From IMG/VR virus record IMGVR_UViG_3300042923_001106, positions 1-64,000 of that record: a stretch of 64,000 nt of DNA. One strand, given 5' to 3'. Origin of the DNA: a virus. The translations under genes and the position numbers were made by a program. This document shows, in pieces, positions 1 through 64,000 of the stretch. The number at the start of each line of letters is the position of its first letter. Positions within the stretch are counted from its first letter, which is position 1. The notes under the pieces are model-generated. The model was given only the letters and a program-made list of their open reading frames with translations. It was not told the origin of the DNA and did no database searches.

Positions 1-127
1 TAGCTAAGAATTTAAAATCTGCATGTCCAGTTCCGCTTGAAATAGTAGATGTAGTACCAGAATCACTCCCTCCACCCTTCATCATTAGATAGCCGCCTGT
101 TCCGCCTCTGCTACTATATGTTTTCAT
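1..127 (-). CDS. 5' part of a Gly/Ser/Thr-rich putative tail-associated protein (runs off the left edge)
   Basis: ATG at 127 with GGAGGA RBS; reads MKTYSSRGGTGGYLMMKGGGSDSGTTSTISSGTGHADFKFLA; follows the tail spike gene. Confidence 0.55.
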   Translation of the reverse strand, partial: MKTYSSRGGTGGYLMMKGGGSDSGTTSTISSGTGHADFKFLA

Positions 128-140
128 GCTGTCCTCCATA

Positions 141-169
141 AAATAATAAAAGCCAACCGGAGTTGACTT
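141..169 (-). terminator. Rho-independent terminator-like hairpin
   Basis: Minus strand AAGUCAAC-UCCG-GUUGGCUU followed by a U-rich tail. Confidence 0.6.
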
Positions 170-265
170 GTAATTCATCCTATTCACTTTTATCAAAGAG
201 TAATCTTCCTACCAAATACAACCAATAATATGTTATAATGCTTCATAAAAAGGAGTTGATCATTT

Positions 266-859
266 ATGAAAAAATATATTATTGGTGCTGTTGCCGGTGC
301 TATCATAGCCACAACAATATCCGCTTATGCTGACGAAGGCTTAGAGAAAATTGAAGCGTATGTCCGCAAAGGACTTCCTATAACGTTAAATGGATCACAA
401 GTAACATTAGAAAGTCCTGCGGTTATAGTTGATGGGTCAACGTACTTAAAATTGCGCGATGTTGCCAAGCTGACTGGACTGGTGGTCGAGTGGGATGAGT
501 CCACTCAAACAGTTAAGTTGAGTAATGGAGCAAAAGTTGATCAACCCACACAGCCAAGTACACCTGTACAAAATGGTCAAGGCAATGGTTCGGTAGGTGT
601 GACAGATAAGTATGCTGCCAAGGTGTTTATTAAAGCAGGTACGGAATTAGTAAGCATCTTTAATCAACCAGAACATAAGAATACATTCTTTTCTATTGTT
701 GAAGATAGTGAATACACGGATAATATTTTTTCTCCGTCGAATGAAGTTGCAACCTATTATAGTACGTATCTTTTAAACAAGTACGGAATCTCGGAAAAAG
801 AATTAAATAAATTCCCAAAATACAGTATTATTAATAATGTACCAAAGATAATCAACTGA
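266..859 (+). CDS. Secreted protein with copper-amine-oxidase-N-terminal-like (stalk) domain; moron
   Basis: Signal peptide MKKYIIGAVAGAIIATTISAYA; DGSTYLKLRDVAKLTGLVVEWDESTQTV motif; own TGTTATAAT extended -10 and AAGGAG RBS; antisense to the tail operon. Confidence 0.75.
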   Translation: MKKYIIGAVAGAIIATTISAYADEGLEKIEAYVRKGLPITLNGSQVTLESPAVIVDGSTYLKLRDVAKLTGLVVEWDESTQTVKLSNGAKVDQPTQPSTPVQNGQGNGSVGVTDKYAAKVFIKAGTELVSIFNQPEHKNTFFSIVEDSEYTDNIFSPSNEVATYYSTYLLNKYGISEKELNKFPKYSIINNVPKIIN

Positions 860-3800
860 ATCGCGCAACAGCATTTTGTTGTACCCATGATTGAGTAGCG
901 AGAAGGTTACCTTGTTGATATACATTCGCAGTAAAATTCACACCAGTTGCCGCACCAATAACCAATTGACCATTTGGTTGAAATGTAATGCTGGAACTGC
1001 CTGAAAACGTTATACTTTTATTCGCCCCACTATTACCATTCAAATTAATATTATTGCCAAGATTAATATCCGTCCCAACATTAATTGTAGTATTGGACGT
1101 TATCTGTCCACCATATATATTTGGTGAATAGATTGTTGTTCCCGAGATAAACGTCCCACCGCTATACGTACCATTAGCAATAGCTGTAGCTGTATTGAGC
1201 GCTCCGTTCGCTGTGCCTTGTGCAGTTGATGCAGCGCTTGATGCATTATTTGCTGTTCCTTGAGCTGTTGCAATTTTAGGATCTGCGTTCACATAATTCC
1301 AATCAATAGTCGCATTGGCTCCAAGTGAAATACCTTGAATCGCGTTAATTTGATTGGCAGTTAATGTACCTGTATAGATGCCACTATCATTAATCAAAGT
1401 AGTCCTATTGTTCCACCGGCTGCTTCCTGTAATCAAACTGTCTCCAATTGTTCCTCCACCGACAACAATCTGATTTGCGTAAAGTTTGTCAATAAAGTTA
1501 CCGTTGATCTGACTTCCGTTCAGAATATTTGTTCCATTAATACTCAAAGAGGTACAATTGATTGCACCTGATATATTCGCTTGTGAAGCAACCATATTAC
1601 CGTTCATATCTACTCTAAATGGAGCATTTGCAAATGTCGCATTGCCCAAACTAATTCCCGAACTATTGGCTTTGAAGACAGCATTGCCAGAACCGATATT
1701 CAAATTTACCCCGAACATATCTCCAGCTTTAATCTTCGAAGCTGTTACGCCTTCTCCATCGATTACTGTTGTACCGTCTGTACTGGTAATCTGAATAGCA
1801 CCATTCTGCACGTACAGTCCGCGATAATCCAAACGTGCAAACTTATTAACATCTGTTGTGCTTGCGGTAATACCATTAGAATCTAACCGAATACTCGTTG
1901 GCAACGGTGCTTGCAAGCGCAAGTCATTACGGATCGCGTTGTTGATCGTATTCGAATAGGTGTTTGCTGTAATCAAATTAGTATCCGAGTACACCTTAGC
2001 AGCCTGTAAATTTACATCCGAATGGGCAATTGCTTCGTCTTTTCTAACGGAACCTATCTTATTAATCAATTTGGATTTTTTGTCTTGGACGTCTGCAAAT
2101 TTATTATTAATATTTGTTCGGTCTGTTAAAGAAATTGCAGCCGGATAAATAGGTCTGGTTGTCCACATTACTATCTCAGTATTAAGAGTGCTCAATGCAT
2201 TTTGATAATTTGTCTTCTCCGTGGAAATTCCAAGTGCTGTAGCCACATTGATGATATCATTGGATTCCTGATTAACTTGAGTTAGTGCAATGGCTAATGC
2301 TTGTGCTTCAGGATACGATATCATACCATCGTCCGCATATTCGTCAATTTTCCCTTCTAATGTATCTAAAGAACCGTTTAACTCAAATACTTGAAGGTCT
2401 ATGTAAGATATAGAATTAGCTTCACGCGTGGCAGATATTTTATTGATTAGTATTGACTTTGTATTCTGTACACTCTCAAACTTAGTTCTAATACTTGCCC
2501 TTTCTGATGGGGATATAGACGCAGGATATGATGCTTTAGTTGTCCATGCAGATATTTCAATATTTAATGCATTTAGGGCAGTTTGGTAATTGGCTTTCTC
2601 CGTTGTGATTCCCAAGGAGGATGCAACATTGATCACATCTGTTGATTCGTTCATAACCTGAACTAAAGATATTTTTAATGCATTCGACTCAGCTAGTGAA
2701 ATCATGCCATCATCAGCGTACTCATCAATTTTATCTTCTAGTGTATCTAGTGAGCCATTCAACTCTAATACTTGAGTATCAATATAAGATTTTGAATTAG
2801 CCTCTCTTGTGGAGGAGATTTTATTTATCAATATTGATTTGGTATTCTGTACACTTTCAAATTTAATTTTTATATTATTTCGATCCAGAACAGTTATGAC
2901 GGTAGGAAATTCCGGTCTATTTATCCAAAACAAGATTTCACTATGCAACGAATCTAGAGCATTTTGATAATTGGTTTTCTCGATCACAATGTTAAGAGCG
3001 GTTGCAACATTAATAATGTCAGTGGACTCTTTTTCGACTTGTGCGAATGATAGTTTTAGAGCATTGGCTTCAGCTAACGTAATCATACCATCGTCAGCAT
3101 ATTCATTTATTCTAACTTCAAGAAAATCAAGGGAACCATTCAGTTCATCGACTTGTGTATCAATATACGAAATAGAGTTTGATTCTCTTGTAGAAGCGAT
3201 CTTATTGATCAAGATAGACTTCGTATTTTGTACACTTTCAAATTTACTTTTTATACTTGCTCGATCCGTCACAGAGATAGCCGTAGGATAAGATGGTTTA
3301 CTTGTCCAAATTGAGATTTCACTGTTCAATGCGTTTAACGCGTTTTGATAGTTTGCCTTCTCTGTTGTAATGCCGAGCGAAGTCGCTACGTTGATTACGT
3401 CTGTGGATTCTTTATCAACCTGAGCTTGCGACAACTTTAATGCATTGGCTTCGGCCAGCGTAATCATACCGTCATCGGCATACTGATCCAACGCATTTTC
3501 AAGGGAGTCCAGCGAACCATTCAACTCGATTACTTGAGTGTCTACATACTGTTGAGTATTTCCTTCTACACTATTCCAATAAGTTGCAGATGATATTACA
3601 GCATCGGGAATCTTCGCGCCCCCATCGCCAACGATGATTTGATTCGCTCGAAGTTGTACGAACTCCCCGAGTATACCCATGATGTTTTCTGCAACGATTC
3701 GATCATGGCGAATAGCTGTTTTCCACGTATTTCCTCCGTCTCCCGACATCGCGAGAATACCGTGCTGGGCGATGAGCAGCTTGTTGGAGTCAGATGGATC

Positions 3801-5519
3801 ATAGATACGAAGTCCTTTACGACTTATTTCAACCGTCTCGTTTTGACTTGCTTTGATTTCCCGTGCTGCAGCATTCCACGTGTTGTTGATCGTCTGGTAG
3901 ATTTCCGAATTCGTTGTTACGGTATCCTGCAAAGCATATTTACTGCTGTCATATGAAGCCGAGGATGTAATTGTTCGATATAGATTTTTAATAAATCTTT
4001 GCTCATCAGTTAGTATATCTTTCACATTACTAATAGTTAGATTTATTTCCCCCGATTCATAATCAAAATTTAATTCAATTATTTTTGCAGTAATATTAAC
4101 ATTCAATTTATCGTGTTCTATTTTTACGATATCGCCTAAGTTTAGTTTACCCCAGTTGTCCTGCTCACTCATTATTTCAAATAAATTCACGATAGAAACA
4201 TTGACTGATATATGTGGTTCTCGACGTTTTTCAAACTCTTTTTTCGCAGCATCATACAGTTCTTTAGCATCTGTATAATTCTCATTCGACCATTCTTGAA
4301 CGACGACATGAGGATTCCATTCTTTCAATTGATCTTCTGTAAAATTATTTTCAAGAGACAATGAGTTTTTTAGTGTTGAAATTTGATTCTCTAGACCAGA
4401 CAAGCCACTTTCAATATTGATTACTATAATTCGCTGTGCATTAATTTGACTTTGTTTCGCTGTTTTTTGGGCTATGAGTGCAGAGGTATTAGCGCCAGCG
4501 GCATTTGCAACACTGAGTTGATCTTCAATTTCTGCAAGTTCATGCTCTAGAAAGTCTAGTGCAGTCTGATTTGTGGTAAGACTTGCTTGTAGACTCTCTT
4601 TTTGGGAAACTAACAAGCCAAATGCATCTTGACTCCCACCCACAAGATCCTGATAATCTAAAATAGCATTAGCTAAATTATCACTAATATCTTGTGCGTG
4701 AGAGATTACATTACCATTTCCGTCTCGTTGAAACCCATAGAGTATGTTTGAATAATCTTCAAGAAAGTTACTGCCAGTCGGATTAATCGATTGAATACTT
4801 AATCCAGATCGACCGAAAACCTTTAAACGAGTACAATAATCTGCACTGTCCGACTCATAAGTGATATTCTTAAGCAGTTTTCCATACTTAACTTTAAACC
4901 CCTTATTTTGACCAATATTATCTATATCATAAAAAGAAATCCTACGATTGACCGTATCATAAACAATTACAGCATTAAACGTTTCTGCAACCTGTTGAAT
5001 AGCATCAAGGACGGAAGAGGAAATATCAAAAGATCGGTACTTTATATTAAAACTCGAATCAATATAATCAATCGACCAAATTGATTCCGAGAGTAAATCG
5101 GCTAATACTTCTGTCGCATTCTTAGATGTAACACTGTAATCTTTTATTTTTTTATCGCGCAATTCATATCCGAGACTATAGCATTCTACTTTTTTATAAT
5201 CGGCATTATCATCCATAACATCCGCAACCTTATGTATGATGTAATACTCGATGTAATCTCCCTTATTAAACTTTACTATTCTTCTTTCTTTTATTTTTAA
5301 GATATTCTCATTTTGTATTAAGCCTTGTGTGCGCGCCAGTTCATACGGTATATGAAAAGATAACTCATTTATGTTTCCAATTGTAATTTTTTGGCTTACA
5401 TTATATGACTCACTGAGATTTCCAATGACAGTTCGATATAAATCGTTTTTGCACAATTGCAATCGTGGCTTTAATTTCTTTTTAGACCAATCGATTTGCG
5501 GAAACAATAGCCACACCAC
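852..5519 (-). CDS. Tail spike / tail endopeptidase-like baseplate protein with internal repeats and a fibre-like C-terminus (1555 aa)
   Basis: N-terminal prophage tail (Tal-like) region (YCTRLKVFG, GDIV motifs), coiled coil, 4 tandem 127-aa repeats, Gly/Asn/Thr-rich C-terminus; directly downstream of Dit. Confidence 0.85.
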   Translation of the reverse strand: MVWLLFPQIDWSKKKLKPRLQLCKNDLYRTVIGNLSESYNVSQKITIGNINELSFHIPYELARTQGLIQNENILKIKERRIVKFNKGDYIEYYIIHKVADVMDDNADYKKVECYSLGYELRDKKIKDYSVTSKNATEVLADLLSESIWSIDYIDSSFNIKYRSFDISSSVLDAIQQVAETFNAVIVYDTVNRRISFYDIDNIGQNKGFKVKYGKLLKNITYESDSADYCTRLKVFGRSGLSIQSINPTGSNFLEDYSNILYGFQRDGNGNVISHAQDISDNLANAILDYQDLVGGSQDAFGLLVSQKESLQASLTTNQTALDFLEHELAEIEDQLSVANAAGANTSALIAQKTAKQSQINAQRIIVINIESGLSGLENQISTLKNSLSLENNFTEDQLKEWNPHVVVQEWSNENYTDAKELYDAAKKEFEKRREPHISVNVSIVNLFEIMSEQDNWGKLNLGDIVKIEHDKLNVNITAKIIELNFDYESGEINLTISNVKDILTDEQRFIKNLYRTITSSASYDSSKYALQDTVTTNSEIYQTINNTWNAAAREIKASQNETVEISRKGLRIYDPSDSNKLLIAQHGILAMSGDGGNTWKTAIRHDRIVAENIMGILGEFVQLRANQIIVGDGGAKIPDAVISSATYWNSVEGNTQQYVDTQVIELNGSLDSLENALDQYADDGMITLAEANALKLSQAQVDKESTDVINVATSLGITTEKANYQNALNALNSEISIWTSKPSYPTAISVTDRASIKSKFESVQNTKSILINKIASTRESNSISYIDTQVDELNGSLDFLEVRINEYADDGMITLAEANALKLSFAQVEKESTDIINVATALNIVIEKTNYQNALDSLHSEILFWINRPEFPTVITVLDRNNIKIKFESVQNTKSILINKISSTREANSKSYIDTQVLELNGSLDTLEDKIDEYADDGMISLAESNALKISLVQVMNESTDVINVASSLGITTEKANYQTALNALNIEISAWTTKASYPASISPSERASIRTKFESVQNTKSILINKISATREANSISYIDLQVFELNGSLDTLEGKIDEYADDGMISYPEAQALAIALTQVNQESNDIINVATALGISTEKTNYQNALSTLNTEIVMWTTRPIYPAAISLTDRTNINNKFADVQDKKSKLINKIGSVRKDEAIAHSDVNLQAAKVYSDTNLITANTYSNTINNAIRNDLRLQAPLPTSIRLDSNGITASTTDVNKFARLDYRGLYVQNGAIQITSTDGTTVIDGEGVTASKIKAGDMFGVNLNIGSGNAVFKANSSGISLGNATFANAPFRVDMNGNMVASQANISGAINCTSLSINGTNILNGSQINGNFIDKLYANQIVVGGGTIGDSLITGSSRWNNRTTLINDSGIYTGTLTANQINAIQGISLGANATIDWNYVNADPKIATAQGTANNASSAASTAQGTANGALNTATAIANGTYSGGTFISGTTIYSPNIYGGQITSNTTINVGTDINLGNNINLNGNSGANKSITFSGSSSITFQPNGQLVIGAATGVNFTANVYQQGNLLATQSWVQQNAVARFS
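2031..3554 (-). repeat. Four tandem 381-bp (127-aa) intragenic repeats
   Basis: ELNGSLD anchor at 3514, 3133, 2752 and 2371 (exact 381-bp period); each unit has YADDGMI..AE..AL and FESVQNTKSILINKI-like segments. Confidence 0.92.
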
Positions 5520-6305
5520 CTATCCTTGCTTAGTTTTAAATTGATATGTAAATCTTAATTCTACGTTTCCAAACACTTTCAAATAGTTGTTCCCTCTTGT
5601 TAGTTTAAGGAATGTACCATTATGGCTATCATATCTGTATGTCATAGGAATATCACTTGAGATATCTTCACTCTCGCAGTTGATTGTCAATTTTTCATTG
5701 TTACTCAAGCCTGCGAAACTCATTGAATCCCCACCATCTGACATGTTCATTATCGAGAATGACGATCCATTTACAATAAGAACTTCTACAATTGGGAAAC
5801 AGTCAATGTCCCCAATATTTTGTATCAACAGATCCGTACCGGAGGCAGAGTTAATTGAAAAATCATATATGGAATTATATATTGGAGTATAGGTATACGC
5901 ATCAATATTTTCCATTGTGAGACTTATGTAGCCCTGTTTGAGAGTATTATGAATTAATTTTGTATCTCCAGTATAAATACAATAAAACTTCCTGTTTATG
6001 TTGTCGCTAAAATATAACTCTTTATAATAATCTTGAGATAGCCATCGAGCAACTTCTCGAATCTTTTCTTCATTCCAAGGTTCCAGAAAAGCAAAATTCA
6101 AGGGTATTTGAAGAACACTCTCTCTAACCTCTTGAAAATAGGGCACTGTTCTACCTCTAACTGTGGTCTTAATTATTTCACGTTCAGGCAGAAAAATTTC
6201 TTCTTGCATCCCAGAAGATATATTTGCATTTATTAGTCCCATGTCTGTGCTTTTAATATTGTCGTACATAAAATAAAGACTTTCCGCGATAGATATAATA
6301 TTCAC
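5520..6305 (-). CDS. Distal tail protein (Dit)
   Basis: Lies between tape measure and tail spike; typical NIGDIDCFPIVE and FLKLTRGNNYLKV segments. Confidence 0.85.
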   Translation of the reverse strand: MNIISIAESLYFMYDNIKSTDMGLINANISSGMQEEIFLPEREIIKTTVRGRTVPYFQEVRESVLQIPLNFAFLEPWNEEKIREVARWLSQDYYKELYFSDNINRKFYCIYTGDTKLIHNTLKQGYISLTMENIDAYTYTPIYNSIYDFSINSASGTDLLIQNIGDIDCFPIVEVLIVNGSSFSIMNMSDGGDSMSFAGLSNNEKLTINCESEDISSDIPMTYRYDSHNGTFLKLTRGNNYLKVFGNVELRFTYQFKTKQG

Positions 6306-6350
6306 CCCGCAATACTATAGAAGGAGTCGGACTCCCAACTCCTCGCTACT

Positions 6351-9300
6351 TTAATTCCCCATCTTTTGAAAATTTTTAACGATTGTATTAAATACGGTTT
6401 CTCCACCATTTCTGTCACCAGTTACTTGATCGATCCGTAGATTTAAGTTGTATGTTGGACCAGTTGCAACTGGTTCTGTTCGATTAAACCTAATATTATT
6501 AAAATTAGGTTTGCGGATACTCTCAAAAATACTCCTAGTTACATCGACCACTTTGAGTAGCTTCGAAGTATCAAATTTGTCTAATATTAATTCCTTTTCA
6601 TCCAAGAAAGCCAACTGCGGTTCCTTTCCGAATGCAGGAGTCATCCCACCTGTGTCGAACCGTGCAACATTACCTTTAATAATGTCCTGATAGTCGTAAT
6701 CTGCAAATCCATATTTCTTTCTGAACGCTTCGTTTTCAATATTGAGTTGAGTCATACGCTCAAGATTTGGTTTAGCCGACTTGCTTAAAGATTCCCATTC
6801 CACTTTATTCTGGATGTACTTGGAGTGGTCACTTCGCTTTTGTGCCAGCGCGCTATCCACTACGACATTACTTACATTCCCAAGAGAAACGGCTTGAAGT
6901 AGACGAAGCGCATTTTCTAATTCAGCTACTAGATTATTGCGAATGCTTTTCCCCATCTCGGAAGTGTTGGATGAGATTTCATTCTTTAAACCATTGAGTG
7001 AATTTTCGATGGTCGAGATATTTCCAGCAATGATTTCCGATTCCAGTTGTGCAAAATAAGCATCATTGTTCAGTACATTTTCCCAGTATACCTTACGTGC
7101 ATCTTCTACATTTTTCAGGCCATTCTTGATACCTTCATATTTCGTATCTTCAGCTTTCTTACTTGCTTCAATTTCTTTTTCCTTTTGATTCAATTGTTCT
7201 TGAAGCGAATCTCTGCGTAATTTTCTTGAACGATCCTCCTTGAACTTCTCGATTTCTTCTAATTTGGCTTGGAGTTCCTTTTCAAGTTGTTCGCGCTTCG
7301 CTTTCGTTTCAATGGAATCGTCTAGTGCAAGAACATTGATTTGACTCTGGATTTTTTGAGCATCTGATTGTTTTTTTGATAATTCAGAATCGAAATCTTC
7401 TTTCTCATTCAATTTATCGAGTAAAGATAACTGCTCGTCAACTGAGTTTTTGTATTTTTGCAGTTCATCGTCCAACTGCGTCATTTTATCGTTGTGATTT
7501 TTCTCTTGTTGTTCTGCAATCTTCTCGAGGTCTTTTAACTGCTCGTCACGCTGATATTCGAGAGATTTTCGATGAGCATCTACAACTTTTTTTGCTATTT
7601 CTTCGAGTTTCTTATTTTTCTGTTCCGATAACTCGAGGAGTTTCATACGTGCATCATAGACATTTTTATCCGCTATCAATTGCTCCGACTCAGATAATGC
7701 GATGATTCCACGTTCTTTTGTCCACCGCGAATCAGCCATCCGTAGACGGGCATCAAGAACCATTTGAGCGATTTCGATTTCCGTTTTACCGGCAAGAGTC
7801 AAACGAGTTGTCTCTTCAGAAATCCAATTTTCAGAGAGTTTGAACTCATTCTCTCGATGTTCTTTTGCTAATTGATCGATTTGAGTTAGTAGATTACCAA
7901 CTCTATCTATGACCTGTTGTACTTCTTCATCGTTGCTTTTCCATGCTTGTTTTATAGACTGAATCTGCCCAAAAATACTCTCATATTGGCTCTTTTGGTT
8001 TTTGAGAACCTTAATTTGATTCTCTTGATCTGTAGTTAGGTTTTCTCCAGTGCCTTCAATCTGTTGAACCTGTTTTACAATATCCGTAATTGCGTTTGTG
8101 TAAGCCTTCGATGCCGTCGCGTCGTCATTAAACCAAGCATCAAAACCAACTAACGTACCTTCGCCATTATCCATTGCGAATAATTCAGCAAGTTCAGTAT
8201 ACGTTCCACGTATCTCATCAGCATAACCAGATAGATTTTTGTTTGCGGAATAAATATCCTCTATTTTAGACTGTTGTTCAGTAAGGAGTTTATTCGTTAA
8301 CTCTAATGTTTTATTATAGTCATCCGTTTTCTTTTCTGTGTTGATCTGCCGTTCGAGTGACTTTATATTCTGGTCACGCTTTGAAATGATGCTATTGATA
8401 TTGTCAATTTCTTCTTTGGTAAAGTCAGGGAGTGTAGTAAGGGTTGCCTGTGTGTCCTGCTTAGGTTCTTTATAACCCTTTGGATCGATACGATCTCCCT
8501 TTTGAAGACGGAAGATATCTTCATCGATACCATATAAATCCTCAGAATATAAGTCAGAAAAAGAATTTCGAATCTTCTTTAGTTGCTCTAATTGTTGAGC
8601 AGCATTTTCGTATCCAGCCGATTCCATGTTGACGAGATGACGGAATTGCTCCATCTCAGATTGGAATACATCTTTTCGGACCTTATATTCTTCCTCGATA
8701 TCTTCAGGTGATTTAACTTTTCCGAGTGTGCCTGACTTTTTTTCCGGGGATGTTTCACCTTTATCTGTATTGTTTAAACTGTCAAGCAGCTCTTGTGATT
8801 TCTTTATTTCTTGTTCAATTTTTGCTATTTCTTGACCATCTTTTAATATTTCATTAGCTATGTCTTCACGCTTATATTTGAAATCATTTGAGAGGATACC
8901 TTTAGCACCTTGCAGAACACGTCCAAAGTCAAACAAGCCGGATATTGGCTCTAAAAGTTCATTATTGGAAGCAATTCGTTTTTCGAGTTCTTGTTTTCTC
9001 TTATTACCTTGATCTATTTTAGTTTGTTCCGCAATACGAAGTACTTCGCCGTATTTCTTTTTATAATCATCCAACTTTGTGATATTGATATCAACAGCTT
9101 TACCATGTTCATTCCATTGAGTCACCAAGGACGGCATTTTATTAGCAAGAGCTTCAATGACCTTAGTAAGTTCTGTCTTAGCATTCTTTATCTCGATATC
9201 AGACTTAGTATTTTCTTCGATTATTTTCTTTAGTTCGTGATATTTATCGGTAAGTTTAAATACTTCGTCTTGATTATCATTCAGAGCATTATCCAAATCA

Positions 9301-11534
9301 GATATATTTCTTGTTGCATCTGCGCTATTTTTAATAATTTTCTCAAATATGAATCCAAGAGCGACAAATGCCGCACCAACCAACGTCGCGGATGCCAAAG
9401 TTCTTAAAGAAACAGTAAGTGCCCTTGTAGCAATAGTTGCTCTTGTCGTACCAGCTTCAACAACCAACAATGAAGCTACAAAGTTTCTAAAGTTTGAATT
9501 TAATGCTAAGGTTGCCACTCCGACCGTTCCCATAACCGGACCCAGAATACCAAAGTTGCTTGTTAACTCTGATCCGATTTTGGCTAGATCTGTAGCACCC
9601 TTTATTAATAGAATCAAAGAGTCAGTTAAGACTGCATCTCCAACTGTGAGTGCCAATTCACTAAAAGCATTTTTCATTTTATTGATTCTTGCTTCTAAAC
9701 CTTGTTGATACTTATCATTTTCTCGAGCAGCACTACCGAATGAATTCAATGCTGTCGTTGTAGCATCTACCGACAATTTACCACCCGACATCAAAGCGAA
9801 AAATCGGTTTAACTGGTATCTACCAGCTAATGCAACACCCAACGATTGCTGTGTCTCAGCATTCAAGTTGCTCCAAGAGGATTGCAATTCTGTAATGATT
9901 TGAGTTGCCGTCTTCATTTCGCCGTTCGAATCACGAACATTAATTCCAATCGAAGCAAGCGAATCAATTGCCGGTCGCATGGTCGTAAGTCTGGAGTAGA
10001 TGGTTTTCAAGGCATTTCCCACAACTGCTCCTGACTCTCGTGTCTGAACTCCGATTGCAGTTACATGTCCAATTTGCTCTTCCATAGTAACTCCAAAAGC
10101 GTCACCAGCGCTTCCAGCCTTTTGAAGTGCAAGCGCCAAATCTCTACTTGTAATTGCAAACTGATTGTCTACCTCGTTGATGGCGTTTATGATTCTGATG
10201 GAATCTTCGGCTTTGATATTAAAGACTTCCATTGCAGAAACCATTGTAGACATGGATTCTTCAACGCTAAGTTCAGAAATATTTGCAGCCATAATCGCTG
10301 TTCGAGTCAATGCTTCAATTTGTTGTTCGGAAAAGTTTCCTTGTCGTGCGAAGCCAATCATGGCCTGATTTACATTTTGGATAGACTGGCCGAGTTCATT
10401 AGCAAGATTTATGCTGACACGCAACATATCATTTACATCAACTACGGGATCAACAACACGCCTTAACTCGGTTAATTGTTTATCAATCTGTATGATCGTG
10501 TCGACGGCAGAATTGAGTGCTCTAAGTGGTGCGTAGAAAGCTGTGGCTGCAACCATCCATATCGGAAAACGAGTTAGGGCTGTTTTTAGTGCCTCTCCCA
10601 TGGTAAGGGTGTGAGCGCTTGCTATCTTAGCCTCTGCACCGATCTGTTTAATCTGATTCGGAATCTCCCGTAATCTCTTATCGAAATCCGGGTTTCCAAT
10701 ATCCATATTTCCTAATTCAGTTTTTAACGATGACAGTGCGCCCGTATTTACTTTATTACCATACCTTCGTTCCAAATCCGTGATACTGGCTATATATTTA
10801 GCTCTATATGTCTCTAGATCGCGAAGCTTCTTCTCTGTTGCTGCACGATCCATATCCATGTTCTTCTGAATCGCTCTTTGCTGTTCTTCATTCCATTTTC
10901 TTGACTCGTTTCGAACTCTTTCTTCAGATTTAATTCGACCAGCATACATTTGTTCAAGTAATTTCTGTTCATCTTCTCGATCTTTTTTAAAATTAGTCGT
11001 AGTAGATGATCCAATAAGAGTCTGTCCGTCGGACTCCAATTTTCGAGTTGTAACCGTACTTCCTTCTGATGATACAACTCTATATCCTTTTGTTGCATTT
11101 GCTTTATTCTTTAATACAGTTATCGAGTCAAGTTCGCTATTATTTAGTCTATCTACAGCCTTAGCAAGTTTGTCCGCAGCCAGAGTCTCATCTTGCATCG
11201 ACTTCTTGTTATCATCGTGTATAGTCTTAGTTTTTTGAATTATTTCTCCGCTTTTAAGAACTTTTTGAGACACTTGGGTAACGGTTCCATCAAGCTTATT
11301 ATATATATCCTGAGTTTCCGAGATAACTTTATTTTGTTCGTCTGCGACACTCTTCAACTTCTCGGTTGCCTTAATAAACGATTGAATGTGTGTATTAAAA
11401 TTCTCTGGCACTTCTATTTTAAGTTTTAATTTATTTATTTTTTTTTCTAAACCAGCAATTGCGGAATTAATTTCACCTATGCTACGACCAACATTTAAGC
11501 TTGATGTAATAAGGATTTTTAAATTGTTATTCAT
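6351..11534 (-). CDS. Tail tape measure protein (TP901-like, 1727 aa)
   Basis: Long helical protein with TMP core (INAINEVDNQFAITSRDLALAL...VGNALKTIYSRL) and ARFDTGG C-terminal motif. Confidence 0.92.
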   Translation of the reverse strand: MNNNLKILITSSLNVGRSIGEINSAIAGLEKKINKLKLKIEVPENFNTHIQSFIKATEKLKSVADEQNKVISETQDIYNKLDGTVTQVSQKVLKSGEIIQKTKTIHDDNKKSMQDETLAADKLAKAVDRLNNSELDSITVLKNKANATKGYRVVSSEGSTVTTRKLESDGQTLIGSSTTTNFKKDREDEQKLLEQMYAGRIKSEERVRNESRKWNEEQQRAIQKNMDMDRAATEKKLRDLETYRAKYIASITDLERRYGNKVNTGALSSLKTELGNMDIGNPDFDKRLREIPNQIKQIGAEAKIASAHTLTMGEALKTALTRFPIWMVAATAFYAPLRALNSAVDTIIQIDKQLTELRRVVDPVVDVNDMLRVSINLANELGQSIQNVNQAMIGFARQGNFSEQQIEALTRTAIMAANISELSVEESMSTMVSAMEVFNIKAEDSIRIINAINEVDNQFAITSRDLALALQKAGSAGDAFGVTMEEQIGHVTAIGVQTRESGAVVGNALKTIYSRLTTMRPAIDSLASIGINVRDSNGEMKTATQIITELQSSWSNLNAETQQSLGVALAGRYQLNRFFALMSGGKLSVDATTTALNSFGSAARENDKYQQGLEARINKMKNAFSELALTVGDAVLTDSLILLIKGATDLAKIGSELTSNFGILGPVMGTVGVATLALNSNFRNFVASLLVVEAGTTRATIATRALTVSLRTLASATLVGAAFVALGFIFEKIIKNSADATRNISDLDNALNDNQDEVFKLTDKYHELKKIIEENTKSDIEIKNAKTELTKVIEALANKMPSLVTQWNEHGKAVDINITKLDDYKKKYGEVLRIAEQTKIDQGNKRKQELEKRIASNNELLEPISGLFDFGRVLQGAKGILSNDFKYKREDIANEILKDGQEIAKIEQEIKKSQELLDSLNNTDKGETSPEKKSGTLGKVKSPEDIEEEYKVRKDVFQSEMEQFRHLVNMESAGYENAAQQLEQLKKIRNSFSDLYSEDLYGIDEDIFRLQKGDRIDPKGYKEPKQDTQATLTTLPDFTKEEIDNINSIISKRDQNIKSLERQINTEKKTDDYNKTLELTNKLLTEQQSKIEDIYSANKNLSGYADEIRGTYTELAELFAMDNGEGTLVGFDAWFNDDATASKAYTNAITDIVKQVQQIEGTGENLTTDQENQIKVLKNQKSQYESIFGQIQSIKQAWKSNDEEVQQVIDRVGNLLTQIDQLAKEHRENEFKLSENWISEETTRLTLAGKTEIEIAQMVLDARLRMADSRWTKERGIIALSESEQLIADKNVYDARMKLLELSEQKNKKLEEIAKKVVDAHRKSLEYQRDEQLKDLEKIAEQQEKNHNDKMTQLDDELQKYKNSVDEQLSLLDKLNEKEDFDSELSKKQSDAQKIQSQINVLALDDSIETKAKREQLEKELQAKLEEIEKFKEDRSRKLRRDSLQEQLNQKEKEIEASKKAEDTKYEGIKNGLKNVEDARKVYWENVLNNDAYFAQLESEIIAGNISTIENSLNGLKNEISSNTSEMGKSIRNNLVAELENALRLLQAVSLGNVSNVVVDSALAQKRSDHSKYIQNKVEWESLSKSAKPNLERMTQLNIENEAFRKKYGFADYDYQDIIKGNVARFDTGGMTPAFGKEPQLAFLDEKELILDKFDTSKLLKVVDVTRSIFESIRKPNFNNIRFNRTEPVATGPTYNLNLRIDQVTGDRNGGETVFNTIVKNFQKMGN

Positions 11535-11555
11535 TGAACCACTCCTTTTGAAAAT

Positions 11556-11582
11556 AAAAAAAGAAGTGGTATATTTACCACT
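11556..11582 (-). terminator. Terminator-like hairpin ending the RsfA-fusion cassette
   Basis: AGTGGTA-TATT-TACCACT stem with an A-run on + (U-run on -). Confidence 0.6.
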
Positions 11583-11615
11583 CCTAGCATTTTAGTATGT
11601 TTTTTATATTTGCCG

Positions 11616-12617
11616 TCATTTTGTCCGCTCTAAATTTCCGTTCTTATCCATTCTGAATGCCGTTTTTATCTCTGACGAAACTTTTATATCGATAGCGGAA
11701 GCAATGATTCCTTTAGTTTGAATCAGCTCATCTGAAATCTTTTCTTTTTCACTTTTTATTTTTTTGAGTGCCGATTGTAGCGCTGCATTTTTAAATTGCA
11801 GAGTTTCAATTTTTTCTTCCATAAGTGTATTTTTTTCATTTTGCAAACCTTCGATGCTCTTTTTCATCTCTTCAAACTCTACTAATACTGAATTCAACAT
11901 CATTTCCTGCCAACTTGGTTTTTTGTATCCTTTAAAATCAGTAAGTTCTTCGCTGTTTTCACTGTTGTCGTGTATATTTCTTTTATTTCCTTCGATTTTT
12001 CTCTTAAGTTCTTCATTTTGAATTTTAGGTTTAATTGATGATGTATATCTGGAGCGACATGCATTTTGAGATTTTCCTAATTTTGCTGATGCAATTGCAC
12101 AAGCAGAATTTAATGTTCCACCACGATTTACTTCGTTAATAATGATGTCGTACAATATCAGATCTTTATTGTCCCAACTGCTACCAGTTACAGCTTTTGA
12201 GCGATGTTGTTGAGTTGAGTACTGTTCAACATTCAGGAGATATGTACGAACTTGTTTAGCAATTTCGCTCTTTTGAAGAAGCATTCCGATCCGTAGTACA
12301 CACCGGCGATTGAGTAAAGTTAATGACGGTATCTTTTTTAACTCAGTGACATTTTGTAACAAAGTCGACTTTATGTGTTTAAGCTCATTTCCTTTAACTA
12401 CCTTTAATCCATCTTGTACTAATTCGTCATTATTACGTACAATAATCTGCCTTATAGTGACGTCTTCGACAAGGTAGTATTCCGAAATCATCTTTGTGGT
12501 CAAATGTTCGTCATCAGGAAGCATTGTCAAAATTTTGACTCTATCTAAAGTCTCAACTCGATTAATATAAGCATTTCTCAACTGCACATCTTCAACGAAG
12601 TTTTCTTGTCTTAGCAT
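11616..12617 (-). CDS. Phage antirepressor-like DNA-binding domain fused to an RsfA-family sporulation regulator domain
   Basis: N-half resembles phage ORF6N/antirepressor-like proteins; C-half has W..KDLILY...GGT..A....KLG....ACRSRY (RsfA/YlbO Myb-like motif), a coiled coil and the RsfA terminal motif FRMDKNGNLER. Confidence 0.75.
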   Translation of the reverse strand: MLRQENFVEDVQLRNAYINRVETLDRVKILTMLPDDEHLTTKMISEYYLVEDVTIRQIIVRNNDELVQDGLKVVKGNELKHIKSTLLQNVTELKKIPSLTLLNRRCVLRIGMLLQKSEIAKQVRTYLLNVEQYSTQQHRSKAVTGSSWDNKDLILYDIIINEVNRGGTLNSACAIASAKLGKSQNACRSRYTSSIKPKIQNEELKRKIEGNKRNIHDNSENSEELTDFKGYKKPSWQEMMLNSVLVEFEEMKKSIEGLQNEKNTLMEEKIETLQFKNAALQSALKKIKSEKEKISDELIQTKGIIASAIDIKVSSEIKTAFRMDKNGNLERTK

Positions 12618-12866
12618 ACTCTCAACTCCTCTTCAATCTGATATTCGATGAATGACAATAAGTCATTCAATAAATCATCGGGATTATATGAGAAGAACTT
12701 GTCTAGGAATTCGTTGAGATTGCTCGAGTTCAAGTAATACTGTGCAACTATGTATTCGTCAGATTCCTTCGTGTGAAAGTACTCTACAGTCTAGAAAGCC
12801 CTGTGTAGATAAGTGGTGATTTTCAATGATATGCTGCCACTTTAAGTATTCTTGATCTTTGGTCAT
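12611..12866 (-). pseudogene. Probable frameshifted ~85-aa ORF
   Basis: ATG 12866 with GGAGG RBS stops after 35 aa; the +1 frame continues (VEYFHTKESDEYIVAQ...EEELRVC*) to a stop overlapping the next ATG; break near 12785. Confidence 0.45.
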
Positions 12867-12912
12867 TTGATATCCTCCTGTGAAATTGGAATATATTTCA
12901 TTCACAATTCAC

Positions 12913-12990
12913 AGTATACAATCAAGTGCTAGCACCGTCAAGCAATATCAATCAAAATCCAGATGGATTTTTGCTTTTACTTGCTAGCAC
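12913..12990. promoter_or_regulatory. Divergent promoter region with two GTGCTAGCAC-type operators
   Basis: Minus-strand TTGACG(12941-36)-17bp-TATACT(12918-13); perfect palindrome GTGCTAGCAC at 12926-35 in its spacer; second copy TTGCTAGCAC at 12981-90. Confidence 0.7.
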
Positions 12991-13039
12991 CTTATAGTAT
13001 TATATAGTGAGATATCCTTTAAGGAGGAGTTTTCATCTT

Positions 13040-13429
13040 ATGATTCCAGAGTCAAGTAAGCGAGTACGTTTTGCCAATTCACTAAATAAAGACTTGTACG
13101 AAAGACTTCAAGAACACTCGAAATCCACAAACATTCCTATATCTAAAATCCTTGATCAAGCAGTTGAAGAGTACTTCGTCAAAAGTAAAATTACAATCAA
13201 TGATGATCTATACAGTTACCTTTGCGTTTATTTTGGCACAAAGGGATTGGATATCGACGAAGAGATAGAGAACATTCTTGTTAAATTTGTTGATGGACAG
13301 CAGAGACTAGTTGAAGATATTATCCATTCTGTGACCCGACAACAACGGGGGAAAAGGGTTAACATTGAGAAACGGGACGCTGTTGCCGAAGAATATTCTA
13401 GTTATAATCCAAACGAGAAGTCAGATTAA
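13040..13429 (+). CDS. Ribbon-helix-helix DNA-binding protein
   Basis: KRVRFANSLNKDLYERLQEHSKSTNIPISKILDQAVEEY RHH pattern; ATG 13040 after AAGGAGG (track start 13007). Confidence 0.75.
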   Translation: MIPESSKRVRFANSLNKDLYERLQEHSKSTNIPISKILDQAVEEYFVKSKITINDDLYSYLCVYFGTKGLDIDEEIENILVKFVDGQQRLVEDIIHSVTRQQRGKRVNIEKRDAVAEEYSSYNPNEKSD

Positions 13430-13490
13430 CATTTGTTTGCAAAACTATCCGCACCTATAGCTAGATGCAGACCGTTTCGAAAACAAAATC

Positions 13491-13643
13491 TTAATTACTT
13501 TCAGGCTTTCCTTCTTGAATTGGGTTAAGCAGGATGTACTTAATTTGAACTAGTGGTTCTGCTTCATTCCCTTTTAATTCAACTCTGTCTAGGAAGATGA
13601 GGATATTGTCTCTAACTTGATCCGAAATTTCATATCTGGCCAT
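13491..13643 (-). CDS. Hypothetical 50-aa protein
   Basis: Read manually: MARYEISDQVRDNILIFLDRVELKGNEAEPLVQIKYILLNPIQEGKPESN; AGGGAGG RBS. Confidence 0.55.
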   Translation of the reverse strand: MARYEISDQVRDNILIFLDRVELKGNEAEPLVQIKYILLNPIQEGKPESN

Positions 13644-13679
13644 TAAATGACCCTCCCTATAAAATGTTGTTTTTATTTA

Positions 13680-14663
13680 CTAAAATAAATCATCAACATC
13701 ATCTTCGCCCTCTTTAACAACGTATATCTTAGTTGTTTCTGACGATTGATGTCCAAGTAAGTTTTTAACCTTTTCAATGTCTTTACCTTCAACTGCGACA
13801 AGATTTGTTGCACGACTAGATCGAAGTTGGTGGGGATGTACACGTCTTCCAACAATCTCGGAAAAAATCTCAGAGCACCAGTCATTAAAGGTGGTTGGGT
13901 TAAGGCCTCTTGTTTCACCCTGCTTAGTTTTATAAACAAACAAATATGGACAATCATCTTGTCCACGAACCTGAACCCATTTACGTATAGCTTCCATAGA
14001 CATGTCGGAAAAGATCATTTTACGAACTTTTCCTTCTTTTCCTCGCCCTTTTGCACGAATATTATGTGTAAGGTAGTAGCTTTTCAAATCACCGGTTTTC
14101 ATATCTTTAACATAACTATATTCGGCAACTTCTTTGAGTACTTGTAGGACTTCACCTCGACGACATCCTGAATCATAGCTAAAAAGAATATAGGCAACCA
14201 TTTGGAACTCTTTCCGTTCTTCAAGAATTTGAATAAGTCGATCAATTTCTTCTTGAGTCAAAGGCTTCTTTTCATGTCGTAAAGCTTTAGGAGGATTTGG
14301 TATTTTCTTATTGTAAATATTGCGAAATAGTGGATACTCGTCTGAATAGTAGACTTCCATATAACCACACAAAGAGGATACTGCTGACCTTTTTAATTTA
14401 ACAGCACTCGAGGAAAGACCTCTTTTCATGAGGTAGTTTTGGTATTGTAGAGCATGTTTTGGCTTTAGTTCATATATAGGTACGTTGTTACATTTTTCCA
14501 GAATAAATCTAAAGAAAATCTTTAGTGCAGATTCGTACTGTTTTAGAGTCTGAGGTGAGAGATGTTGTTGTAGAAGGAATTCTTCTACTTTTTCTCTACT
14601 ATATTCATTTACTTTGTTCCACTCTTCTTGTGTGACTTCGGAGATTTTCTCAACTTCACCCAT
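13680..14663 (-). CDS. Tyrosine recombinase (XerC/D-like) inside the tail module
   Basis: Complete catalytic set: SGCRRGE (R), HPHQLR (HxxR), LGH, TKIY (Y); N-terminal SAM-like domain. Confidence 0.9.
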   Translation of the reverse strand: MGEVEKISEVTQEEWNKVNEYSREKVEEFLLQQHLSPQTLKQYESALKIFFRFILEKCNNVPIYELKPKHALQYQNYLMKRGLSSSAVKLKRSAVSSLCGYMEVYYSDEYPLFRNIYNKKIPNPPKALRHEKKPLTQEEIDRLIQILEERKEFQMVAYILFSYDSGCRRGEVLQVLKEVAEYSYVKDMKTGDLKSYYLTHNIRAKGRGKEGKVRKMIFSDMSMEAIRKWVQVRGQDDCPYLFVYKTKQGETRGLNPTTFNDWCSEIFSEIVGRRVHPHQLRSSRATNLVAVEGKDIEKVKNLLGHQSSETTKIYVVKEGEDDVDDLF

Positions 14664-14675
14664 GTAATCACCTTT

Positions 14676-15125
14676 CTACTGTGAGTCAATACCACGTTTT
14701 TTTAATCCTTGTTTCATTGCTTGGTTCAATCTATCCGTACTTTGCAACTCTTCTCTAGTCTTCTCGGTAAACGGTCTAGGCGCCCCATTATAGGGGAAGT
14801 CGAACTGATAACCTTGTCCGCTCTCGACTATTTGTGCTACCTCACGGTCACCGTCAAATCGAATATTTTCAACTGCAATTGTATTATCGCTTTCTACCGT
14901 TACTTCAATATTCTTTGGATCAACAAGTCCACCTTGATATCCTTGTCGTTCATACACTCGAGGCTCATACACACTGTAGACTTCATCCTCAATTTTTTCT
15001 TGCATAGTTCGAATGACTTCTTCTGCCACCTCGTTTTTCAGTACAGAATTCGCTTGTTTTTCTAAATGTTTAAATAAATCATTCAGATTATTGAACGACT
15101 TCCCCATTTTCCTCAACACCCTCAC
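14676..15125 (-). CDS. HK97 gp10-like tail completion protein (putative)
   Basis: PRPFTEKT motif; position in the tail module. Confidence 0.55.
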   Translation of the reverse strand: MRVLRKMGKSFNNLNDLFKHLEKQANSVLKNEVAEEVIRTMQEKIEDEVYSVYEPRVYERQGYQGGLVDPKNIEVTVESDNTIAVENIRFDGDREVAQIVESGQGYQFDFPYNGAPRPFTEKTREELQSTDRLNQAMKQGLKKRGIDSQ

Positions 15126-15582
15126 TCAAGACGCTTTGTAAAGATAACTCTCCAAGAATATTACCAATACCATTAGCTGCCTTATCAATCTCTTTTGTAA
15201 GTAATTCAACTTGATCTTTAGGAAACCCGTTCTCTCCAAATAACTCCTCCATAATGCCAAGATCAAGTAAGGAATTCGAAACTTGAATCAATTTCTCAAC
15301 ATCGTCAATATCGGGTAGTGGAATATCAGAGAAATAACGAATTATTAGAGCGTATAGGAGAGATGTTGTATGTACGATTGTTTCATCATTGATATTTTCG
15401 CGCTTTTTTAAATCTTGCAAAATTGTAAAGTAGTCCAGAATGACTTTTTGTATTTTAGTTCTCCTAAATTTAATATCAATCTGAACTTCATAATCTCCAC
15501 AAACACGGATAACTTTTCGTTCATTTAACTCACTGTTAAGTTTGCTTATGTTGGACAGAGTAAGTTTCTTGGATTTTGACAC
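15088..15582 (-). CDS. Putative tail assembly chaperone
   Basis: Directly downstream of the tail tube gene; size and position. Confidence 0.5.
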   Translation of the reverse strand: MSKSKKLTLSNISKLNSELNERKVIRVCGDYEVQIDIKFRRTKIQKVILDYFTILQDLKKRENINDETIVHTTSLLYALIIRYFSDIPLPDIDDVEKLIQVSNSLLDLGIMEELFGENGFPKDQVELLTKEIDKAANGIGNILGELSLQSVLSEGVEENGEVVQ

Positions 15583-15626
15583 TTGTATTCCTCCCTAAAA
15601 TATTTTGATGAATTACACATGTTCAA

Positions 15627-15649
15627 AAACCCTTATATATCAAGGGTTT
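15627..15649. repeat. 8-7-8 inverted repeat AAACCCTT-ATATATC-AAGGGTTT (recombination-site-like), copy 1
   Basis: Perfect 8-bp arms; intergenic; near-identical copy at 34771-34795. Confidence 0.6.
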
Positions 15650-15703
15650 CTCAAGATGAATAATCCAATAAAATGCTCATTTCATTTGTTTTAAAAAAAA
15701 TAA

Positions 15704-15734
15704 GAAAGGCGATTTAGAACAGTCTTCGCCTTTC
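15704..15734 (-). terminator. Hairpin downstream of the tail tube gene
   Basis: GAAAGGCGA...TCGCCTTTC arms with a nearby A-run on +. Confidence 0.55.
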
Positions 15735-15771
15735 CATTGTTATATTTAAAATATTGTATTAATTTATTTAA

Positions 15772-16572
15772 TTATGTAAGCAGATCGCCATCATAAAGAG
15801 TAATTGTATAGAGATCGTTTTTACCTTGCTGTTTCAGAATTTCAATTGGCATAGAGTGTTCACTTGGATCACCGTCAGCTGCCATCGAAATAGACCAATT
15901 GTCCTCCATCTTTGCTGCCCAAATATTAATCTGAGCTGCATAATCCTTTTGATCATAAGGCGATTTAACAATGGCATCCAATACGAGTCCGAATGATCCA
16001 GCGAATTTGTCACTAGAAATTGTAATCGTCTGAGCTGTCGCGTCAGTATTGGTATTGTAATAGACGATTACATCACTTCCATTTGGTAAGTCACCCGCAA
16101 AGAAAGAAACCTCCTTAGCGGAAGTATGACCATATTGTCCTGTTGTGAGTGTGCCGGAGGCAAACACAATTTCATCTCCATGAGATCCGTCGTCATTCTT
16201 TTCGAATACTGCAATTAGGGCGCCTGTTGTGCTCACTGGCGTAAAACTAAGTGAAACTTTGTTTGTGTTTACGGTAAGAATCTCTCGTTGCTGAATTGCC
16301 TTTACTCCTTTAATAATCCCGTTACCCGTTGCCATAGCAAGTGCCGCATTATCGAAGACCGCATTAGAAGCTTCAATTCTTGCTTCACGATTTGACGAAA
16401 AGCCAACAATTTTGGGGTTACCAGTACCTCCACGTGCATATACAGTTTCAGCAGAATTGTCTAACTGGCTAGTTTTCAAGTCCAATAAGTAAAATAAAGG
16501 CTTACGACTCGCTACATCCACGAAAGTCATTTTGGGTACATCACGAATAACCCATGTATTAGGTGTTGCCAT
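15772..16572 (-). CDS. Major tail (tube) protein
   Basis: ETVYARGGTGNPKIVGF, ITISSDKFAG and WSISMAADGDPS motifs of SPbeta-type tail tube proteins. Confidence 0.8.
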   Translation of the reverse strand: MATPNTWVIRDVPKMTFVDVASRKPLFYLLDLKTSQLDNSAETVYARGGTGNPKIVGFSSNREARIEASNAVFDNAALAMATGNGIIKGVKAIQQREILTVNTNKVSLSFTPVSTTGALIAVFEKNDDGSHGDEIVFASGTLTTGQYGHTSAKEVSFFAGDLPNGSDVIVYYNTNTDATAQTITISSDKFAGSFGLVLDAIVKSPYDQKDYAAQINIWAAKMEDNWSISMAADGDPSEHSMPIEILKQQGKNDLYTITLYDGDLLT

Positions 16573-16588
16573 TTAAATTCACATCTCC

Positions 16589-17320
16589 TTATTTTGCATC
16601 TAGTATTTTTGCAAAACTCAAATCTTTTATATTTATTTTTTTTGCATCCACATTGCCGGTATAGATTCCGTACAATGTATAATGAATAGAATCGAGATTT
16701 TCAATGCGTTTGTAACCATCATAAAATTGATACATTGTTAAATTAAGAATATCGGAAATATGGGGGACACCAGATTTCCAAGCTAATCCTGAGATCATAC
16801 TGTGTAGGTTTATGGTAGGTCTAGGCTTCTTCTTTCTTTTCTTACGCTCTAACATTTCAGCAATTATTCTTGCCGTAACTTCATTAGCTGGATTATATGT
16901 ATCTTCATCATTACTTACTCTGGCATGATTACCAATTCTAATAATTTCTTGTATTTGAGCGAAGTTATCTCCATGAATCCTTCCACCATTGTCAAAATAA
17001 AAAAACGCCTTTGAGGATGTTATGACATCACACATAGTCGCTTTTTTTCTAAACGCCATCTCAATTGCATCTAAAAAATCCTGTTTAAACTCTTCATTAT
17101 GGAAACAATTTGCGAACAAGATATCGAAGGGATCGTATGTCACACCTGATTCGCCTTCTATATTTTTTTTATCTAACAACAAAATAGATAGTAGTTGGCT
17201 GTATTTACTTTCACCCATTCTCACAACTTCGCGTACAGTTGGTATATGTACCTTTCCACATTCCTCAATTTCAATGGGTTCGGCAGATAGCAATTTTAGT
17301 TCGACATCTTCAATATTCAC
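16589..17320 (-). CDS. Conserved structural-module protein
   Basis: Full-length ORF in the neck/tail region; no motif recognised. Confidence 0.6.
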   Translation of the reverse strand: MNIEDVELKLLSAEPIEIEECGKVHIPTVREVVRMGESKYSQLLSILLLDKKNIEGESGVTYDPFDILFANCFHNEEFKQDFLDAIEMAFRKKATMCDVITSSKAFFYFDNGGRIHGDNFAQIQEIIRIGNHARVSNDEDTYNPANEVTARIIAEMLERKKRKKKPRPTINLHSMISGLAWKSGVPHISDILNLTMYQFYDGYKRIENLDSIHYTLYGIYTGNVDAKKINIKDLSFAKILDAK

Positions 17321-17330
17321 TTTGGATCAC

Positions 17331-17777
17331 CTACGAAAAATCTGTTATTCGGTAGTGTAATGAATATCCACTGAACACGTTATTAACCCATAGAAACCTG
17401 CTTTTGACAAATTGAGTTTTTCCAATACCAACAACCTTCTGATTATTGAACATTTCATCTATCTCGTTCATAATCGCATACGGTCTAAGTTTCCCTAAAA
17501 GCCTATGCTGATTGATATGGCTGACAATATTAAATGTGATAATCGAATCCTTAAAATAGATGCTTCCACCTTTTTCGATATTCTCAAAGTAAACGGTTAG
17601 ATAGGTTCCTGCAGTCAATTCGTTTTCACTTGGTAATTTCGGAAAGGGAAAGACTTTTGTGTACATCAAATCTCTACGTTGTTGTAGAGTTAGATCAGGA
17701 TTGTCGAGGGGGTCAGAAGGAACGTTTTGATTGGATTCATAGTAGATATATTTACATAGATTTTGAGACTGTATCAA
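17331..17777 (-). CDS. Putative tail terminator / neck protein
   Basis: Position; LRPYAIMNEIDEMFN segment. Confidence 0.5.
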   Translation of the reverse strand: MIQSQNLCKYIYYESNQNVPSDPLDNPDLTLQQRRDLMYTKVFPFPKLPSENELTAGTYLTVYFENIEKGGSIYFKDSIITFNIVSHINQHRLLGKLRPYAIMNEIDEMFNNQKVVGIGKTQFVKSRFLWVNNVFSGYSLHYRITDFS

Positions 17778-17853
17778 TTCTAATAATATTTGGTTAATAT
17801 ATTCATTTAATTCTTGAAATTTTGAAATATTAAATCATTCCTCCCGTAAAATC

Positions 17854-19179
17854 TCAAATCAGCGACTCAACTTTTATTCTAAATGTTTGAGAAAGGATAG
17901 GAGAACTTCCGATTAAGACTGCTTTTAATTTTACATATCCTGATTTATGACCTTTAATTGTACATTGTGTAGTTGAACTAAAAGTCATAGTAGCAAGAGT
18001 GGTTACTGATATTCCAGTATCATCAGTTAAGTACCACTGAACGAATTGCGTGGGATCGACTACTAAATTGTTCTTAATTATTGCTGTAAACGTCTTACTT
18101 GTACCAACCAATAATTCTAACGAAGAATCCAACTCAATTGAGTAATTATTAGACGTGCTGAACTCAATGGTAACCACTGCCGTATCTGTCACACTAGTAT
18201 GGTCCTGTAGCATGGCCGTCACAACAACCTGTCCATTTGCATTGGCAGATAAAATTCCGTCTTCATTGACTGTGGCAATGGTATCATCACTTACCGACCA
18301 CACAACATCCTTTTGTACAGTTACTCCGTTGTTGGTAACTGTTGCTTGTAGCTGCAGCGTGTTTCCAACTTGGACAGAAAAAGATTCTCCATTTAGAATT
18401 TGCAAGGCGTAATTGGAGACATTGCCGAAATAATCGGCAATACCTATCTCTAAATTATCAGTAGACTCATTAATCAGATCTTCCTTCAAACTCAGATTTA
18501 CTAAACCTTCATCACTAGTCCAGTCAAAATCAATTACTTTAAAGACCTGACTATCAAAGATGAACCTTTTATCCCGTTTCAAATTTCTTGTGTGACTATT
18601 CGATTGTACAATTACTTGTCTTCGTCCATCAGGCATGGACATAACTCGATCTTCATCAAGGCCGAAGTTTGAACGAGTATTGTATTCAAATATACAAAAT
18701 TGTTCCTGCAATTGACCATCTCTGTCAACCCATCTTAGAACAGAGTTGGTTGGCTGCATGATGCTGAGATCGTATCCATCTCTAGTTTCGATTGTTTTAA
18801 GAAACAAACACTTCTCAACTGCACCTGAATTCTTATTAATAAAGTCAACGATATTGCCCGGTCTTAGGTTATCACTATGCCTAGTCATAACCTCTCGACT
18901 GTATCTAAGTTGTATACCACCAAAACTATTCTTCTTAGGAAGTTTTCCATAGTCAACAATGCACTTATATGAAGTTCCATCTTTGTTTATTGTGTCGGCG
19001 CGATCAGATCCAATCAGAATATCAAAATGCGAAATCGACTCATTATATTGCTCCGAATATCTATCTGACAAAGAACTTAACATAACATCTTCATTTTTCC
19101 CAGATAAAACAAACTTTTTATATTTGAGTATTTCTGAAATATTCATTGAGCACCACCATAGATGCTCTTTATCTGCCAC
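17854..19179 (-). CDS. Head-tail joining protein with C-terminal Ig-like (Big_2) domains
   Basis: VVWSVSDDTIATVNEDGILSANANGQVVVTA Ig motif; likely true start ~19149. Confidence 0.7.
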   Translation of the reverse strand: MADKEHLWWCSMNISEILKYKKFVLSGKNEDVMLSSLSDRYSEQYNESISHFDILIGSDRADTINKDGTSYKCIVDYGKLPKKNSFGGIQLRYSREVMTRHSDNLRPGNIVDFINKNSGAVEKCLFLKTIETRDGYDLSIMQPTNSVLRWVDRDGQLQEQFCIFEYNTRSNFGLDEDRVMSMPDGRRQVIVQSNSHTRNLKRDKRFIFDSQVFKVIDFDWTSDEGLVNLSLKEDLINESTDNLEIGIADYFGNVSNYALQILNGESFSVQVGNTLQLQATVTNNGVTVQKDVVWSVSDDTIATVNEDGILSANANGQVVVTAMLQDHTSVTDTAVVTIEFSTSNNYSIELDSSLELLVGTSKTFTAIIKNNLVVDPTQFVQWYLTDDTGISVTTLATMTFSSTTQCTIKGHKSGYVKLKAVLIGSSPILSQTFRIKVESLI

Positions 19180-19622
19180 GTCAACCGATCCCGACTATAG
19201 TAATTAGTTATAGCATTAATGGTTTCAAATTGAATTTTTTCCAACATTCCAAGAAAAGTTTTTCTATCATTTGCTGGCGAGAAGACGTTAAGTTCCGATG
19301 AACGAAAAGTTATTCCGAATGCCTTTAATTTATTACGCTCTTCTTCAATATAAGATAAATACATTATTTGAGAGAGTAGTGATACTTCTTGAACAACTAA
19401 AGGTGTATTAAAGGTTTCAAGTTCATCATCTTTATCATAAAAATTGATATCTGGATTACCGTAGTCATACAATTTATCAATTGCTCTATTTAGCAATCCA
19501 CTAAGGTGATCATTAATCATTTCTTCAATCTCTTCATCTTCCATATTGGAATATTTGAAGAAATCTCGATCATTCTTTATTAATTTAATAAATTTATCAT
19601 ATATTAATTGATATGACGTCAA
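19143..19622 (-). CDS. Putative head completion/adaptor protein
   Basis: Starts MTSYQLIYDKFIK; position after the capsid genes. Confidence 0.6.
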   Translation of the reverse strand: MTSYQLIYDKFIKLIKNDRDFFKYSNMEDEEIEEMINDHLSGLLNRAIDKLYDYGNPDINFYDKDDELETFNTPLVVQEVSLLSQIMYLSYIEEERNKLKAFGITFRSSELNVFSPANDRKTFLGMLEKIQFETINAITNYYSRDRLTWQIKSIYGGAQ

Positions 19623-19632
19623 TCTCTATCAC

Positions 19633-20358
19633 CTACTTTTTAGGCGGTCTTCCGGATGGCTTTTTGTCTTCTAGTTGAGAGTTGTTTTCTTGCAAGGGGG
19701 CAAGCGATTCTACTCTCTTCAACAAAGCTTCAATTGCTGATTGAGACTTTTCGATAATTTGGTCTTTGGACTTATTATCTTCTTCTAGTTTCCGAATTTT
19801 TGAAGTTAAATCATCAAGAGTCTTTTTAAGTGCAATATCTTCTTTATTTTTTTGATCGTTGTTCAGAATTCTGCTGATTTCACTGTTTGGATTCCGTTTA
19901 CCTCCATTTTTTAATTCATTACTTCGTTCTAGGACAGCTGCAACAATATTATGGGGAGGGGTTTTATTGGTCCGTTCTAAAACAAATAGTTTATGTTTCA
20001 TTCGGTTTAGCAATGTTGACGATTTTAGAGAACTAATCTTTTTCACATTCTCAATTGAATCGGTAAGCAGAAATTCGAACATTTGTTTATCGCTCATGAT
20101 ATTATCCAGATCTTCAATTCCTAGTTTTTTATAAACTTCATTTTCCTCTGCAGGGTGAAAACGTAATCTACCCACCTTAAATAGATCGGATTTCGAATTC
20201 TCCGTTTCAATATCATCCAGTGCAACTCGCTCAACCACAAATTCCTCTTCTTCATCCCTGCCACGAATAAAAACACCTTGTTGAGAATGATTACTAGGAA
20301 ATCCAGCAGGAGACATTTCATAATTGTATACTCGAATCTTGCCATTCATAATATCCAT
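19633..20358 (-). CDS. Head-associated hypothetical protein
   Basis: Full ORF with C-terminal coiled coil ending KKPSGRPPKK; follows the capsid gene. Confidence 0.6.
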   Translation of the reverse strand: MDIMNGKIRVYNYEMSPAGFPSNHSQQGVFIRGRDEEEEFVVERVALDDIETENSKSDLFKVGRLRFHPAEENEVYKKLGIEDLDNIMSDKQMFEFLLTDSIENVKKISSLKSSTLLNRMKHKLFVLERTNKTPPHNIVAAVLERSNELKNGGKRNPNSEISRILNNDQKNKEDIALKKTLDDLTSKIRKLEEDNKSKDQIIEKSQSAIEALLKRVESLAPLQENNSQLEDKKPSGRPPKK

Positions 20359-20383
20359 ACCTTAATACACTCCCTTTAATGTT

Positions 20384-20427
20384 TCTTACGTGTGGAACAT
20401 AAAATAATGAAAGTTCCACACGTAAGA
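20384..20427 (-). terminator. 15-bp perfect inverted repeat after the capsid gene
   Basis: TCTTACGTGTGGAAC (20384-98) / GTTCCACACGTAAGA (20413-27). Confidence 0.7.
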
Positions 20428-20445
20428 TTTTCTGTAATTCAATTC

Positions 20446-21450
20446 TTAAGCAAAAGTGATACGTGCAATCTTATCAAGATGATAAATTACATAGTCGAAC
20501 TCGTAACCAGTGAACTTAAGATCGACTTTTTCTGCATTGTTATCGTAGGTTTCGTAGTAACGAAGTTCACCACGCATATCAGCGTCACCAATGATTCCTG
20601 CAATGCCAAAGATACGCTTATCAGGCACGAGAGTAATCCCTTTAGTCGTTTTCTTAGCAGTAGGAATCGAGGAAAGTGCAACGCCGTCAAACATCGCCAG
20701 ACGACCAACTCGATTCAACTCGTTCTTCAGTTCATCGCTCAAATATTTTTCATAACCACTCATTCGAGCGAAACCATCAATATACTTAGACAAACCAACC
20801 ATAAACGGATTACCTTCAGACATATCACGAATGTATCGAGCCAAGGTTTCAGCGTTTGTCTGAGTCAATGCCGAACCGGAATCAATATCTTGATCACCAG
20901 TAAGAGTATCGATAGCGGCATCGACACCTGTAAACAATCGACTAAACATTTCTTGCTCAAACGCCTCTCTTGTAAGTTCAGTCATTTTAGCAATGGACTT
21001 CCAACCGTTCCTACGGAGATCAGAATAATTCAACTCAGTTTCAACCTGTAGAGATGTTTTAACAGGGGTGAATACGCCCGGATCTACATAACTCTTAGGA
21101 ACATTACCACCACGAACAGCATCATATGTTTTAATGGTATTTTTAGGAAGCCCTGTGTAGATTTTTTCATCAAATTCACCAATAGACCCCATATTAAAAA
21201 TATTTGAAAGAATGCTGTACTCGGGTTGGAATACGAGTGGTTCAACAGTTTTTTTAATGAGTTCAGAAATCAGGATATTATTATCAGAGGTTTTACCAGA
21301 AATACCCACTTCTTTTGCAAAGGTATTCAATACTTCAATCATTTCTTTATCACTAGCATCGATAGTGTTGCTTTTAACTCGTTCAGATAATTCGATAATA
21401 TTTTTTTCTTGAATCATCGAAGCTACTTCAGTTGTAAATAGTTTACTCAT
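20446..21450 (-). CDS. Major capsid protein
   Basis: 334 aa, SPbeta YonB-like position and segments (VRGGNVPKSYVD, GRLAMFDGV). Confidence 0.8.
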   Translation of the reverse strand: MSKLFTTEVASMIQEKNIIELSERVKSNTIDASDKEMIEVLNTFAKEVGISGKTSDNNILISELIKKTVEPLVFQPEYSILSNIFNMGSIGEFDEKIYTGLPKNTIKTYDAVRGGNVPKSYVDPGVFTPVKTSLQVETELNYSDLRRNGWKSIAKMTELTREAFEQEMFSRLFTGVDAAIDTLTGDQDIDSGSALTQTNAETLARYIRDMSEGNPFMVGLSKYIDGFARMSGYEKYLSDELKNELNRVGRLAMFDGVALSSIPTAKKTTKGITLVPDKRIFGIAGIIGDADMRGELRYYETYDNNAEKVDLKFTGYEFDYVIYHLDKIARITFA

Positions 21451-21480
21451 ATTATTATTAATCCTCCTATTATTTATTTA

Positions 21481-21945
21481 TTAAGATGGTACAGTGAATG
21501 GATGCACGACTTCGAAAATCTTTAATGCATGCCCAGCGTCGTCGTAAGTGCCAATATACTTTAGAGTAGAGACTTTAGTGGCAACAGCTTTGATCAACTT
21601 GCCTACATTTGCAGTCGATCCTGCAATGGCATAATCACCGGCAGCAAAAGTACCTGATACTTGATCGGTTGCGATCTGTGCGCCAACAGAATACTTGACC
21701 AAGATTCCTAGAGAATCAGCCTTTACAATGTCCATAGAATCATCGTATTGACTAATTTCTACATCAGAAAGATGCCCCGTAGGTTGATTATCTTTATCCA
21801 AAAAGTAAATCTGAACACCTTCACCATCTGCTGGATCGGCCTTGGTAGTAGACAGGTTTTTGGTTACAACGGAACCGCGCTTCAAAGCAGCGGAGACTTT
21901 ATAAATTTCAGTTACTCGGGGTGCTACAATTACATTTCTTAGCAT
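21481..21945 (-). CDS. Head decoration/cement protein (putative)
   Basis: Small gene between scaffold and capsid; AALKRGSVV start. Confidence 0.6.
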   Translation of the reverse strand: MLRNVIVAPRVTEIYKVSAALKRGSVVTKNLSTTKADPADGEGVQIYFLDKDNQPTGHLSDVEISQYDDSMDIVKADSLGILVKYSVGAQIATDQVSGTFAAGDYAIAGSTANVGKLIKAVATKVSTLKYIGTYDDAGHALKIFEVVHPFTVPS

Positions 21946-21998
21946 TTATCAATCTCTCCTTATAATTATGATTTATTTAATTCAATATCAACATAAAA

Positions 21999-23561
21999 CT
22001 ACTTTTTAGCAATCAAGCCTTTGATAATATCGGCGGCGCTGAACATAATCGAATCGCTGTCACTATTATTCAAATCAGTCTTTGGTTTCTTCTCATTTTT
22101 TACTTCGCTAGTATCCAATTCATCTTTATTTTCACTCTTAGATGCTTTATACTTTTCAATCGCACGTTTACCTTTTATTACTTCAATTTTTTCTTGTGCA
22201 GATTCAAAGTTTTCAATTGTTAATTCCGCGAAGATTGAAACCAGTTTTTCATCAGATTCAAGTTCTTCCTCACTGATCAAACTATCTTCTAGCGTGAATG
22301 TTTTCAATTCTTCTTTCTTCTCAGTTAGAATTCGAACTTTTTCAGCTTGCTCCATTTCGTCAACTTTTTCTTTAAATGGAGTCAGTTTTTCAACTTCAGC
22401 TTCTAAGACTTCCTTCTCTTTTGTTGCCTCTATAAGCAACTTACCAGCTTCAGCAATCTCTTTATTAGCCTCAGCCAGTTTAGATTGTAATTCAGATATT
22501 TGAGAATTGATTTCAGTCACAGGAATAAACTTCATTTTTACATCTGTTTGCGAAACGATACTTATAGTGTCATCGCTATTTACAGTATACGTAAAAGTAA
22601 TAAAATCCTCTTCAGAGCTTCGCTCCCAAGTATACGCTACTACTTTAAACTCGTATGGATATAACATTGAGACATAGAAATATTTGTCCTCGTTTAAAGA
22701 ATTTAACGCTTTCCTAACTTTACGGTACAAATCATTATCAGTTAGGGCAGATACTTCATTTTGATCTTCCTTTTTCAAATCCTTTCCTCCTTCGTTGCTA
22801 TTTATATTATATTTATTTATATCAACTTTATCGTTTTCAGAGGTATCCGAATCAGGTAAAGTTGATATATTTTCTGATTTAACATCATTCAAAAAGGCAT
22901 TCGATAATTCATAATTCATTTCATCGTTCTCAGCAACTTCCAGAACACCAGCGCCGTGGACGGCTCCGATCACGGAAGAACCCAATAATGCGTTACCAAT
23001 GAACTCAAATGCTTTTAGAATCTTGCCTCTGGCGGTCTTCTCTGCTTCGGAAGAACTAATTTCCCATGAACTTGATATGCGACCCTTATCCCAAAGTTTA
23101 TCAAAAACTTTAAAATATTCAGGAAACCTGCTCTTCCATAGTTTTGTCTTTATCAGGATTGTTTTCTTTTTTCCTTCATAACCGTCAACTTCTCTTTCTT
23201 CTATCCATGACTCGATAACTGAACCAATAGGGTGAGTAGCAAAATAGTATTCTACTTTTTTAGTTTCAGTATTATATTTAGTCCGAAGTTCGTGTCCACC
23301 AAAATCATCGGGTTTCCCTTCTTTATCATATTTTAAATAAGCAAGGATCGGATATCCAACAATTGTACTATGATATTTTTCTCCTTCTTCTGCTTGGATT
23401 AATACATTGTTTGCGTTATATTCATCAAGAACTGAAATAAGGAAAGTTGCTTCTTTATGATTAGGAAAATCGCTAACTTCGATTGGTAAACTAGAGAGTA
23501 CGAAATTTTCCAATATTTTTTTCTCACCACCTTTCATTGAATGCGAATTAACCAAACTCAA
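21999..23561 (-). CDS. Prohead protease/scaffold protein
   Basis: DFGGHE, KLWKSRFP and SSWEI protease-like motifs followed by a long acidic coiled coil. Confidence 0.75.
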   Translation of the reverse strand: MSLVNSHSMKGGEKKILENFVLSSLPIEVSDFPNHKEATFLISVLDEYNANNVLIQAEEGEKYHSTIVGYPILAYLKYDKEGKPDDFGGHELRTKYNTETKKVEYYFATHPIGSVIESWIEEREVDGYEGKKKTILIKTKLWKSRFPEYFKVFDKLWDKGRISSSWEISSSEAEKTARGKILKAFEFIGNALLGSSVIGAVHGAGVLEVAENDEMNYELSNAFLNDVKSENISTLPDSDTSENDKVDINKYNINSNEGGKDLKKEDQNEVSALTDNDLYRKVRKALNSLNEDKYFYVSMLYPYEFKVVAYTWERSSEEDFITFTYTVNSDDTISIVSQTDVKMKFIPVTEINSQISELQSKLAEANKEIAEAGKLLIEATKEKEVLEAEVEKLTPFKEKVDEMEQAEKVRILTEKKEELKTFTLEDSLISEEELESDEKLVSIFAELTIENFESAQEKIEVIKGKRAIEKYKASKSENKDELDTSEVKNEKKPKTDLNNSDSDSIMFSAADIIKGLIAKK

Positions 23562-23697
23562 TTTTTATTTTTTCTAAAACCTTATTTAGTTCAGTATCGG
23601 GAACGGTATCCAAATGTACTATTGCTACTGTATGCTCTCCATCAATATAAACAATCAGTTCTTTGTTACAGCATGGACAAGTAATCCTAGTTTCCAT
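23548..23697 (-). CDS. 49-aa Cys-containing protein
   Basis: Read manually: METRITCPCCNKELIVYIDG...KIEFG; fills the portal-protease gap exactly. Confidence 0.6.
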   Translation of the reverse strand: METRITCPCCNKELIVYIDGEHTVAIVHLDTVPDTELNKVLEKIKIEFG

Positions 23698-23702
23698 ATC
23701 AG

Positions 23703-25286
23703 TTACCTTCCATTATCCTCGTTGTATGTTTTGTCGTAATCAACCTTATCAGTATTTTCTCCATCACTCGGTCTACCAACTTCATCATCTGAGTTGTTAG
23801 TGTAACTAGTCTTTCTAGGCTTGAATGTCTCATCGTAACCAAGCTCTTTTTCGCGTTTTCTGCGCAACTCCTCTGTACGCACATCCAGTCCAAGAACTTG
23901 ATAAACTGTCTCTAATGATGCATTAACCTCATTGTTAAGCATTTTTGCTAGAGCCATAGCAAGTTCCGTAGATAATTTTTCTGAATCTATAACTTTTATT
24001 TTCGGGCAATATTTTGGATCAATGTTGTTACGAATTAATAACCCTCGATACCACTTCATTAGAATTGCTTCTAACTGTTCGCTAATCTTATTAATCATTT
24101 TCATGAGTTCCTGAATCGATAATTGAGCTGATCCGAAACCACCCTTATTTGAAATTAGATAAGCAATGCCTACACTTGTCATGATATCTTCGCGATATTT
24201 ATTTTTCACTTGTACGTTTGTCTGTTCAAGTTTTGGTTCAATGAAACTAACGCTCTCTGTCCATGGGAGTCCAGTGTAGACTGACACACCATTTGAACTT
24301 AAAGCCGCCATAAGATCGGTGTGAGCCTTGGCTTGAGCAGAACTCCATGTAATATTCGGCATATCTTTTGACTGTGTTACCAATTCCTTGGCCAACTTTT
24401 GAAAAATTATCTTTTTACCACGAACAAGAGTATTCTTGTCATCTGAAAGTTCAATATTCTCAAGTCGGATAACTGACTTCAAAGCTTTAAAAATAGGATT
24501 GAGTCCATATCTTCTTTTTAAATTATTTATTCGAATTAGACCGGAGTTGTCAACACTCAACTTAGCAAACTGTTCTTTGTTCATATATGCCTGTAACACT
24601 TCAGATGGATAAGTGTCTTTAATCTCTTGCTCCATATTTTCGTAAAATAATGCCTTATTTTTTCTATTCTTTGTATAAGTTTTCCGCAATCTAGATTCTA
24701 ATTCCCTGATGTTGATCAAAAGATAAGGTTCGCCACCAACCTCGTAATCAGATACCTCTACAACGCCCAATGGATAATAATCAACTTGATAATTGGTTCC
24801 TTTTTTCTCTTTTCTAAGATAGATCGCATAGTTTCCCTCTATGTAGGCCATTGGAATACTCTCGACAATCAAGCGACGAAGGTTGATTTTCTCATTAAAG
24901 TCCACGATTAATTCATCAATTTTGTCAAATAATTCTTTCTCGTTCTCATTGTATTTAGGATGAGTTAAAGTATAGTCAGAGTTAACATTAGTCTCGATTG
25001 CTTCAAAAACTTTGCCGAGAATGTCGTTCTTATTCACAAAATATCGAACAATATTATTTATTTGTATAATATTATTAAGATTACTCTGAGCATTAAGTGC
25101 TAGTCGATCAATGTCTTCAATTTTAAAGTTTGCTACATTATTTGATCCCTCATTGAAGTAAGTAGATCGAAAATTTGATTTGTTTGTATAATCGTACATT
25201 GCTTGTTCAAGTATCTTTTTTTCTTCTGCATACGATGTTACCAAGAATGTTTCGTCAGTTACTTGAGATATAATCTCTTTAGACAA
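23703..25286 (-). CDS. Portal protein
   Basis: 527 aa directly after the terminase; SPbeta YonE-like position. Confidence 0.75.
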   Translation of the reverse strand: MSKEIISQVTDETFLVTSYAEEKKILEQAMYDYTNKSNFRSTYFNEGSNNVANFKIEDIDRLALNAQSNLNNIIQINNIVRYFVNKNDILGKVFEAIETNVNSDYTLTHPKYNENEKELFDKIDELIVDFNEKINLRRLIVESIPMAYIEGNYAIYLRKEKKGTNYQVDYYPLGVVEVSDYEVGGEPYLLINIRELESRLRKTYTKNRKNKALFYENMEQEIKDTYPSEVLQAYMNKEQFAKLSVDNSGLIRINNLKRRYGLNPIFKALKSVIRLENIELSDDKNTLVRGKKIIFQKLAKELVTQSKDMPNITWSSAQAKAHTDLMAALSSNGVSVYTGLPWTESVSFIEPKLEQTNVQVKNKYREDIMTSVGIAYLISNKGGFGSAQLSIQELMKMINKISEQLEAILMKWYRGLLIRNNIDPKYCPKIKVIDSEKLSTELAMALAKMLNNEVNASLETVYQVLGLDVRTEELRRKREKELGYDETFKPRKTSYTNNSDDEVGRPSDGENTDKVDYDKTYNEDNGR

Positions 25287-25318
25287 GTAAAAATCACCTC
25301 GCTTTCAATCTGTGTCAT

Positions 25319-27194
25319 CTACAATTGAATGTTCAACGTTGAAACTTGCGTAGGAATAGTACTTAAATCAACTTCATCTTTTTGTTTATTTATTATACTG
25401 TCTCTTCTCAATTGCTGTAGGTGCCATGCAAGCATTGCCAAGCAATAAGCTCGGTCGTCATTCATTTTGTTTTCTTTGTCAGGCGATAAAGCATATCTGT
25501 AACCACCACTCGGATTGTCGAAACGATAAATATTTACAGTTTCTTCTTTCGCTAAGTCAATGTTCTTTAGTGCAAGTTCTTCATCAAATGAAAGTTTGTG
25601 TACTTTTTGACTTGCCTGTACAGATTTTTTTTTATTCTTTTTCTCGTCCTCATATTCGAATTCATGATTTTCGAATAAAGTTAGAAACCCCTTCATATCG
25701 TATTCTTCAGTAAAAGATATTAAATCTAGTCCAAGCATTTCAACAAGTGCATCGAACATTTCATTCTTGTATTTCTTAGGGTTCATTAGTCTTAATTTAT
25801 CCACTGCATTTGGAAATCTGTCGACATAATCAGAAGATTCCTTTTTATCTATCAATCCTTTATGTTGGACTCCTCTGGAGTCAGTCCAATCTTCCATAAA
25901 ATCATCTGCAATGATATGTCCGCCACCACCGGCTCCTGAATCAATTAATAGTGCAGAAATGTTTTCATAATCAGCAGCTTCTTTGCCATTGTAGTCTAAT
26001 ATCATTTGTTTAACGAATTTAATCTGCTCTGGGGTTCTCATAGGAGTTTTCTTTTTTTTTGCTACATCGACAAAGGATACTCCGTTACAAATTCTCATTT
26101 TTAAGCCAACATTTTCATCATGATACAATTCACCAGTCATCGAAATTGCATTATCGTATGAACGGGCAGGATCATAGGCTATTGCAAACTTGTTTCCGGT
26201 ATTATTAAATAAAACAGGAACTCTAACTTCACTATTTCTAATCAGAATAGCGCGCTTTATCGCCTGATTTTCTCCGCCTTCTGTCGAGAATTTATTATAA
26301 TATTCGCGCAAAGCCTTCTCTTTATTTTTCTTCATAGCGTCATCAATTACTTCTTGTCGTAAAAGTCCCGGATACTGTTTTCCGTTGAATGTTGCGTTAA
26401 TGACTATTTCTGCATTTATATCTGCGACAAAATACTTCTTATCGCCTAGTAACATTTTTTTTGCATAGTCCTTATATAGCTTATAAAAGTATGTATCTGT
26501 GCTGGAGGCTGATGATGCCGCGACCACCTGATTTGGAAACTCTTTAGGCAATGATGAGATATCTATGTTTCCACCAAGTTTAAAGTTGCTGTCCTGAGCT
26601 AGAAACGGCATTGATGTCTCAAACATTTCTTCAGGTGCGAAACCGGCTTCGTCATAAAAGTTTAGATTTGAACGCTTACTTCTATTATTGTCGAAGGCTC
26701 CGTTCAATGAATTCACTAATGATCCATTGTATAACCTGTACTGAAATGATGCAGGGTTATGAGTAAATCCGTCTGTATTTGCTGCACTCTTCACGGTCTC
26801 GTTGAAGAATACATCGGTCAAACCAGTAAAAGAGGCGATCTCTCTTTTTGCTATTTTTTCTATTTTTAAAAATGCTTCTTGTGCCTGAGATCCGACTCCT
26901 GACATTATATAGGTCTGAAAATTTGGAATTAGATTGGTCTTAGCCATTATAAATGGTGCTGCAAGCGTTGTTTTACCGCTGTTCCGGGATTGGCACCATA
27001 CATTAAAAGGGGTGACCCAACTCATCATAAACACATATTTTTGATTATCGAGAAATTCAATTCCATAAAATCGTTCACAGTACTTTACTGGGACTTTTCT
27101 ATCGTCCCCACTGGATTATCTTTGCCAGCTTCAAGAATCCTTCTAGTTTCCTTTGTGACATTTCTTTTTCACTTTGCTTTATAATAACGTTCAT
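25319..27194 (-). pseudogene. terL: Terminase large subunit, split by a frameshift at ~27098-27101
   Basis: ATG 27194 (RBS AGGGGGTGA) gives MNVIIKQSEKEMSQRKLEGFLKLAKIIQWGR* (stop 27099-27101); the +1 frame continues RKVPVKYCERFYGIEFLDNQKYVFMMSW into ORF 25319..27034 with Walker A (SRNSGKT), Walker B (FYDEAG) and nuclease (AYDPAR, DDRAY) motifs. Confidence 0.85.
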
Positions 27195-27227
27195 GGAGTG
27201 GAATCACCCCCTTTACACAATAATTAA

Positions 27228-28352
27228 TTATTCATATTGTTTTATTTTTATTTTTAATAATCGGTTCTCTTCTTCAAGATGAGATACTTTTTCTTCAAAC
27301 TTTAAGATCATATCCCTTTGTTCTTTAATCATTTCTGTATAATCATTTTCGTTAAGCATCAATTGATCCATAATACTTTTATTGCTTATATCTGCAACCT
27401 GTCGCATTCCTTCACATGTTTCAATATCGTATATATTGATTTCTGCAGATTCAATACCCTTCTCATGCAATTGTTTGATAATACCAGATAACGTTCCTGC
27501 GCCTTTACTTTTGTTATTATTATGATTAACGGAAATTCCATTATCTTTAGCTAGAGCAAGCACAGATTTAAGCATCTTTTCTTTTGCATTAACTAAAGAT
27601 GTTATGCCACCGACATTTTCTGTAACGGATTTTGTACTAGAAGTTATATGAGATAGGGCTGAATTAATTTTATCTATTTGACTGAAACTTTTTACAATTT
27701 CAATTACTGCTGGAAGTTTAAAACTATCTTCTAATGTACTCTCATCAAGATAATCAACCAATTTATTAAATAGATGACGTCTGTCTCCTTGAGACTCGTA
27801 TTCAAATGGATCATAGCCAAGCATACGCAAGACATCTTCTTCATTTTGTTTATCATTGGTAGCAACTTTAGGATGTTGCTGGTCTGAATCTTGTCTTTGT
27901 TCAGACATTTCTGTAGACTGGATTTTAACTTCAGAGAACACAATATCTTTTTCATTATTTAACTCTTTATCACTGTCTATCCATGTTAACTCCTTGTATG
28001 AAATTTGACAGTTCTTAACATAAAGTCCTATCGGATCTGACTTCTTATTTTCAGATTCCAGCAAAGTGGATTGCCATAGTGCGGAAATAAAAGGACGATT
28101 TAACTCAAATAAAAATCTCTTAACGCTTTCCAAATCGTCAAGAGAAACATCTTCCCTTAAGCATGATTTACATACGCTGTGTCTCTGATCTGCCTGATAC
28201 CTAGAATTCGATATGTAATAATCATTTGTAGGATGCTTAAATGCTTTACAAGCGGTACATTGTTTTTTTTCTATCTCTTTCTTTTCTTGTGTTTTTAAAT
28301 TTTTGCCACCCTTGAGACGTCCCAATACTATTCCAACTCCCTTTGCTCCCAA
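27228..28352 (-). CDS. Putative terminase small subunit / packaging-associated protein
   Basis: Immediately upstream of terL; CTAC...CKSC Zn-binding motif; likely true start TTG 28325 (MGRLKGGK). Confidence 0.6.
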   Translation of the reverse strand: MGAKGVGIVLGRLKGGKNLKTQEKKEIEKKQCTACKAFKHPTNDYYISNSRYQADQRHSVCKSCLREDVSLDDLESVKRFLFELNRPFISALWQSTLLESENKKSDPIGLYVKNCQISYKELTWIDSDKELNNEKDIVFSEVKIQSTEMSEQRQDSDQQHPKVATNDKQNEEDVLRMLGYDPFEYESQGDRRHLFNKLVDYLDESTLEDSFKLPAVIEIVKSFSQIDKINSALSHITSSTKSVTENVGGITSLVNAKEKMLKSVLALAKDNGISVNHNNNKSKGAGTLSGIIKQLHEKGIESAEINIYDIETCEGMRQVADISNKSIMDQLMLNENDYTEMIKEQRDMILKFEEKVSHLEEENRLLKIKIKQYE

Positions 28353-28595
28353 AGATATTTAGATAATTCGTGGAATGCTGCCAGCGGTATAGGGAGTATC
28401 ACGCACAGCATATTACACACCTTCAAGCAGGACGAAACCACGAAAAAATGAAAACAAAAAGACGTACCATAAAAAAATGATACGTCCGATCTTTCCACTT
28501 AAACATTATTGCCGAAAAACTTAAACGAAGTGAGACCCCGTTATTACAAACTCGGCAATGCGTTTTTTCCTTGCAAAAACAATGAAATTAGAATT

Positions 28596-28919
28596 TTATT
28601 CACTTCCATGTTCTTGCTGAAACATTTTAATATTGAATTCCAATTCTTTCGCACGGTCTTGCAAGTACTGAATGTCATTTTGAAGTGATACGATACTTGA
28701 TATATGAGTATAAAATTTATAAAGAACAGATTTTAATTGTTCTATATTTTTACACCTTTTAATAGTCTTCGCGTACTCCTCTATGATTTCTTCAGAATCG
28801 AAGTCTAGTTTTGGCATCATAATCATAGTCAAATCATCTGGTTCCTCGATCATGAAAACTCCCATAGATTCGTCGTCATCATTTTCCGGTTCAGAAGCCC
28901 AGTAATCATCTTCGGTCAT
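28596..28919 (-). CDS. Acidic hypothetical protein
   Basis: ORF with AGGAGGG RBS; its stop overlaps an 18-bp palindrome. Confidence 0.6.
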   Translation of the reverse strand: MTEDDYWASEPENDDDESMGVFMIEEPDDLTMIMMPKLDFDSEEIIEEYAKTIKRCKNIEQLKSVLYKFYTHISSIVSLQNDIQYLQDRAKELEFNIKMFQQEHGSE

Positions 28920-29359
28920 ATAATCCCCTCCTATTTAGAAGGGTAGAGGTCTACTGTTGTGCAGACTTACCGATTTCACAATCATCATTTTCATTAGTTT
29001 TATTTTTATATTTGTCAGATTCAACAGTCCGAATATATTTTGCTTCAGATTCTATACATTTCACCACGTTATCTCGTAGAATCCATAATCCCATTAAGCA
29101 ATCAGTCCACTTCGTCAAAACCCTATCAATTTTATCAATATTATATTGTGCAAATCCTACTATGTTTTCGAGGGCTTCTCGACGACCCTCATCAAAAATA
29201 TCGTCATAGACTTCATCAACGATTCAGCAAATTCTTCTGCTCGACGGCGCAGCAAGGACAGATATTCTCGTGTTCGCGTTCGCAATCCATTGCATTTTGA
29301 AATGCTTCATTGAAATCGATAACGTTAGCCATTTTTATTATTCCTTTATATTTTTACTA

Positions 29360-30136
29360 TTAATCATCAATCTCTACTTCATATTTCATCATTGCATTAA
29401 ACAATTTTTCTGGAATTTGAGATCTATAGGTAATAGCGATTTCTTTTATTACTTTCTCTTTAGTTTCTTTGTATGCCAAAAACGCCTCGTATTGTGTATC
29501 AAACGTTCCCAGCACCTTGTGATAACCTAAACCATTACCACAGGACGCCTCGAATTTCTTCCTATCTTTGGTGAGACTAACACCTATAGGCAATGTTCCT
29601 CGATAGCTATCCCTTTTTGTGAAAAGTGTATTAATAAAGTGTGGAACAAAAACACAGCTTTCAGGAGAATATGTTTTATTGCCTTTCGTTAGTATATCTT
29701 TGTCCAATGCCATTATTGTATCTTCAATTTCATAGTAATTAGCATCATACCACTCACCGAACGTTTGATAATTATGCCACTCTTCTGCCACAGTACAATT
29801 TGAATAAGTAGGTATTTTTTTATGTAATTCTAAACTGTAGCACCTATTCAACATACTCTTCCAAGTAACATATTGTCGTGTATGGGCTCCATTATTACTT
29901 ACTTTATAGTTTCCCTCTCCTAAGTATCCATAAGTGTACACCGATGGCACATATGGATTCGAAAGAGTTCCTCTTTTAAATTGAACGTATTCAACACCTT
30001 TAGCAAGATAACCATCTTCAAAGAGGATATCAACATCATCGAATTTCCTATAGTCAACTATTGTCATCTTCATTCCTTTAGAAGAGTACTTGGTTTCGCC
30101 AACTCTATTTTGTGCTACAATAGTTCCCAAGTTCAT
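29360..30136 (-). CDS. Free-standing HNH-type homing endonuclease with AP2-like C-terminus
   Basis: WKSMLNRCY, EWHNYQTF, LDKDIL, YSPESCVFVP and LGTFDT motifs. Confidence 0.8.
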   Translation of the reverse strand: MNLGTIVAQNRVGETKYSSKGMKMTIVDYRKFDDVDILFEDGYLAKGVEYVQFKRGTLSNPYVPSVYTYGYLGEGNYKVSNNGAHTRQYVTWKSMLNRCYSLELHKKIPTYSNCTVAEEWHNYQTFGEWYDANYYEIEDTIMALDKDILTKGNKTYSPESCVFVPHFINTLFTKRDSYRGTLPIGVSLTKDRKKFEASCGNGLGYHKVLGTFDTQYEAFLAYKETKEKVIKEIAITYRSQIPEKLFNAMMKYEVEIDD

Positions 30137-30212
30137 GTCTCCTTTTTATATTATTAAGGAGTGGTGGGAGCCTACCTCACCATGAGTTGCTCCTTGAGAA
30201 CATTTTTTAGTT

Positions 30213-31490
30213 TTAATAAACTGTGTGTAAGATATCTAATAAACCCCGTTCTTTGTCGTAAACGAAAGATTGTGCCTTTTTTTGACTCCCAATAAACCCT
30301 TGACTATAGTGCCAGGCATCGGTTCCAGTTACACTGCTTATATGACGCACAATAATTCCATTCTGCTCTTGCACCATTTGTTCGCTGTGCAAATGTCCGA
30401 GATGGAACTCTCTATAGGAGGTTCTTCCCCAAGCCTCTTTCGCGTCAACCGGCATCGCGTGAGCAATACGCTTCTTTTCGTTGTGCCCATGTGCGAATCC
30501 TATCAGATTCTGTCCAAACTCAACATATTTCCTTGAGAGTGGACTGTTATCGATAGTTACGTTTGGGTTGCTTCTGTACCAAGCGTATAGATACTCAAGT
30601 GCATAGTAACTTATTTGTCTATCATGATTGCTCTCAATATATAAGGTATAAACTGGAGCAAATTGAGTAAGCATATCAATGCCTTCGACCAATAGTTGAA
30701 CTCCGGTTTTAAACAGATCATGCCAACGCAAATCGGTTTCCATTTTTGTACCCGAGGTTGTTGATGTGGAAAGTCCTTCATGATGAAAGAAATCCTGAGA
30801 AAAAACAAAAAGTATTTTTTCAAATTTGTAATGTTTTGTTCTATTAATAACATCATTTATTACGCCCAAGAAACGCTCTTTGGCAATTCCTTGATTATAT
30901 ATGTCATTCGAAGTAAATGAGTCAGCAACTTTGCCTAAATGAAGGTCAGAAATATTTATTTCTAACATTCTTCCGTCATTTGAATATATTGTTGGAATAT
31001 GCACCGGACTTTTGTAAAATTTACTCATTTCTTCAAATATTTCTTTTATATTATTGATTCCAAACTCATCTTTTCGAGGTTTGACAGTAATCTTACTAGA
31101 ATACAATTGGAGGATTCCGTCCTTTTTTGAGTAGGCATTCCAAATGTTATTCCTTGCAGAAATTAATTCCCATGCTTTTGAATCGAATCCATGTGCTAAC
31201 AATAAGTAACTTGGATCTTTAGTTTGTTCTAAAGACATTTTGACTAATTTATTGCTACTCTGTGTACCATCTTTATGTATCTCATGAGATTCATTAAAGT
31301 TCTGCTCTTTGCTAATATCTTGATTATCTTTTGGCTGGTCGGTACGAATGCGATTTTTGACCCAACAGCGATAAGATTCACCATCAGGAAAGAATCCATC
31401 GCTATATTTTTGAGCGAGGTCTTGCCAACTATCGGGGATTTCTCCGTTACGTTTCTTTAGACCAATATTAAACAACTTGGAATGATTCAA
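30213..31490 (-). CDS. Calcineurin-like metallophosphoesterase
   Basis: SDLHLG, QDFFH, SNHD, AHGH and GHLH motifs. Confidence 0.8.
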   Translation of the reverse strand: MNHSKLFNIGLKKRNGEIPDSWQDLAQKYSDGFFPDGESYRCWVKNRIRTDQPKDNQDISKEQNFNESHEIHKDGTQSSNKLVKMSLEQTKDPSYLLLAHGFDSKAWELISARNNIWNAYSKKDGILQLYSSKITVKPRKDEFGINNIKEIFEEMSKFYKSPVHIPTIYSNDGRMLEINISDLHLGKVADSFTSNDIYNQGIAKERFLGVINDVINRTKHYKFEKILFVFSQDFFHHEGLSTSTTSGTKMETDLRWHDLFKTGVQLLVEGIDMLTQFAPVYTLYIESNHDRQISYYALEYLYAWYRSNPNVTIDNSPLSRKYVEFGQNLIGFAHGHNEKKRIAHAMPVDAKEAWGRTSYREFHLGHLHSEQMVQEQNGIIVRHISSVTGTDAWHYSQGFIGSQKKAQSFVYDKERGLLDILHTVY

Positions 31491-31496
31491 TTTTAA

Positions 31497-31691
31497 TCAC
31501 TCCTCAGAAGGATCAGCAGGTATTTCGGTGGTTCCGCTGAATGATATCTCCAACCCATCTAACTTCTCAAGTTCTGCTCTTAAATCGAAGACTTGCTTCC
31601 CATTTTTGTCTTCAAATGTTACAGTCATATTTTCAAAGTCAAATTTCCCAGTGCGATTAAATGATCTTGAATCATGATTTTTCTTGGCCAC
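31497..31691 (-). CDS. yonK: YonK-family protein
   Basis: 64 aa; GKFDFENMTVT...FDLRAELEKLDGLEISFS pattern like SPbeta YonK; same synteny. Confidence 0.7.
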   Translation of the reverse strand: MAKKNHDSRSFNRTGKFDFENMTVTFEDKNGKQVFDLRAELEKLDGLEISFSGTTEIPADPSEE

Positions 31692-31735
31692 TTTTCACAA
31701 CTCCCATATATCATCATTTTATTTAATTAAAATTA

Positions 31736-32914
31736 TTACATCCTATCAGCAATAGTCGCGATTTTGCTTCGATAAATAGTGTTAAATGTCATTTCTCCGT
31801 AGATATCGGTTCCTCGAAAAATGCTGCTCATGCGTCTTATTCCGTTATTAAATCCAGCAAAAGCATCTGAGTCTACTTGAGTCTTGTCGTCTCCATCAAC
31901 TATAATTTTGGAGCCATTTGCAACTCTTTGAAGTGTGAGCTTTAATAGGTCGACGGAGGCGTTCTGCGCTTCCGTAATCCACAAAACAGAATCGTCTCCG
32001 CTGTCATACCCCCGAATATCAACCATTGGTATTATAACGATTTTGCCAGTTGCAATCATTGCTTCAACTGTCGGTCTGTCACCAAATTTACTGATGAGAA
32101 TATTGCCAATGCTGGATTGTAAAAGTTTTTCGTTCTTGTCACCTTTATAGAAACCTATGGGTTGTGCATGTTTTACAGGTACAGGATTTACTAAGCAAAC
32201 TAACTTTGAGTATTTTGTACTGTCGATTAGGCTCATTGCGTAATTTAAGGCAACTAGACTCTTTCCCGATCCTGCTTTGCCTCTTAAAAGGGTCACGTCA
32301 TTTGAATGTAGGCTATCTGTAGCACACTTCTGATATATATCAAGAGGCTTGAATTTTCCAAAATGAGCTGAAGAAATTGTTTTATTAGTTACTTGAATGT
32401 ATTTACTACCATTCCACTTATAAGCGTCCACAACTTCGCCACTTCGCCGAATAATCAGGTACTGATTAAGAAGAAGATCATATCTATTAATGGTTAAATC
32501 CTCATAAAACTGAGCTAATTCTGTGTCATTCATGTTTAATTCGACATACCCACTGTAATCGTCTTCGTTATTATCAAGATCAAAACATTCGATATCTTTT
32601 GCTTTTGCTTTCAGTTGAACATTGAAATCTTCACTAATAAGAACAGCGTTGTATTTCTGAGCACAAGCAATAATTACATCGTCGTTGTTCCCATTATGAA
32701 GGATTGAATGTTTATTATCGAATTCAAAATCGTATACAACATTGGATGTTTTTAATTTTCTAATTGCTTGTCTTGCTCGATAAGCTGTCTCAGTAAGCCC
32801 CATCTTCAATTTATCCAATTCGATCAATACGATGAACGGCAATATTTTATCACCTTCCATATCAAGAAGGTCAGATCGAAGTAATAGAGCGTTAGTGTCG
32901 AACACAAACTTCAT
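31736..32914 (-). CDS. phoH: PIN-PhoH protein
   Basis: N-terminal PIN (FDTNALL, NDDVII, SEDFNV) plus PhoH ATPase (GKAGSGKS, IRGYD, TEAQN, DGDDKTQ). Confidence 0.9.
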   Translation of the reverse strand: MKFVFDTNALLLRSDLLDMEGDKILPFIVLIELDKLKMGLTETAYRARQAIRKLKTSNVVYDFEFDNKHSILHNGNNDDVIIACAQKYNAVLISEDFNVQLKAKAKDIECFDLDNNEDDYSGYVELNMNDTELAQFYEDLTINRYDLLLNQYLIIRRSGEVVDAYKWNGSKYIQVTNKTISSAHFGKFKPLDIYQKCATDSLHSNDVTLLRGKAGSGKSLVALNYAMSLIDSTKYSKLVCLVNPVPVKHAQPIGFYKGDKNEKLLQSSIGNILISKFGDRPTVEAMIATGKIVIIPMVDIRGYDSGDDSVLWITEAQNASVDLLKLTLQRVANGSKIIVDGDDKTQVDSDAFAGFNNGIRRMSSIFRGTDIYGEMTFNTIYRSKIATIADRM

Positions 32915-32967
32915 AATGTTACCCCGTTTCTAGTGTTGGGTAGAATATATAAAGGAGCGATAACAAT

Positions 32968-34327
32968 GGGTCTGTCAAGAATTTTGTGTAAACTCTTTTA
33001 TTGGAATCTCCCCGGAGGGGAGATCGACCCTCCTCAGCGAAGGTGTTGACCGATTCTCTCTGGGAAGAAGACGGACAACTGCAGGAGCATTTGACCCCAG
33101 TTTTGGACACGGCCGGTCCATTTTCGTGTGACGTCCATCGTGACCAGGTACAGCATCTTCAGTAAAGCCTCGTCGCTTGGGAAAATGCTCTTTCCTTTGG
33201 TGACTTTGCGCAGTTGACGATGGTAGCTCTCGATCATGTTCGTCGTGTAGATGAGCTTGCGCAGCTCCGGCGGATACTTGAAGAAAGTGGCAAGCTCGTC
33301 CCAGTTGCTGCGCCACGAGCGGATAATGAGCGGGTACTTGACGCCCCATGTCTCCTCGAAGCGGTCCAGCTCTAGCAAGGCCATTTCCTCGGTCGTAGCC
33401 TTGTAGATGGGCTTCAGATCAGCCGTCACCTTCTTCAGATCCTTGTAGGAGACATAACGTGTCGAGTTGCGGATCTGGTGGATGATACACTTTTGAATCT
33501 CCGTCTTCGGATAGCAGGCCGAGATCGCCTGTGAGAAGCCCGTGAGGTTGTCCACGCAGGTGATGAGAATGTCCTGGACGCCGCGATGCTTGAGGTCGTT
33601 TAGGACGCTCAGCCAGAACTTGGCGGACTCGTTCTCGCCAATCCACATGCCCAGCACGTCCTTGTTGCCGTCCAGATCAATGCCGATGACCATGTAGGCC
33701 GCTTTGTTCACAATGGCACCGTCCTGCTTGACCTTAAAGTGGATCGCATCCAGAAAGACGACAGCGTACACGCCCTGCAGTGGCCGATTCTGCCACTCCT
33801 TAATGAGCGGAATGATCTTGTTTGTGACATTGGAAATGAAGGTCGGCGAAACCTCCAGCCCGTACAGATTTTGCAGATGGTCTTGGATCTCCCGCGTGCT
33901 GACGCCTTTGGCGTACAGGGCAATAATCTGGTCTTCGATGCCGGTGACATTGGACTGATGCTTCTTCACAACGAGCGGCTCGAACTCGCCCAGACGGTCA
34001 CGAGGGACGGAGATCTCCTGGTCGCCGTATTCGCTGGTAACGGTCTTCTTGCTCTTGCCGTTGCGGCTGTTCTTCGTCTGCTTGTTCTGCACCTCATGCT
34101 TGCTATAGCCTAGATGCGTGTCCATCTCGGCCTCCAGCATCTCCTGCAGCGTTTCGGCAAACAAGTCCTTGAGCGCGTTTTGTGCGTCCTGTGCGGTGAC
34201 CAGGTTGTTTTCTTTGATGAAGCTACGAAGCTGTTCTTTCGTCCATAATCCCATGTGTGCTCTCCAACCTTTCTACTGTTTTCATTTTAATCGGTATGAG
34301 AGTTTACACAAAGTATTTTACAGACTC
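32968..34327 (-). mobile_element. IS256-family insertion sequence, 1360 bp, 8-bp TSD ATAACAAT
   Basis: Imperfect TIRs GGGTCTGTCAAGAATTTTGTGTAAACTCT / GAGTCTGTAAAATACTTTGTGTAAACTCT; TSD at 32960-67 and 34328-35; visibly higher GC than the flanks. Confidence 0.95.
33034..34254 (-). CDS. IS256-family (Mutator) transposase
   Basis: SRNGK, PRDRLG, FLDAI, DNLTGF, QKCIIHQIRN and TTNMIES motifs. Confidence 0.96.
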   Translation of the reverse strand: MGLWTKEQLRSFIKENNLVTAQDAQNALKDLFAETLQEMLEAEMDTHLGYSKHEVQNKQTKNSRNGKSKKTVTSEYGDQEISVPRDRLGEFEPLVVKKHQSNVTGIEDQIIALYAKGVSTREIQDHLQNLYGLEVSPTFISNVTNKIIPLIKEWQNRPLQGVYAVVFLDAIHFKVKQDGAIVNKAAYMVIGIDLDGNKDVLGMWIGENESAKFWLSVLNDLKHRGVQDILITCVDNLTGFSQAISACYPKTEIQKCIIHQIRNSTRYVSYKDLKKVTADLKPIYKATTEEMALLELDRFEETWGVKYPLIIRSWRSNWDELATFFKYPPELRKLIYTTNMIESYHRQLRKVTKGKSIFPSDEALLKMLYLVTMDVTRKWTGRVQNWGQMLLQLSVFFPERIGQHLR

Positions 34328-34408
34328 ATAACAATCGCTCCTTGTGTTTCGGCTCCTTACCGGAGACGTATTAAATATATTATTGCACCTCTTAGCGAAT
34401 GTATCGTT

Positions 34409-34681
34409 TTATTTTATCGCTTCCTTCAGTTTATTACCGGCTTTGAAAGCAGGTACAGTTGTTTCTGGGATTTCAATTTCTTCGCCTGTCTGGGGATTAC
34501 GTCCTTTACGAGCAGCACGCTTACGCGGTTCGAACGATCCGAAGCCGATTAGCTGCACCTTCTCTCCATTTTGAAGTGCTTCTGTAATCTCGACTTGAAA
34601 TGATTCAATTACTGTTCCAATATCTTTTTTAGCCAATTCTGTTTTTCCTGCAATATTTTTAATCAATGTTTCTTTGTTCAT
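34409..34681 (-). CDS. hup: HU DNA-binding protein
   Basis: MNKETLIK...VQLIGFGSFEPRKRAARKGRNPQTGEEIEIPETTVPAFKAG; ATG 34681 after AAAGGGAG. Confidence 0.95.
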   Translation of the reverse strand: MNKETLIKNIAGKTELAKKDIGTVIESFQVEITEALQNGEKVQLIGFGSFEPRKRAARKGRNPQTGEEIEIPETTVPAFKAGNKLKEAIK

Positions 34682-34770
34682 ATTTTTAAATCTCCCTTTT
34701 ATTTTTAGTTTTTTTGGTAAGAAAAGAGCAATCCTCTTCTTCCATATAAGCAATATTTTCATTATTCTCG

Positions 34771-34795
34771 AAATCCCTTATGTATCAAGGGTTTT
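34771..34795. repeat. Inverted repeat AAATCCCTT-ATGTATC-AAGGGTTTT, copy 2
   Basis: Same arms and 6/7-identical core as 15627-49, same orientation, intergenic. Confidence 0.6.
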
Positions 34796-34804
34796 CAGCA
34801 CTTT

Positions 34805-35554
34805 TCATTTTCCTAAATTATAATATCTTTTATTTTGTTCGTTCTTTATTATTTTAGCACATGCATTACAGTACTTATGTACGTTCTTATTTTTTCGAAA
34901 CATCCTACTACACTTCAAACACTCACCAATATTGTGACCTTTCCATCTAAGGTAATAATAAACAATATCTCGAAAGTCAGTTATTGTGATTGCAGATTCA
35001 TCTTTGTTATCGGAATAATTAACTCTAATATTTGTGCAATCAACTTTTCTTGATGTATCAACCAAGCCTAAGTTAAGCAATTCGTGAATCATTAGTTCTT
35101 GTTTATGTTTAGTTAATGCTACTTTACAATCACTAAAAACGTCTTTTACATCGCTATTTACCCAATATGTATTGTTTTTGTTTTTAACATTATATATCTT
35201 GCTATAGACTAACAAAACGAATGCTAGTCTTTCCAATTTGTTATTATTTAGAGAGGAAATGACTTGCAATTCTCCTCTAGTTACGTGTAACTCATTTATA
35301 ATTAACATATCCACTTTGTTTCTTTTTTCTTGAATTATTAATTCATCAAATTTTGGCTGCCAATAAGTTGTATTGTAATCTTTATAACTTGTTTTCATAA
35401 ACTCGCTTAAAGTCTGCTTTATCTGATCTGCATTCATCCCTTTATCTAATAGATATCTAATTATTATTCTCAATGTACCAGATGGATACTTATCTTTTTT
35501 TCCTTTTTTTAATGCATCTTCGGCATACTTCTTTTCATTTACTACTATTTTCAG
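34805..35554 (-). CDS. Conserved protein downstream of YonO, C-terminal Zn ribbon; probable CTG start
   Basis: Open frame extends 27 codons upstream of track start 35473 to CTG 35554, with GGAGG RBS just upstream; CLKC...CNAC motif. Confidence 0.7.
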   Translation of the reverse strand: MKIVVNEKKYAEDALKKGKKDKYPSGTLRIIIRYLLDKGMNADQIKQTLSEFMKTSYKDYNTTYWQPKFDELIIQEKRNKVDMLIINELHVTRGELQVISSLNNNKLERLAFVLLVYSKIYNVKNKNNTYWVNSDVKDVFSDCKVALTKHKQELMIHELLNLGLVDTSRKVDCTNIRVNYSDNKDESAITITDFRDIVYYYLRWKGHNIGECLKCSRMFRKNKNVHKYCNACAKIIKNEQNKRYYNLGK

Positions 35555-35561
35555 ATTTGAT

Positions 35562-38312
35562 CTACCTCCAATTTTTTGTGGTCATTGACAGATATTGTCC
35601 ATTAAATTCAATATCGCCTTTTTCATTAAGTATAGGAAAGTTATATTTATTACCATTTTTACTTAATAAGTTTTTGATCATTTGCTCTCCGCATATATCC
35701 CATGCGAATTGTTTTGATTTATTGCCATTTTTATAACACAAATCTACTACGATATTACACAATTCTTCTTCATTATTGCACAGTTCTAATGCTTTCTGTT
35801 TAAAGTGCTGTACAAATACTTCTCGATGATTATAAACATTTGAATCATGCATCCGTATATTCTTTAATTCTTTAGCGTGATCCTGCATTTTTACATTATG
35901 TTCACTATATAATTCTTTAATTTTATTATATCTGCCAATAGAATAGTTTGAGTTTGATTTTAAAATAGCATAATCGAAACTCGCTTCTTTAAACTTGTCA
36001 CTAACTCGATCAAATTCGCTCTCAATTTTCCTACATATCTTATTCATTACAGATGAGGATAATGAAACTGGCATTCTTTTTTGGTAAGTATTAATAAATT
36101 CAATTTCTTGAATAGTCTTATCTTGTTTTGACAGAAGTTCAGAGAGTGATAATCCAAATAATCTAATGCAATTTCTCTCGCAATTGTTTATGTATTGCTT
36201 ATACTCCTTCATTAGTTCAGGATAAATATAAATAAAGAAATATGGTTTCTTGTCTGCAAGTATCCTTAAATTTAACTCTTTCCTTTTCTTGACTTCCGTA
36301 GAGTCACCTTCTCTTATTATATTTGATTTATAGTCACACCATTCTTTTGGCATAGGTTTACTAACAATACCTTTGGTTTTATCGATAGCGTTCTGTTGAT
36401 AGTTTTGACCACACTGGATTCTATACTCAAGTTCTTTATATTCTTCGCAACGTGGTTCAAAATTTGCTAATACATCAAACATTGAGGTTATCCTATTGGT
36501 TGTTGTTCCTATTGCATCGCCAAAACTGTCCTTATTAGCCTTTATCAAGTCGCCTTCCTCAACAATCTTCTTCGTAGCTGTTTTCTGAACACACACAATC
36601 GCATCGAGTTCTTTTATTGATTTCATAATAATCGGATTATCTGTCAACAAAACCGTATCACCGTCTTTATCGGCCCCGTTTAAAGCATGAGTAGTTGTTC
36701 CCCATGAATTAAATATGGTGACAGTATTCATGTATGTATACCACTTTCGGGTTTTTTCATTGTCAACCAACCGCAATATTCTTATGTTGTTGTGGCAAGT
36801 CATTGGAGCACGAAAACACGACACTTTATCAATTTTTCGGTCAGTCCAATATTTATTATAAAATTCGCCGGTCTTGAGCAATCCAGTTACTTTTAATCCA
36901 AACATACTTTGACAAAGACTATATGGATCACCAGAGATAGTACTGTAATTACCATGCACCTTTAATACTCCAACTTTAGCATCCTTAATTCGTTTTTTAA
37001 TCATATTATGTATTTTATTTCTTACAAAAGGATCATCAATCATTCTCGCATCAACCATTAATGCCTTCGTGAAGTCATTGCTTCCGTATATAAAATCTTC
37101 TTCTGCTATATGTGTTCCTTTCAAAAAAAGCAACGACTTCCTATAATCTCCACCTAATACCTCATGAATTTCTTTTACAGTCGGATTGGTCAGTTCATCA
37201 ATATCTTGATCAGATAAATCTAATGATTGTATAAACTGATAATTCAGATTTCGTTGATTTTCTAGTTCTTTAGGCGTTATCTTTGTCACACTAAATGTAT
37301 ATCCGTTCTTTTCGCAGCACTCTAAGTAATGCTCAATACTTTTATAAGAATCCCATAGTTTAAGCATAGATGTTGTTAGAACTACTTCAACATTGCGTAT
37401 ATCTTTTTTATGCCCCCATGCATCTATGACGAAATACTGCTCCGCAACTTCAGATGCAAACTGATGAAGGTCGAATGTGAAAAGCATACCTTTTGCATAA
37501 CTATTTCTTACACAAAATCCGCTAGGAATATAATCTTCTCCTAATTCGCTTCCCCAAACCTCACTTAAATAAGGAGATATTAGTCCATACCCATCGCTTT
37601 CTTCTAGCAAAATTTCGAAATCTTGCTCGTTAGTAATAATAGGGTATTCCGAATCAGTGTCATCAATTTTGATTACATTTGTTTTAAATGTAGTGACACA
37701 ATCTTTAACGACAAGTACTCCTCTTGGATTCGAAACCGGGGTGCTTCCACTGCATACCAACGATTTATAAGCTTCAAGCTTTGCTGGAACAAATTGTTTA
37801 TTATTAATTCTATCGTTCTCAATTTTATTATTTAGTTCATCGAAAACAACATCACTTACATAAACTACGGTACTATTTTTTGCTCCACCAGTTGTAGCCA
37901 AAAGTCGTTTGAATTTTGTCCCATTGATAAAGAACCCTTTAGTACTATTTAATCGATCAAAATCTTTATTTTTATCGATTACAATACAAACAAAATGCTT
38001 TATAAACAGAAGATCATATAATTTATCATATAATAGCTTAATTTTTTTACGGTTTTGAATATCTGTTGGAAGTTTCTTTGTTTTTTTGATCTCTAATTTT
38101 ACATTGTTAACTTGTTCTTGAAAAAATGTATATTCAAATGATTTATTTTCAATTTGTCTTATAAATCGTAATGCAGCGCTATCACCAATAGAAATCAATT
38201 CTTTATTTTTTATTGCCTCATCAAGACCGAGATTTAAATTCCAATTAGAATTCCTAAGCCGAGAAGAGTGAATTTTAAATATGTATGACAAACTGGATTG
38301 TTGCTTACTCAA
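35562..38312 (-). CDS. yonO: YonO-like phage DNA-dependent RNA polymerase
   Basis: 916 aa; catalytic NGADKDGD (DxDGD), FRAPM, SDGYG and FCVR motifs; SPbeta synteny next to HU/YonK. Confidence 0.88.
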   Translation of the reverse strand: MSKQQSSLSYIFKIHSSRLRNSNWNLNLGLDEAIKNKELISIGDSAALRFIRQIENKSFEYTFFQEQVNNVKLEIKKTKKLPTDIQNRKKIKLLYDKLYDLLFIKHFVCIVIDKNKDFDRLNSTKGFFINGTKFKRLLATTGGAKNSTVVYVSDVVFDELNNKIENDRINNKQFVPAKLEAYKSLVCSGSTPVSNPRGVLVVKDCVTTFKTNVIKIDDTDSEYPIITNEQDFEILLEESDGYGLISPYLSEVWGSELGEDYIPSGFCVRNSYAKGMLFTFDLHQFASEVAEQYFVIDAWGHKKDIRNVEVVLTTSMLKLWDSYKSIEHYLECCEKNGYTFSVTKITPKELENQRNLNYQFIQSLDLSDQDIDELTNPTVKEIHEVLGGDYRKSLLFLKGTHIAEEDFIYGSNDFTKALMVDARMIDDPFVRNKIHNMIKKRIKDAKVGVLKVHGNYSTISGDPYSLCQSMFGLKVTGLLKTGEFYNKYWTDRKIDKVSCFRAPMTCHNNIRILRLVDNEKTRKWYTYMNTVTIFNSWGTTTHALNGADKDGDTVLLTDNPIIMKSIKELDAIVCVQKTATKKIVEEGDLIKANKDSFGDAIGTTTNRITSMFDVLANFEPRCEEYKELEYRIQCGQNYQQNAIDKTKGIVSKPMPKEWCDYKSNIIREGDSTEVKKRKELNLRILADKKPYFFIYIYPELMKEYKQYINNCERNCIRLFGLSLSELLSKQDKTIQEIEFINTYQKRMPVSLSSSVMNKICRKIESEFDRVSDKFKEASFDYAILKSNSNYSIGRYNKIKELYSEHNVKMQDHAKELKNIRMHDSNVYNHREVFVQHFKQKALELCNNEEELCNIVVDLCYKNGNKSKQFAWDICGEQMIKNLLSKNGNKYNFPILNEKGDIEFNGQYLSMTTKNWR

Positions 38313-38333
38313 TATAGTTTTATCCCTCCTTTT

Positions 38334-39074
38334 TTATCGATTTTTGCGTATGTGCATATCTGTGTCTATATTAATAAAATACTGAATATTGTTAACAGTT
38401 GGACAAATTGAATATTCCTCTAGATTTAATACCATCTCCTTAAGAGGGAAAATGTAATATTCTTTAAGTGAATAATCGTTATAAGGCAATTTGTTTTTAA
38501 TTACATCGCTACCAATAGCCACTCGACTCTTTCGCACATCAAGATAAACCTTAATGTACTTCTCAATGTTTTTAAATCTTGACGCATGATCTGCTGTGTA
38601 GGTATAAAATTCAATATTGTATTTGTCTTGTCCAAGAATCCAAATATCTTTTATATCGGCTAATCTGTATAGTTCGCGTCTATTTAAAAATTCTGTTGCT
38701 ATAGGAGTACATTGAAATTCAATTACAAACTTATTACCATCAAGTTCAAAATATATATCTGGTCTTTGCTTCGTCTCTGGAATCCATGCTTCAAGTTTGC
38801 AATTTTTAATGCCATCTAGTTCCCTAATCCATTCATACAATAATTGTTTTCCACACCTATGTTCTTCAGTTTCAGGTTCAGTATAATACCCTTCACATTC
38901 TTTAATTTTATGTCTAAAGTAAGGTGGTGAAATATCGCCATGACAGTATTCACAGCAATCTCCGCAAACAGGGCATTTTAAAGTGTTTTTATCAGACCAA
39001 TTTTTTAAAGTGTATTTATCATATCTACCGTCAAAGCAATTTATTAAGGTTTTTCCAACTCTACAAGTCAGCAA
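38334..39074 (-). CDS. CoiA-like Zn-finger/PD-(D/E)XK nuclease protein
   Basis: CPVCG, PYFRH, ETEEH..GK, QRPDI, IEFQCT and IWIL motifs. Confidence 0.75.
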   Translation of the reverse strand: MLTCRVGKTLINCFDGRYDKYTLKNWSDKNTLKCPVCGDCCEYCHGDISPPYFRHKIKECEGYYTEPETEEHRCGKQLLYEWIRELDGIKNCKLEAWIPETKQRPDIYFELDGNKFVIEFQCTPIATEFLNRRELYRLADIKDIWILGQDKYNIEFYTYTADHASRFKNIEKYIKVYLDVRKSRVAIGSDVIKNKLPYNDYSLKEYYIFPLKEMVLNLEEYSICPTVNNIQYFINIDTDMHIRKNR

Positions 39075-39103
39075 TTATATAATCACCCATCTCGCTGTTT
39101 AAT

Positions 39104-39298
39104 TTATTTATTTTTATTCAATAATTTCAATTCAAAATCATCGTCACAATCATACATAAATTCTTTATATGTAGAAGCCTCAGATAGTGAATTCCATCCT
39201 TGGTCATTATAATTTTTTATGTATCTCATGGTTTTATTATCATAATGTTCAATGCCATCATAATAATCATCTTGCCAAGTTCGACGTGAAAAATTCAT
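39104..39298 (-). CDS. Hypothetical protein
   Basis: ORF with GGGGGAG RBS. Confidence 0.45.
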   Translation of the reverse strand: MNFSRRTWQDDYYDGIEHYDNKTMRYIKNYNDQGWNSLSEASTYKEFMYDCDDDFELKLLNKNK

Positions 39299-39464
39299 TT
39301 ATTATTTTCTCCCCCTTTCGTATGTGTTAGAAAGTTTGTACTTCAAAAACTTCCCTTGCAATAAATCTATCATAAATAAATAATATTGTAAAGATTTATT
39401 CATAAAATAAAAGGAGTCACGAATAGTGTATACCTCCGTAACTCCGACATATAATATATCGCCA

Positions 39465-39791
39465 CTACCTATTGTCGTCGGTGTTCCTCCATGAACCCGG
39501 CGATTTTGTTTTGTCCTCTAATTTATCAATGTCAATGCATATTTCTTTTTGCCAATCAACATTGTTGGCCATTGATGCCAGCAAGGACATATTCTCGAGA
39601 TAGGACATTTCCCACCAATAGTTCAAATTTGCATTCAAACAATGAGTAAAATCCATTGCTTCTTGATCTGTCAGATCTCCGCACTTCTGTTTTTGCCATA
39701 ACTCAGCTAATCGCCTGAAAATAGGCTCCATGGTTACCATAGCCTCCACCATCCTACAGCAGCCAGTATGCCTAGTATGAGGACAAACCAT
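39465..39791 (-). CDS. Small phage protein (true start probably 39-60 nt downstream)
   Basis: PIFRRLAELW...HCLNAN...LENMSLLASMANNVDWQKEIC pattern typical of Paenibacillus phage cassettes. Confidence 0.6.
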   Translation of the reverse strand: MVCPHTRHTGCCRMVEAMVTMEPIFRRLAELWQKQKCGDLTDQEAMDFTHCLNANLNYWWEMSYLENMSLLASMANNVDWQKEICIDIDKLEDKTKSPGSWRNTDDNR

Positions 39792-39943
39792 GCGGATAGG
39801 TTATTCGATTGATCATCCTTTGGCTCTTCCTGTGAGGTGTATACGGCTTTGACACGATTATCTGCGGTATACCGAATGTGGTAAACTGTTTGCTTCTCCA
39901 TTGTACCATCGCTCCTTATCGGTTGATGATACATTATATGCAA
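39734..39943 (-). CDS. Small membrane-anchored protein
   Basis: C-terminal hydrophobic WFVLILGILAAVGWWRLW. Confidence 0.5.
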   Translation of the reverse strand: MHIMYHQPIRSDGTMEKQTVYHIRYTADNRVKAVYTSQEEPKDDQSNNLSAWFVLILGILAAVGWWRLW

Positions 39944-39969
39944 GTTCGCTTAAATGATTACCAGTTTGC

Positions 39970-40173
39970 TTAAACTTTTTCAAGCGACCAAATACTCTCT
40001 ACGGGTACACCCAAAGTTTGAGCAATATCCAAAGCAATTTCAATGCGAGTCGATCCACCATTGGCAATTTGGCTCATAGTCGTTTTACTAACCGGTTGGT
40101 TCATTCTTTGTATTAGATCCTGTTGTGTGACATTCTGTTCGGCCAAAATTACTTTTAATCGGCTCTTTAGCAT
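39970..40173 (-). CDS. XRE/Cro-like HTH regulator
   Basis: MLKSRLKVILAEQNVTQQDL...SKTTMSQIANG...IALDIAQTLGVPVESIW; ATG 40173 after GAGGTGA. Confidence 0.88.
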   Translation of the reverse strand: MLKSRLKVILAEQNVTQQDLIQRMNQPVSKTTMSQIANGGSTRIEIALDIAQTLGVPVESIWSLEKV

Positions 40174-40275
40174 ATCGATCACCTCGTTTATTACATTCAA
40201 CAGAGGGGCTTGTCGAATCCTTTGTTGATGAATAAGAAGTTTTGACGAATCTAATAAATAAAATAATACAATACA

Positions 40276-40303
40276 TTGACAATCATCATTTTTTACATAT
40301 AAT
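40276..40303 (+). promoter_or_regulatory. Consensus sigmaA promoter for the recombinase
   Basis: TTGACA-16bp-TATAAT in the divergent intergenic gap. Confidence 0.7.
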
Positions 40304-40337
40304 TTGGATATACGCAATTAATGAGGAGGATTATGAA

Positions 40338-41378
40338 ATGAGTAAGTCATCAGTGATCAATGTTAGTAAGCTTAACCAACAGGAATCAGTATTTAAATAC
40401 ATTCAATCTTTTCTGAGAAATAAAGGAGTAAAATCACAAAACACTGAAAAGGCTTATGAGAATGATATACGCCAGTTTTTTCTGTACATGAGAAATAAAG
40501 AAATTGAAAGGCTGCTCGAAGTAGATATTCAGTTTAAAAATGCAGACATGATGGATTACCAGACATACCTTTACAGTGAGTTTGTTCAAACTAATGGTGA
40601 AAAATATTCGAATATTACAATAAACCGTAAAATGAATACAATAGTGGCACTCTATGCATCTCTAAAGCGAAATGGCTTTAGTGTTGACCCGGATATTATG
40701 AAGATTGAGGACTTACCCGATGATAGTAAACAGATTGGTTTTCTGACCGTCGATGAAATCGACCATATGCTGATAGTAACAAATGATTTGGAATTAAAAT
40801 ATTTCATCATGCTTGCATTGAGAACGAGTTTAAGAAAGGATGCTCTGCTCTCTCTAAGGTGGGATCAAATTCAACCATGTCATAATAATCCCGAATGTTA
40901 TATTATTACGACAATAGATAAAGGGAAGAGAGTGGAAAAGGAGATCCATAAGACAATGTATGAACTATTGTTAAAACTAAAAAAGGAAAACGATCCAAGT
41001 GTATTCCACACACCTATCAGGACACTTGATTATCGGTTTAAATCATTATGTAAAAAAATTGGCATAGATGAAAAAAGAAAGGTATCAATCCATTCTTTAA
41101 AAAAGGCTGGGGTTAGTTATGTAAAAGAATTAACAGGTGACATTCATGCAGCACAAATGCAAGCTGGACATAGTTCTCCAGTAACGACATCTAAATATTA
41201 TCTGGAGCGCAAAACAAACCTTGCGGGCATGATGTTGGACATTAAGGTAGAGGATAATATCTTTGAACAATTGACACATCAAGAATTGATAAACCTATTC
41301 CGAAGTTTTGGCAATGGAATTGGGCATCAACTTAAACTTAGAGCCAAGAAAATTATTGATGAGCGTTCGGATAAGTAA
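40338..41378 (+). CDS. Tyrosine recombinase family protein with variant HxxK motif
   Basis: SAM-like N-terminus; TSLRK (R), HSLKK (R->K in HxxR), AGHSS, TSKYY; ATG 40338. Confidence 0.85.
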   Translation: MSKSSVINVSKLNQQESVFKYIQSFLRNKGVKSQNTEKAYENDIRQFFLYMRNKEIERLLEVDIQFKNADMMDYQTYLYSEFVQTNGEKYSNITINRKMNTIVALYASLKRNGFSVDPDIMKIEDLPDDSKQIGFLTVDEIDHMLIVTNDLELKYFIMLALRTSLRKDALLSLRWDQIQPCHNNPECYIITTIDKGKRVEKEIHKTMYELLLKLKKENDPSVFHTPIRTLDYRFKSLCKKIGIDEKRKVSIHSLKKAGVSYVKELTGDIHAAQMQAGHSSPVTTSKYYLERKTNLAGMMLDIKVEDNIFEQLTHQELINLFRSFGNGIGHQLKLRAKKIIDERSDK

Positions 41379-41420
41379 AATAAATAAATATTTAAAAATA
41401 TATTAGTACAAGGAAATGGC

Positions 41421-42203
41421 GTGGTAACAATGAATTCAAGTTTATATGATGCCTTACTGATCAGAAATCATGAAAAAGTCTATATACAAAATAAAATATT
41501 TTTTGATTTAGCAAGGAATACACTGTTCTCCACTAAAAATATAGTTTTTATATACGCTTATTACTGTTTAATCTGCTACTTGTTTAGATATTGCAAGTAT
41601 GGTCAAGGTAGGTTTCTAACCAATGAAGACATAAAGGAGATATTGGGTTATCAAAGAAAATATGCTGGAGTTGATTATCTCATAAAGAGGGGAGGCGTTT
41701 TGGACCATATTGGGTATACAGAATGTATTAGAGATTTTCCCTTACAGTATAAACTTGAATCACAGTATGTTGAATTTAAAATGTATTCTGAGCTAGAACA
41801 GGAAACAAAGAAAGTGTTAGATATGCCGAGGAACTTTTATATTAAGAAGCCAATAATGGCGTTTTATAAAGACGAGAGCAGCTCACAGAATAAAATTTAT
41901 GATGGGACATTTTATGAAATAGAAAATACTCATCTGTTTGATATATCCATCTTGGTGGAAATGATGGTGTCTGGATTGAGCTTAAATGAATTTTATATTT
42001 ATCAATTTTTCAGGCATAAAACGGATTTATTCAAAAGCGGGTATAGTGCAAGTTATGAACGGATAGAGAAAGAAGTTAGAATTCCAGTTAGATCCTTGAA
42101 AAGAATAATCTTAAAATTGGAGGAGTTTGATTATTTGAATATTATACGGGATATCCCAAAAGGAAAAGAAACGAGGCCCAATATATACGAGATAAATAGA
42201 TGA
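41421..42203 (+). CDS. Putative replication initiator / HTH DNA-binding protein
   Basis: Winged-helix-like C-terminus ending RPNIY; immediately followed by an origin-like element. Confidence 0.5.
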   Translation: MVTMNSSLYDALLIRNHEKVYIQNKIFFDLARNTLFSTKNIVFIYAYYCLICYLFRYCKYGQGRFLTNEDIKEILGYQRKYAGVDYLIKRGGVLDHIGYTECIRDFPLQYKLESQYVEFKMYSELEQETKKVLDMPRNFYIKKPIMAFYKDESSSQNKIYDGTFYEIENTHLFDISILVEMMVSGLSLNEFYIYQFFRHKTDLFKSGYSASYERIEKEVRIPVRSLKRIILKLEEFDYLNIIRDIPKGKETRPNIYEINR

Positions 42204-42217
42204 TACTTTAGTGCGCT

Positions 42218-42340
42218 AAAACCCTAGGTTTTGGCACACATTATAATATATATATATTATATATATAATAATAATATATAATAATTAAAATAATAATAAT
42301 AAAATAATCTATTATAAAGGGTGCCAAAATCTAGGTTCTT
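42218..42340. other. Candidate replication origin: 20-bp inverted repeats flanking an almost pure A/T tract
   Basis: 42218-37 and 42321-40 are reverse complements at 17/20; 42241-42318 is nearly all A/T. Confidence 0.55.
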
Positions 42341-43128
42341 TGATTTTTTATATATGAGTATTGTTGCAGAAGGATGATGACCAGAGATGGTCATTTTTTT
42401 TATTCGATGGATTAGTATCGATGAAAACTGGAATAAACGTTGGTGTAATAAGGGATATAGGGTTAATTTGTGATAAAACAATGGGAGTACATTGAGTGGA
42501 AATAAGGATGCATCGTGTAAATGTAGATGGGAGTAGGGAGGACAGGGTGTGATATGGGGATATAAGAGTATTTATGGTGATATTTATTGAAATTGAGGAG
42601 AGGGGAAAGTGAGGTGGGAGTAGGGATGGATCGATGCGGTATCGATGTGATTATCGATGGGGATTGGAGTGAAAATTGGATTTGGGGGAGGGAGGGATAA
42701 AAATAGGTATAGTGTGTGGATAGACCTGCTGCGGCCCCAAATACCGGCATAAATTGGCTAGGAAATGTAAATATACCCCCCATACCTATGCTATAATGTT
42801 GCGTATATGAATGGTTATACGCAAGATGATGCTACAGGCATACCGAACGAATCAATGCTTTGCGATCCGATGAATGAGCAGAGAATGAGCAATAAAAAAA
42901 GCTAGATACGTCTAGTGAAAAATTTTGAAAATGTCATATTGAAAATATCGAATAGTAACATGCCGCCGATTTTCTAAGTCTTATCATCAACTATAACTAT
43001 TAACTATCACATACACCAATCCAATAACTTTCACCTATCACCTTTACACTATAATCATTCCCTATCACTATTGTGCATATTATAAACTATTCCTATCATC
43101 ACTCACCCCAATATAATAAAATAAACAT

Positions 43129-43157
43129 TTGCAATAACCTTATCATAATGGTATAAT
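43129..43157 (+). promoter_or_regulatory. sigmaA promoter of the toxin gene
   Basis: TTGCAA-17bp-TATAAT with TG extension and A-rich UP element. Confidence 0.75.
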
Positions 43158-43187
43158 TTTCTTTGTAGGGGAAAGGAGGTGATTCCC

Positions 43188-43340
43188 TTGCGGTTCCTTG
43201 AATTAATCCCGTTGCTCGTACTTATTCGCCTAATCTTCTTAGACGCTATTGCATTCATCAAATGGTTGTACGAGAAACGGAAGAAAAGGAAAAAGCGCCG
43301 AAAAGGTTCGCACAAACCTAATCGACGCAAGCGCAAGTAA
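43188..43340 (+). CDS. YonT-like type I toxin peptide (50 aa)
   Basis: Read manually: MRFLELIPLLVLIRLIFLDAIAFIKWLYEKRKKRKKRRKGSHKPNRRKRK; TTG start after AAAGGAGGTGA; hydrophobic helix plus polybasic tail. Confidence 0.75.
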   Translation: MRFLELIPLLVLIRLIFLDAIAFIKWLYEKRKKRKKRRKGSHKPNRRKRK

Positions 43341-43436
43341 AGCCTTATACCTGATACATAAGCAATATGAGAGACAAGGGAAGCCGATTCCCTTGCTTTC
43401 CCTTACATCTTATCATACTAATAAAGGGGTGACAAT

Positions 43437-43577
43437 ATGAACAAAACACGCCTTGTCTACGCCTTGCTATTCGCTTTCTGTGCGATTATCTTTGACAATC
43501 CATTCATTCGATACACTATGTTTGCGGCGGTTCTGTATTGCATGATTACAGCTTATATAAAGCGTAATAAACACTAA
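43437..43577 (+). CDS. 46-aa two-helix membrane peptide downstream of the toxin
   Basis: MNKTRLVYALLFAFCAIIFDNPFIRYTMFAAVLYCMITAYIKRNKH; AAAGGGGTGA RBS. Confidence 0.65.
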   Translation: MNKTRLVYALLFAFCAIIFDNPFIRYTMFAAVLYCMITAYIKRNKH

Positions 43578-43732
43578 TCGGACCATCACTTGTTGCATCA
43601 TTCTAATGCAAGCAATATCATACGTTGTTGTATCCATCATTTGCAGCTAAATACATTGAAGAACAGCGGAATATAAATATCGAATAGTCCAATGAGTATA
43701 TCGGCTTTTCTTTTCGTTAATAAAATAAATAT

Positions 43733-43761
43733 TTGAAATATAACATTAATCGTGATACAAT
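43733..43761 (+). promoter_or_regulatory. Early sigmaA promoter
   Basis: TTGAAA-17bp-TACAAT with TG extension. Confidence 0.65.
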
Positions 43762-43780
43762 GTATTTAAGAAATTAAACC

Positions 43781-44032
43781 ATGGGAGGAATTACAGTGGA
43801 AAAGGTTGTTGTAATGGTAGATTTTAAAAAAGGATACTTTAATGCATCTGCCCAAGCTAACATACCGGGAAGATTTACTGCAGAAATTGTTACTGGTCCA
43901 GACGATATTTTTGAAGGTGGTCATCAATTTTATGGAGACGGTAGAACAGTGGAGGAAGCATTTTCTACAATTTCGAATCAGTTAAAGAAATTCGGGAATT
44001 ATGAAGTTGTTAAAAGTAAAAGGAGCCTATAA
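43781..44032 (+). CDS. Hypothetical early protein
   Basis: Own promoter upstream and terminator downstream. Confidence 0.6.
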   Translation: MGGITVEKVVVMVDFKKGYFNASAQANIPGRFTAEIVTGPDDIFEGGHQFYGDGRTVEEAFSTISNQLKKFGNYEVVKSKRSL

Positions 44033-44045
44033 AGGCTCTTTTTTT
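44019..44045 (+). terminator. Rho-independent terminator
   Basis: GAGCCT-ATAA-AGGCTC followed by a T-run. Confidence 0.7.
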
Positions 44046-44060
44046 ATATAAAATAAATAT

Positions 44061-44090
44061 TTGCAATATAACTTAAAACTATGATATAAT
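44061..44090 (+). promoter_or_regulatory. Early sigmaA promoter
   Basis: TTGCAA-18bp-TATAAT with TG extension. Confidence 0.6.
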
Positions 44091-44121
44091 GAACTTAGTT
44101 AAATAAATCGTTTTATAAGGA

Positions 44122-44469
44122 GTGGTTACCATGAAATTCACTTTCAAACCGGATATCACAATCACATCAATTATTGTCAAGCCTCATGACACGTTCGGAA
44201 ACACTATTGATTTTTATGTACAAGGTAATATCGTTGATTGCATTGACGACGAAAGAACCATCACGGATATTATCAACGATGCGCAAACAGCATTCCCGAA
44301 TGCATCAATCAAAATTGAAAGTGAAGATGATGGAATTTTAACTTTCATTGGTGTCAACTTCAGCAAAAACTTTAATATGGGTAACGGTGCTAAAGTTTAC
44401 AGATTCGCCTATGAAGATGGAAACCACACTGAAATGGTATCTGAATTTGTAAACGAGATTATAAAATAA
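44122..44469 (+). CDS. Hypothetical early protein
   Basis: ORF with AAGGAG RBS. Confidence 0.65.
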   Translation: MVTMKFTFKPDITITSIIVKPHDTFGNTIDFYVQGNIVDCIDDERTITDIINDAQTAFPNASIKIESEDDGILTFIGVNFSKNFNMGNGAKVYRFAYEDGNHTEMVSEFVNEIIK

Positions 44470-44505
44470 AAAGATGCAATAATATAATCATAAGGAGCGA
44501 GAATA

Positions 44506-45888
44506 ATGAAAAAAATCGACTTAAATCCGTTCATTATCAATTATGCGGAAGGATATCAAAACATAATGGGAAATCGCGTATCGTCCATCCATTCCGAAGG
44601 CAATACAATCTATATTCGCTTTCTCATCAACGCCAACAAAGCAGAGTATGCACTCGACATGGTACGTGTATTCTGCAATGTCGCTTATAACATCGATACA
44701 GGTAAATTATCCAGTGTCACCGAAAATGGAAAAGGTTCACGAAAGTTTAATTCTTACGTTAAACACGAATGCGAACTACTAACAAAATTGTTTGTCGAAG
44801 AGGCAACAAAGAGACTGAACCTTGAAATCAAACAGCAAAATAGTGACTATTACGATTCTTGTCATGTTGAATTGTTATCTTTAATCAATAATGATTCATC
44901 AAAAAAGAATGTATGTTTCGAATACATTAACAAAGTCCAAGAACTATACGTGAGCGGTGCAAATGTCGACGAAATGTCTGCATTGTTCGAAATGGTTAAA
45001 ATCGAAATGTTAAATGATACTCGCCTTTTCCCTGTCGTTTCTGAATCTCCAACTAAAACCATAACAGTAACCGTACAAGATAACGGGCAAACTTTTACCG
45101 CTTTTAATCGTTCCTTCCCTTCTTACAATCAAGCGTATAACTTTTGTATCTCTTCGGACTTCGATCCAGCATACATAATTCCATCTGCTGTTGACTCAAT
45201 AACAGAAACCGCCATAACAGACGGTCAAATATCGAACGGACTAAAACTCGACTTACAACTATTCGGCAATGCTCCTACCTCTGTATACACTCCTGAAGGC
45301 GTTCATAAATGGGGAATAGGAAAACATCTTCAAATACTTTACATAGTCGAGACTACGAAAACCGATAAAGATATTGAGTCAATGAATTATTCAAATGCGC
45401 ATCAATACGAGCATAGAAGCATTCAGTCAGCTATGAATCATATGCTCACTATGCAGCGGAATGGATGGCATAACATCAATTTGAATGTGCAGGTATACAA
45501 CAGAGAACAAATTATAGTTGAGGATATTGCATACGATACCCAATTTGTAAGCACGACAGAACAGGATACTAAACAGGAAAATAGACAACTAATGGAACAA
45601 ATCAGGTGTATGACAATCGAAAATGAAACATATAAAGGATTCATTTCTAAGTACAATGCGAAAAAGACGTTTGAAGCATATACAAATGAACAGCAGAGCA
45701 TAAACAAAGATGATAACGGCTTGTACTGGTACGAAATGTTATACTGTCCATTGTCTCCATTTTGCCAACCAAAAGGACATATTGCCTATGACGACACAAT
45801 AGGAAAACACGGCATAATTGCATATAACAGACCGTTAACAGATAGCGAATTAATTGAATATGAATTAATTAAATGGAAAATTGTATGA
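44506..45888 (+). CDS. Multidomain early protein with C-terminal DarA_C-like domain
   Basis: C-terminus YWYEMLYCPLSPFCQPKG...HGIIAYNRPLTDSELIEYEL resembles the 'defence against restriction A C-terminal' domain. Confidence 0.6.
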   Translation: MKKIDLNPFIINYAEGYQNIMGNRVSSIHSEGNTIYIRFLINANKAEYALDMVRVFCNVAYNIDTGKLSSVTENGKGSRKFNSYVKHECELLTKLFVEEATKRLNLEIKQQNSDYYDSCHVELLSLINNDSSKKNVCFEYINKVQELYVSGANVDEMSALFEMVKIEMLNDTRLFPVVSESPTKTITVTVQDNGQTFTAFNRSFPSYNQAYNFCISSDFDPAYIIPSAVDSITETAITDGQISNGLKLDLQLFGNAPTSVYTPEGVHKWGIGKHLQILYIVETTKTDKDIESMNYSNAHQYEHRSIQSAMNHMLTMQRNGWHNINLNVQVYNREQIIVEDIAYDTQFVSTTEQDTKQENRQLMEQIRCMTIENETYKGFISKYNAKKTFEAYTNEQQSINKDDNGLYWYEMLYCPLSPFCQPKGHIAYDDTIGKHGIIAYNRPLTDSELIEYELIKWKIV

Positions 45889-46044
45889 TACGTTCTTTAT
45901 ATGTCCATATTCAAAAATTAATCAAGTGGTACATTGCCCTAGAGGAAACCGAAACTGTCTAATAAGCCTATAACAGCACTCGATTTTTATTACCAGCATT
46001 TTATATAATAACGCTCATGAAATGGATCTGAAAGGATCAATCTT

Positions 46045-46209
46045 ATGTACCTACAAATTCATTACGGATGGTATTATAAAATAACTTCGACTTGGTGCTA
46101 CTGGGTAGAATCAAAAGAAAAGGCTACAAAGTTTGATACAGCTGAAGCAGCCGATAAAGCACATAATTTTCATTTTAACTTTAATAAAGCAATTAAGGTT
46201 ACCGAATAA
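46045..46209 (+). CDS. Hypothetical 54-aa protein
   Basis: Read manually: MYLQIHYGWYYKITSTWCYWVESKEKATKFDT...; AAAGGA RBS. Confidence 0.5.
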   Translation: MYLQIHYGWYYKITSTWCYWVESKEKATKFDTAEAADKAHNFHFNFNKAIKVTE

Positions 46210-46236
46210 ACCTTTTTATTAAATGGGGGATTACAT

Positions 46237-46671
46237 ATGCTTTATATCGAAACGAAATATAAAACGATTCATGGGAAGCCGGTTTACGCTCACATGCAAC
46301 ATGAGGATGATTCGAATTATCGTTTTGTCACTCTGAAAACGAAACGTCAACTTGTGAAGGAACAAAAAGAATTAACATTAAGCGTTCGCCTTATTCCTCA
46401 TAACTACATTGATCCAATTGAATGCCCTAAGCTGTTCGAAGAGTCACCATTACATTTTAGCTCCTTCATTTCCTCTATGCTTCGTATTTGCAAATGGTTA
46501 ATGCCTTATTATGTCGGTTACATCAAAGACGGCCATGACAGCCGTAGAGCCTTTGATAAAGCGGTTATAAATTATGAGGAATGCCACAACGTAACATTAG
46601 ACGGTTTATGGTATCATCATGCATTCGATATTGTTTCAGCAGCAGCGAAAGGATTGGAGGGAATCGCATGA
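46237..46671 (+). CDS. Hypothetical protein
   Basis: ORF with GGGGGA RBS. Confidence 0.6.
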   Translation: MLYIETKYKTIHGKPVYAHMQHEDDSNYRFVTLKTKRQLVKEQKELTLSVRLIPHNYIDPIECPKLFEESPLHFSSFISSMLRICKWLMPYYVGYIKDGHDSRRAFDKAVINYEECHNVTLDGLWYHHAFDIVSAAAKGLEGIA

Positions 46672-46832
46672 TTTGTCCAAAGTGCAATATAAAAATGAAA
46701 CCTAAAACTGATAAAGAATTAAATGAAAAATATTATGATTGTGAGCAATGCGGATTTAATATTTTAAGATCCATTGCAAAAATGAAAATTCACAAGGAGA
46801 CTGAAAGAATAATTAAATACAGTATTCAATAA
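46668..46832 (+). CDS. 54-aa Zn-ribbon protein
   Basis: MICPKC...CEQCG; ATGA overlap with the upstream stop; GGAGG RBS. Confidence 0.65.
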   Translation: MICPKCNIKMKPKTDKELNEKYYDCEQCGFNILRSIAKMKIHKETERIIKYSIQ

Positions 46833-46865
46833 AATGAAAGTTTGAATTCATAGGAGGGAAAATAA

Positions 46866-47126
46866 ATGACTTATGAAGAAGCCAAAGCACACAAACTAAT
46901 ATTAGAGAAAAAGAATAATACTGATTCTAGCGCGCTGCAATTCTTCGAAAGAAACGCTATGGGATTAATACCGGATCATGTTAGAGAAACGCCAGAATGG
47001 AAAAGTGCTAAAAAGGCTTTTGATAGTTCTTTTGCCGAACTAAGAAACTTTAACGGATGGTTTGTTAAAATGTTTAAAAAAGAAATTTCTGCCGATAGAA
47101 ATTATAAACGATACGTGAGCAAATAA
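46866..47126 (+). CDS. Hypothetical phage protein
   Basis: AGGAGG RBS; stop overlaps an 18-bp palindrome. Confidence 0.7.
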   Translation: MTYEEAKAHKLILEKKNNTDSSALQFFERNAMGLIPDHVRETPEWKSAKKAFDSSFAELRNFNGWFVKMFKKEISADRNYKRYVSK

Positions 47127-47156
47127 AATTTTAATTTTATCATCCAAAATAAAGGA

Positions 47157-47411
47157 GTGTTTACCATTTCGCTATCATACAAAATCAAATTGTTGTCACA
47201 AGAAGAAAAAAGTAAATTTATTAGCATGTTAGATAAATGTTTAAAACTCCAATCTTTTTGGGTTAAATGTTTACTTGATACTAATAAAACAAATGAACAA
47301 TGTGACTTTGCATTAAATAAATTATATTCAATAGAGCAAGAGTTCAGAAACCGATTTAATTATTTGGGTTTGGATAGTTTCAGATTAAACGATAATAAAC
47401 TGTGCCTATAA
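47157..47411 (+). CDS. Hypothetical protein
   Basis: AAAGGA RBS; stop overlaps an 18-bp palindrome. Confidence 0.55.
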   Translation: MFTISLSYKIKLLSQEEKSKFISMLDKCLKLQSFWVKCLLDTNKTNEQCDFALNKLYSIEQEFRNRFNYLGLDSFRLNDNKLCL

Positions 47412-47435
47412 AATGTTACTTTTATTCCTTAAAGG

Positions 47436-47460
47436 ATCGGCAGCCATGCCGGTTTTTGTT
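47436..47460 (+). terminator. Rho-independent terminator
   Basis: ATCGGCA-GCCA-TGCCGGT followed by TTTTGTT. Confidence 0.65.
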
Positions 47461-47677
47461 TGTGTCTAAGCGTCTATATTCGCTTTATCATTGCTTATCC
47501 AGAATTTAAGTATATCCCTATGATTGAACCTAGAAACGTCTTACATTGGGTTTGTGGCGTTCTCAGCTCATATAAAATAAACATAAACAATAGTAAATAA
47601 AACATTTGTTTATCTATTCTTAGTATGATAATATTAATTTTAGGGATTCTATTCGCCCTAACATTAAATAAAATGGA

Positions 47678-48328
47678 GTGGTTTTTATTAAAAAGTGTTC
47701 TGATTGTAATAAAGAAAAACCTTTAAATGAGTATTATTTCAACTTTATTAAAAAGAAAAATGGGGAAGTTAAAATTTCGTATCATCCCAGATGTAGAGCG
47801 TGTTCGGTAATTCGTAATTCTGAATACCGAATAAAAAATGACAACAGAGAGAAAAGATTGGTGACACAAAAGCAATATAATAAACGTGAAGAAACTAAAG
47901 AATATCAAAATAAAATGAGGAGAGATGGATATAGAAAAGAATATTTAAGCGAGTATAGGAAAAGTAATCCTAATAAAATTAAAGAATATAATAAGAAGTA
48001 CTCAAACAAAAAGCATAAAATCACTATGAAAGAATGGGATGCCTGTCGTTTATATTTTGACTATAGGTGTGCATATTGCGGCAAAACTTGGGAGCAGAAT
48101 AAAAAAGAAACAAGAAAAGATTTACATCAAGAACATGCATATGATGACGGTGCGAATGATCTAAGTAATTGTATTCCATCATGTCAAAGTTGCAACAGTT
48201 CAAAACGTGAAAATGATTATATAGAGTGGTATTCGATTAATAACCCTTTGTTTAAGCAGGAAAGAATAGAGAAAATAGATAAATGGTTAATTGAGGAATA
48301 TAAGAGATATATTGAATTCATCCAATAA
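47678..48328 (+). CDS. HNH endonuclease
   Basis: CSDC N-terminus; CAYCG...HQEH...GANDLSNCIPSCQSCNSSK HNH core. Confidence 0.85.
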   Translation: MVFIKKCSDCNKEKPLNEYYFNFIKKKNGEVKISYHPRCRACSVIRNSEYRIKNDNREKRLVTQKQYNKREETKEYQNKMRRDGYRKEYLSEYRKSNPNKIKEYNKKYSNKKHKITMKEWDACRLYFDYRCAYCGKTWEQNKKETRKDLHQEHAYDDGANDLSNCIPSCQSCNSSKRENDYIEWYSINNPLFKQERIEKIDKWLIEEYKRYIEFIQ

Positions 48329-48385
48329 ATTACTGTTTTCATTCACCTATTTAAACTATAATCACAGTAAAGGAGTGAGTACATT

Positions 48386-48604
48386 ATGAATCAAATCACG
48401 AGTTTTTTAATCTATACGCAATACGGATTAGTTAATATCGTACATTCTCTAGAGGAATTGCAGCAGATTGAAAAAATAAATTGGATAAAGGTCGAGATAT
48501 GGAAATTTGGAACACGTCAAAATGTTATCGAAAAATGGAACGGCTACGATAAACTAATGGAATATGCAATCTTTTATTTCAAATTGATTCAGCCTAACAA
48601 ATGA
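48386..48604 (+). CDS. Hypothetical protein
   Basis: AAAGGAG RBS; stop overlaps a palindrome. Confidence 0.6.
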   Translation: MNQITSFLIYTQYGLVNIVHSLEELQQIEKINWIKVEIWKFGTRQNVIEKWNGYDKLMEYAIFYFKLIQPNK

Positions 48605-48700
48605 AAACTGGATTTTATCAATATGAATAAAATAAATGTTTGTAATAAAATAAATGTATGATATAATGTATTTAGACGAAAGAAGAAAGGGGCGATGTAA

Positions 48701-48895
48701 ATGATTATCATACAAGGTGCATACACCATTATGGCAGCAAACATAGCAACGGGAGAAACTGTACAGCATGACATGATTCTTCCTCTAGACGTAACCACTA
48801 TTCAACTTAAAAGGTTTTGTCGTCAAAAGTTTACCCGATTTATTGAGATAACAGATTTTGAACCAATACAAATGGAATTGAGCGGTGATAGATGA
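48701..48895 (+). CDS. Hypothetical protein
   Basis: Promoter-like -35/-10 at 48639-67 and AAAGGGG RBS. Confidence 0.55.
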   Translation: MIIIQGAYTIMAANIATGETVQHDMILPLDVTTIQLKRFCRQKFTRFIEITDFEPIQMELSGDR

Positions 48896-49005
48896 TAAGT
48901 AGATTAACTCGTTCGAGCGAGTATAAAAAGGCCACTAGGCTCGAAGCGTTCCCCTGTAATGGGGAGGAGGCAAGATAAATAATACATAGTATGGAGGCGT
49001 TCCAA

Positions 49006-51792
49006 ATGCACTATATTTACAAACGGGAAGCAAAGGTAATGATTGCTCATGCACTCGAAAAAAACGGATGGAAAGTTTACGGCTATCACGAAGACCAATC
49101 CGACAGCATGACCGACTATTATCACCCGGCCTCGTGGGATGGAATCGCTACAAAGAACGGTCATACACTCGTTATTGATAATTCCAATACATACTATTCC
49201 GGTTATGAAGTAAAGAAATATAACTATTCTGCACGTAAAGCTGTTGTAAATAACAATAACAAGATTGAAAAACTTCGTGCACTCGCTAATGATGAAGGAG
49301 CGACAGAAGGAGAAAAGGCGGCAGCACGTGAAGGAATCGAGCGCCTAACAGGTAAAGAAGCAAATGACGAACCTACATGGACAGTCATCGGCACTTACCC
49401 AACGTTTGCCCACGGTAATCCGGGTAAATGTTCATGGCACATAGAAAAAGACGGTCAAATATTGGCTAAAGGAACCGGCGTGTTTGCTTGCAATGAGTAT
49501 GATTGGGAGGACAAGACAAAAACAGCAGCAGAACAGAAACAGGAAAAAGTTACAGATATTATTGCTCGATTTGAAAAGGTATTAGGGGATTCTGATGCAC
49601 TGCAAGCCGAAGTAATTAAAGTTGAAAAGAAAATTATTAAACATGTAGAAATTGAAAAGACAAGTGTAACAGAAAGTGAAATTACCGAATGTTTTACTTT
49701 TATTATGAAGATTGATTACACGGGAGGTAATTGGAAGGGCAATAAATGGCAGATGGTTAGAAGATATGACAGCGAGAAAAGCGGAGCGAACTTTATATTT
49801 CAGCGCTTAGGTAAGCGCGGCAAGCCTGTTAATGGTGATTGGTGGTTAAGTGTTGAAAAACTTAATAAGATTCTTTCCAAAGGACACATTGCAATTGTAG
49901 AAATGCAAGAGGTTACAGAATACGAAGAAAAGACCGTATTTAAGAAAACTGGACGCAAGCAGCCTCAAGCAAACTTTGACAATGACGCTTTACCGGGAGA
50001 TGTTGAGGAGGAAACAACAGAAGAAACTACACAGGAGTCCGCACAAGCAAAGAAACAAACTGTAAAGCATGAAACAGTATCCGACAACGATCAAGCGACT
50101 AAAAAGCAACTATGGGCGCTACACTGTGCAACAAAGTTAAACACGACTAACCTTTTTATTACAAAAACTAAAGCGTCCGAGTTAATCAGCAAATCGAAAG
50201 CCGGTACAGATATAACGGACGAAGTGAAAGCATTATTAGGTATTGTAGACGCTCCAGAAGTGAAAGAGGAGTCGATAAAAGTAAATGCACAAGAGAGTCA
50301 ACAGAACGACGAAGATCCTGCAGATTGGATCTTAGACTATGCCACAAGTATTATAATGGATGATAATACGGATTCGGTTAAGAAACCGGAAACGGAGGAA
50401 GAAAAAGCAGATTTTAGAAACAAAATAATTGAGTATGTGAAGTACAAAGGAGATTCTGTTACCCAATCTCTTATCAATCATTTTATCTCATTAGGTTCTG
50501 GCGTAACCATCTTGTTAATTGTAGAGGCTTTGCAATCATTGAACGGTTCCCATAACAGCATAGACGAATTAAAGCAGGATGATTATACATTCAATATCGA
50601 TTCGTCATATCTGTACCACGATATACATTTCAAAGCATGGAACATGGAAATAGAACAAATTGAGCCGTATTTGAATGTTCGGGAAATACCATTTTACATT
50701 GCTGGTGATAAGTTTATATGTAAAGGTTTGACTATTGAACAAGTACAATTTATCGAAGGTTTGAACGCATCCAATCAGGCGATATTGTTTTATGATGATA
50801 AATACAACGAAAAGCCCAATAACAGCACCAGAACAGAAGAGCTTGAGAATCAGAATGAAAACACAATTTTATCATCCGATAACATTATATATCATAACTT
50901 TACCAGCAACCAAACCAATAAAGAGGAGACTGAAAACGAATATATGATTGACGATGACTTTTTAAGCAAATTTGATAATGTCGAAGTAACAAATGAGTCA
51001 AAGATTGCCGCTGATGACTTGGAATTCTGTAAGGAACAAGAAGACATTTATAAAAAACTTATTTCAACGTATAACAGTTTTAGTAGTCAATTGCAGGACA
51101 TTTCAAAATTAACTAAATCCATTAGTGAAAATTATACTTATACTAATAATGGATATACGCATAGACACGATACAGCATACTCTAGCAGCTTTTCACAAAG
51201 CGATATTAATGAAAAAATTAATAAAATGAAAGATCGCTTTATTAGCACAATCTGCTATTACTTTGAAAGAAAATACAATATAACAATTCAAGAAGAGAAA
51301 ATACAGAAAAAATATAAAGAATCCGTAACACTAGAAAACATTTTAGATGAAATACATATACAGTTAGAAGGATTCAATTTCACTGAGAAAGCAGAAAAAG
51401 AAATCAAGGACAAATCAAAAGAAATTGTAAGAAATAGTGATAAAATTACAATTAAAAACAACAAATTAATAATTGATGCTTGGTTTTCTCGCCTTGATTC
51501 AATTTGGAAAGAGTATAGAACTAACGGAGAAAGACTTACCAATATTTTTAATGCTCTCCAGCACTTCGAAAATGGGCAAATAAAAGGCAATGAGGAACTA
51601 ACTAAGAAATATATTGGCTATGATAACGAACGCAGCCAGTCAAACTATGAACGTTATGAACCGACAACATTAAGTAAAGTTGCTTCGATCAAAATTTTGA
51701 AAAATGGAAAACTTGAAATTGAATTTAAATCAAATCAACAGGCTACACAATTTGCAAAGGTTTATTGCGGATACAATCAAAAATCAGCATAA
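49006..51792 (+). CDS. Large polyvalent (multi-domain) early protein
   Basis: ATG 49006 after GGAGG; mosaic of segments (DQSDSMTDYY; KLRALA..EGATEGEKAAA; ATKKQLWAL; C-terminal DDFLSKFDNVEV region) joined by acidic linkers. Confidence 0.7.
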   Translation: MHYIYKREAKVMIAHALEKNGWKVYGYHEDQSDSMTDYYHPASWDGIATKNGHTLVIDNSNTYYSGYEVKKYNYSARKAVVNNNNKIEKLRALANDEGATEGEKAAAREGIERLTGKEANDEPTWTVIGTYPTFAHGNPGKCSWHIEKDGQILAKGTGVFACNEYDWEDKTKTAAEQKQEKVTDIIARFEKVLGDSDALQAEVIKVEKKIIKHVEIEKTSVTESEITECFTFIMKIDYTGGNWKGNKWQMVRRYDSEKSGANFIFQRLGKRGKPVNGDWWLSVEKLNKILSKGHIAIVEMQEVTEYEEKTVFKKTGRKQPQANFDNDALPGDVEEETTEETTQESAQAKKQTVKHETVSDNDQATKKQLWALHCATKLNTTNLFITKTKASELISKSKAGTDITDEVKALLGIVDAPEVKEESIKVNAQESQQNDEDPADWILDYATSIIMDDNTDSVKKPETEEEKADFRNKIIEYVKYKGDSVTQSLINHFISLGSGVTILLIVEALQSLNGSHNSIDELKQDDYTFNIDSSYLYHDIHFKAWNMEIEQIEPYLNVREIPFYIAGDKFICKGLTIEQVQFIEGLNASNQAILFYDDKYNEKPNNSTRTEELENQNENTILSSDNIIYHNFTSNQTNKEETENEYMIDDDFLSKFDNVEVTNESKIAADDLEFCKEQEDIYKKLISTYNSFSSQLQDISKLTKSISENYTYTNNGYTHRHDTAYSSSFSQSDINEKINKMKDRFISTICYYFERKYNITIQEEKIQKKYKESVTLENILDEIHIQLEGFNFTEKAEKEIKDKSKEIVRNSDKITIKNNKLIIDAWFSRLDSIWKEYRTNGERLTNIFNALQHFENGQIKGNEELTKKYIGYDNERSQSNYERYEPTTLSKVASIKILKNGKLEIEFKSNQQATQFAKVYCGYNQKSA

Positions 51793-51852
51793 CAGGAGCA
51801 TAAAAAAGGAGCCAGCGTTTTTATAAGTTGGCTCCTAGAAAGAAGGTTAATC

Positions 51853-54800
51853 ATGTATCAGATATCTAATACGGTCATACCACAAAATAAACGCGAGACG
51901 CTAAACAACAAAATTTTGCATCTGATCGAGAATAACCTAACTCAAAAATATAACGTGACTCCCAGTGATGTCTACAACGGCTATACGGGTTTCGGTGGTT
52001 TGCATGGTCTGAACTACAACGATTTCAATTCATATCATGCATTCAGTGAAGCGAAAAAACAAATCGAACTAGGGGCATTCTATACGCCTCATCATGTCTG
52101 CAAATTTCTTATAGAATGCTTGAAACCTTCTAGCCACGATCTAATAACAGACATGACATGTGGAATCGGAAACTTTTTTAACTGGCTTCCGAATCATTCT
52201 AATGTATATGGAAATGAAATTGACATTCGCGCTTACAAGGTGGCAAAATATCTTTACCCAAATATCAACATAACAGCGGATGACATTCGAAGCTGGTCAC
52301 CTAGCGTTTCGCTCGATTTGGTTATCGGTAATCCCCCATATAATCTAAAATTTAAAGTAGGCAAAGACGAATACCTTTCACAACTATACTACTGTCTAAA
52401 GTCTTATGACGTTCTCAAGCCTTCTGGACTTCTCGCTTTAATCCTTCCAGCATCATTCCTAGCAGATGATTTTAGCGACTCAGGCATGATCAAAACAATC
52501 AACGATAAATTTAACTTTATATATCAGGCCGAATTACCTTCTAATGTGTTCAAGTCTGTATCTGTAGAAAATTATCGTACCAAAATTATGTTCTTTCAAA
52601 AGAAAAGCGAACAAATAGCAGCCGATAAACCATATTCCACAACTTTACCTATAACAGCCATTGATCAAAATAGCAGCGATTTTATTTATAATACATATAT
52701 CAAGCCAGTTATCGAACAAAAAGAAAAAGTTAAGCATAAATTGTTTTTTGAGCAATTACATAGTAACAGTGGTGACGTAGAATTTCAGGAGAAAGTAAAA
52801 AAGTATCTCTTTGATATCAAGCGCAATAAATATGTTAAAAATTACTATGCCAAAGCTACTGAGTACGTGAATAGATATCACACGCAGAAACAACCTGAAG
52901 GAATGAAGTGGGATGAGTGGGAAAAGATCAGAATCAAAAAAGGAATGGTATTGTCATATCTTAAGAGAATCATCAAGAATCAACATAACAATGAACGAGA
53001 TGAGATACGGCTAATTAAAACAAATTTTTCAATCAAACTCAAGGGATACTCTCAGAAAAATAAAATATATCTATCCAAGTTTACCGGAACAAAAGAAATA
53101 TCATTCAATGATATGATCCTTAATGGCTCCTATCCATTTGAAGATGAAACATATAAATTTTTATATAACAGCAAACGTAAAAAGTTTCTAGTGCAATCAA
53201 AACCATTTAAGCAGATTAATGAAAATTCTAATATCAAATCATGGTTAGACAATTTCAGCCTGTACAATCAGGAAAAGAAAGAAACAATTCACCTAAAGGA
53301 TTTTCAAAAAGAGGATTTACAGAAGATCCTCCAGAAAGACAAAGCACTATTGGCTTGGAATGTCGGCCTCGGTAAAACAGAAGCGGGAATCACATGGATG
53401 TCATACATCAACCAGCATAAACATGTTAAGAATACATTCATTGTTTCATCTAGTATTTCAATTAAAATGACATGGACTCAACGGCTATCGAACTATGGCA
53501 TTAACTTTAAAAAAATAGAGTCACTAAAGGATATTAAAACTTTAACAAAAGGCGAGATTGTGCTAATCTCCTTTAGTATGCTTGTTAAGTACCAGAAGCA
53601 CTTAAAACATTACATCAAGAAGCAAGGAAGAAAACTAGCATTGATTCTCGATGAAAGTCACCGCTGTATCTATCCAAACACAAAGACAACGAAAGCAGCC
53701 TTATCTGTATTTCAACGTGTACCGTATAAATTATTAGCTTCTGGAACGCCAACGAAAAACAATGCTAACGAATTGTATTTACAATTCATGATCTTGTATG
53801 GAAGTAGCATCAATTTCTTATGTGAGTGTGAATATATATCTGTAGAAGACAAGAAAACCGGAGAATGGAAAGAGGTTCAGAATAAGTACTACATGAAGCC
53901 ATTCCCACAATATAATCAATCATTGTTTTCTGCTTGCTTCTCGCCAAAAAAAGCATCAGTTTTTGGAATTGAAAAAGGCAACCAAAATATTTTAAACTCG
54001 GATAAGCTGATTAAACTAATTGAAAAAACAATTATAGTGCGTAGTATGTTCGAAGTGTTAAACAGAGATATGGTCGAGTTTAAGACTCATCGTATAGAAC
54101 AGAACGTGAACGAAAAAGAAGTGTATCGGCTAATCATGGAGGAGTTTCATTCTATGGTTAGGAATTACTATGGATCGACTGGAAACCACAGAAAAGATAC
54201 TATGTTGCGGATCATCCAGCAAATTATGCTTCTTCAAAAAGCCGTAAGTATCCCACATAAACTAAAAGAGTACAACGGATACAAAGAGCCGAATAAATAC
54301 AAGAAAATTGTAAATATAGTAAACACTGCTAAGAACGAAAAAGTAGCATTAGGTGTAACGTTTATTGATTCGGCTACTTACTACTATCACAAGTTAAGAA
54401 GCGAGTTTCCAGATAGAAGGCTGTTCCAAATCCTTGGTGAAACACCATTCAAAAAACGCCAAGAGACTATTCAAGAGTTCGAGTCAACTACAAATGGCAT
54501 CCTTGTTTCGTCCCAACAATCACTCTCCGAGAGCGTCAATATCCCATCCTGTGACGTAGTAATATGCGAAGGTCTTCAATATAACATAGCCAACATTATG
54601 CAGTATGTGGGACGATTTACGCGCTTAAACAGCGAGAATAAGACGGTTATTCACTTTGTAACATATATAAACTCATTAGAACAGAATATTCTAGCTCTAT
54701 TAATGGCAAAGCAACGCATAAATGAATTTATAAAACAATGTGAGTACAAAGAAGATGCTGTGATATTTGATGAATTTGGAATCAGTTTGGATATTTTCAA

Positions 54801-54873
54801 CAACATCATCACAAAAGAAAAAGACGAAAACGGTCTGACAAAATTGAAATGGGGAGAGCAGTCAATTGTCTAA
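51853..54873 (+). CDS. N6-adenine methyltransferase + SF2 helicase fusion (DarB-like)
   Basis: GAFYTP, DMTCGIGNF, GNEID and GNPPY MTase motifs; GLGKT, DESH, SGT and QYVGRFTR helicase motifs. Confidence 0.85.
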   Translation: MYQISNTVIPQNKRETLNNKILHLIENNLTQKYNVTPSDVYNGYTGFGGLHGLNYNDFNSYHAFSEAKKQIELGAFYTPHHVCKFLIECLKPSSHDLITDMTCGIGNFFNWLPNHSNVYGNEIDIRAYKVAKYLYPNINITADDIRSWSPSVSLDLVIGNPPYNLKFKVGKDEYLSQLYYCLKSYDVLKPSGLLALILPASFLADDFSDSGMIKTINDKFNFIYQAELPSNVFKSVSVENYRTKIMFFQKKSEQIAADKPYSTTLPITAIDQNSSDFIYNTYIKPVIEQKEKVKHKLFFEQLHSNSGDVEFQEKVKKYLFDIKRNKYVKNYYAKATEYVNRYHTQKQPEGMKWDEWEKIRIKKGMVLSYLKRIIKNQHNNERDEIRLIKTNFSIKLKGYSQKNKIYLSKFTGTKEISFNDMILNGSYPFEDETYKFLYNSKRKKFLVQSKPFKQINENSNIKSWLDNFSLYNQEKKETIHLKDFQKEDLQKILQKDKALLAWNVGLGKTEAGITWMSYINQHKHVKNTFIVSSSISIKMTWTQRLSNYGINFKKIESLKDIKTLTKGEIVLISFSMLVKYQKHLKHYIKKQGRKLALILDESHRCIYPNTKTTKAALSVFQRVPYKLLASGTPTKNNANELYLQFMILYGSSINFLCECEYISVEDKKTGEWKEVQNKYYMKPFPQYNQSLFSACFSPKKASVFGIEKGNQNILNSDKLIKLIEKTIIVRSMFEVLNRDMVEFKTHRIEQNVNEKEVYRLIMEEFHSMVRNYYGSTGNHRKDTMLRIIQQIMLLQKAVSIPHKLKEYNGYKEPNKYKKIVNIVNTAKNEKVALGVTFIDSATYYYHKLRSEFPDRRLFQILGETPFKKRQETIQEFESTTNGILVSSQQSLSESVNIPSCDVVICEGLQYNIANIMQYVGRFTRLNSENKTVIHFVTYINSLEQNILALLMAKQRINEFIKQCEYKEDAVIFDEFGISLDIFNNIITKEKDENGLTKLKWGEQSIV

Positions 54874-54895
54874 GGGAGAATCGAATATTCTCCCT
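54873..54895 (+). terminator. Hairpin at the end of the DarB-like gene
   Basis: AGGGAGAAT-CGAAT-ATTCTCCCT. Confidence 0.55.
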
Positions 54896-54985
54896 AAAAT
54901 AAAACTTGATTTTTATAAAGTAAAAGTATATAAATAAAATTAACAAGTAAACCAATTGCAGAAATTTTAAGGGAGGAATACAAAA

Positions 54986-55075
54986 ATGTTCAAAAGCGGA
55001 AAAAGGATTAACGGCAAGTTGTATGTGCGAACCCATAAGGGAAATCTAATTGAATTATCGCTGCTAATTATATAA
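54986..55075 (+). CDS. 29-aa peptide
   Basis: MFKSGKRINGKLYVRTHKGNLIELSLLII; strong AAGGGAGG RBS. Confidence 0.5.
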   Translation: MFKSGKRINGKLYVRTHKGNLIELSLLII

Positions 55076-55100
55076 GTAAAAACATAATATAAAAGGGGTT

Positions 55101-55499
55101 TTGTTTATAATGACTGAACAATTGGTAATGGACATAACAAATGATCTGAAAGCAACTGGCAACTTTAAACAGTACAACATTTCCGACATAAACAAGCACT
55201 ATCTTGATTCGTTTCAAAAAGGAAAATACCCGGATCTTTTGACTGATAAAAAGCAACGAATGAGTTTTAACCAATACCGATGCACCGTGAACAATTTTCT
55301 CGAATCGCTTTCTAAAGACGTTGCAATGGTTAAACGTGAGGATATTGATAACTTTCTTGCCCTGATCCCGAATGAGACGACAAGAGGCAACAAAGCAGCT
55401 CACATAAAAAGCTTCCTTGTATATCTCATATCTAACAATGTTAAGAATTGCACGAGCAAGATAAGTCGGGACTTGTTGATAAAACTTTTGGAGATGTAG
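55101..55499 (+). CDS. Stand-alone integrase N-terminal (SAM-like core-binding) domain protein
   Basis: YRCTVNNFLESL...EDIDNFL...KAAHIKSFLVYL; no catalytic domain. Confidence 0.55.
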   Translation: MFIMTEQLVMDITNDLKATGNFKQYNISDINKHYLDSFQKGKYPDLLTDKKQRMSFNQYRCTVNNFLESLSKDVAMVKREDIDNFLALIPNETTRGNKAAHIKSFLVYLISNNVKNCTSKISRDLLIKLLEM

Positions 55500-55567
55500 T
55501 AACTAAACATGATCCAATGAAATCAGAATTTTATTTGGAGTAAAAAATAAAAAATGGAGTGATAACA

Positions 55568-55714
55568 ATGAAAACAAAAGAAGAATTATTAAAGTATTAT
55601 GAAAAGCAACTAGAAAAGGTAACTAACACCTACAAAGATGATCATAGAAAAGAAGAATACATCAAACAAGCAGAGGAAAATTTAGAGGCAGTAAAGAACG
55701 GGAGAGAGTGGTAA
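55568..55714 (+). CDS. Hypothetical 48-aa protein
   Basis: Read manually: MKTKEELLKYYEKQL...KNGREW; GGAGTGA RBS. Confidence 0.6.
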   Translation: MKTKEELLKYYEKQLEKVTNTYKDDHRKEEYIKQAEENLEAVKNGREW

Positions 55715-55720
55715 TTAATT

Positions 55721-55954
55721 ATGAAACTATACAAAGTTTACGAAGGTAGCATTGAAGCAATGAAAAATACGCCTTGCAAAGTTGTTATATTTGCAGATGG
55801 GAATAACATTAAAATTTTTCAAAAAGCTTTTTATAGAAATAAATTAAGCAGACCAAACTCGATAAGAAATATAATTTTAGAAAAAACAAAAAATATCAAT
55901 TCAATTGAAAGTGTTCTATATTCTTCGGGCTTCGTACCAAAGGAAGTACATTAA
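55721..55954 (+). CDS. Hypothetical protein
   Basis: Coupled small ORF in the array. Confidence 0.55.
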   Translation: MKLYKVYEGSIEAMKNTPCKVVIFADGNNIKIFQKAFYRNKLSRPNSIRNIILEKTKNINSIESVLYSSGFVPKEVH

Positions 55955-56161
55955 ATGTTAATACAATACGAAAAAATTAAAGTCGGCGATACATTGATTT
56001 GTAATGTATTAAGTAATAATGGAATTACACAAATCGAACATATTGTAACTAGAATAGAATTTTTGGATATGTATGGAATCAGATCAGATATTAATAAAGA
56101 AGTTGCTATTCTAGGCGCAAGTATCTTAGAACATAAAACGTCTAATAACACAACAAAATAA
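55955..56161 (+). CDS. Hypothetical protein
   Basis: TAAATG coupling to the previous ORF. Confidence 0.55.
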   Translation: MLIQYEKIKVGDTLICNVLSNNGITQIEHIVTRIEFLDMYGIRSDINKEVAILGASILEHKTSNNTTK

Positions 56162-56192
56162 TGCTTTCATCGTCACTTAGGAGCGAACCACT

Positions 56193-56438
56193 ATGCTAGA
56201 CTCAAAAATTATTATGTTAATCCATAACAGAAAAGCAGAAATAAAGCAGGGGCAGAGACAACAATTAATTAAGCATGGGTTCGGAAAAAATTCAAGGGAT
56301 ATTGATAAACAAGCAACGGATGCGTTTTTCAAAATGGCCGAAGAAAGCAAAGAAGACCTAAATGCTTATATTGAATTTGAAAAAGATTATGTCGAGTGTA
56401 ATCAAAGACTTATTCAGTTAAGACTTAGCAGCCAATGA
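56193..56438 (+). CDS. Hypothetical protein
   Basis: AGGAG RBS. Confidence 0.55.
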   Translation: MLDSKIIMLIHNRKAEIKQGQRQQLIKHGFGKNSRDIDKQATDAFFKMAEESKEDLNAYIEFEKDYVECNQRLIQLRLSSQ

Positions 56439-56549
56439 AAGAAGTTTTCGCAGCCCAATGGGACATGTTATAATTGTCATAATATACATAGGCTAACACT
56501 TAACAGTCAAGGGGAATGAAACCAGTCTTTCATAGGATAACAGAGAGGA

Positions 56550-56807
56550 TTGATAAAAATGGAAGAGGTAAAAGTAGGTTTCCAGCATCCTGATTATGGT
56601 ATTCCATGTATCGCAATATGGGATGAGGATGGGGAAACATTGATGTTTGATATTGAAGATTACGAAGAAGCAGAGAAATGGAATCCCGCCGAAGACGTTG
56701 AAGCGGTTCGTCAATGGTGCATGAGGAACGCAATTAACTGTGACAGTGCAAATCGAGCAAATAATCACTTGGCATTCCTAGGAATTAAAGAGTGCATAGC
56801 CGATTAA
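56550..56807 (+). CDS. Hypothetical protein
   Basis: AGAGGA RBS; acidic small protein. Confidence 0.55.
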   Translation: MIKMEEVKVGFQHPDYGIPCIAIWDEDGETLMFDIEDYEEAEKWNPAEDVEAVRQWCMRNAINCDSANRANNHLAFLGIKECIAD

Positions 56808-56857
56808 TCACCCTAAATAGGTTATAAAACAAGTATTTTATCTCATGAACAGGGGGA

Positions 56858-57130
56858 TTGCCTGTGCGCTGCAAAGTGTCAAATGGGTATGCAGAAATCG
56901 GAGATATTATTTCTGTTAGTGAGTATGGTAATGCGCAATATAAAGTCACTGAGTTTGGGGACTATGAAGGCGCGCCGCAAATTAGATATCGAAGGATTTT
57001 TCCTGAGACTGGTGAATTCTATCCAGATACAATTGGATCATGGATGAGCTTAGAAGATGCTTCAACGGAGTTAAGATTGGTTAGCCAAAAGAAAAAGTTT
57101 AGTCTTCGTAATTGGATTAGTGGCAGATGA
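56858..57130 (+). CDS. Hypothetical protein
   Basis: Flanked by palindromes at 56824 and 57127 (the latter on its TGA). Confidence 0.55.
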   Translation: MPVRCKVSNGYAEIGDIISVSEYGNAQYKVTEFGDYEGAPQIRYRRIFPETGEFYPDTIGSWMSLEDASTELRLVSQKKKFSLRNWISGR

Positions 57131-57232
57131 AAACGGCATTTTATTTAGGATTTTTCTCTAATGAATTCTACATACACATTGTGGACTAGATTAAGATGCC
57201 AAAGGATATAAAATAAAACCAATGATGTAACT

Positions 57233-57544
57233 TCAAATAAATAATGGTTTTGGTCGAACTAAAAGTATAACATTTGTGGGTTTATGTTTATTCAATAATT
57301 CATACATTCTAAACCTTCCAAATGGGTTAGCAGAATGAATAACAATCTTTTTTGGATATGTTCTGTTCTGCACCATGTATCTAACGACTTCATAACCAGA
57401 TGGTTTGCCAAAGCCTAGATCATGGTCTAATGACAATGTGTTTACCTTATACTTGGTTATAATCTTAATACATTCATCTACTGTCTGAACATATTTATAT
57501 CCTTTTGGGCATGGACGAAGATCGTCCAAAAACACATTAATCAT
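57233..57544 (-). CDS. Cyclic-phosphate-processing receiver domain protein, copy 1
   Basis: VFLDDLRPCP, SLDHDLG, GYEVV and IHSANPFGR..M motifs. Confidence 0.8.
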   Translation of the reverse strand: MINVFLDDLRPCPKGYKYVQTVDECIKIITKYKVNTLSLDHDLGFGKPSGYEVVRYMVQNRTYPKKIVIHSANPFGRFRMYELLNKHKPTNVILLVRPKPLFI

Positions 57545-57692
57545 AAGTTAATCACCTACAATGGAAGGTAAGATATCCTGTTATTTTATGAAGTGAGCAT
57601 AATGATTGATTGGACACATCGACAAAAAAGTAATTAAATAAAAAGTATAAATAAAAAGTGTATTTCATGTGGTGAACTAGGAGTTGAAATTG

Positions 57693-57821
57693 ATGAATAA
57701 TTTGTTATGTAAATTGTCTGGACATTCACTTGATTTCTCAAAAGTTGTTGGACGACTATCAAAAACAAATTTAGTGAAATACAGATGTGTGCGATGCAAC
57801 AAAATAGTTGTGTGTAGATGA
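57693..57821 (+). CDS. 42-aa Cys/His protein
   Basis: MNNLLCKLSGH...CVRC...; AGGAG RBS; stop overlaps palindrome 57818. Confidence 0.55.
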   Translation: MNNLLCKLSGHSLDFSKVVGRLSKTNLVKYRCVRCNKIVVCR

Positions 57822-57854
57822 AATGTATCTTTCATTATGGAGGAGTGATGAAAA

Positions 57855-58142
57855 ATGAATCATTATAAATGGTTAGAGGAAAATCTTCCGACATTTTTTG
57901 AAAAGATGGGAATAAATCCTGAATACTCTCACGGCGTCATAGCGGCTCATGGTGATAAATGTGAAATGGCAAGAACATTGTTTAAAAGAAATGGATTAAA
58001 ATACTGTCATGGGGTAGCCATCTATCTTTTACTAAGTTTTGAGCCATATGCTAATCAAGTACGACAAACAGTAAATGGTTGGATTGATCCATTTGAGTGG
58101 ATTGTTAATAACAAAGATAAATTCGAGCCTTACTTGTCTTAA
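57855..58142 (+). CDS. Hypothetical protein
   Basis: GGAGGAG RBS. Confidence 0.65.
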   Translation: MNHYKWLEENLPTFFEKMGINPEYSHGVIAAHGDKCEMARTLFKRNGLKYCHGVAIYLLLSFEPYANQVRQTVNGWIDPFEWIVNNKDKFEPYLS

Positions 58143-58207
58143 CCCAAATAACATTAATAAATAAAAAAATCTACATTTTATTCGATAACAGAGGAGGAGC
58201 AAACAAC

Positions 58208-58396
58208 ATGAAATCTTTGGTTGGGTATAATGTTAAAGTTGAAACATCCAGACAGAATTATAGCGGAGTTGTAGTTGGTCATTTATTCCAGTCCAGTAAA
58301 GTAGATGTGAAGATTACAGAAGTAATCAAAGGAAATAAGAAAGTAGGAAAAGTCGCTCGGTTCTCAATGGATCAAATTACAACGGTTTCGGCATAA
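58208..58396 (+). CDS. Hypothetical small beta-barrel-like protein
   Basis: GAGGAGG RBS; stop overlaps palindrome 58393. Confidence 0.6.
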   Translation: MKSLVGYNVKVETSRQNYSGVVVGHLFQSSKVDVKITEVIKGNKKVGKVARFSMDQITTVSA

Positions 58397-58429
58397 AATT
58401 TGCATTTTAACGGGAGGGAAGGGGTTAAA

Positions 58430-58783
58430 ATGATTAATCTGTATGTTGACGATCTTCGTGATTGTCCTGAAGGCTTCGTTGTTGCTCGTACATATGAAGA
58501 AGCAATTAACCTTGTGGAAAATAACGAAATTGAAATCCTTACACTTGATCATGACCTTGGAGAAGACGCCAATGGCAAGGAACTTCCCAATGGATATGAC
58601 TTCGTTAAATGGTTCTGTGAAAACGGTAAACGAGCAAACAAAATTTATCTTCATACCGACAACCCTGTGGGTCGCAATAATATGTATGAAACGCTTCTCG
58701 CTGCTCAAAGAAGAGGTTTTATTGATGAAGATATTGAAATTTATCATTATCCGATTACGGCAAACAAATATTCTGGGCAATGA
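58430..58783 (+). CDS. Cyclic-phosphate-processing receiver domain protein, copy 2
   Basis: LYVDDLRDCP, TLDHDLG, GYDFV and LHTDNPVGR..M motifs; ATG 58430. Confidence 0.8.
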   Translation: MINLYVDDLRDCPEGFVVARTYEEAINLVENNEIEILTLDHDLGEDANGKELPNGYDFVKWFCENGKRANKIYLHTDNPVGRNNMYETLLAAQRRGFIDEDIEIYHYPITANKYSGQ

Positions 58784-58812
58784 AATATCTATTTCATTAG
58801 GAGGACTAACGA

Positions 58813-58974
58813 ATGGTTGAAAAGAAAGATTTCGAATTATTCACTAAAACATATCTTGCAGCAGGAGAAATGTTTGATTATGACGGGGATTCTTATGTTA
58901 CGATTTCTATTCTGGAAGTAAGAAGCAATTGGGAAGGAAAATGCATCATCACAGCACTTGTTGTTAAGCAATAA
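58813..58974 (+). CDS. Hypothetical 53-aa protein
   Basis: Read manually: MVEKKDFELF...LVVKQ; AGGAGG RBS; bounded by palindromes 58780 and 58971. Confidence 0.6.
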   Translation: MVEKKDFELFTKTYLAAGEMFDYDGDSYVTISILEVRSNWEGKCIITALVVKQ

Positions 58975-59006
58975 AATGTCCATTTTAATTGGAGGAGTAA
59001 ACGAAG

Positions 59007-59186
59007 ATGAGATATCCTACTTTATACGATAAGGATCAGATTGAATCAATTGTGTATCGACTTGTGGGCTACTGGAACAACGATAACTATGTACAATTTG
59101 TTAAACAATCAAATGAACTTTATGAGAAATACGGAGAGTTTCAAGCAGATGAGTTGATGAAAAAGATTAAGCAACAAATAAAATAA
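59007..59186 (+). CDS. Hypothetical 59-aa protein
   Basis: Read manually: MRYPTLYDKDQIES...KQQIK; GGAGGAG RBS; bounded by palindromes 58971 and 59178. Confidence 0.6.
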   Translation: MRYPTLYDKDQIESIVYRLVGYWNNDNYVQFVKQSNELYEKYGEFQADELMKKIKQQIK

Positions 59187-59217
59187 TTGTTTTATTAACT
59201 AAAAGGAGTGAAAATAA

Positions 59218-59436
59218 ATGAATATATGTAATGTGTATATAAATGTGTCTACTTCATTGATTGGAACATGTGATGTGGAAGTATTTTATCATGATCCAGT
59301 ATGTGATGAATGGGATATAGATGAGGATTTAACAAAGAAAAATTTGAATTCGAGAACTGAAGCTGATTTATACATCAATGAACTTTGGCAGCAAGACGAC
59401 ATAACTATCCGAATTCAGGATGTTAGATATTTTTAA
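59218..59436 (+). CDS. Hypothetical protein
   Basis: AAAGGAGTG RBS. Confidence 0.6.
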   Translation: MNICNVYINVSTSLIGTCDVEVFYHDPVCDEWDIDEDLTKKNLNSRTEADLYINELWQQDDITIRIQDVRYF

Positions 59437-59451
59437 AAGGAGGAGCAAGAA

Positions 59452-59703
59452 ATGAGCCAACTTTACCTATCTAAACCAAGAGGCGATAACAAACATCGTC
59501 TGTGGTTCAAATCCGAAGATCCTAAGAAGGTGAGCGAGTTTAAAGTGGCATGCTTCATGAAAATGGATATTGTTAAAGTCCAACCAATTCACCATACGGA
59601 TTCGAAGGATTTTCAAGTATTCGAATTTTGGAATGGAACATTCGATGAAATCGTTACAGAGTGTCAGAAGGTTGCTCGTATTCTAAATATAGAATTAATA
59701 TAG
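59452..59703 (+). CDS. Hypothetical protein
   Basis: AAAGGAGGAG RBS. Confidence 0.65.
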   Translation: MSQLYLSKPRGDNKHRLWFKSEDPKKVSEFKVACFMKMDIVKVQPIHHTDSKDFQVFEFWNGTFDEIVTECQKVARILNIELI

Positions 59704-59818
59704 GTATATCTTTGACCTTTAATTATGCTTATGCTGATTTTAATATAAATGCATCGGAAGTATCTGAGTCATAAAAGGAGAAGTTACTTTCTGGGCGGAT
59801 AAAATCCAAACAGGAGGC

Positions 59819-60007
59819 TTGGTTTGTATGTGGTTCAAGAAGAAAGAGGAGAGTTATCTTATTGATTTAGTCAAAGAACGAGATGGGTATGTTGTGCGTA
59901 ATCCATCGAACGGAGTAACAGTAAGATGCACAGAGAAATTTCTAGAATCATGGAAAGCAAGAGGTTTTGAAGTGATTTACGCAGGGAAAATAAAGCTTAT
60001 AGAATGA
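59819..60007 (+). CDS. Hypothetical protein
   Basis: AGGAGG RBS; followed by a terminator. Confidence 0.55.
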   Translation: MVCMWFKKKEESYLIDLVKERDGYVVRNPSNGVTVRCTEKFLESWKARGFEVIYAGKIKLIE

Positions 60008-60012
60008 CGGTG

Positions 60013-60032
60013 GAGGCGAAAGCCTCTTTTTT
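60013..60032 (+). terminator. Rho-independent terminator
   Basis: GAGGC-GAAA-GCCTC-TTTTTT. Confidence 0.75.
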
Positions 60033-60112
60033 GTTGTAATATTCTCAATGTGCGATTTTAAGAAATAAAAGAGCCGTTTTATTTACCGGCTCCTAGAAGT
60101 GTGTCCATATAT

Positions 60113-60484
60113 TTATACCGCTCTCTTGACGTCATTGTTAACAATCTCTTCAATATTGAAAATCAAAACTTTACTATACTCTTTTTGATAATACTCGAGT
60201 TGCTTCATCATTTTTTCTTCTGAGGTGTGTACTTCTCCAAACACGTATCCAATTGTATTACCGGCTCTAGCAATTAACCAGTTTTCTACTTGAACATGAT
60301 CCCCGTATACTATTCCCCATAGATCTAAAATTCTTTCGAAACCAATTGCAAACTTTTTACTTGTCACTATCTTTGCCTCCAATTTGTATTGCATATTGTT
60401 AGTATACATTAAGAACAAGTGTTCTGGTTGAATGTAAATAATGTCCGAAATGTCGTATGTGTACGATGAAAAATGTGGTTTCAT
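60113..60484 (-). CDS. Hypothetical protein (inverted relative to its neighbours)
   Basis: 123-aa ORF on the minus strand between palindromes 60065 and 60777. Confidence 0.5.
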   Translation of the reverse strand: MKPHFSSYTYDISDIIYIQPEHLFLMYTNNMQYKLEAKIVTSKKFAIGFERILDLWGIVYGDHVQVENWLIARAGNTIGYVFGEVHTSEEKMMKQLEYYQKEYSKVLIFNIEEIVNNDVKRAV

Positions 60485-60574
60485 AAATCAATTTAATAAA
60501 TAAATATACATAATAATAATGTTGTTATTGCGGTGTAATAGGTGTATAATATTAGTAAGTGGAAATAAGGAGGA

Positions 60575-60772
60575 TTGAACAGAATGGCTTGGGAGTTTGT
60601 GAAAACAAACATTGTAGGGTATGGTCGGCTGCTTGATCCAAAGGGAAAGGAATATAATGTTCAATACAATAATGAAGGAAATATAGAAGTTACAACGATT
60701 AAGCGTAATACAATAGTAAAAATTCCTCAGAAGGTACATAGAATGATTACCGAAAAAGTCTATAATACATGA
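60575..60772 (+). CDS. Hypothetical protein
   Basis: AAGGAGG RBS and upstream TATAAT. Confidence 0.55.
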   Translation: MNRMAWEFVKTNIVGYGRLLDPKGKEYNVQYNNEGNIEVTTIKRNTIVKIPQKVHRMITEKVYNT

Positions 60773-60844
60773 GTGGATAAAAGGGTTATTTCAATTGGTT
60801 AATAAAGTTGGTTTGAATAAATTATTGGAGGCGTTTATTGTAAT

Positions 60845-61150
60845 ATGATAACTAACAATCGTAACGAGATAGTGCAAAAATCCTTTCAATTGCAAGTTAG
60901 ACTTTCTAAAATGGCTAAAGAGGATAATCAGAATGAATTATTAAAAGCTTTACATAGCAATCATAACCAATTAAGACTTGATTATCGAATGAAAAGAATT
61001 TCATTTGAACAATTTCACGATGGATTTTTGTTAGTTAGCAATACTCTTGGTGAGATAGACAGGATTAGCACGGAGATACTAATGGATGCAGTTGAAAAGT
61101 TAGGACAGATGTCTTTATTGCATGGACGTCAAAATGTGGGGATAAAATGA
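60845..61150 (+). CDS. Hypothetical protein
   Basis: GGAGG RBS; its 3' end carries palindrome 61142. Confidence 0.55.
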   Translation: MITNNRNEIVQKSFQLQVRLSKMAKEDNQNELLKALHSNHNQLRLDYRMKRISFEQFHDGFLLVSNTLGEIDRISTEILMDAVEKLGQMSLLHGRQNVGIK

Positions 61151-61187
61151 CTGTTTCATCATCTTCAATGCTTCAGGAGGATTACAT

Positions 61188-61439
61188 ATGGCAAAAGCAA
61201 AAATACCAAAGCGGACAACTCGAGATGAATTTGTAATGGAAGAATTAGGGGACCAAATATCTGAAGCATTTAACGAAAAATCGGAAGTTCTTTTGACCAT
61301 ATGGGGATGGGAGCAACAATTGCGCGGAACGATAGTGCATTTAGATTCTCGAACAGGTAAGGTTCACGTTCAGAAACAGAATGAAACTGTTAAAGTTCCT
61401 TTCATGGATATTATGCAATTGGATTATCCGAGAGATTAG
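61188..61439 (+). CDS. YolD-like protein
   Basis: RPTRDEF-like KRTTRDEFVMEEL...TIWG...GTIVHLDS...VKVPFMDI pattern. Confidence 0.75.
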   Translation: MAKAKIPKRTTRDEFVMEELGDQISEAFNEKSEVLLTIWGWEQQLRGTIVHLDSRTGKVHVQKQNETVKVPFMDIMQLDYPRD

Positions 61440-61463
61440 AATCGAACAGTTTTTTCGGGATCA

Positions 61464-61712
61464 ATGAGGGGAGTTACAATGAAATACATAATGCCAACAT
61501 CCGACTGGATAAACTCGCTTAATATTGGTGATACAGTACTTGAAGTAACGACACCAAGAATCGGAGAAGATGCGTTAATAAAAGAAGTTAGAGTTAAATC
61601 TATATCGAAAACCGGAATAATTTCAGTTGAAGGAAGCAGCAACACTTTCAAAGATGGATATCGGAGAGGGTTTCAACACTCTGGAAACTGTTGGCTTCAA
61701 CCGATATCATAA
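61464..61712 (+). CDS. Hypothetical SH3/KOW-like protein
   Basis: LNIGDTVL...VKSISKTGIISV pattern; likely start 61479. Confidence 0.5.
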   Translation: MRGVTMKYIMPTSDWINSLNIGDTVLEVTTPRIGEDALIKEVRVKSISKTGIISVEGSSNTFKDGYRRGFQHSGNCWLQPIS

Positions 61713-61725
61713 AGGAGAAGAAGAA

Positions 61726-61968
61726 ATGAAAGTTCCAGCACATATTAAGGAATGTATAAGAAAAAATGCAAAAGCCAATGATATTGCGAGAAAAACAGAT
61801 GATGTGATACGTGATTGGTGACTGAAGAAGAATATTTGCAATGACTCAATCATAGACCAACTAATCGATTGTTGTGACAATACAAATAATCCTGAAAGTT
61901 TCATATTGTTTTTAGAGAATGAAGCTTCTTTTTTTGAAGGAAACGATGATGAGTATTTAGAGAATTGA
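61726..61968 (+). pseudogene. 80-codon ORF interrupted by an in-frame TGA at 61819-21
   Basis: MKVPAHIKECIRKNAKANDIARKTDDVIRDW*LKKNICNDSIIDQLIDCC...EYLEN*; AAAGGAG RBS. Confidence 0.6.
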
Positions 61969-62053
61969 AATTAATTGATTTCTTAGCGAAATAGAGAAGG
62001 AGAGTATTATGAAAGAGTTTTTGATTTGATTCAAAAGGCAAAAGGGGATTAGT

Positions 62054-62545
62054 ATGAACTTTCTTGAACAGTTGGCGAATGAGTGGTACTCGTATACGGA
62101 TCATTTTGTTCGCAATAATATTAAGTTTGATAAGCGTCCAAATGGAGGCTACAATGGAGAAATTGATGTAATAGCATTTAATTATAAGGAAAATCAACTA
62201 ATTCACATTGAAGCTTCTATGGATGCTAATCAAAATGAAAAACGAGTTATTGGCTTCAATAAGAAATTCCGTTTAACATTAGGGGAATACAACGAACTGT
62301 TGAAAACCGAGGCTACGAATATAAAGAAAATTGCAATAGTAGGCATATCGAAAACAGCAATTGATTTTGGAAACGGAATTCAGCATATTACTGTACCTGA
62401 TTTTGTAAACAATATAACGAATAGAATTAAGAACATTGATCCAATGAAAGCAGCAATTCCAGAAGGCTTCCCGTTGATGAGAGCAATCCAATTTTCAAAT
62501 TATTATATAAATAAAACAAAGGATGAAATTATCGTTAGGCAATGA
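62054..62545 (+). CDS. PD-(D/E)XK-like nuclease-fold protein
   Basis: EQLANEWY...GEIDVIAF...IHIEAS pattern. Confidence 0.6.
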   Translation: MNFLEQLANEWYSYTDHFVRNNIKFDKRPNGGYNGEIDVIAFNYKENQLIHIEASMDANQNEKRVIGFNKKFRLTLGEYNELLKTEATNIKKIAIVGISKTAIDFGNGIQHITVPDFVNNITNRIKNIDPMKAAIPEGFPLMRAIQFSNYYINKTKDEIIVRQ

Positions 62546-62594
62546 AATGGTTATTTTATGAATCGAGAAAGGACTATAGAAAGGGGGAAATAAG

Positions 62595-63155
62595 TTGTCT
62601 TACAATTTTAACAGAATAATCAGGTATGTAGCTGGAAATATTGTATTACATTATGATAAGAGGTCTGATAAAAAACGTCCCTATCTAATAATTTCTAACA
62701 ATTCTGCGGCGATTGACGGGTACTCTGATTATATCGTTCTACCGATCACGTCAAAAAATAAGCGAAAGAAGAAATTTATGATTGAAGTAGATCATGAATC
62801 TTGTGGACTAAAAGAACCAAGTTTCATAAAGGGCAATAAACCTGATGTTATAACTCAGGATGGAATAATTAAATTGATCGGAAATGTTGACTCTGTAATA
62901 TTGGAACAATCTAAAGAAGCCCTTGAAGATTGCATTAAAGACGAATCAATGAGCAGATACAAGGAGTCCTTTATGTACTGGATTAAAGCCTATAATGTTG
63001 CATACAGGTTGTCCTACACATTATCGGATGCAACAAATGGTATGAAGGATGAATTCCACACCTCGATAGGCAGATTTATTTTTGAGAATAAGTCAGTTTT
63101 AAAAATATCTTTGAATCCTGAATATCTCGATATATTAAAAATAAGAATTGAATAA
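62595..63155 (+). CDS. PemK/MazF-like toxin with C-terminal extension
   Basis: GNIVL...KKRPYLIISN...VLPITSK...GLKEPSFI PemK pattern. Confidence 0.7.
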   Translation: MSYNFNRIIRYVAGNIVLHYDKRSDKKRPYLIISNNSAAIDGYSDYIVLPITSKNKRKKKFMIEVDHESCGLKEPSFIKGNKPDVITQDGIIKLIGNVDSVILEQSKEALEDCIKDESMSRYKESFMYWIKAYNVAYRLSYTLSDATNGMKDEFHTSIGRFIFENKSVLKISLNPEYLDILKIRIE

Positions 63156-63188
63156 AATGGTTCTTTTAATGGGAGGTTGAATTGAATA

Positions 63189-63473
63189 ATGATGAAACAC
63201 GATTTCATTAAGCAAGTTTTCACTAAGATCGAATCCAAAGGATTTACGGTATTTGAAGGGGAACAAAAATCTGAGGCAGTGCATGTAAAGGTTCTACATA
63301 ATCAAACGGCTCACTCGTATGATTTAAAACTCCAATTTAAGAATGATAACTACGATGGTTTTGAATTGGGTGGAGATCAGGAAGTTGAGCATGTAACTCG
63401 AAAAAATTACGAAACCTTTGATATAATGAATCAGATCGAATCGTCTATAAGGGAAGTTTTGTTTCGACGATAA
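63189..63473 (+). CDS. Hypothetical protein
   Basis: GGGAGG RBS after palindrome 63152. Confidence 0.55.
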   Translation: MMKHDFIKQVFTKIESKGFTVFEGEQKSEAVHVKVLHNQTAHSYDLKLQFKNDNYDGFELGGDQEVEHVTRKNYETFDIMNQIESSIREVLFRR

Positions 63474-63510
63474 TAGGCATGTTATTTCTTAAAAATTTGG
63501 ACGTGATTCA

Positions 63511-63741
63511 GTGAGTAAATGCAATTATATATCTTTAAAAGATTTAATTAAAAAACTCATTCTCGATTCTCACGATGATGGTTATGTGCTTCTGTACGAT
63601 GGTGTTGAATGTATTGTACGTAGTTTTGATCGATTTATTTTAGATTATTGTGTAGACAAAGACTATTTCGCTCCATACTTCAGTTATTATATTGCCGAAG
63701 ACACAAAATACTTTGATGATTTTAAATGGAGATATGTATAA
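63511..63741 (+). CDS. Hypothetical protein
   Basis: ORF ending at a bidirectional terminator; weak RBS. Confidence 0.4.
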   Translation: MSKCNYISLKDLIKKLILDSHDDGYVLLYDGVECIVRSFDRFILDYCVDKDYFAPYFSYYIAEDTKYFDDFKWRYV

Positions 63742-63743
63742 AT

Positions 63744-63775
63744 AAAAAACCATGCTGCTTAAACGGCATGGTTTT
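63744..63775. terminator. Bidirectional terminator
   Basis: AAAACCATGC...GCATGGTTTT between convergent genes. Confidence 0.7.
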
Positions 63776-64000
63776 GGTTTGTTCCATCGAGAATCCCAAG
63801 TTTACGGGCATTTTCAATTATTTTGAGCATGTTTTTAAAATCTTCATTTATCTTGATTTCCGGCTTATTTTCTAATTTTATCGTTAGTTCTTCATTTTCT
63901 TTTCTCAATTTATCGATTACATGCTCCATCAATTGTAAGGCTTCAAGAATGTCTGAGATGGGGATGAAATTGTTTTCAGTTACTGTTGGAATAGGATCTG
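63759..64000 (-). CDS. 3' part of an RsfA/YlbO-family regulator-like protein (runs off the right edge)
   Basis: Read manually: ...PISDILEALQLME...KLRKENEEL...EDFKNMLKIIENARKLGILDGTNQNHAV*; matches the YlbO/RsfA C-terminal pattern (I.DVI..L, coiled coil, EDY..L..IM.RARK). Confidence 0.6.
   Translation of the reverse strand, partial: DPIPTVTENNFIPISDILEALQLMEHVIDKLRKENEELTIKLENKPEIKINEDFKNMLKIIENARKLGILDGTNQNHAV

What the first reader, a model, noticed from the sequence alone, without database searches (positions are those of the whole stretch)
11616..12617. Phage antirepressor-like domain fused to an RsfA-type sporulation regulator
SEEN: residues ~145-200 read SSWDNKDLILYDIIINEVNRGGTLNSACAIASAKLGKSQNACRSRY, followed by a coiled coil and a terminal AFRMDKNGNLERTK. 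KNOWN (recalled): Bacillus RsfA, a prespore (sigmaF-regulon) regulator, begins DAW..[40 protein letters not shown] and ends PVFKMDRNGNLEK. The N-terminal ~130 aa look like a phage ORF6N/antirepressor-type DNA-binding domain. INFERENCE: a chimeric regulator that may let the prophage tune host sporulation, or tie induction to forespore state. The gene has its own promoter and terminator inside the tail operon.
Basis: partly seen in the sequence, partly recalled or inferred. Interest (0 to 1): 0.72.

Follow-up and report, generated by a model that had tools for sequence, protein, structure and literature searches.

The report
Phage regulator with RsfA-like half
A large SPbeta-like phage of spore-forming bacteria encodes a DNA-binding protein that joins a phage "antirepressor-type" head to a complete but very divergent copy of the RsfA/GerR sporulation regulators, under its own small repressor; the fusion is real and rare, but nothing yet shows that it acts on sporulation.

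Summary
Window 11616..12617 (-) is an intact 333-aa ORF.

- **C-terminal half (141-333).** It is homologous end to end to the RsfA/GerR/YlbO family. It has a Myb-like helix-turn-helix, a coiled coil and the family's C-terminal F-x-M-D-x-N-G-N-L-E tail.
  - A profile of this half retrieves bona fide RsfA-family proteins at E 1e-16 to 1e-9 among 1.84 billion sequences.
  - The Myb part and the tail each match on their own (hhalign 96.5% and 97.3%; crossed controls under 0.5%).
  - It scores far below the curated family cut-off (28.6 vs 126.45 bits) and sits in a separate, phage-linked clade.
- **N-terminal domain (1-135).** It is the DNA-binding head found on KilAC antirepressors and HNH nucleases.
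- **Gene unit.** The gene lies in a self-contained unit: a divergent RHH_3 repressor gene, two operator-overlapped sigmaA-type promoters, a small acidic ORF (frameshifted only in this record), the regulator, and a terminator. In at least five of eight related loci, including the window's, the unit lies between the YomM-like recombinase and the tape measure of SPbeta-like phages.

My best reading is an RHH-gated, dimeric, two-headed transcription regulator, laid out like P22 mnt/arc-ant. The sporulation link is only inferred. RsfA-like regulators in phages are already known; this fusion was not found described. The scan noted the same architecture on another genome (e1-5686148), not followed up.

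The parts
11616..12617 (-). 333-aa fused regulator gene; the stop codon is included.
   Evidence: ORF list. 98% and 83% identical full-length relatives P0001 and P0002. About 14 clusters at 50% identity share the architecture.
12213..12617 (-). Residues 1-135: N-terminal DNA-binding domain of the antirepressor-N / ORF6N / KilA-N-like class, with a winged-helix core at about residues 35-120.
   Evidence: Shared with KilAC antirepressors and HNH fusions. PHROG 2379 E 1.5e-4; ORF6N E 0.037. Model m77c6e467ae60 has pLDDT 73.5. BFVD hits include 'KilA-N DNA-binding domain' proteins at E 6e-4 to 1e-3. PDB matches are weak only, Z<=5.4.
12018..12182 (-). Residues 146-200: single Myb-like helix-turn-helix of RsfA type.
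   Evidence: hhalign against canonical RsfA Myb parts: Prob 96.5%, E 8e-10; crossed control 0.1%. Invariant W, D, L, T and R columns in A4. Weak B-Myb match in the PDB, E 0.11.
11658..11912 (-). Residues 236-320: long helix, a predicted coiled coil and likely dimerisation region.
   Evidence: AF2 model m1ff07cbad4d1: one helix over 236-320, with block pLDDT 79-94. It aligns with the coiled-coil part of RsfA-family proteins.
11625..11657 (-). Residues 321-331, FRMDKNGNLER: the RsfA-family C-terminal tail motif, predicted to form a beta-hairpin.
   Evidence: Identical motif in bona fide RsfA-family proteins. 89 of 114 canonical members carry it, as do 11 of the 17 listed fused-family proteins. 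hhalign of the tail part: Prob 97.3%, E 2e-11.
11562..11585 (-). Intrinsic-terminator-like hairpin (10-bp stem plus T run) between the regulator and the tape-measure gene.
12611..12866 (-). Small acidic upstream ORF, 85 aa and pI about 4.3 in relatives. Its stop overlaps the regulator's start (ATGCTAA). Here it is broken by a private 2-bp deletion near 12787/12788.
   Evidence: Alignments with L007 and L069. Intact 85-aa gene in L069 and L007. Non-homologous but equally acidic ORFs occupy the same position in L003, L009 and L010. No Pfam family.
12913..12941 (-). SigmaA-type promoter TTGACG-17-TATACT for the small ORF and regulator. The palindrome GTGCTAGCAC (12926-12935) lies in its spacer.
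12981..13008 (+). Divergent promoter TTGCTA-16-TATAGT for the RHH gene. The second palindrome copy TTGCTAGCAC (12981-12990) lies on its -35 element.
   Evidence: TGCTAGCA occurs only at these two places in the 183-kb record.
13040..13429 (+). Divergent RHH_3 (ribbon-helix-helix) gene, 129 aa, the likely repressor of both promoters. Ribosome-binding site AAGGAGGAG at about 13021-13029.
   Evidence: PF12651 E 2.3e-12. Called as 129 aa in the 98% relative L069. The same RHH_3 subfamily lies divergently upstream in L003, L005, L009 and L010.

Best explanation
**What it is (shown).** The gene encodes a basic (pI 9.1) protein with two DNA-binding domains.
- An antirepressor-N/ORF6N-like winged-helix domain (residues 1-135).
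- A complete, highly divergent RsfA/GerR-type module fused behind it: a Myb-like HTH (146-200), a linker, a coiled coil of about 85 residues (236-320), and the family's F-x-M-D-x-N-G-N-L-E tail (321-331).

**Where it sits (shown).** It is the second cistron of a self-contained unit in a variable island of an SPbeta-like phage. The unit has a sigmaA-type promoter, a small acidic ORF, the regulator and an intrinsic terminator. An RHH_3 gene faces it. Each of the two back-to-back promoters carries one copy of a palindrome that occurs nowhere else in the 183-kb genome.

**How it most likely works (inferred).**
- The RHH protein binds both palindromes, represses itself and keeps the operon off in the lysogen.
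- When RHH is absent or titrated, on entry into a naive cell or after induction, the operon fires.
- The regulator then dimerises through its coiled coil and binds DNA through its two kinds of heads as a transcription regulator.
- The acidic first-cistron protein may modulate it.

The layout parallels P22 mnt / arc-ant, with the KilAC effector part of an Ant replaced by an RsfA-like module. Whether the targets are phage genes or host sporulation genes is open.
For: - **ORF and motifs:**
- **RsfA homology:** TIGR02894, GerR and YlbO hits. The C-half profile finds bona fide RsfA-family proteins end to end, E 1e-16 to 1e-9 in 1.84e9 sequences, and these score 171-228 bits on TIGR02894. Alignment A4. 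Separate hhalign matches of the Myb and tail parts with negative crossed controls. End-to-end BLASTP at 24-28% identity.
- **N-domain:** shared with KilAC and HNH proteins. Viral structure matches to KilA-N, antirepressor and MSV199 proteins.
- **Coiled coil:**
- **Unit:** RHH_3 E 2.3e-12. Promoters, terminator and palindromes. The palindrome is unique to this intergenic region.
- **Conserved neighbourhood:** the same RHH_3 subfamily lies divergently upstream in 5 of 8 distinct fused loci and in none of the roughly 50 loci that carry the N-domain alone. In L007 both the RHH-like gene and the palindrome are different (AGTGTGCACACT), which fits repressor and operator changing together.
- **Small ORFs:** acidic, with overlapping stop and start.
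Against: - No binding, expression or phenotype data exist.
- The promoter, operator and terminator calls are consensus matches only.
- The N-domain's Pfam and PDB support is sub-threshold (ORF6N 14.7 against 27.8 bits; best PDB Z 5.4).
- The first cistron is not RHH/Arc-like, and it is frameshifted in this record. Another note reports a terminase frameshift, so the record may be a decaying prophage or carry assembly errors.
- L006 has no divergent RHH, and L008's divergent gene has no family hit.
- The regulator may act through protein contacts rather than DNA.
Confidence: 0.6

Rival explanations
1. The protein acts on the host sporulation programme. It would bind RsfA/GerR target promoters, or pair with host RsfA/GerR or their partner through the shared coiled coil and tail. 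The phage would thereby block or steer sporulation, or couple its own development to a sporulation compartment.
For: - Whole-module homology to RsfA/GerR, including the strictly conserved tail, despite about 20-28% identity elsewhere.
- The fused form was seen only in spore-forming Bacillales and their SPbeta-like phages.
- The same phage carries a second, bona fide RsfA-family gene.
- SPbeta-type prophages excise during sporulation (PMC4191935).
- Phage RsfA-like genes have been proposed to act on sporulation (PMC12484599).
Against: - Only a sigmaA-like promoter is present, with no sporulation-sigma consensus upstream.
- The recognition helix differs from canonical RsfA, so shared DNA sites are unlikely.
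- The module is a long-diverged separate clade.
- A dedicated RHH repressor points to phage-internal control.
- There are no functional data.
Confidence: 0.2
2. A true antirepressor. The protein inactivates the phage's, or a competitor phage's, lysogeny repressor by protein contact, as P22 Ant does. The RsfA-like half would serve only as an oligomerisation and contact surface.
For: - The N-domain is homologous to that of annotated Ant/KilAC proteins.
- The layout is mnt/arc-ant-like, with a divergent RHH.
Against: - The KilAC/ANT domain, the part that defines these antirepressors, is absent.
- The same N-domain is also fused to HNH nucleases, which suggests a DNA-targeting head rather than a repressor-binding part.
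Confidence: 0.08
3. A local regulator of accessory (toxin or defence) genes that travel in the same variable islands.
For: - Neighbours in relatives: Zeta toxin (L003), a PemK-domain protein (L009), GmrSD (L006) and NYN (L005).
- In Paenibacillus oleatilyticus the fused gene abuts an RsfA-like/PemK pair.
Against: - In the window, L007 and L069 the unit is followed directly by the tape-measure gene, with no such cargo.
- The neighbours are different in every locus, as expected for a hotspot rather than an operon.
Confidence: 0.07
4. A DNA-anchoring or segregation adaptor (winged helix plus coiled coil, like RacA, pSK1 Par or TubY), for example to place phage DNA in the forespore.
For: - Weak structural matches of the N-domain core to the pSK1 Par DNA-binding domain (Z 5.2, rmsd 2.2 over 53 residues), ParA N-termini and RacA (Z 4.4).
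- A long coiled coil.
Against: - Z values of this size are common for small helical domains (notes).
- There is no partner NTPase gene or centromere-like repeat array nearby.
- The operator palindrome occurs only twice.
Confidence: 0.05

Closest known systems
RsfA family of Bacillales sporulation regulators (RsfA, GerR/YlbO; TIGR02894, NF010535, NF010534)
   Same: The same three-part module in the same order: a single Myb-like HTH, a coiled coil, and the C-terminal F-x-M-D-x-N-G-N-L-E tail. The alignment runs end to end.
   Different: - It scores 28.6 bits against a cut-off of 126.45.
- It is only about 20-28% identical.
- The third aromatic residue of the Myb repeat is Y rather than W, and the recognition helix differs.
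- It is fused behind a 140-aa phage domain.
- It forms a separate clade.
- It is phage-borne, with a sigmaA-type promoter under an RHH operator instead of sigmaF/sigmaE control (GerR and RsfA background: PMC517825).
Stand-alone RsfA-like regulators of Bacillus phages (Basilisk gp22; the four copies in phage G)
   Same: Phage-encoded Myb-type regulators related to RsfA (PMC6145125, PMC12484599, PMC7824862). This phage also has one, a 176-aa protein scoring 137 bits.
   Different: - Those proteins are unfused and closer to the cellular family.
- Basilisk gp22 matches this C-half only at tblastn E 0.6.
- Neither the antirepressor-type head nor an RHH-gated unit is described for them in the passages I read.
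Phage antirepressors and Bro/KilA-N/ORF6N-type regulators built by domain shuffling (e.g. Alicyclobacillus phage MMB025 Ant; Paenibacillus larvae phage N-domain-HNH proteins)
   Same: The same N-terminal domain, 40-52% identical. It is one more case of the shuffling of DNA-binding heads among phage regulators. I cite Iyer, Koonin and Aravind 2002 from the reference list of PMC6145125; I did not read it here.
   Different: The C-terminal partner is an RsfA-like module instead of KilAC or HNH.
P22 immI region (mnt, divergent from arc-ant); the comparison rests on my own knowledge
   Same: A divergent RHH repressor gene. Two back-to-back promoters carry operators. A small first cistron is followed by the antirepressor-type gene.
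   Different: - The first cistron is an acidic protein with no family hit, not an RHH like Arc.
- The effector lacks KilAC.
- The host is Gram-positive and the phage is SPbeta-like.
Geobacillus virus E3 GP177 (389 aa, annotated hypothetical)
   Same: The same N-domain plus Myb-like region (33% identity over residues 14-191, E 2e-29). It has a degenerate tail, KIDKFGNVEK. It is the only member found in an isolated phage.
   Different: It is more divergent: the C-half profile gives E 2e-5 and no NCBIfam RsfA hit. It lies in an early-gene region with no RHH beside it.

Membership tests
RsfA family (TIGR02894; RsfA/GerR/YlbO) | Single Myb-like HTH with the conserved W...D.L...G(S/T)T...(R/K)T..AC..R(W) pattern | tested here: met
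   hhalign of the Myb part alone against 114 canonical members: Prob 96.5%, E 8e-10. Invariant W, D, L, T and R columns. It is divergent: the last aromatic residue is Y.
RsfA family (TIGR02894; RsfA/GerR/YlbO) | Central coiled-coil / leucine-zipper-like region | tested here: met
   AF2 predicts a single helix over 236-320 with pLDDT 79-94. It aligns to the corresponding part of family members.
RsfA family (TIGR02894; RsfA/GerR/YlbO) | C-terminal F-(K/R)-M-D-x-N-G-N-L-E tail, present in 89 of 114 canonical members sampled | tested here: met
   FRMDKNGNLER at residues 321-331. hhalign of the tail part: Prob 97.3%, E 2e-11.
RsfA family (TIGR02894; RsfA/GerR/YlbO) | Score above the curated cut-off of the family model | tested here: not met
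   28.6 bits against 126.45. GerR 24 against 257; YlbO 19.2 against 345. The best fused relative reaches 51.9 bits.
RsfA family (TIGR02894; RsfA/GerR/YlbO) | Stand-alone protein of about 160-260 aa with the Myb domain at the N-terminus | tested here: not met
   The module starts at about residue 141, behind an unrelated domain. In the quick tree the fused modules form one clade apart from 51 canonical members (SH-aLRT 99).
RsfA family (TIGR02894; RsfA/GerR/YlbO) | Expression from a sporulation sigma factor promoter (sigmaF for rsfA, sigmaE for gerR) | tested here: inconclusive
   Only a sigmaA-like promoter was found. No match to sigmaE/F/G/K patterns written from memory. There are no expression data.
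RsfA family (TIGR02894; RsfA/GerR/YlbO) | Regulates sporulation or germination genes | not testable with these tools
   This needs genetics or ChIP.
Phage antirepressor (Ant, KilAC/ANT PF03374) | N-terminal DNA-binding head shared with Ant-type proteins | tested here: met
   P0010, a KilAC protein, at E 9.7e-30 and 52% identity over 41% of the query. MMB025 'anti-repressor Ant' at 52%. N-domain HMM at E 2.9e-55.
Phage antirepressor (Ant, KilAC/ANT PF03374) | KilAC/ANT C-terminal domain | tested here: not met
   No PF03374 hit at E<=1. The C-half is RsfA-like instead.
ORF6N domain (PF10543) | Match above Pfam's gathering score | tested here: not met
   14.7 bits against 27.8, E 0.037, residues 39-89. 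P0058 reaches 19.3 bits. Viral fold matches to KilA-N-annotated proteins at E 6e-4 to 1e-3 keep a distant relationship possible.
P22 immI-type unit (mnt / arc-ant) | Divergent RHH repressor gene, with operators on both promoters | tested here: met
   RHH_3 E 2.3e-12. Palindromes overlap both promoter-like sites and occur only there. Binding itself was not tested.
P22 immI-type unit (mnt / arc-ant) | The first cistron is a small RHH (Arc-like) | tested here: not met
   The 85-aa acidic ORF has no Pfam hit and no Atlas hit.

The most novel reading that the evidence does not exclude
The strictly conserved RsfA/GerR tail and coiled coil let this phage protein plug into the partner or oligomer used by the host's compartment-specific sporulation regulators, while its extra phage head brings that complex to new DNA sites. 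An SPbeta-like phage could then rewire forespore or mother-cell transcription, or sense which compartment it is in and couple excision, induction or entrapment in spores to it.
Probability: 0.15. Interest if true: 0.75.

Novelty: new variant of a known kind. Interest (0 to 1): 0.45.

Why it matters
- **A handle on the RsfA family.** RsfA and GerR are among the least understood sporulation regulators. The role of their conserved C-terminal tail does not seem to be described in the papers I could search. A phage lineage has kept the Myb fold, the coiled coil and exactly that tail through deep divergence, while swapping the recognition helix and adding a second DNA-binding head. This marks the tail as the functionally constrained part and gives a natural variant for dissecting it.
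- **Phage biology.** The gene adds a rare, RHH-gated regulatory unit to the variable islands of SPbeta-like phages, a group whose life cycle is already tied to sporulation. One member, E3 GP177, sits in an isolated phage and could be tested.
- **If it only regulates phage genes.** It is then one more example of domain shuffling among phage regulators, of moderate interest.

Tried and rejected
- **Foldseek of the full-length model against the PDB:** nothing at E<=1e-3, only weak MarR-like winged helices.
- **PDB profile searches:** only B-Myb at E 0.11, and spurious hits with the wider alignment.
- **N-domain against 48,161 PDB representatives:** best Z 5.4, too weak to name a fold family.
- **Megablast of window 1-25000 against 50,697 phage records:** no match.
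- **tblastn of the C-half against phages:** only Basilisk-type gp22 at E 0.6.
- **IMG/VR scan with the C-half:** only two further contigs, both already known. The wider alignment A2 was too divergent to seed a scan.
- **Coiled-coil bias as the source of the RsfA hit:** rejected, because the Myb and tail parts match separately and the crossed controls fail.
- **Recent duplication of the phage's own 176-aa RsfA-like gene:** rejected. It is 22% identical over 51 aa and lies on the other side of the tree.
- **Artefactual fusion through a frameshift:** rejected, because about 14 clusters share the architecture.
- **Extra operator copies elsewhere in the genome:** none.
- **Sporulation-sigma promoter patterns:** none.
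- **Protein Atlas:** gave nothing new for the regulator, and no usable hit for the small ORF.
- **Tools and limits:** One family scan failed on a wrong reference and was repeated. The Wu and Errington 2000 paper (PMC94291) is not held.
Full report
**1. The observation**

Window 11616..12617 on the minus strand is one intact 333-aa ORF (sequence). In alignment A4, P0034 carries [15 protein letters not shown]...GSTQLNAF...[12 protein letters not shown] and ends FKMDKNGNLERIAE.

**2. Is the C-terminal half really RsfA-like?**

- Pfam gives only sub-threshold hits: Myb_DNA-bind_6 at E 0.045 and ORF6N at E 0.037.
- NCBIfam gives TIGR02894 (RsfA family) at E 1.3e-6, covering residues 149-300 against profile positions 9-143 of 161. 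It also gives GerR at 2.9e-5, and YlbO at 9e-4 over residues 150-331. All lie far below the curated cut-offs.
- Eight of ten relatives hit TIGR02894, the best at 1e-9. Further fused relatives reach 51.9 bits.
- I cut residues 141-333 and the matching parts of seven relatives into alignment A2 and searched 1.84 billion representatives. This gave 645 proteins at E<=1e-3.
- After the protein's own family, the best hits are proteins of 160-260 aa, aligned from about their residue 4 to their last residue at E 1e-16 to 1e-9. Six that I checked score 171-228 bits on TIGR02894, whose cut-off is 126.45.
- Alignment A4 shows the same order of parts in both groups: a Myb-like HTH, a variable linker, a coiled coil, a short conserved helix, and the tail F-(K/R)-M-D-x-N-G-N-L-E.
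- To exclude coiled-coil bias, I compared the parts separately with a canonical set collected independently, namely homologs of the phage's own bona fide RsfA-like gene.
  - Myb part against Myb part: hhalign Prob 96.5%, E 8e-10.
  - Tail against tail: Prob 97.3%, E 2e-11.
  - The crossed comparisons gave 0.1% and 0.4%.
- Pairwise BLASTP is end to end at 24-28% identity.

**3. How far from the family is it?**

- It fails the curated cut-off.
- The last aromatic residue of the Myb repeat is Y.
- The predicted recognition helix reads NACRSRY where the family has AACGFRW.
- In a quick maximum-likelihood tree of 67 modules, all 14 fused modules fall on one side of a long branch (SH-aLRT 99), together with two short stand-alone forms (P0028, P0029). 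The other side holds 51 canonical members, including the phage's own 176-aa copy.
- That tree is a quick search with long branches and midpoint rooting.

I therefore call the C-half a divergent homolog and a separate subfamily, not a member by the curated definition.

**4. The N-terminal domain**

- Residues 1-135 are 40-52% identical to the N-termini of annotated KilAC antirepressors. Examples are Alicyclobacillus proteins and phage MMB025 'Ant'. They also match proteins that carry an HNH nuclease behind the same head, in Paenibacillus larvae phages, actinobacterial phages and many metagenome proteins.
- PHROG 2379 'anti-repressor' matches at E 1.5e-4.
- A model of the domain alone (pLDDT 73.5) has a helix-turn-helix with two strands.
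- Its best viral structure matches are:
  - a 389-aa protein that is probably E3 GP177 (E 7e-8);
  - metagenomic 'KilA-N DNA-binding domain' proteins (E 6e-4 to 1e-3);
  - MSV199, Bro-N and antirepressor entries.
- PDB matches are weak (Z<=5.4). They are winged-helix DNA binders of the MerR/Xis/Par/RacA kind.
- 'Antirepressor-type DNA-binding head' is therefore fair. ORF6N membership is not shown.
- The phage genome has only this one copy of the head and two RsfA-like modules.

**5. The family and where it lives**

- Full-length relatives are few. About 14 clusters at 50% identity combine the head with the RsfA-like half.
- Among one genome for each of 185,579 species, the fusion was confirmed only in Paenibacillus oleatilyticus, P. 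cremeus and Halalkalibacter oceani. An NCBI name adds Heyndrickxia oleronia.
- IMG/VR holds two further contigs.
- Geobacillus virus E3 GP177, annotated hypothetical, is a divergent member in an isolated phage.
- The loci carry SPbeta-type structural genes: YomU/V/W/X/O/N, YonB, YomG and YomF Pfam families.
- In at least five of eight distinct fused loci the gene lies between the YomM-like tyrosine recombinase and the tape measure, as it does here. These are the window (with L069), L003, L007, L009 and L010 (window genes).
- In L005 it follows the YomG-like tail gene. In L006 it lies among small early genes.
- The unit is thus a mobile piece of the variable islands of these phages.

**6. The transcription unit**

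- Downstream of the gene, a 10-bp hairpin with a T run (11585-11562) precedes the ribosome-binding site of the 1727-aa tape-measure gene.
- Upstream lies TTGACG-17-TATACT at 12941-12913.
- Between that promoter and the gene lies a small ORF whose stop overlaps the regulator's start. It is 85 aa in the 98% relative L069 and in L007. In this record it is broken by a private 2-bp deletion near 12787/12788.
- ORFs at the same position in L003, L009 and L010 are unrelated in sequence but all acidic (pI 4.05-4.35). The regulator itself has pI 9.1.
- A 129-aa RHH_3 gene faces the unit (13040..13429, PF12651 E 2.3e-12).
- The 100-bp spacer holds two back-to-back promoter-like sites, each overlapped by one copy of the palindrome (G/T)TGCTAGCAC inside a 30-nt inverted repeat.
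- TGCTAGCA occurs nowhere else in the 183-kb record.
- The same RHH_3 subfamily lies divergently upstream in 5 of 8 distinct fused loci, and in none of the roughly 50 loci that carry the head alone.
- In L007 the divergent gene is a different, weakly TraY-like protein, and the palindrome in the promoter spacer is different too.

**7. Mechanism**

- Shown:
  - the domain architecture;
  - the homology of both halves;
  - the conserved neighbourhood;
  - the private operator-like palindromes.
- Inferred:
  - RHH represses both promoters;
  - the operon fires when RHH is absent or titrated;
  - the regulator dimerises through the helix at 236-320 (pLDDT about 90) and binds DNA through two kinds of heads.

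The layout is that of P22 mnt / arc-ant (my own knowledge), with an RsfA-like module in place of KilAC.

For a sporulation role I find only circumstantial support:

- homology to the sporulation regulators;
- restriction to spore formers;
- a second, bona fide RsfA-family gene in the same phage (137 bits);
- the known link of SPbeta prophages with sporulation (PMC4191935);
- earlier proposals for phage RsfA-like genes (PMC12484599).

Against it stand the sigmaA-type promoter, the lack of a sporulation-sigma consensus (using patterns from memory), the changed recognition helix and the deep divergence.

**8. Novelty**

RsfA-like regulators in Bacillus phages are published: Basilisk gp22 in PMC6145125, phage G in PMC12484599 and PMC7824862. 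Shuffling of antirepressor-type heads is a known theme. I found no description of this fusion or of its RHH-gated unit, but the library is incomplete. An earlier first-stage note of this scan records the same architecture on another genome (e1-5686148), not followed up.

I rate it a new variant of a known kind, with interest 0.45.

**9. Limits**

- There are no functional data.
- The host was not verified here. Earlier notes say Paenibacillus, and the nearest named relatives of the second RsfA-like gene are Paenibacillus at 41-44% identity.
- The look-up of encoding contigs closed.
- The tree is a quick one.

Noticed in passing
window 63759..64000, continuing to 64289 of the record (L001:1474-2004, minus strand); partner at L001:2155-2568, plus strand: A second, bona fide RsfA-family gene (176 aa, TIGR02894 137 bits, no C-terminal tail motif) is divergently paired with a PemK/MazF-like toxin gene (PF02452 E 5.7e-30). 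The same divergent pair lies directly downstream of the fused gene in Paenibacillus oleatilyticus SM69: a 164-aa RsfA-like gene (L011:5162-5656, minus strand) and a 130-aa PemK gene (L011:5880-6272, plus strand). RsfA-like proteins may regulate or counteract MazF-type toxins in these prophages.
   Followed up: partly
window 12611..12866 (-), break near 12787/12788: The 85-aa acidic ORF upstream of the regulator is frameshifted by a 2-bp deletion found only in this record. It is intact in the 98% relative L069 and in L007.
   Followed up: yes
L009:12487-13245; L003:11305-12036; L006:10969-12000: The islands that hold the fused gene in relatives also carry toxin or defence-type cargo: a 252-aa PemK-domain protein behind an IS605 TnpB, a Zeta toxin, and a GmrSD_N protein. 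The recombinase to tape-measure gap therefore looks like an accessory-gene hotspot of SPbeta-like phages.
   Followed up: no
L066:2956-4125 (Geobacillus virus E3 GP177): This 389-aa 'hypothetical protein' of an isolated 141-kb phage has the same N-domain plus a Myb-like region and a degenerate tail (KIDKFGNVEK). It is a cultivable entry point for testing the family.
   Followed up: partly
window 13491..13643 (-): A 50-aa ORF between the RHH gene and the tyrosine recombinase is conserved in L007 and L069 (MAKYEISDQVRDN...). It has no family hit.
   Followed up: no
P0042 (258 aa; not in the window): One relative has the N-domain, the coiled coil and the FKMDKNGNLER tail but apparently no Myb region. 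The coiled coil and tail therefore seem to be a separable unit.
   Followed up: no

Follow-up and report, generated by a model that had tools for sequence, protein, structure and literature searches.

Why does one short palindrome, ATRAAA-N6-TTTYAT, recur at one gene boundary after another in a phage genome? The window analysed here (64,000 nucleotides) is bases 1-64000 of an SPbeta-like Paenibacillus phage of 183,208 bp. A preliminary description had seen in it an accessory region cut into cassette-like units and offered three readings: (a) integron-like gene capture or shuffling, (b) an operator network, and (c) RNA-processing hairpins. Our answer, which we hold with about even confidence, is that the palindromes are register-keeping crossover points at gene boundaries, each addressed by its centre, with tyrosine recombinases as the candidate enzymes.

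The palindrome and its position relative to genes

The window contains 20 perfect palindromes against 0.25 +/- 0.46 (maximum 2) in dinucleotide shuffles, an enrichment stronger than had been claimed; when up to one mismatch is allowed, there are 32 matches against 6.0 expected. The 18 perfect copies listed earlier are all present, two (19104 and 56516) had been missed, and 16 rather than 15 lie within 47-63 kb. Nine one-mismatch copies lie inside 46.8-63.2 kb and agree with those implied earlier. These sites are given below in window coordinates; as palindromes they are assigned to no strand.

13659-13676, perfect; 4 nt past the stop codon that ends the YomM-like recombinase gene, in the late block on the minus strand
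15668-15685, perfect; intergenic, late block
19104-19121, perfect; overlap of two minus-strand late genes
28582-28599, perfect; right arm provides the minus-strand stop codon of 28596-28919
46834-46851, one mismatch, centre GTTTGA; identical 18-mer in relative L009
47123-47140, perfect, centre TTTTAA; left arm is the stop of 46866-47126
47408-47425, perfect, centre TGTTAC; left arm is the stop of 47157-47411; centre also in L010 and L020/G002
48325-48342, one mismatch, centre TACTGT; HNH gene 47678-48328 has its stop in the left arm
48601-48618, perfect, centre ACTGGA; left arm is the stop of 48386-48604
50855-50872, perfect; within a 933-aa ORF, close to a domain boundary
51050-51067, one mismatch; within the 933-aa ORF
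54899-54916, perfect, centre CTTGAT; 26 nt past the methylase-helicase gene
55517-55534, perfect, centre TCAGAA; centre also in Paenibacillus xylaniclasticus prophage L049
56153-56170, one mismatch, centre TAATGC; from the mismatch scan
56516-56533, perfect, centre CCAGTC; centre also in L010 and L049
56824-56841, perfect, centre CAAGTA; from the perfect-match scan
57127-57144, perfect, centre ACGGCA; 56858-57130 has its stop in the left arm; borders an inverted block on the left
57651-57668, perfect, centre AGTGTA; right border of inverted gene 57233-57544
57818-57835, perfect, centre TGTATC; left arm overlaps the upstream stop codon
58164-58181, one mismatch, centre TCTACA; from the mismatch scan
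58393-58410, one mismatch, centre TTTGCA; left arm is the stop of 58208-58396; collinear with G001 66845
58780-58797, perfect, centre TATCTA; left arm is the stop of 58400-58783
58971-58988, one mismatch, centre TGTCCA; left arm is the stop of 58813-58974
59178-59195, perfect, centre TAATTG; collinear with G001 67902
60065-60082, perfect, centre GAGCCG; left border of inverted pair 60113-60739
60777-60794, one mismatch, centre GGGTTA; right border of the same pair; centre also in G001, L009, L044
61142-61159, perfect, centre TGACTG; centre also in G001, G002, L009, L043, L044
62542-62559, perfect, centre TGGTTA; left arm is the stop of 62054-62545
63152-63169, one mismatch, centre TGGTTC; MazF-like gene 62595-63155 has its stop in the left arm

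The bounded accessory region proposed for 46829-63169 is not an island: the density is unchanged beyond the window, up to about 135 kb of the record, and the full 183-kb genome has 76 perfect copies (Markov-3 expectation 0.97). SPbeta and all close relatives are enriched as well (39, 38, 14, 20, 12 and 14 copies; controls 0-5). The extended form is 20 bp long, with A at -1 in 72% and T at +1 in 58% of copies, and the ends of the centre favour T and A, respectively.

At least 62 of the 76 copies are intergenic, though 90% of the genome is ORF, and nearly all lie among the plus-strand early genes. An arm overlaps a stop codon in 27 of the 76 copies genome-wide. In the window the overlap was confirmed at all eleven plus-strand positions named earlier and at 28598 on the minus strand. 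It had also been said that a ribosome site soon follows; indeed, the start codon lies 15-36 nt past the palindrome, with a GGAGG-type site between. The placing of the inverted genes between copies was likewise correct (57233-57544 between 57127 and 57651; the pair 60113-60739 between 60065 and 60777).

Intergenic placement inside operons would suit an element acting at the RNA level, whether a hairpin for processing or stability, a terminator, or a promoter read by the RNA polymerase of host or phage, but we consider this extremely improbable. Over the 76 copies of the whole genome the R and Y arm positions combine as A-C 25, A-T 22, G-T 17 and G-C 12 times, without covariation, and in a third of the copies A would stand opposite C within an A/U stem of 6 bp. 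The RNA or single-stranded DNA hairpin is therefore rejected, and option (c) with it; since R and Y vary independently, we take the arms to be two half-sites on duplex DNA. Sigma-70-like promoters (66 found, 83 expected) and intrinsic terminators (6 found, 7.6 expected) are not enriched and none coincides with a palindrome, so neither identity was retained; the symmetry, too, is unlike that of a promoter.

Centres and slots across related phages

The earlier remark that the 6-bp spacers all differ is correct: the 124 sites of the genome contain no duplicate centre (null mean 3.95, P(0)=0.008). This had been held to argue against lox-type exchange. We believe the reverse, since unique centres kept between phages are what a register-keeping scheme of the heterospecific lox type predicts. 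This phage and its relative G001 have 21 centres in common (null 3.8), and 18 of the 21 are collinear, a number reached in 0 of 20,000 permutations (maximum 12); TGACTG always follows GGGTTA in phages having both. Identity at shared-centre sites ends with the 18 bp, the 60-bp flanks being 20-40% identical, as in random sequence. Slots between the same two centres, compared in two to five phages, show no blastn or tblastx similarity of content. Homologous genes adjoin different centres in different phages, one gene can occupy different slots, and G002 and L043 have their blocks of centres in another arrangement; strict exchange between equal centres is thus not the sole process.

These data bear on integron-like capture, in which each gene would be a travelling cassette with its own folded single-stranded site. 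The sites do overlap stop codons and bound single genes, and one difference between SPbeta and phi3T resembles the insertion of one gene and one site. However, the paired positions do not covary, the centre order is kept while genes change and homologous genes have different centres, and the site is 18 bp rather than 57-141 bp long; we regard this mechanism as very unlikely. The shuffling part of option (a) stands, given the gene-content differences and laboratory joins at the sites, while its integron-like part does not. Integron attC sites and the pdif/Xer modules of Acinetobacter plasmids are likewise tyrosine-recombinase sites that bound gene-sized modules. The attC site, which overlaps stop codons too, is long, folds as a single strand and travels along with its cassette; host XerC and XerD act on pdif, which has an 11-6-11 layout. 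Here, in contrast, the sites stay and the genes change.

Breakpoints, laboratory recombinants and the proposed exchange

Homology blocks were compared among the B. subtilis phages SPbeta, phi3T, Goe13, SPR and SPbetaL4. Of the 126 block ends, 50 (40%) lie within 25 bp of a palindrome, while only 3-5% of positions are that near. Breakpoints occur at 10 of 14 palindrome sites versus 10 of 35 motif-less junctions (p=0.0096); about half of the breakpoints in this family are away from any recognisable palindrome. One centre connects several left and right flanks in different combinations.

An evolution experiment gave 17 unique junctions, 16 homologous and one non-homologous (Dragos et al., Suppl. 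Table 1). Placed by a coordinate offset that we derived from two anchors, the sole non-homologous junction maps to the first base of a perfect SPbeta palindrome, and the phi3Ts-side junction coordinate is 14 bp upstream of a palindrome copy. For the junction with 30-bp homology, identity forms a lone island of 21 bp that encloses another palindrome. Palindrome islands of 18-21 bp gave 2 of the 17 unique junctions, although tens of kb of homology are common to the two phages. What is shown, then, is that there are such sites, each unique and conserved in order, and that they lie at gene-content changes and at the joins of laboratory recombinants.

Inverted arms around an asymmetric 6-bp centre are the architecture of tyrosine-recombinase core sites, and the palindromes are probably core sites of phage orphan tyrosine recombinases; the reaction would be site-specific recombination by a candidate enzyme of the YopP or YomM type. 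Each site would consist of two invariant 6-7-bp inverted arms, which bind the recombinase, and a 6-bp centre unique in the genome, whose identity would be needed for strand exchange, as with heterospecific lox/FRT. In a cell that contains two related phages, or a phage alongside a resident prophage, DNA would be exchanged inside the 18 bp between copies with equal centres; everything on one side of the crossover would be swapped in register, and the product would still be a complete genome. With repeated exchange the interval between two sites would become a slot able to hold unrelated genes, and occasional exchange between unequal centres may add or remove slot content.

Heterospecific lox/FRT and tyrosine-recombinase core sites likewise have inverted arms around a 6-8-bp asymmetric centre. 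Heterospecific lox/FRT sites, which serve recombinase-mediated cassette exchange, recombine only with an equal centre, many of them coexist unscrambled, and the content between two different ones can be replaced. That scheme is engineered, whereas the palindromes have 7-bp arms and a candidate enzyme only; we know of no natural array of about 100 heterospecific sites. Conserved arms of only 7 bp are below the arm length of lox, FRT and dif, which counts against the mechanism.

Candidate proteins and the binding-site alternative

The proteins concerned are as follows.

13680-14663, minus strand; YomM-like tyrosine recombinase, 327 aa (Pfam PF00589, E 1.5e-19), complete R-K-HxxR-H-Y set; candidate enzyme
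40242-41378, plus strand; YopP-like homologue of tyrosine recombinases, 378 aa; like SPbeta YopP, it has Lys at the position of the second catalytic Arg; candidate for the enzyme or for a binder
47678-48328, plus strand; HNH endonuclease homologous to YoqL, with conserved counterparts in G001, G002 and SPbeta; candidate for break-induced exchange
55101-55499, plus strand; 132 aa; resembles the SAM-like core-binding domain of tyrosine recombinases standing alone; candidate for binding the sites

The two recombinases had reasonably been named as partners, and the protein at 55101 does resemble a lone core-binding domain (Pfam match sub-threshold, E 0.01; Atlas feature score 0.95, TM 0.63, with MrpR_N_CB among the matches). 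A change from Arg to Lys at the second catalytic Arg cripples Cre and Flp, and the Lys of the YopP family counts against the recombinase mechanism. Among 10 related genomes, some incomplete, two PF00589 genes occur in 7 of 7 motif-rich ones (11 or more copies), and none or one in the three motif-poor ones (0-3 copies); the complete genome G007 has neither palindrome nor PF00589 recombinase.

Alternatively, the palindromes might be cut or nick sites of a phage endonuclease such as the HNH protein, repair from a co-resident relative swapping the flanks. The conservation of the HNH gene and the bipartite form with an N6 spacer, known from some restriction-type recognition sites, agree with this. 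We nevertheless think it improbable: break repair copies flanks through homology and the flanks here are non-homologous, the unique, conserved centres are left without a reason, and about 100 self-cleavage sites would require protection of the phage.

A possible, though in our view rather doubtful, alternative is that the palindrome is primarily the operator or roadblock at which a dimeric DNA-binding protein of the phage silences early genes or sets their timing, in the manner of stoperators, exchange being a by-product; the binder could be a catalytically weak YopP or the lone core-binding-domain protein. As the sole conserved sequence between variable genes, and perhaps an obstacle to replication forks, it would be the place where general or phage single-strand-annealing recombination joins genomes. 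The palindromic sites with independent half-sites would suit such a protein, as would their position directly upstream of ribosome sites and near confinement to the early plus-strand block. Lysogens express YopP, which has the active-site Arg to Lys change, and a recombinase-fold repressor, MrpR, is already known in the SPbeta family (PMC10516654). Yet this alternative predicts neither unique centres within a genome nor an order kept between distant phages, and general recombination would have had very little length to work with in the islands of 18-21 bp, from which two junctions nevertheless came.

The precedent is that of the Cluster A mycobacteriophage stoperators, which likewise repeat one short protein-binding word dozens of times in the narrow gaps between genes across the genome of a temperate phage, frequently in contact with stop or start codons (PMC9283540, PMC6550527). 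Unlike the palindromes, they are asymmetric words of 13-14 bp that follow the direction of transcription, and the repressor that binds them is monomeric (PMC9283540, PMC6550527); no role as addressed exchange points is known for them. The operator of MrpR in SPbeta, SPBRE, is also repeated, intergenic, of the same phage family and bound by a recombinase-fold protein (PMC10516654), with about ten copies at promoters. Its core, which we derived as shared by 9 of 10 MrpR-bound promoters, is AATATGTATA, a different word that occurs only twice in this phage genome; the palindrome is therefore not SPBRE, and this comparison within option (b) fails. An operator network as the second or primary function is something we can suggest only tentatively.

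Returning to register-keeping crossover points, a natural likeness is with the T4-type PeSL (promoter-early stem-loop), short intergenic repeats which also flank variable small early genes and mark boundaries of insertion, deletion and replacement between related phages; PeSL combine a promoter and a terminator and act via ordinary sequence homology (PMC2839356, PMC4122927). Here, by contrast, we have an 18-20-bp protein-type palindrome without promoter or terminator, its centre unique to each copy and conserved across genera. The modular theory of phage evolution (Susskind and Botstein) proposed that short conserved intergenic 'linker' sequences guide module exchange; to our knowledge, such linkers have rarely been found. 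Compared with them, the palindromes are explicit, numerous, palindromic and individually addressed. Through these palindromes the mosaicism of phage genomes, a classic puzzle, is testable in the model phage SPbeta.

Distribution and form of the palindrome

The 18-bp palindrome ATRAAA-N6-TTTYAT is present in the window in 20 perfect copies against 0.25 expected from dinucleotide shuffles; with up to one mismatch there are 32 matches against 6 expected. The list of 18 perfect copies and the other items in the preliminary description are correct; two further perfect copies, at 19104 and 56516, had been missed. The motif was assigned there to an accessory region; it is indeed found in that region, which is, however, not bounded but merely the first part of a genome-wide array, since the copies cluster between 47 and about 135 kb, where the small early genes make up a long block on the plus strand. 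The whole 183,208-bp record has 76 perfect copies (control word 0; Markov-3 expectation 0.97), and palindromes are rare in the minus-strand structural block.

At least 62 of the 76 copies are intergenic in a genome that is 90% ORF. In 27 of the 76 copies the upstream gene terminates at a stop codon contained in the left arm, and the next start codon comes 15-45 nt after the palindrome, with a normal ribosome site in between. The conserved word effectively covers 20 bp, with an A preceding and a T following the 18-mer, and the centre (the N6 of each copy) tends to begin with T and end with A. The site has perfect inverted arms of 6-7 bp on either side of its 6-bp centre, with conservation extending over no more than 7 bp in each arm. 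No centre is palindromic, and each differs from the others. The commonest one-mismatch variant in this Paenibacillus phage is T to A at position 18 (12 copies). The usual form in B. subtilis phages (loci L052-L055 and SPBc2, the SPbeta reference) is ATAAAA-N6-TTTTAA, which is not fully symmetric because its last base is A; in these phages the upstream stop codon mostly abuts the left arm instead of lying inside it.

A hairpin in RNA or single-stranded DNA was considered and rejected: positions 3 and 16 combine as A-C (25), A-T (22), G-T (17) and G-C (12), with no covariation, and 33% of the copies would contain A-C mismatches. As the two positions vary independently, the arms are two half-sites read on duplex DNA. 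The operator SPBRE, which has a 15-bp consensus and is bound by MrpR in SPbeta, was also rejected. Ten MrpR-bound promoters from the ChAP-seq data of PMC10516654 were scanned for a common word; the derived core, AATATGTATA, is common to 9 of the 10, is unrelated to the palindrome and has 2 copies in this genome. A promoter or terminator was rejected as well: sigma-70-like promoters and intrinsic terminators are neither enriched in 46-64 kb nor coincident with the sites. A search of the genome for a second repeated operator-like word returned low-complexity words only.

The copy at 60065 may double as part of a bidirectional terminator. Its centre and the following bases form a G+C-rich inverted repeat (GAGCCG ... 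CCGGCTC; window 60065-60100), which lies at the 3' end of the minus-strand gene 60113-60484 and 58 nt past the plus-strand gene 59819-60007.

Conservation of the centres among relatives

The nearest prophages are in Paenibacillus; a scan of GTDB genomes gave three prophages only, all of them distant, and megablast of 46-64 kb against GenBank phages gave no match. Relatives were collected using the methylase-helicase gene 51853-54873. Five of them have 39, 38, 14, 20 and 12 perfect copies (controls 0-5), and SPbeta has 14 against 0.62 expected. The blastn alignments with the five nearest IMG/VR relatives extend mainly over two large genes, so that classical breakpoint mapping is impossible in this lineage, and shared centres were used for the comparison. 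An unbiased search for exact 14-mers in common was uninformative, as fortuitous AT-rich matches dominated it.

Among the 124 copies in the genome with at most one mismatch, no centre is shared by two, whichever the orientation; the mean of position-preserving shuffles is 3.95 duplicate pairs, and only 0.8% of trials have none. The relative G001, whose conserved proteins have no more than about 50-78% identity to those of this genome, has 21 centres in common with it, all in matching orientation (null 3.8, maximum 11). Of these 21, 18 are collinear over 100 kb, a number reached in 0 of 20,000 permutations (maximum 12). Four of the collinear pairs are within 46829-63169.

Collinear sites with identical centres, position in the window and position in G001
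58393 in the window, 66845 in G001
59178 in the window, 67902 in G001
60777 in the window, 70166 in G001
61142 in the window, 70426 in G001

The identity with G001 does not extend beyond the 18 bp: the 60-bp flanks on each side match at 20-40%, the random level. For about half of the 25 sites in 46829-63169 the centre is common to at least one of nine relatives, some of the partner sites having two mismatches. The pair GGGTTA then TGACTG recurs in four phages.

The DNA between the same two centres has no blastn or tblastx similarity in any phage pair (six slots, 2-5 phages each). Homologous genes of different phages, in turn, are flanked by unrelated centres at a Hamming distance of 3-6; the 83-aa gene 61188-61439, for example, precedes GGGTTA in two phages and follows TGACTG in another two. 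Since the same centres bound unrelated genes and homologous genes carry different centres, the sites are a conserved scaffold through which genes move. With G001 and a further relative, G002, pooled, the motif is at 0 of 12 conserved adjacencies versus 44 of 119 breakpoints (p=0.008, with crude ORF calls and too few conserved adjacencies). An inversion was also considered where the inverted gene 57233-57544 and its homologue in G002 both adjoin a TCTACA centre; the comparison gave no clean picture, and this reading was dropped. The 101-aa gene 60845-61150 has no relatives in IMG/VR.

Several genes of the early block can be noted separately.

44506-45888: 460-aa protein upstream of the methylase-helicase, with a C-terminal DarA_C (defence against restriction) domain
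48991-51792: 933-aa ORF with two palindromes inside (50855 and 51050)
51853-54873: 1006-aa fusion of an N6-adenine methylase and an SNF2/DEAD helicase; no other early gene is as well conserved among the relatives (43-78% identity)
62054-63155: 163-aa ORF, then a 186-aa PemK/MazF-like toxin homologue (Pfam E 1.4e-10)

The DarA_C protein and the methylase-helicase suggest an anti-restriction module heading the early block. The palindromes in the 933-aa ORF are at the border of its variable middle and conserved C-terminal parts, where a PHROG 27491 match starts from residue 617 and blastn similarity to relatives resumes at 50953-50968; this position suggests that exchange joints may work in frame inside a multi-domain gene as well. 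The 163-aa ORF and the MazF-like gene are each bounded by a palindrome whose left arm is the stop codon, and they may be a toxin-antitoxin pair occupying two adjacent slots. MazEF is already involved in SPbeta biology, via YopM.

Breakpoints in the SPbeta family and in laboratory recombinants

The segment 81-101 kb of SPBc2 was compared with the matching regions of Goe13, phi3T, SPbetaL4 and SPR, in which the blocks are 90-100% identical. Homology-block ends lie within 25 bp of a palindrome in 50 cases of 126, most of them at 0-5 bp, versus 3-5% of positions that are so close. In SPBc2 coordinates these are 27 distinct breakpoints: 11 at palindromes (4.8% of the sequence), 10 in other intergenic DNA (14.6%) and 6 within genes. 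Breakpoints are found at 10 of 14 sites versus 10 of 35 motif-less junctions (p=0.0096).

The order of the centres is kept in all five phages, and one centre can join varied left and right flanks. The flank combinations of AGACTG (1-a, 1-b, 2-b, 2-c and 3-d) amount to reassortment exactly at the 18 bp. An insertion or deletion of one slot distinguishes SPbeta, with TTGAAG and AGACTG, from phi3T, with AGACTG only; it involves two different centres. At 15986 of phi3T (L053) the centre is the exact reverse complement of that at SPBc2 99497 (TTATCA versus TGATAA); its left flank resembles Goe13 and SPbetaL4, and the right flank is different. A simple site-specific inversion does not account for this case, since it would leave the centre and the outer flank in the same relative orientation.

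From an evolution experiment on B. subtilis carrying SPbeta and phi3Ts, Dragos et al. (bioRxiv 10.1101/2020.05.06.055103) listed 16 homologous junctions and one non-homologous junction. We inferred the offset between their chromosome coordinates and SPBc2 from two anchors (2170317 to 116130; 2172784 to 113663). With this offset the non-homologous junction N1 maps to 116414, where a perfect palindrome with the centre TATTCC begins; the same TATTCC palindrome is found in phi3Ts 14 bp beyond the reported N1 coordinate, and neither flank is related between the two phages. Junction 7, reported with 30 bp of homology, falls on 69415 with the same offset; all that the two phages have in common there is a 21-bp exact island, the palindrome at 69423 (centre TGCATA), in otherwise unrelated DNA, and a short-repeat assembly artefact is a residual possibility at this junction. 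Thus placed by the inferred offset, the two junctions of Dragos et al. with the least homology are both at palindromes, though the phages share tens of kilobases of homology. Two more junction borders are at offsets 0 and -2 from palindromes. We consider it highly probable that the sites are real points of exchange.

Candidate enzymes, known systems and significance

Inverted arms around an asymmetric 6-bp centre correspond to the layout of a tyrosine-recombinase core site. A need for matching centres would explain why they are unique within a genome and why they are conserved from one genome to another. SPbeta-like phages, which integrate by means of a serine recombinase, have nevertheless retained two homologues of tyrosine recombinases. 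The candidate proteins are as follows.

13680-14663, minus strand: YomM-like protein with the full R-K-HxxR-H-Y set, a candidate enzyme
40242-41378, plus strand: YopP-like protein, 378 aa, homologue of SPbeta YopP (about 30% identical), with Lys at the second Arg, likewise in SPbeta YopP
41421-42203: 260-aa protein beside the YopP-like gene, matching PHROG 19047, transcriptional regulator (E 9e-47); a further candidate binder of the repeated sites
55101-55499, plus strand: 132-aa protein resembling a lone core-binding domain (sub-threshold Pfam E 0.01; Atlas 0.95, TM 0.63)

Lysogens express YopP. With the YopP-like protein as the query, phmmer gave no match in PDB. The 41421-42203 gene occupies the position of the HTH protein YopO in SPbeta.

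Two PF00589 proteins are encoded in 7 of 7 genomes with at least 11 motif copies; relatives with 3, 1 and 0 copies have one, one and none, respectively. The complete 116.7-kb genome G007 (the IMG/VR record of locus L017), with direct terminal repeats, lacks both the palindrome and a tyrosine recombinase gene and is a natural negative control; it possibly represents a strictly lytic branch of the group. All these lines are associations, not proof. We put the action of a dedicated site-specific enzyme on the sites at nearly even odds.

The palindrome departs from integron attC, SPBRE, PeSL and stoperators in their defining properties. An attC site folds as a single strand and its paired positions covary, whereas the palindrome has no covariation; the integron site travels with its cassette, whereas here the sites stay while the genes change. 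An integron array is headed by attI and the promoter Pc, next to an IntI-type integrase; no array head is evident here. PeSL cassettes of T4-type phages, the closest natural parallels (PMC2839356, PMC4122927), likewise flank variable small ORFs and mark the boundaries of indels or replacements between relatives, but they consist of an early promoter followed by a stem-loop terminator, and the palindrome has neither.

The closest natural parallel in distribution is the mycobacteriophage stoperators (PMC9283540), which are similarly numerous and similarly placed in the short gaps between genes of a temperate phage. They are bound by the immunity repressor and stop elongation. This likeness is relevant to the explanation that the sites are operators or roadblocks and recombination is a by-product. 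Stoperators, however, are asymmetric and oriented with transcription, whereas the palindrome is symmetric, and we hold this explanation to be rather unlikely.

The layout of lox, FRT and dif-like core sites, inverted arms round an asymmetric centre of 6-8 bp, is shared by the palindrome, but their arms are usually 9-13 bp long versus the 7 bp conserved here. Arms of 7 bp are comparable to those of weak lambda Int core sites. In such sites cleavage is staggered at the borders of the centre and passes through a 3'-phosphotyrosine intermediate. The closest working analogy is the engineered exchange of cassettes between heterospecific lox or FRT sites. We tentatively propose, as a possibility, a natural cassette-exchange system of about 100 heterospecific sites with 6-bp addresses, served by a phage tyrosine recombinase of the YopP or YomM type and perhaps modulated by the lone core-binding-domain protein, in which slots would be swapped in register between co-resident phages or prophages without homology.

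We found no description of the palindrome in the SPbeta literature open to searching. To our knowledge, the molecular exchange points of phage mosaics are rarely visible, and boundary sequences, proposed since the 1970s, have seldom been found. The joints reported here are explicit, numerous and conserved from Paenibacillus to Bacillus subtilis phages; they are present in the genetically tractable phages SPbeta and phi3T. The sites predict where hybrid phages form and could be used as landing pads in phage engineering. If a dedicated enzyme reads the six-base centres, the system would be the natural equivalent of cassette exchange engineered with heterospecific lox sites, would account for the fast turnover of anti-defence and other accessory genes in these large temperate phages, and would provide a function for YopP and YomM, the conserved recombinase homologues of SPbeta.
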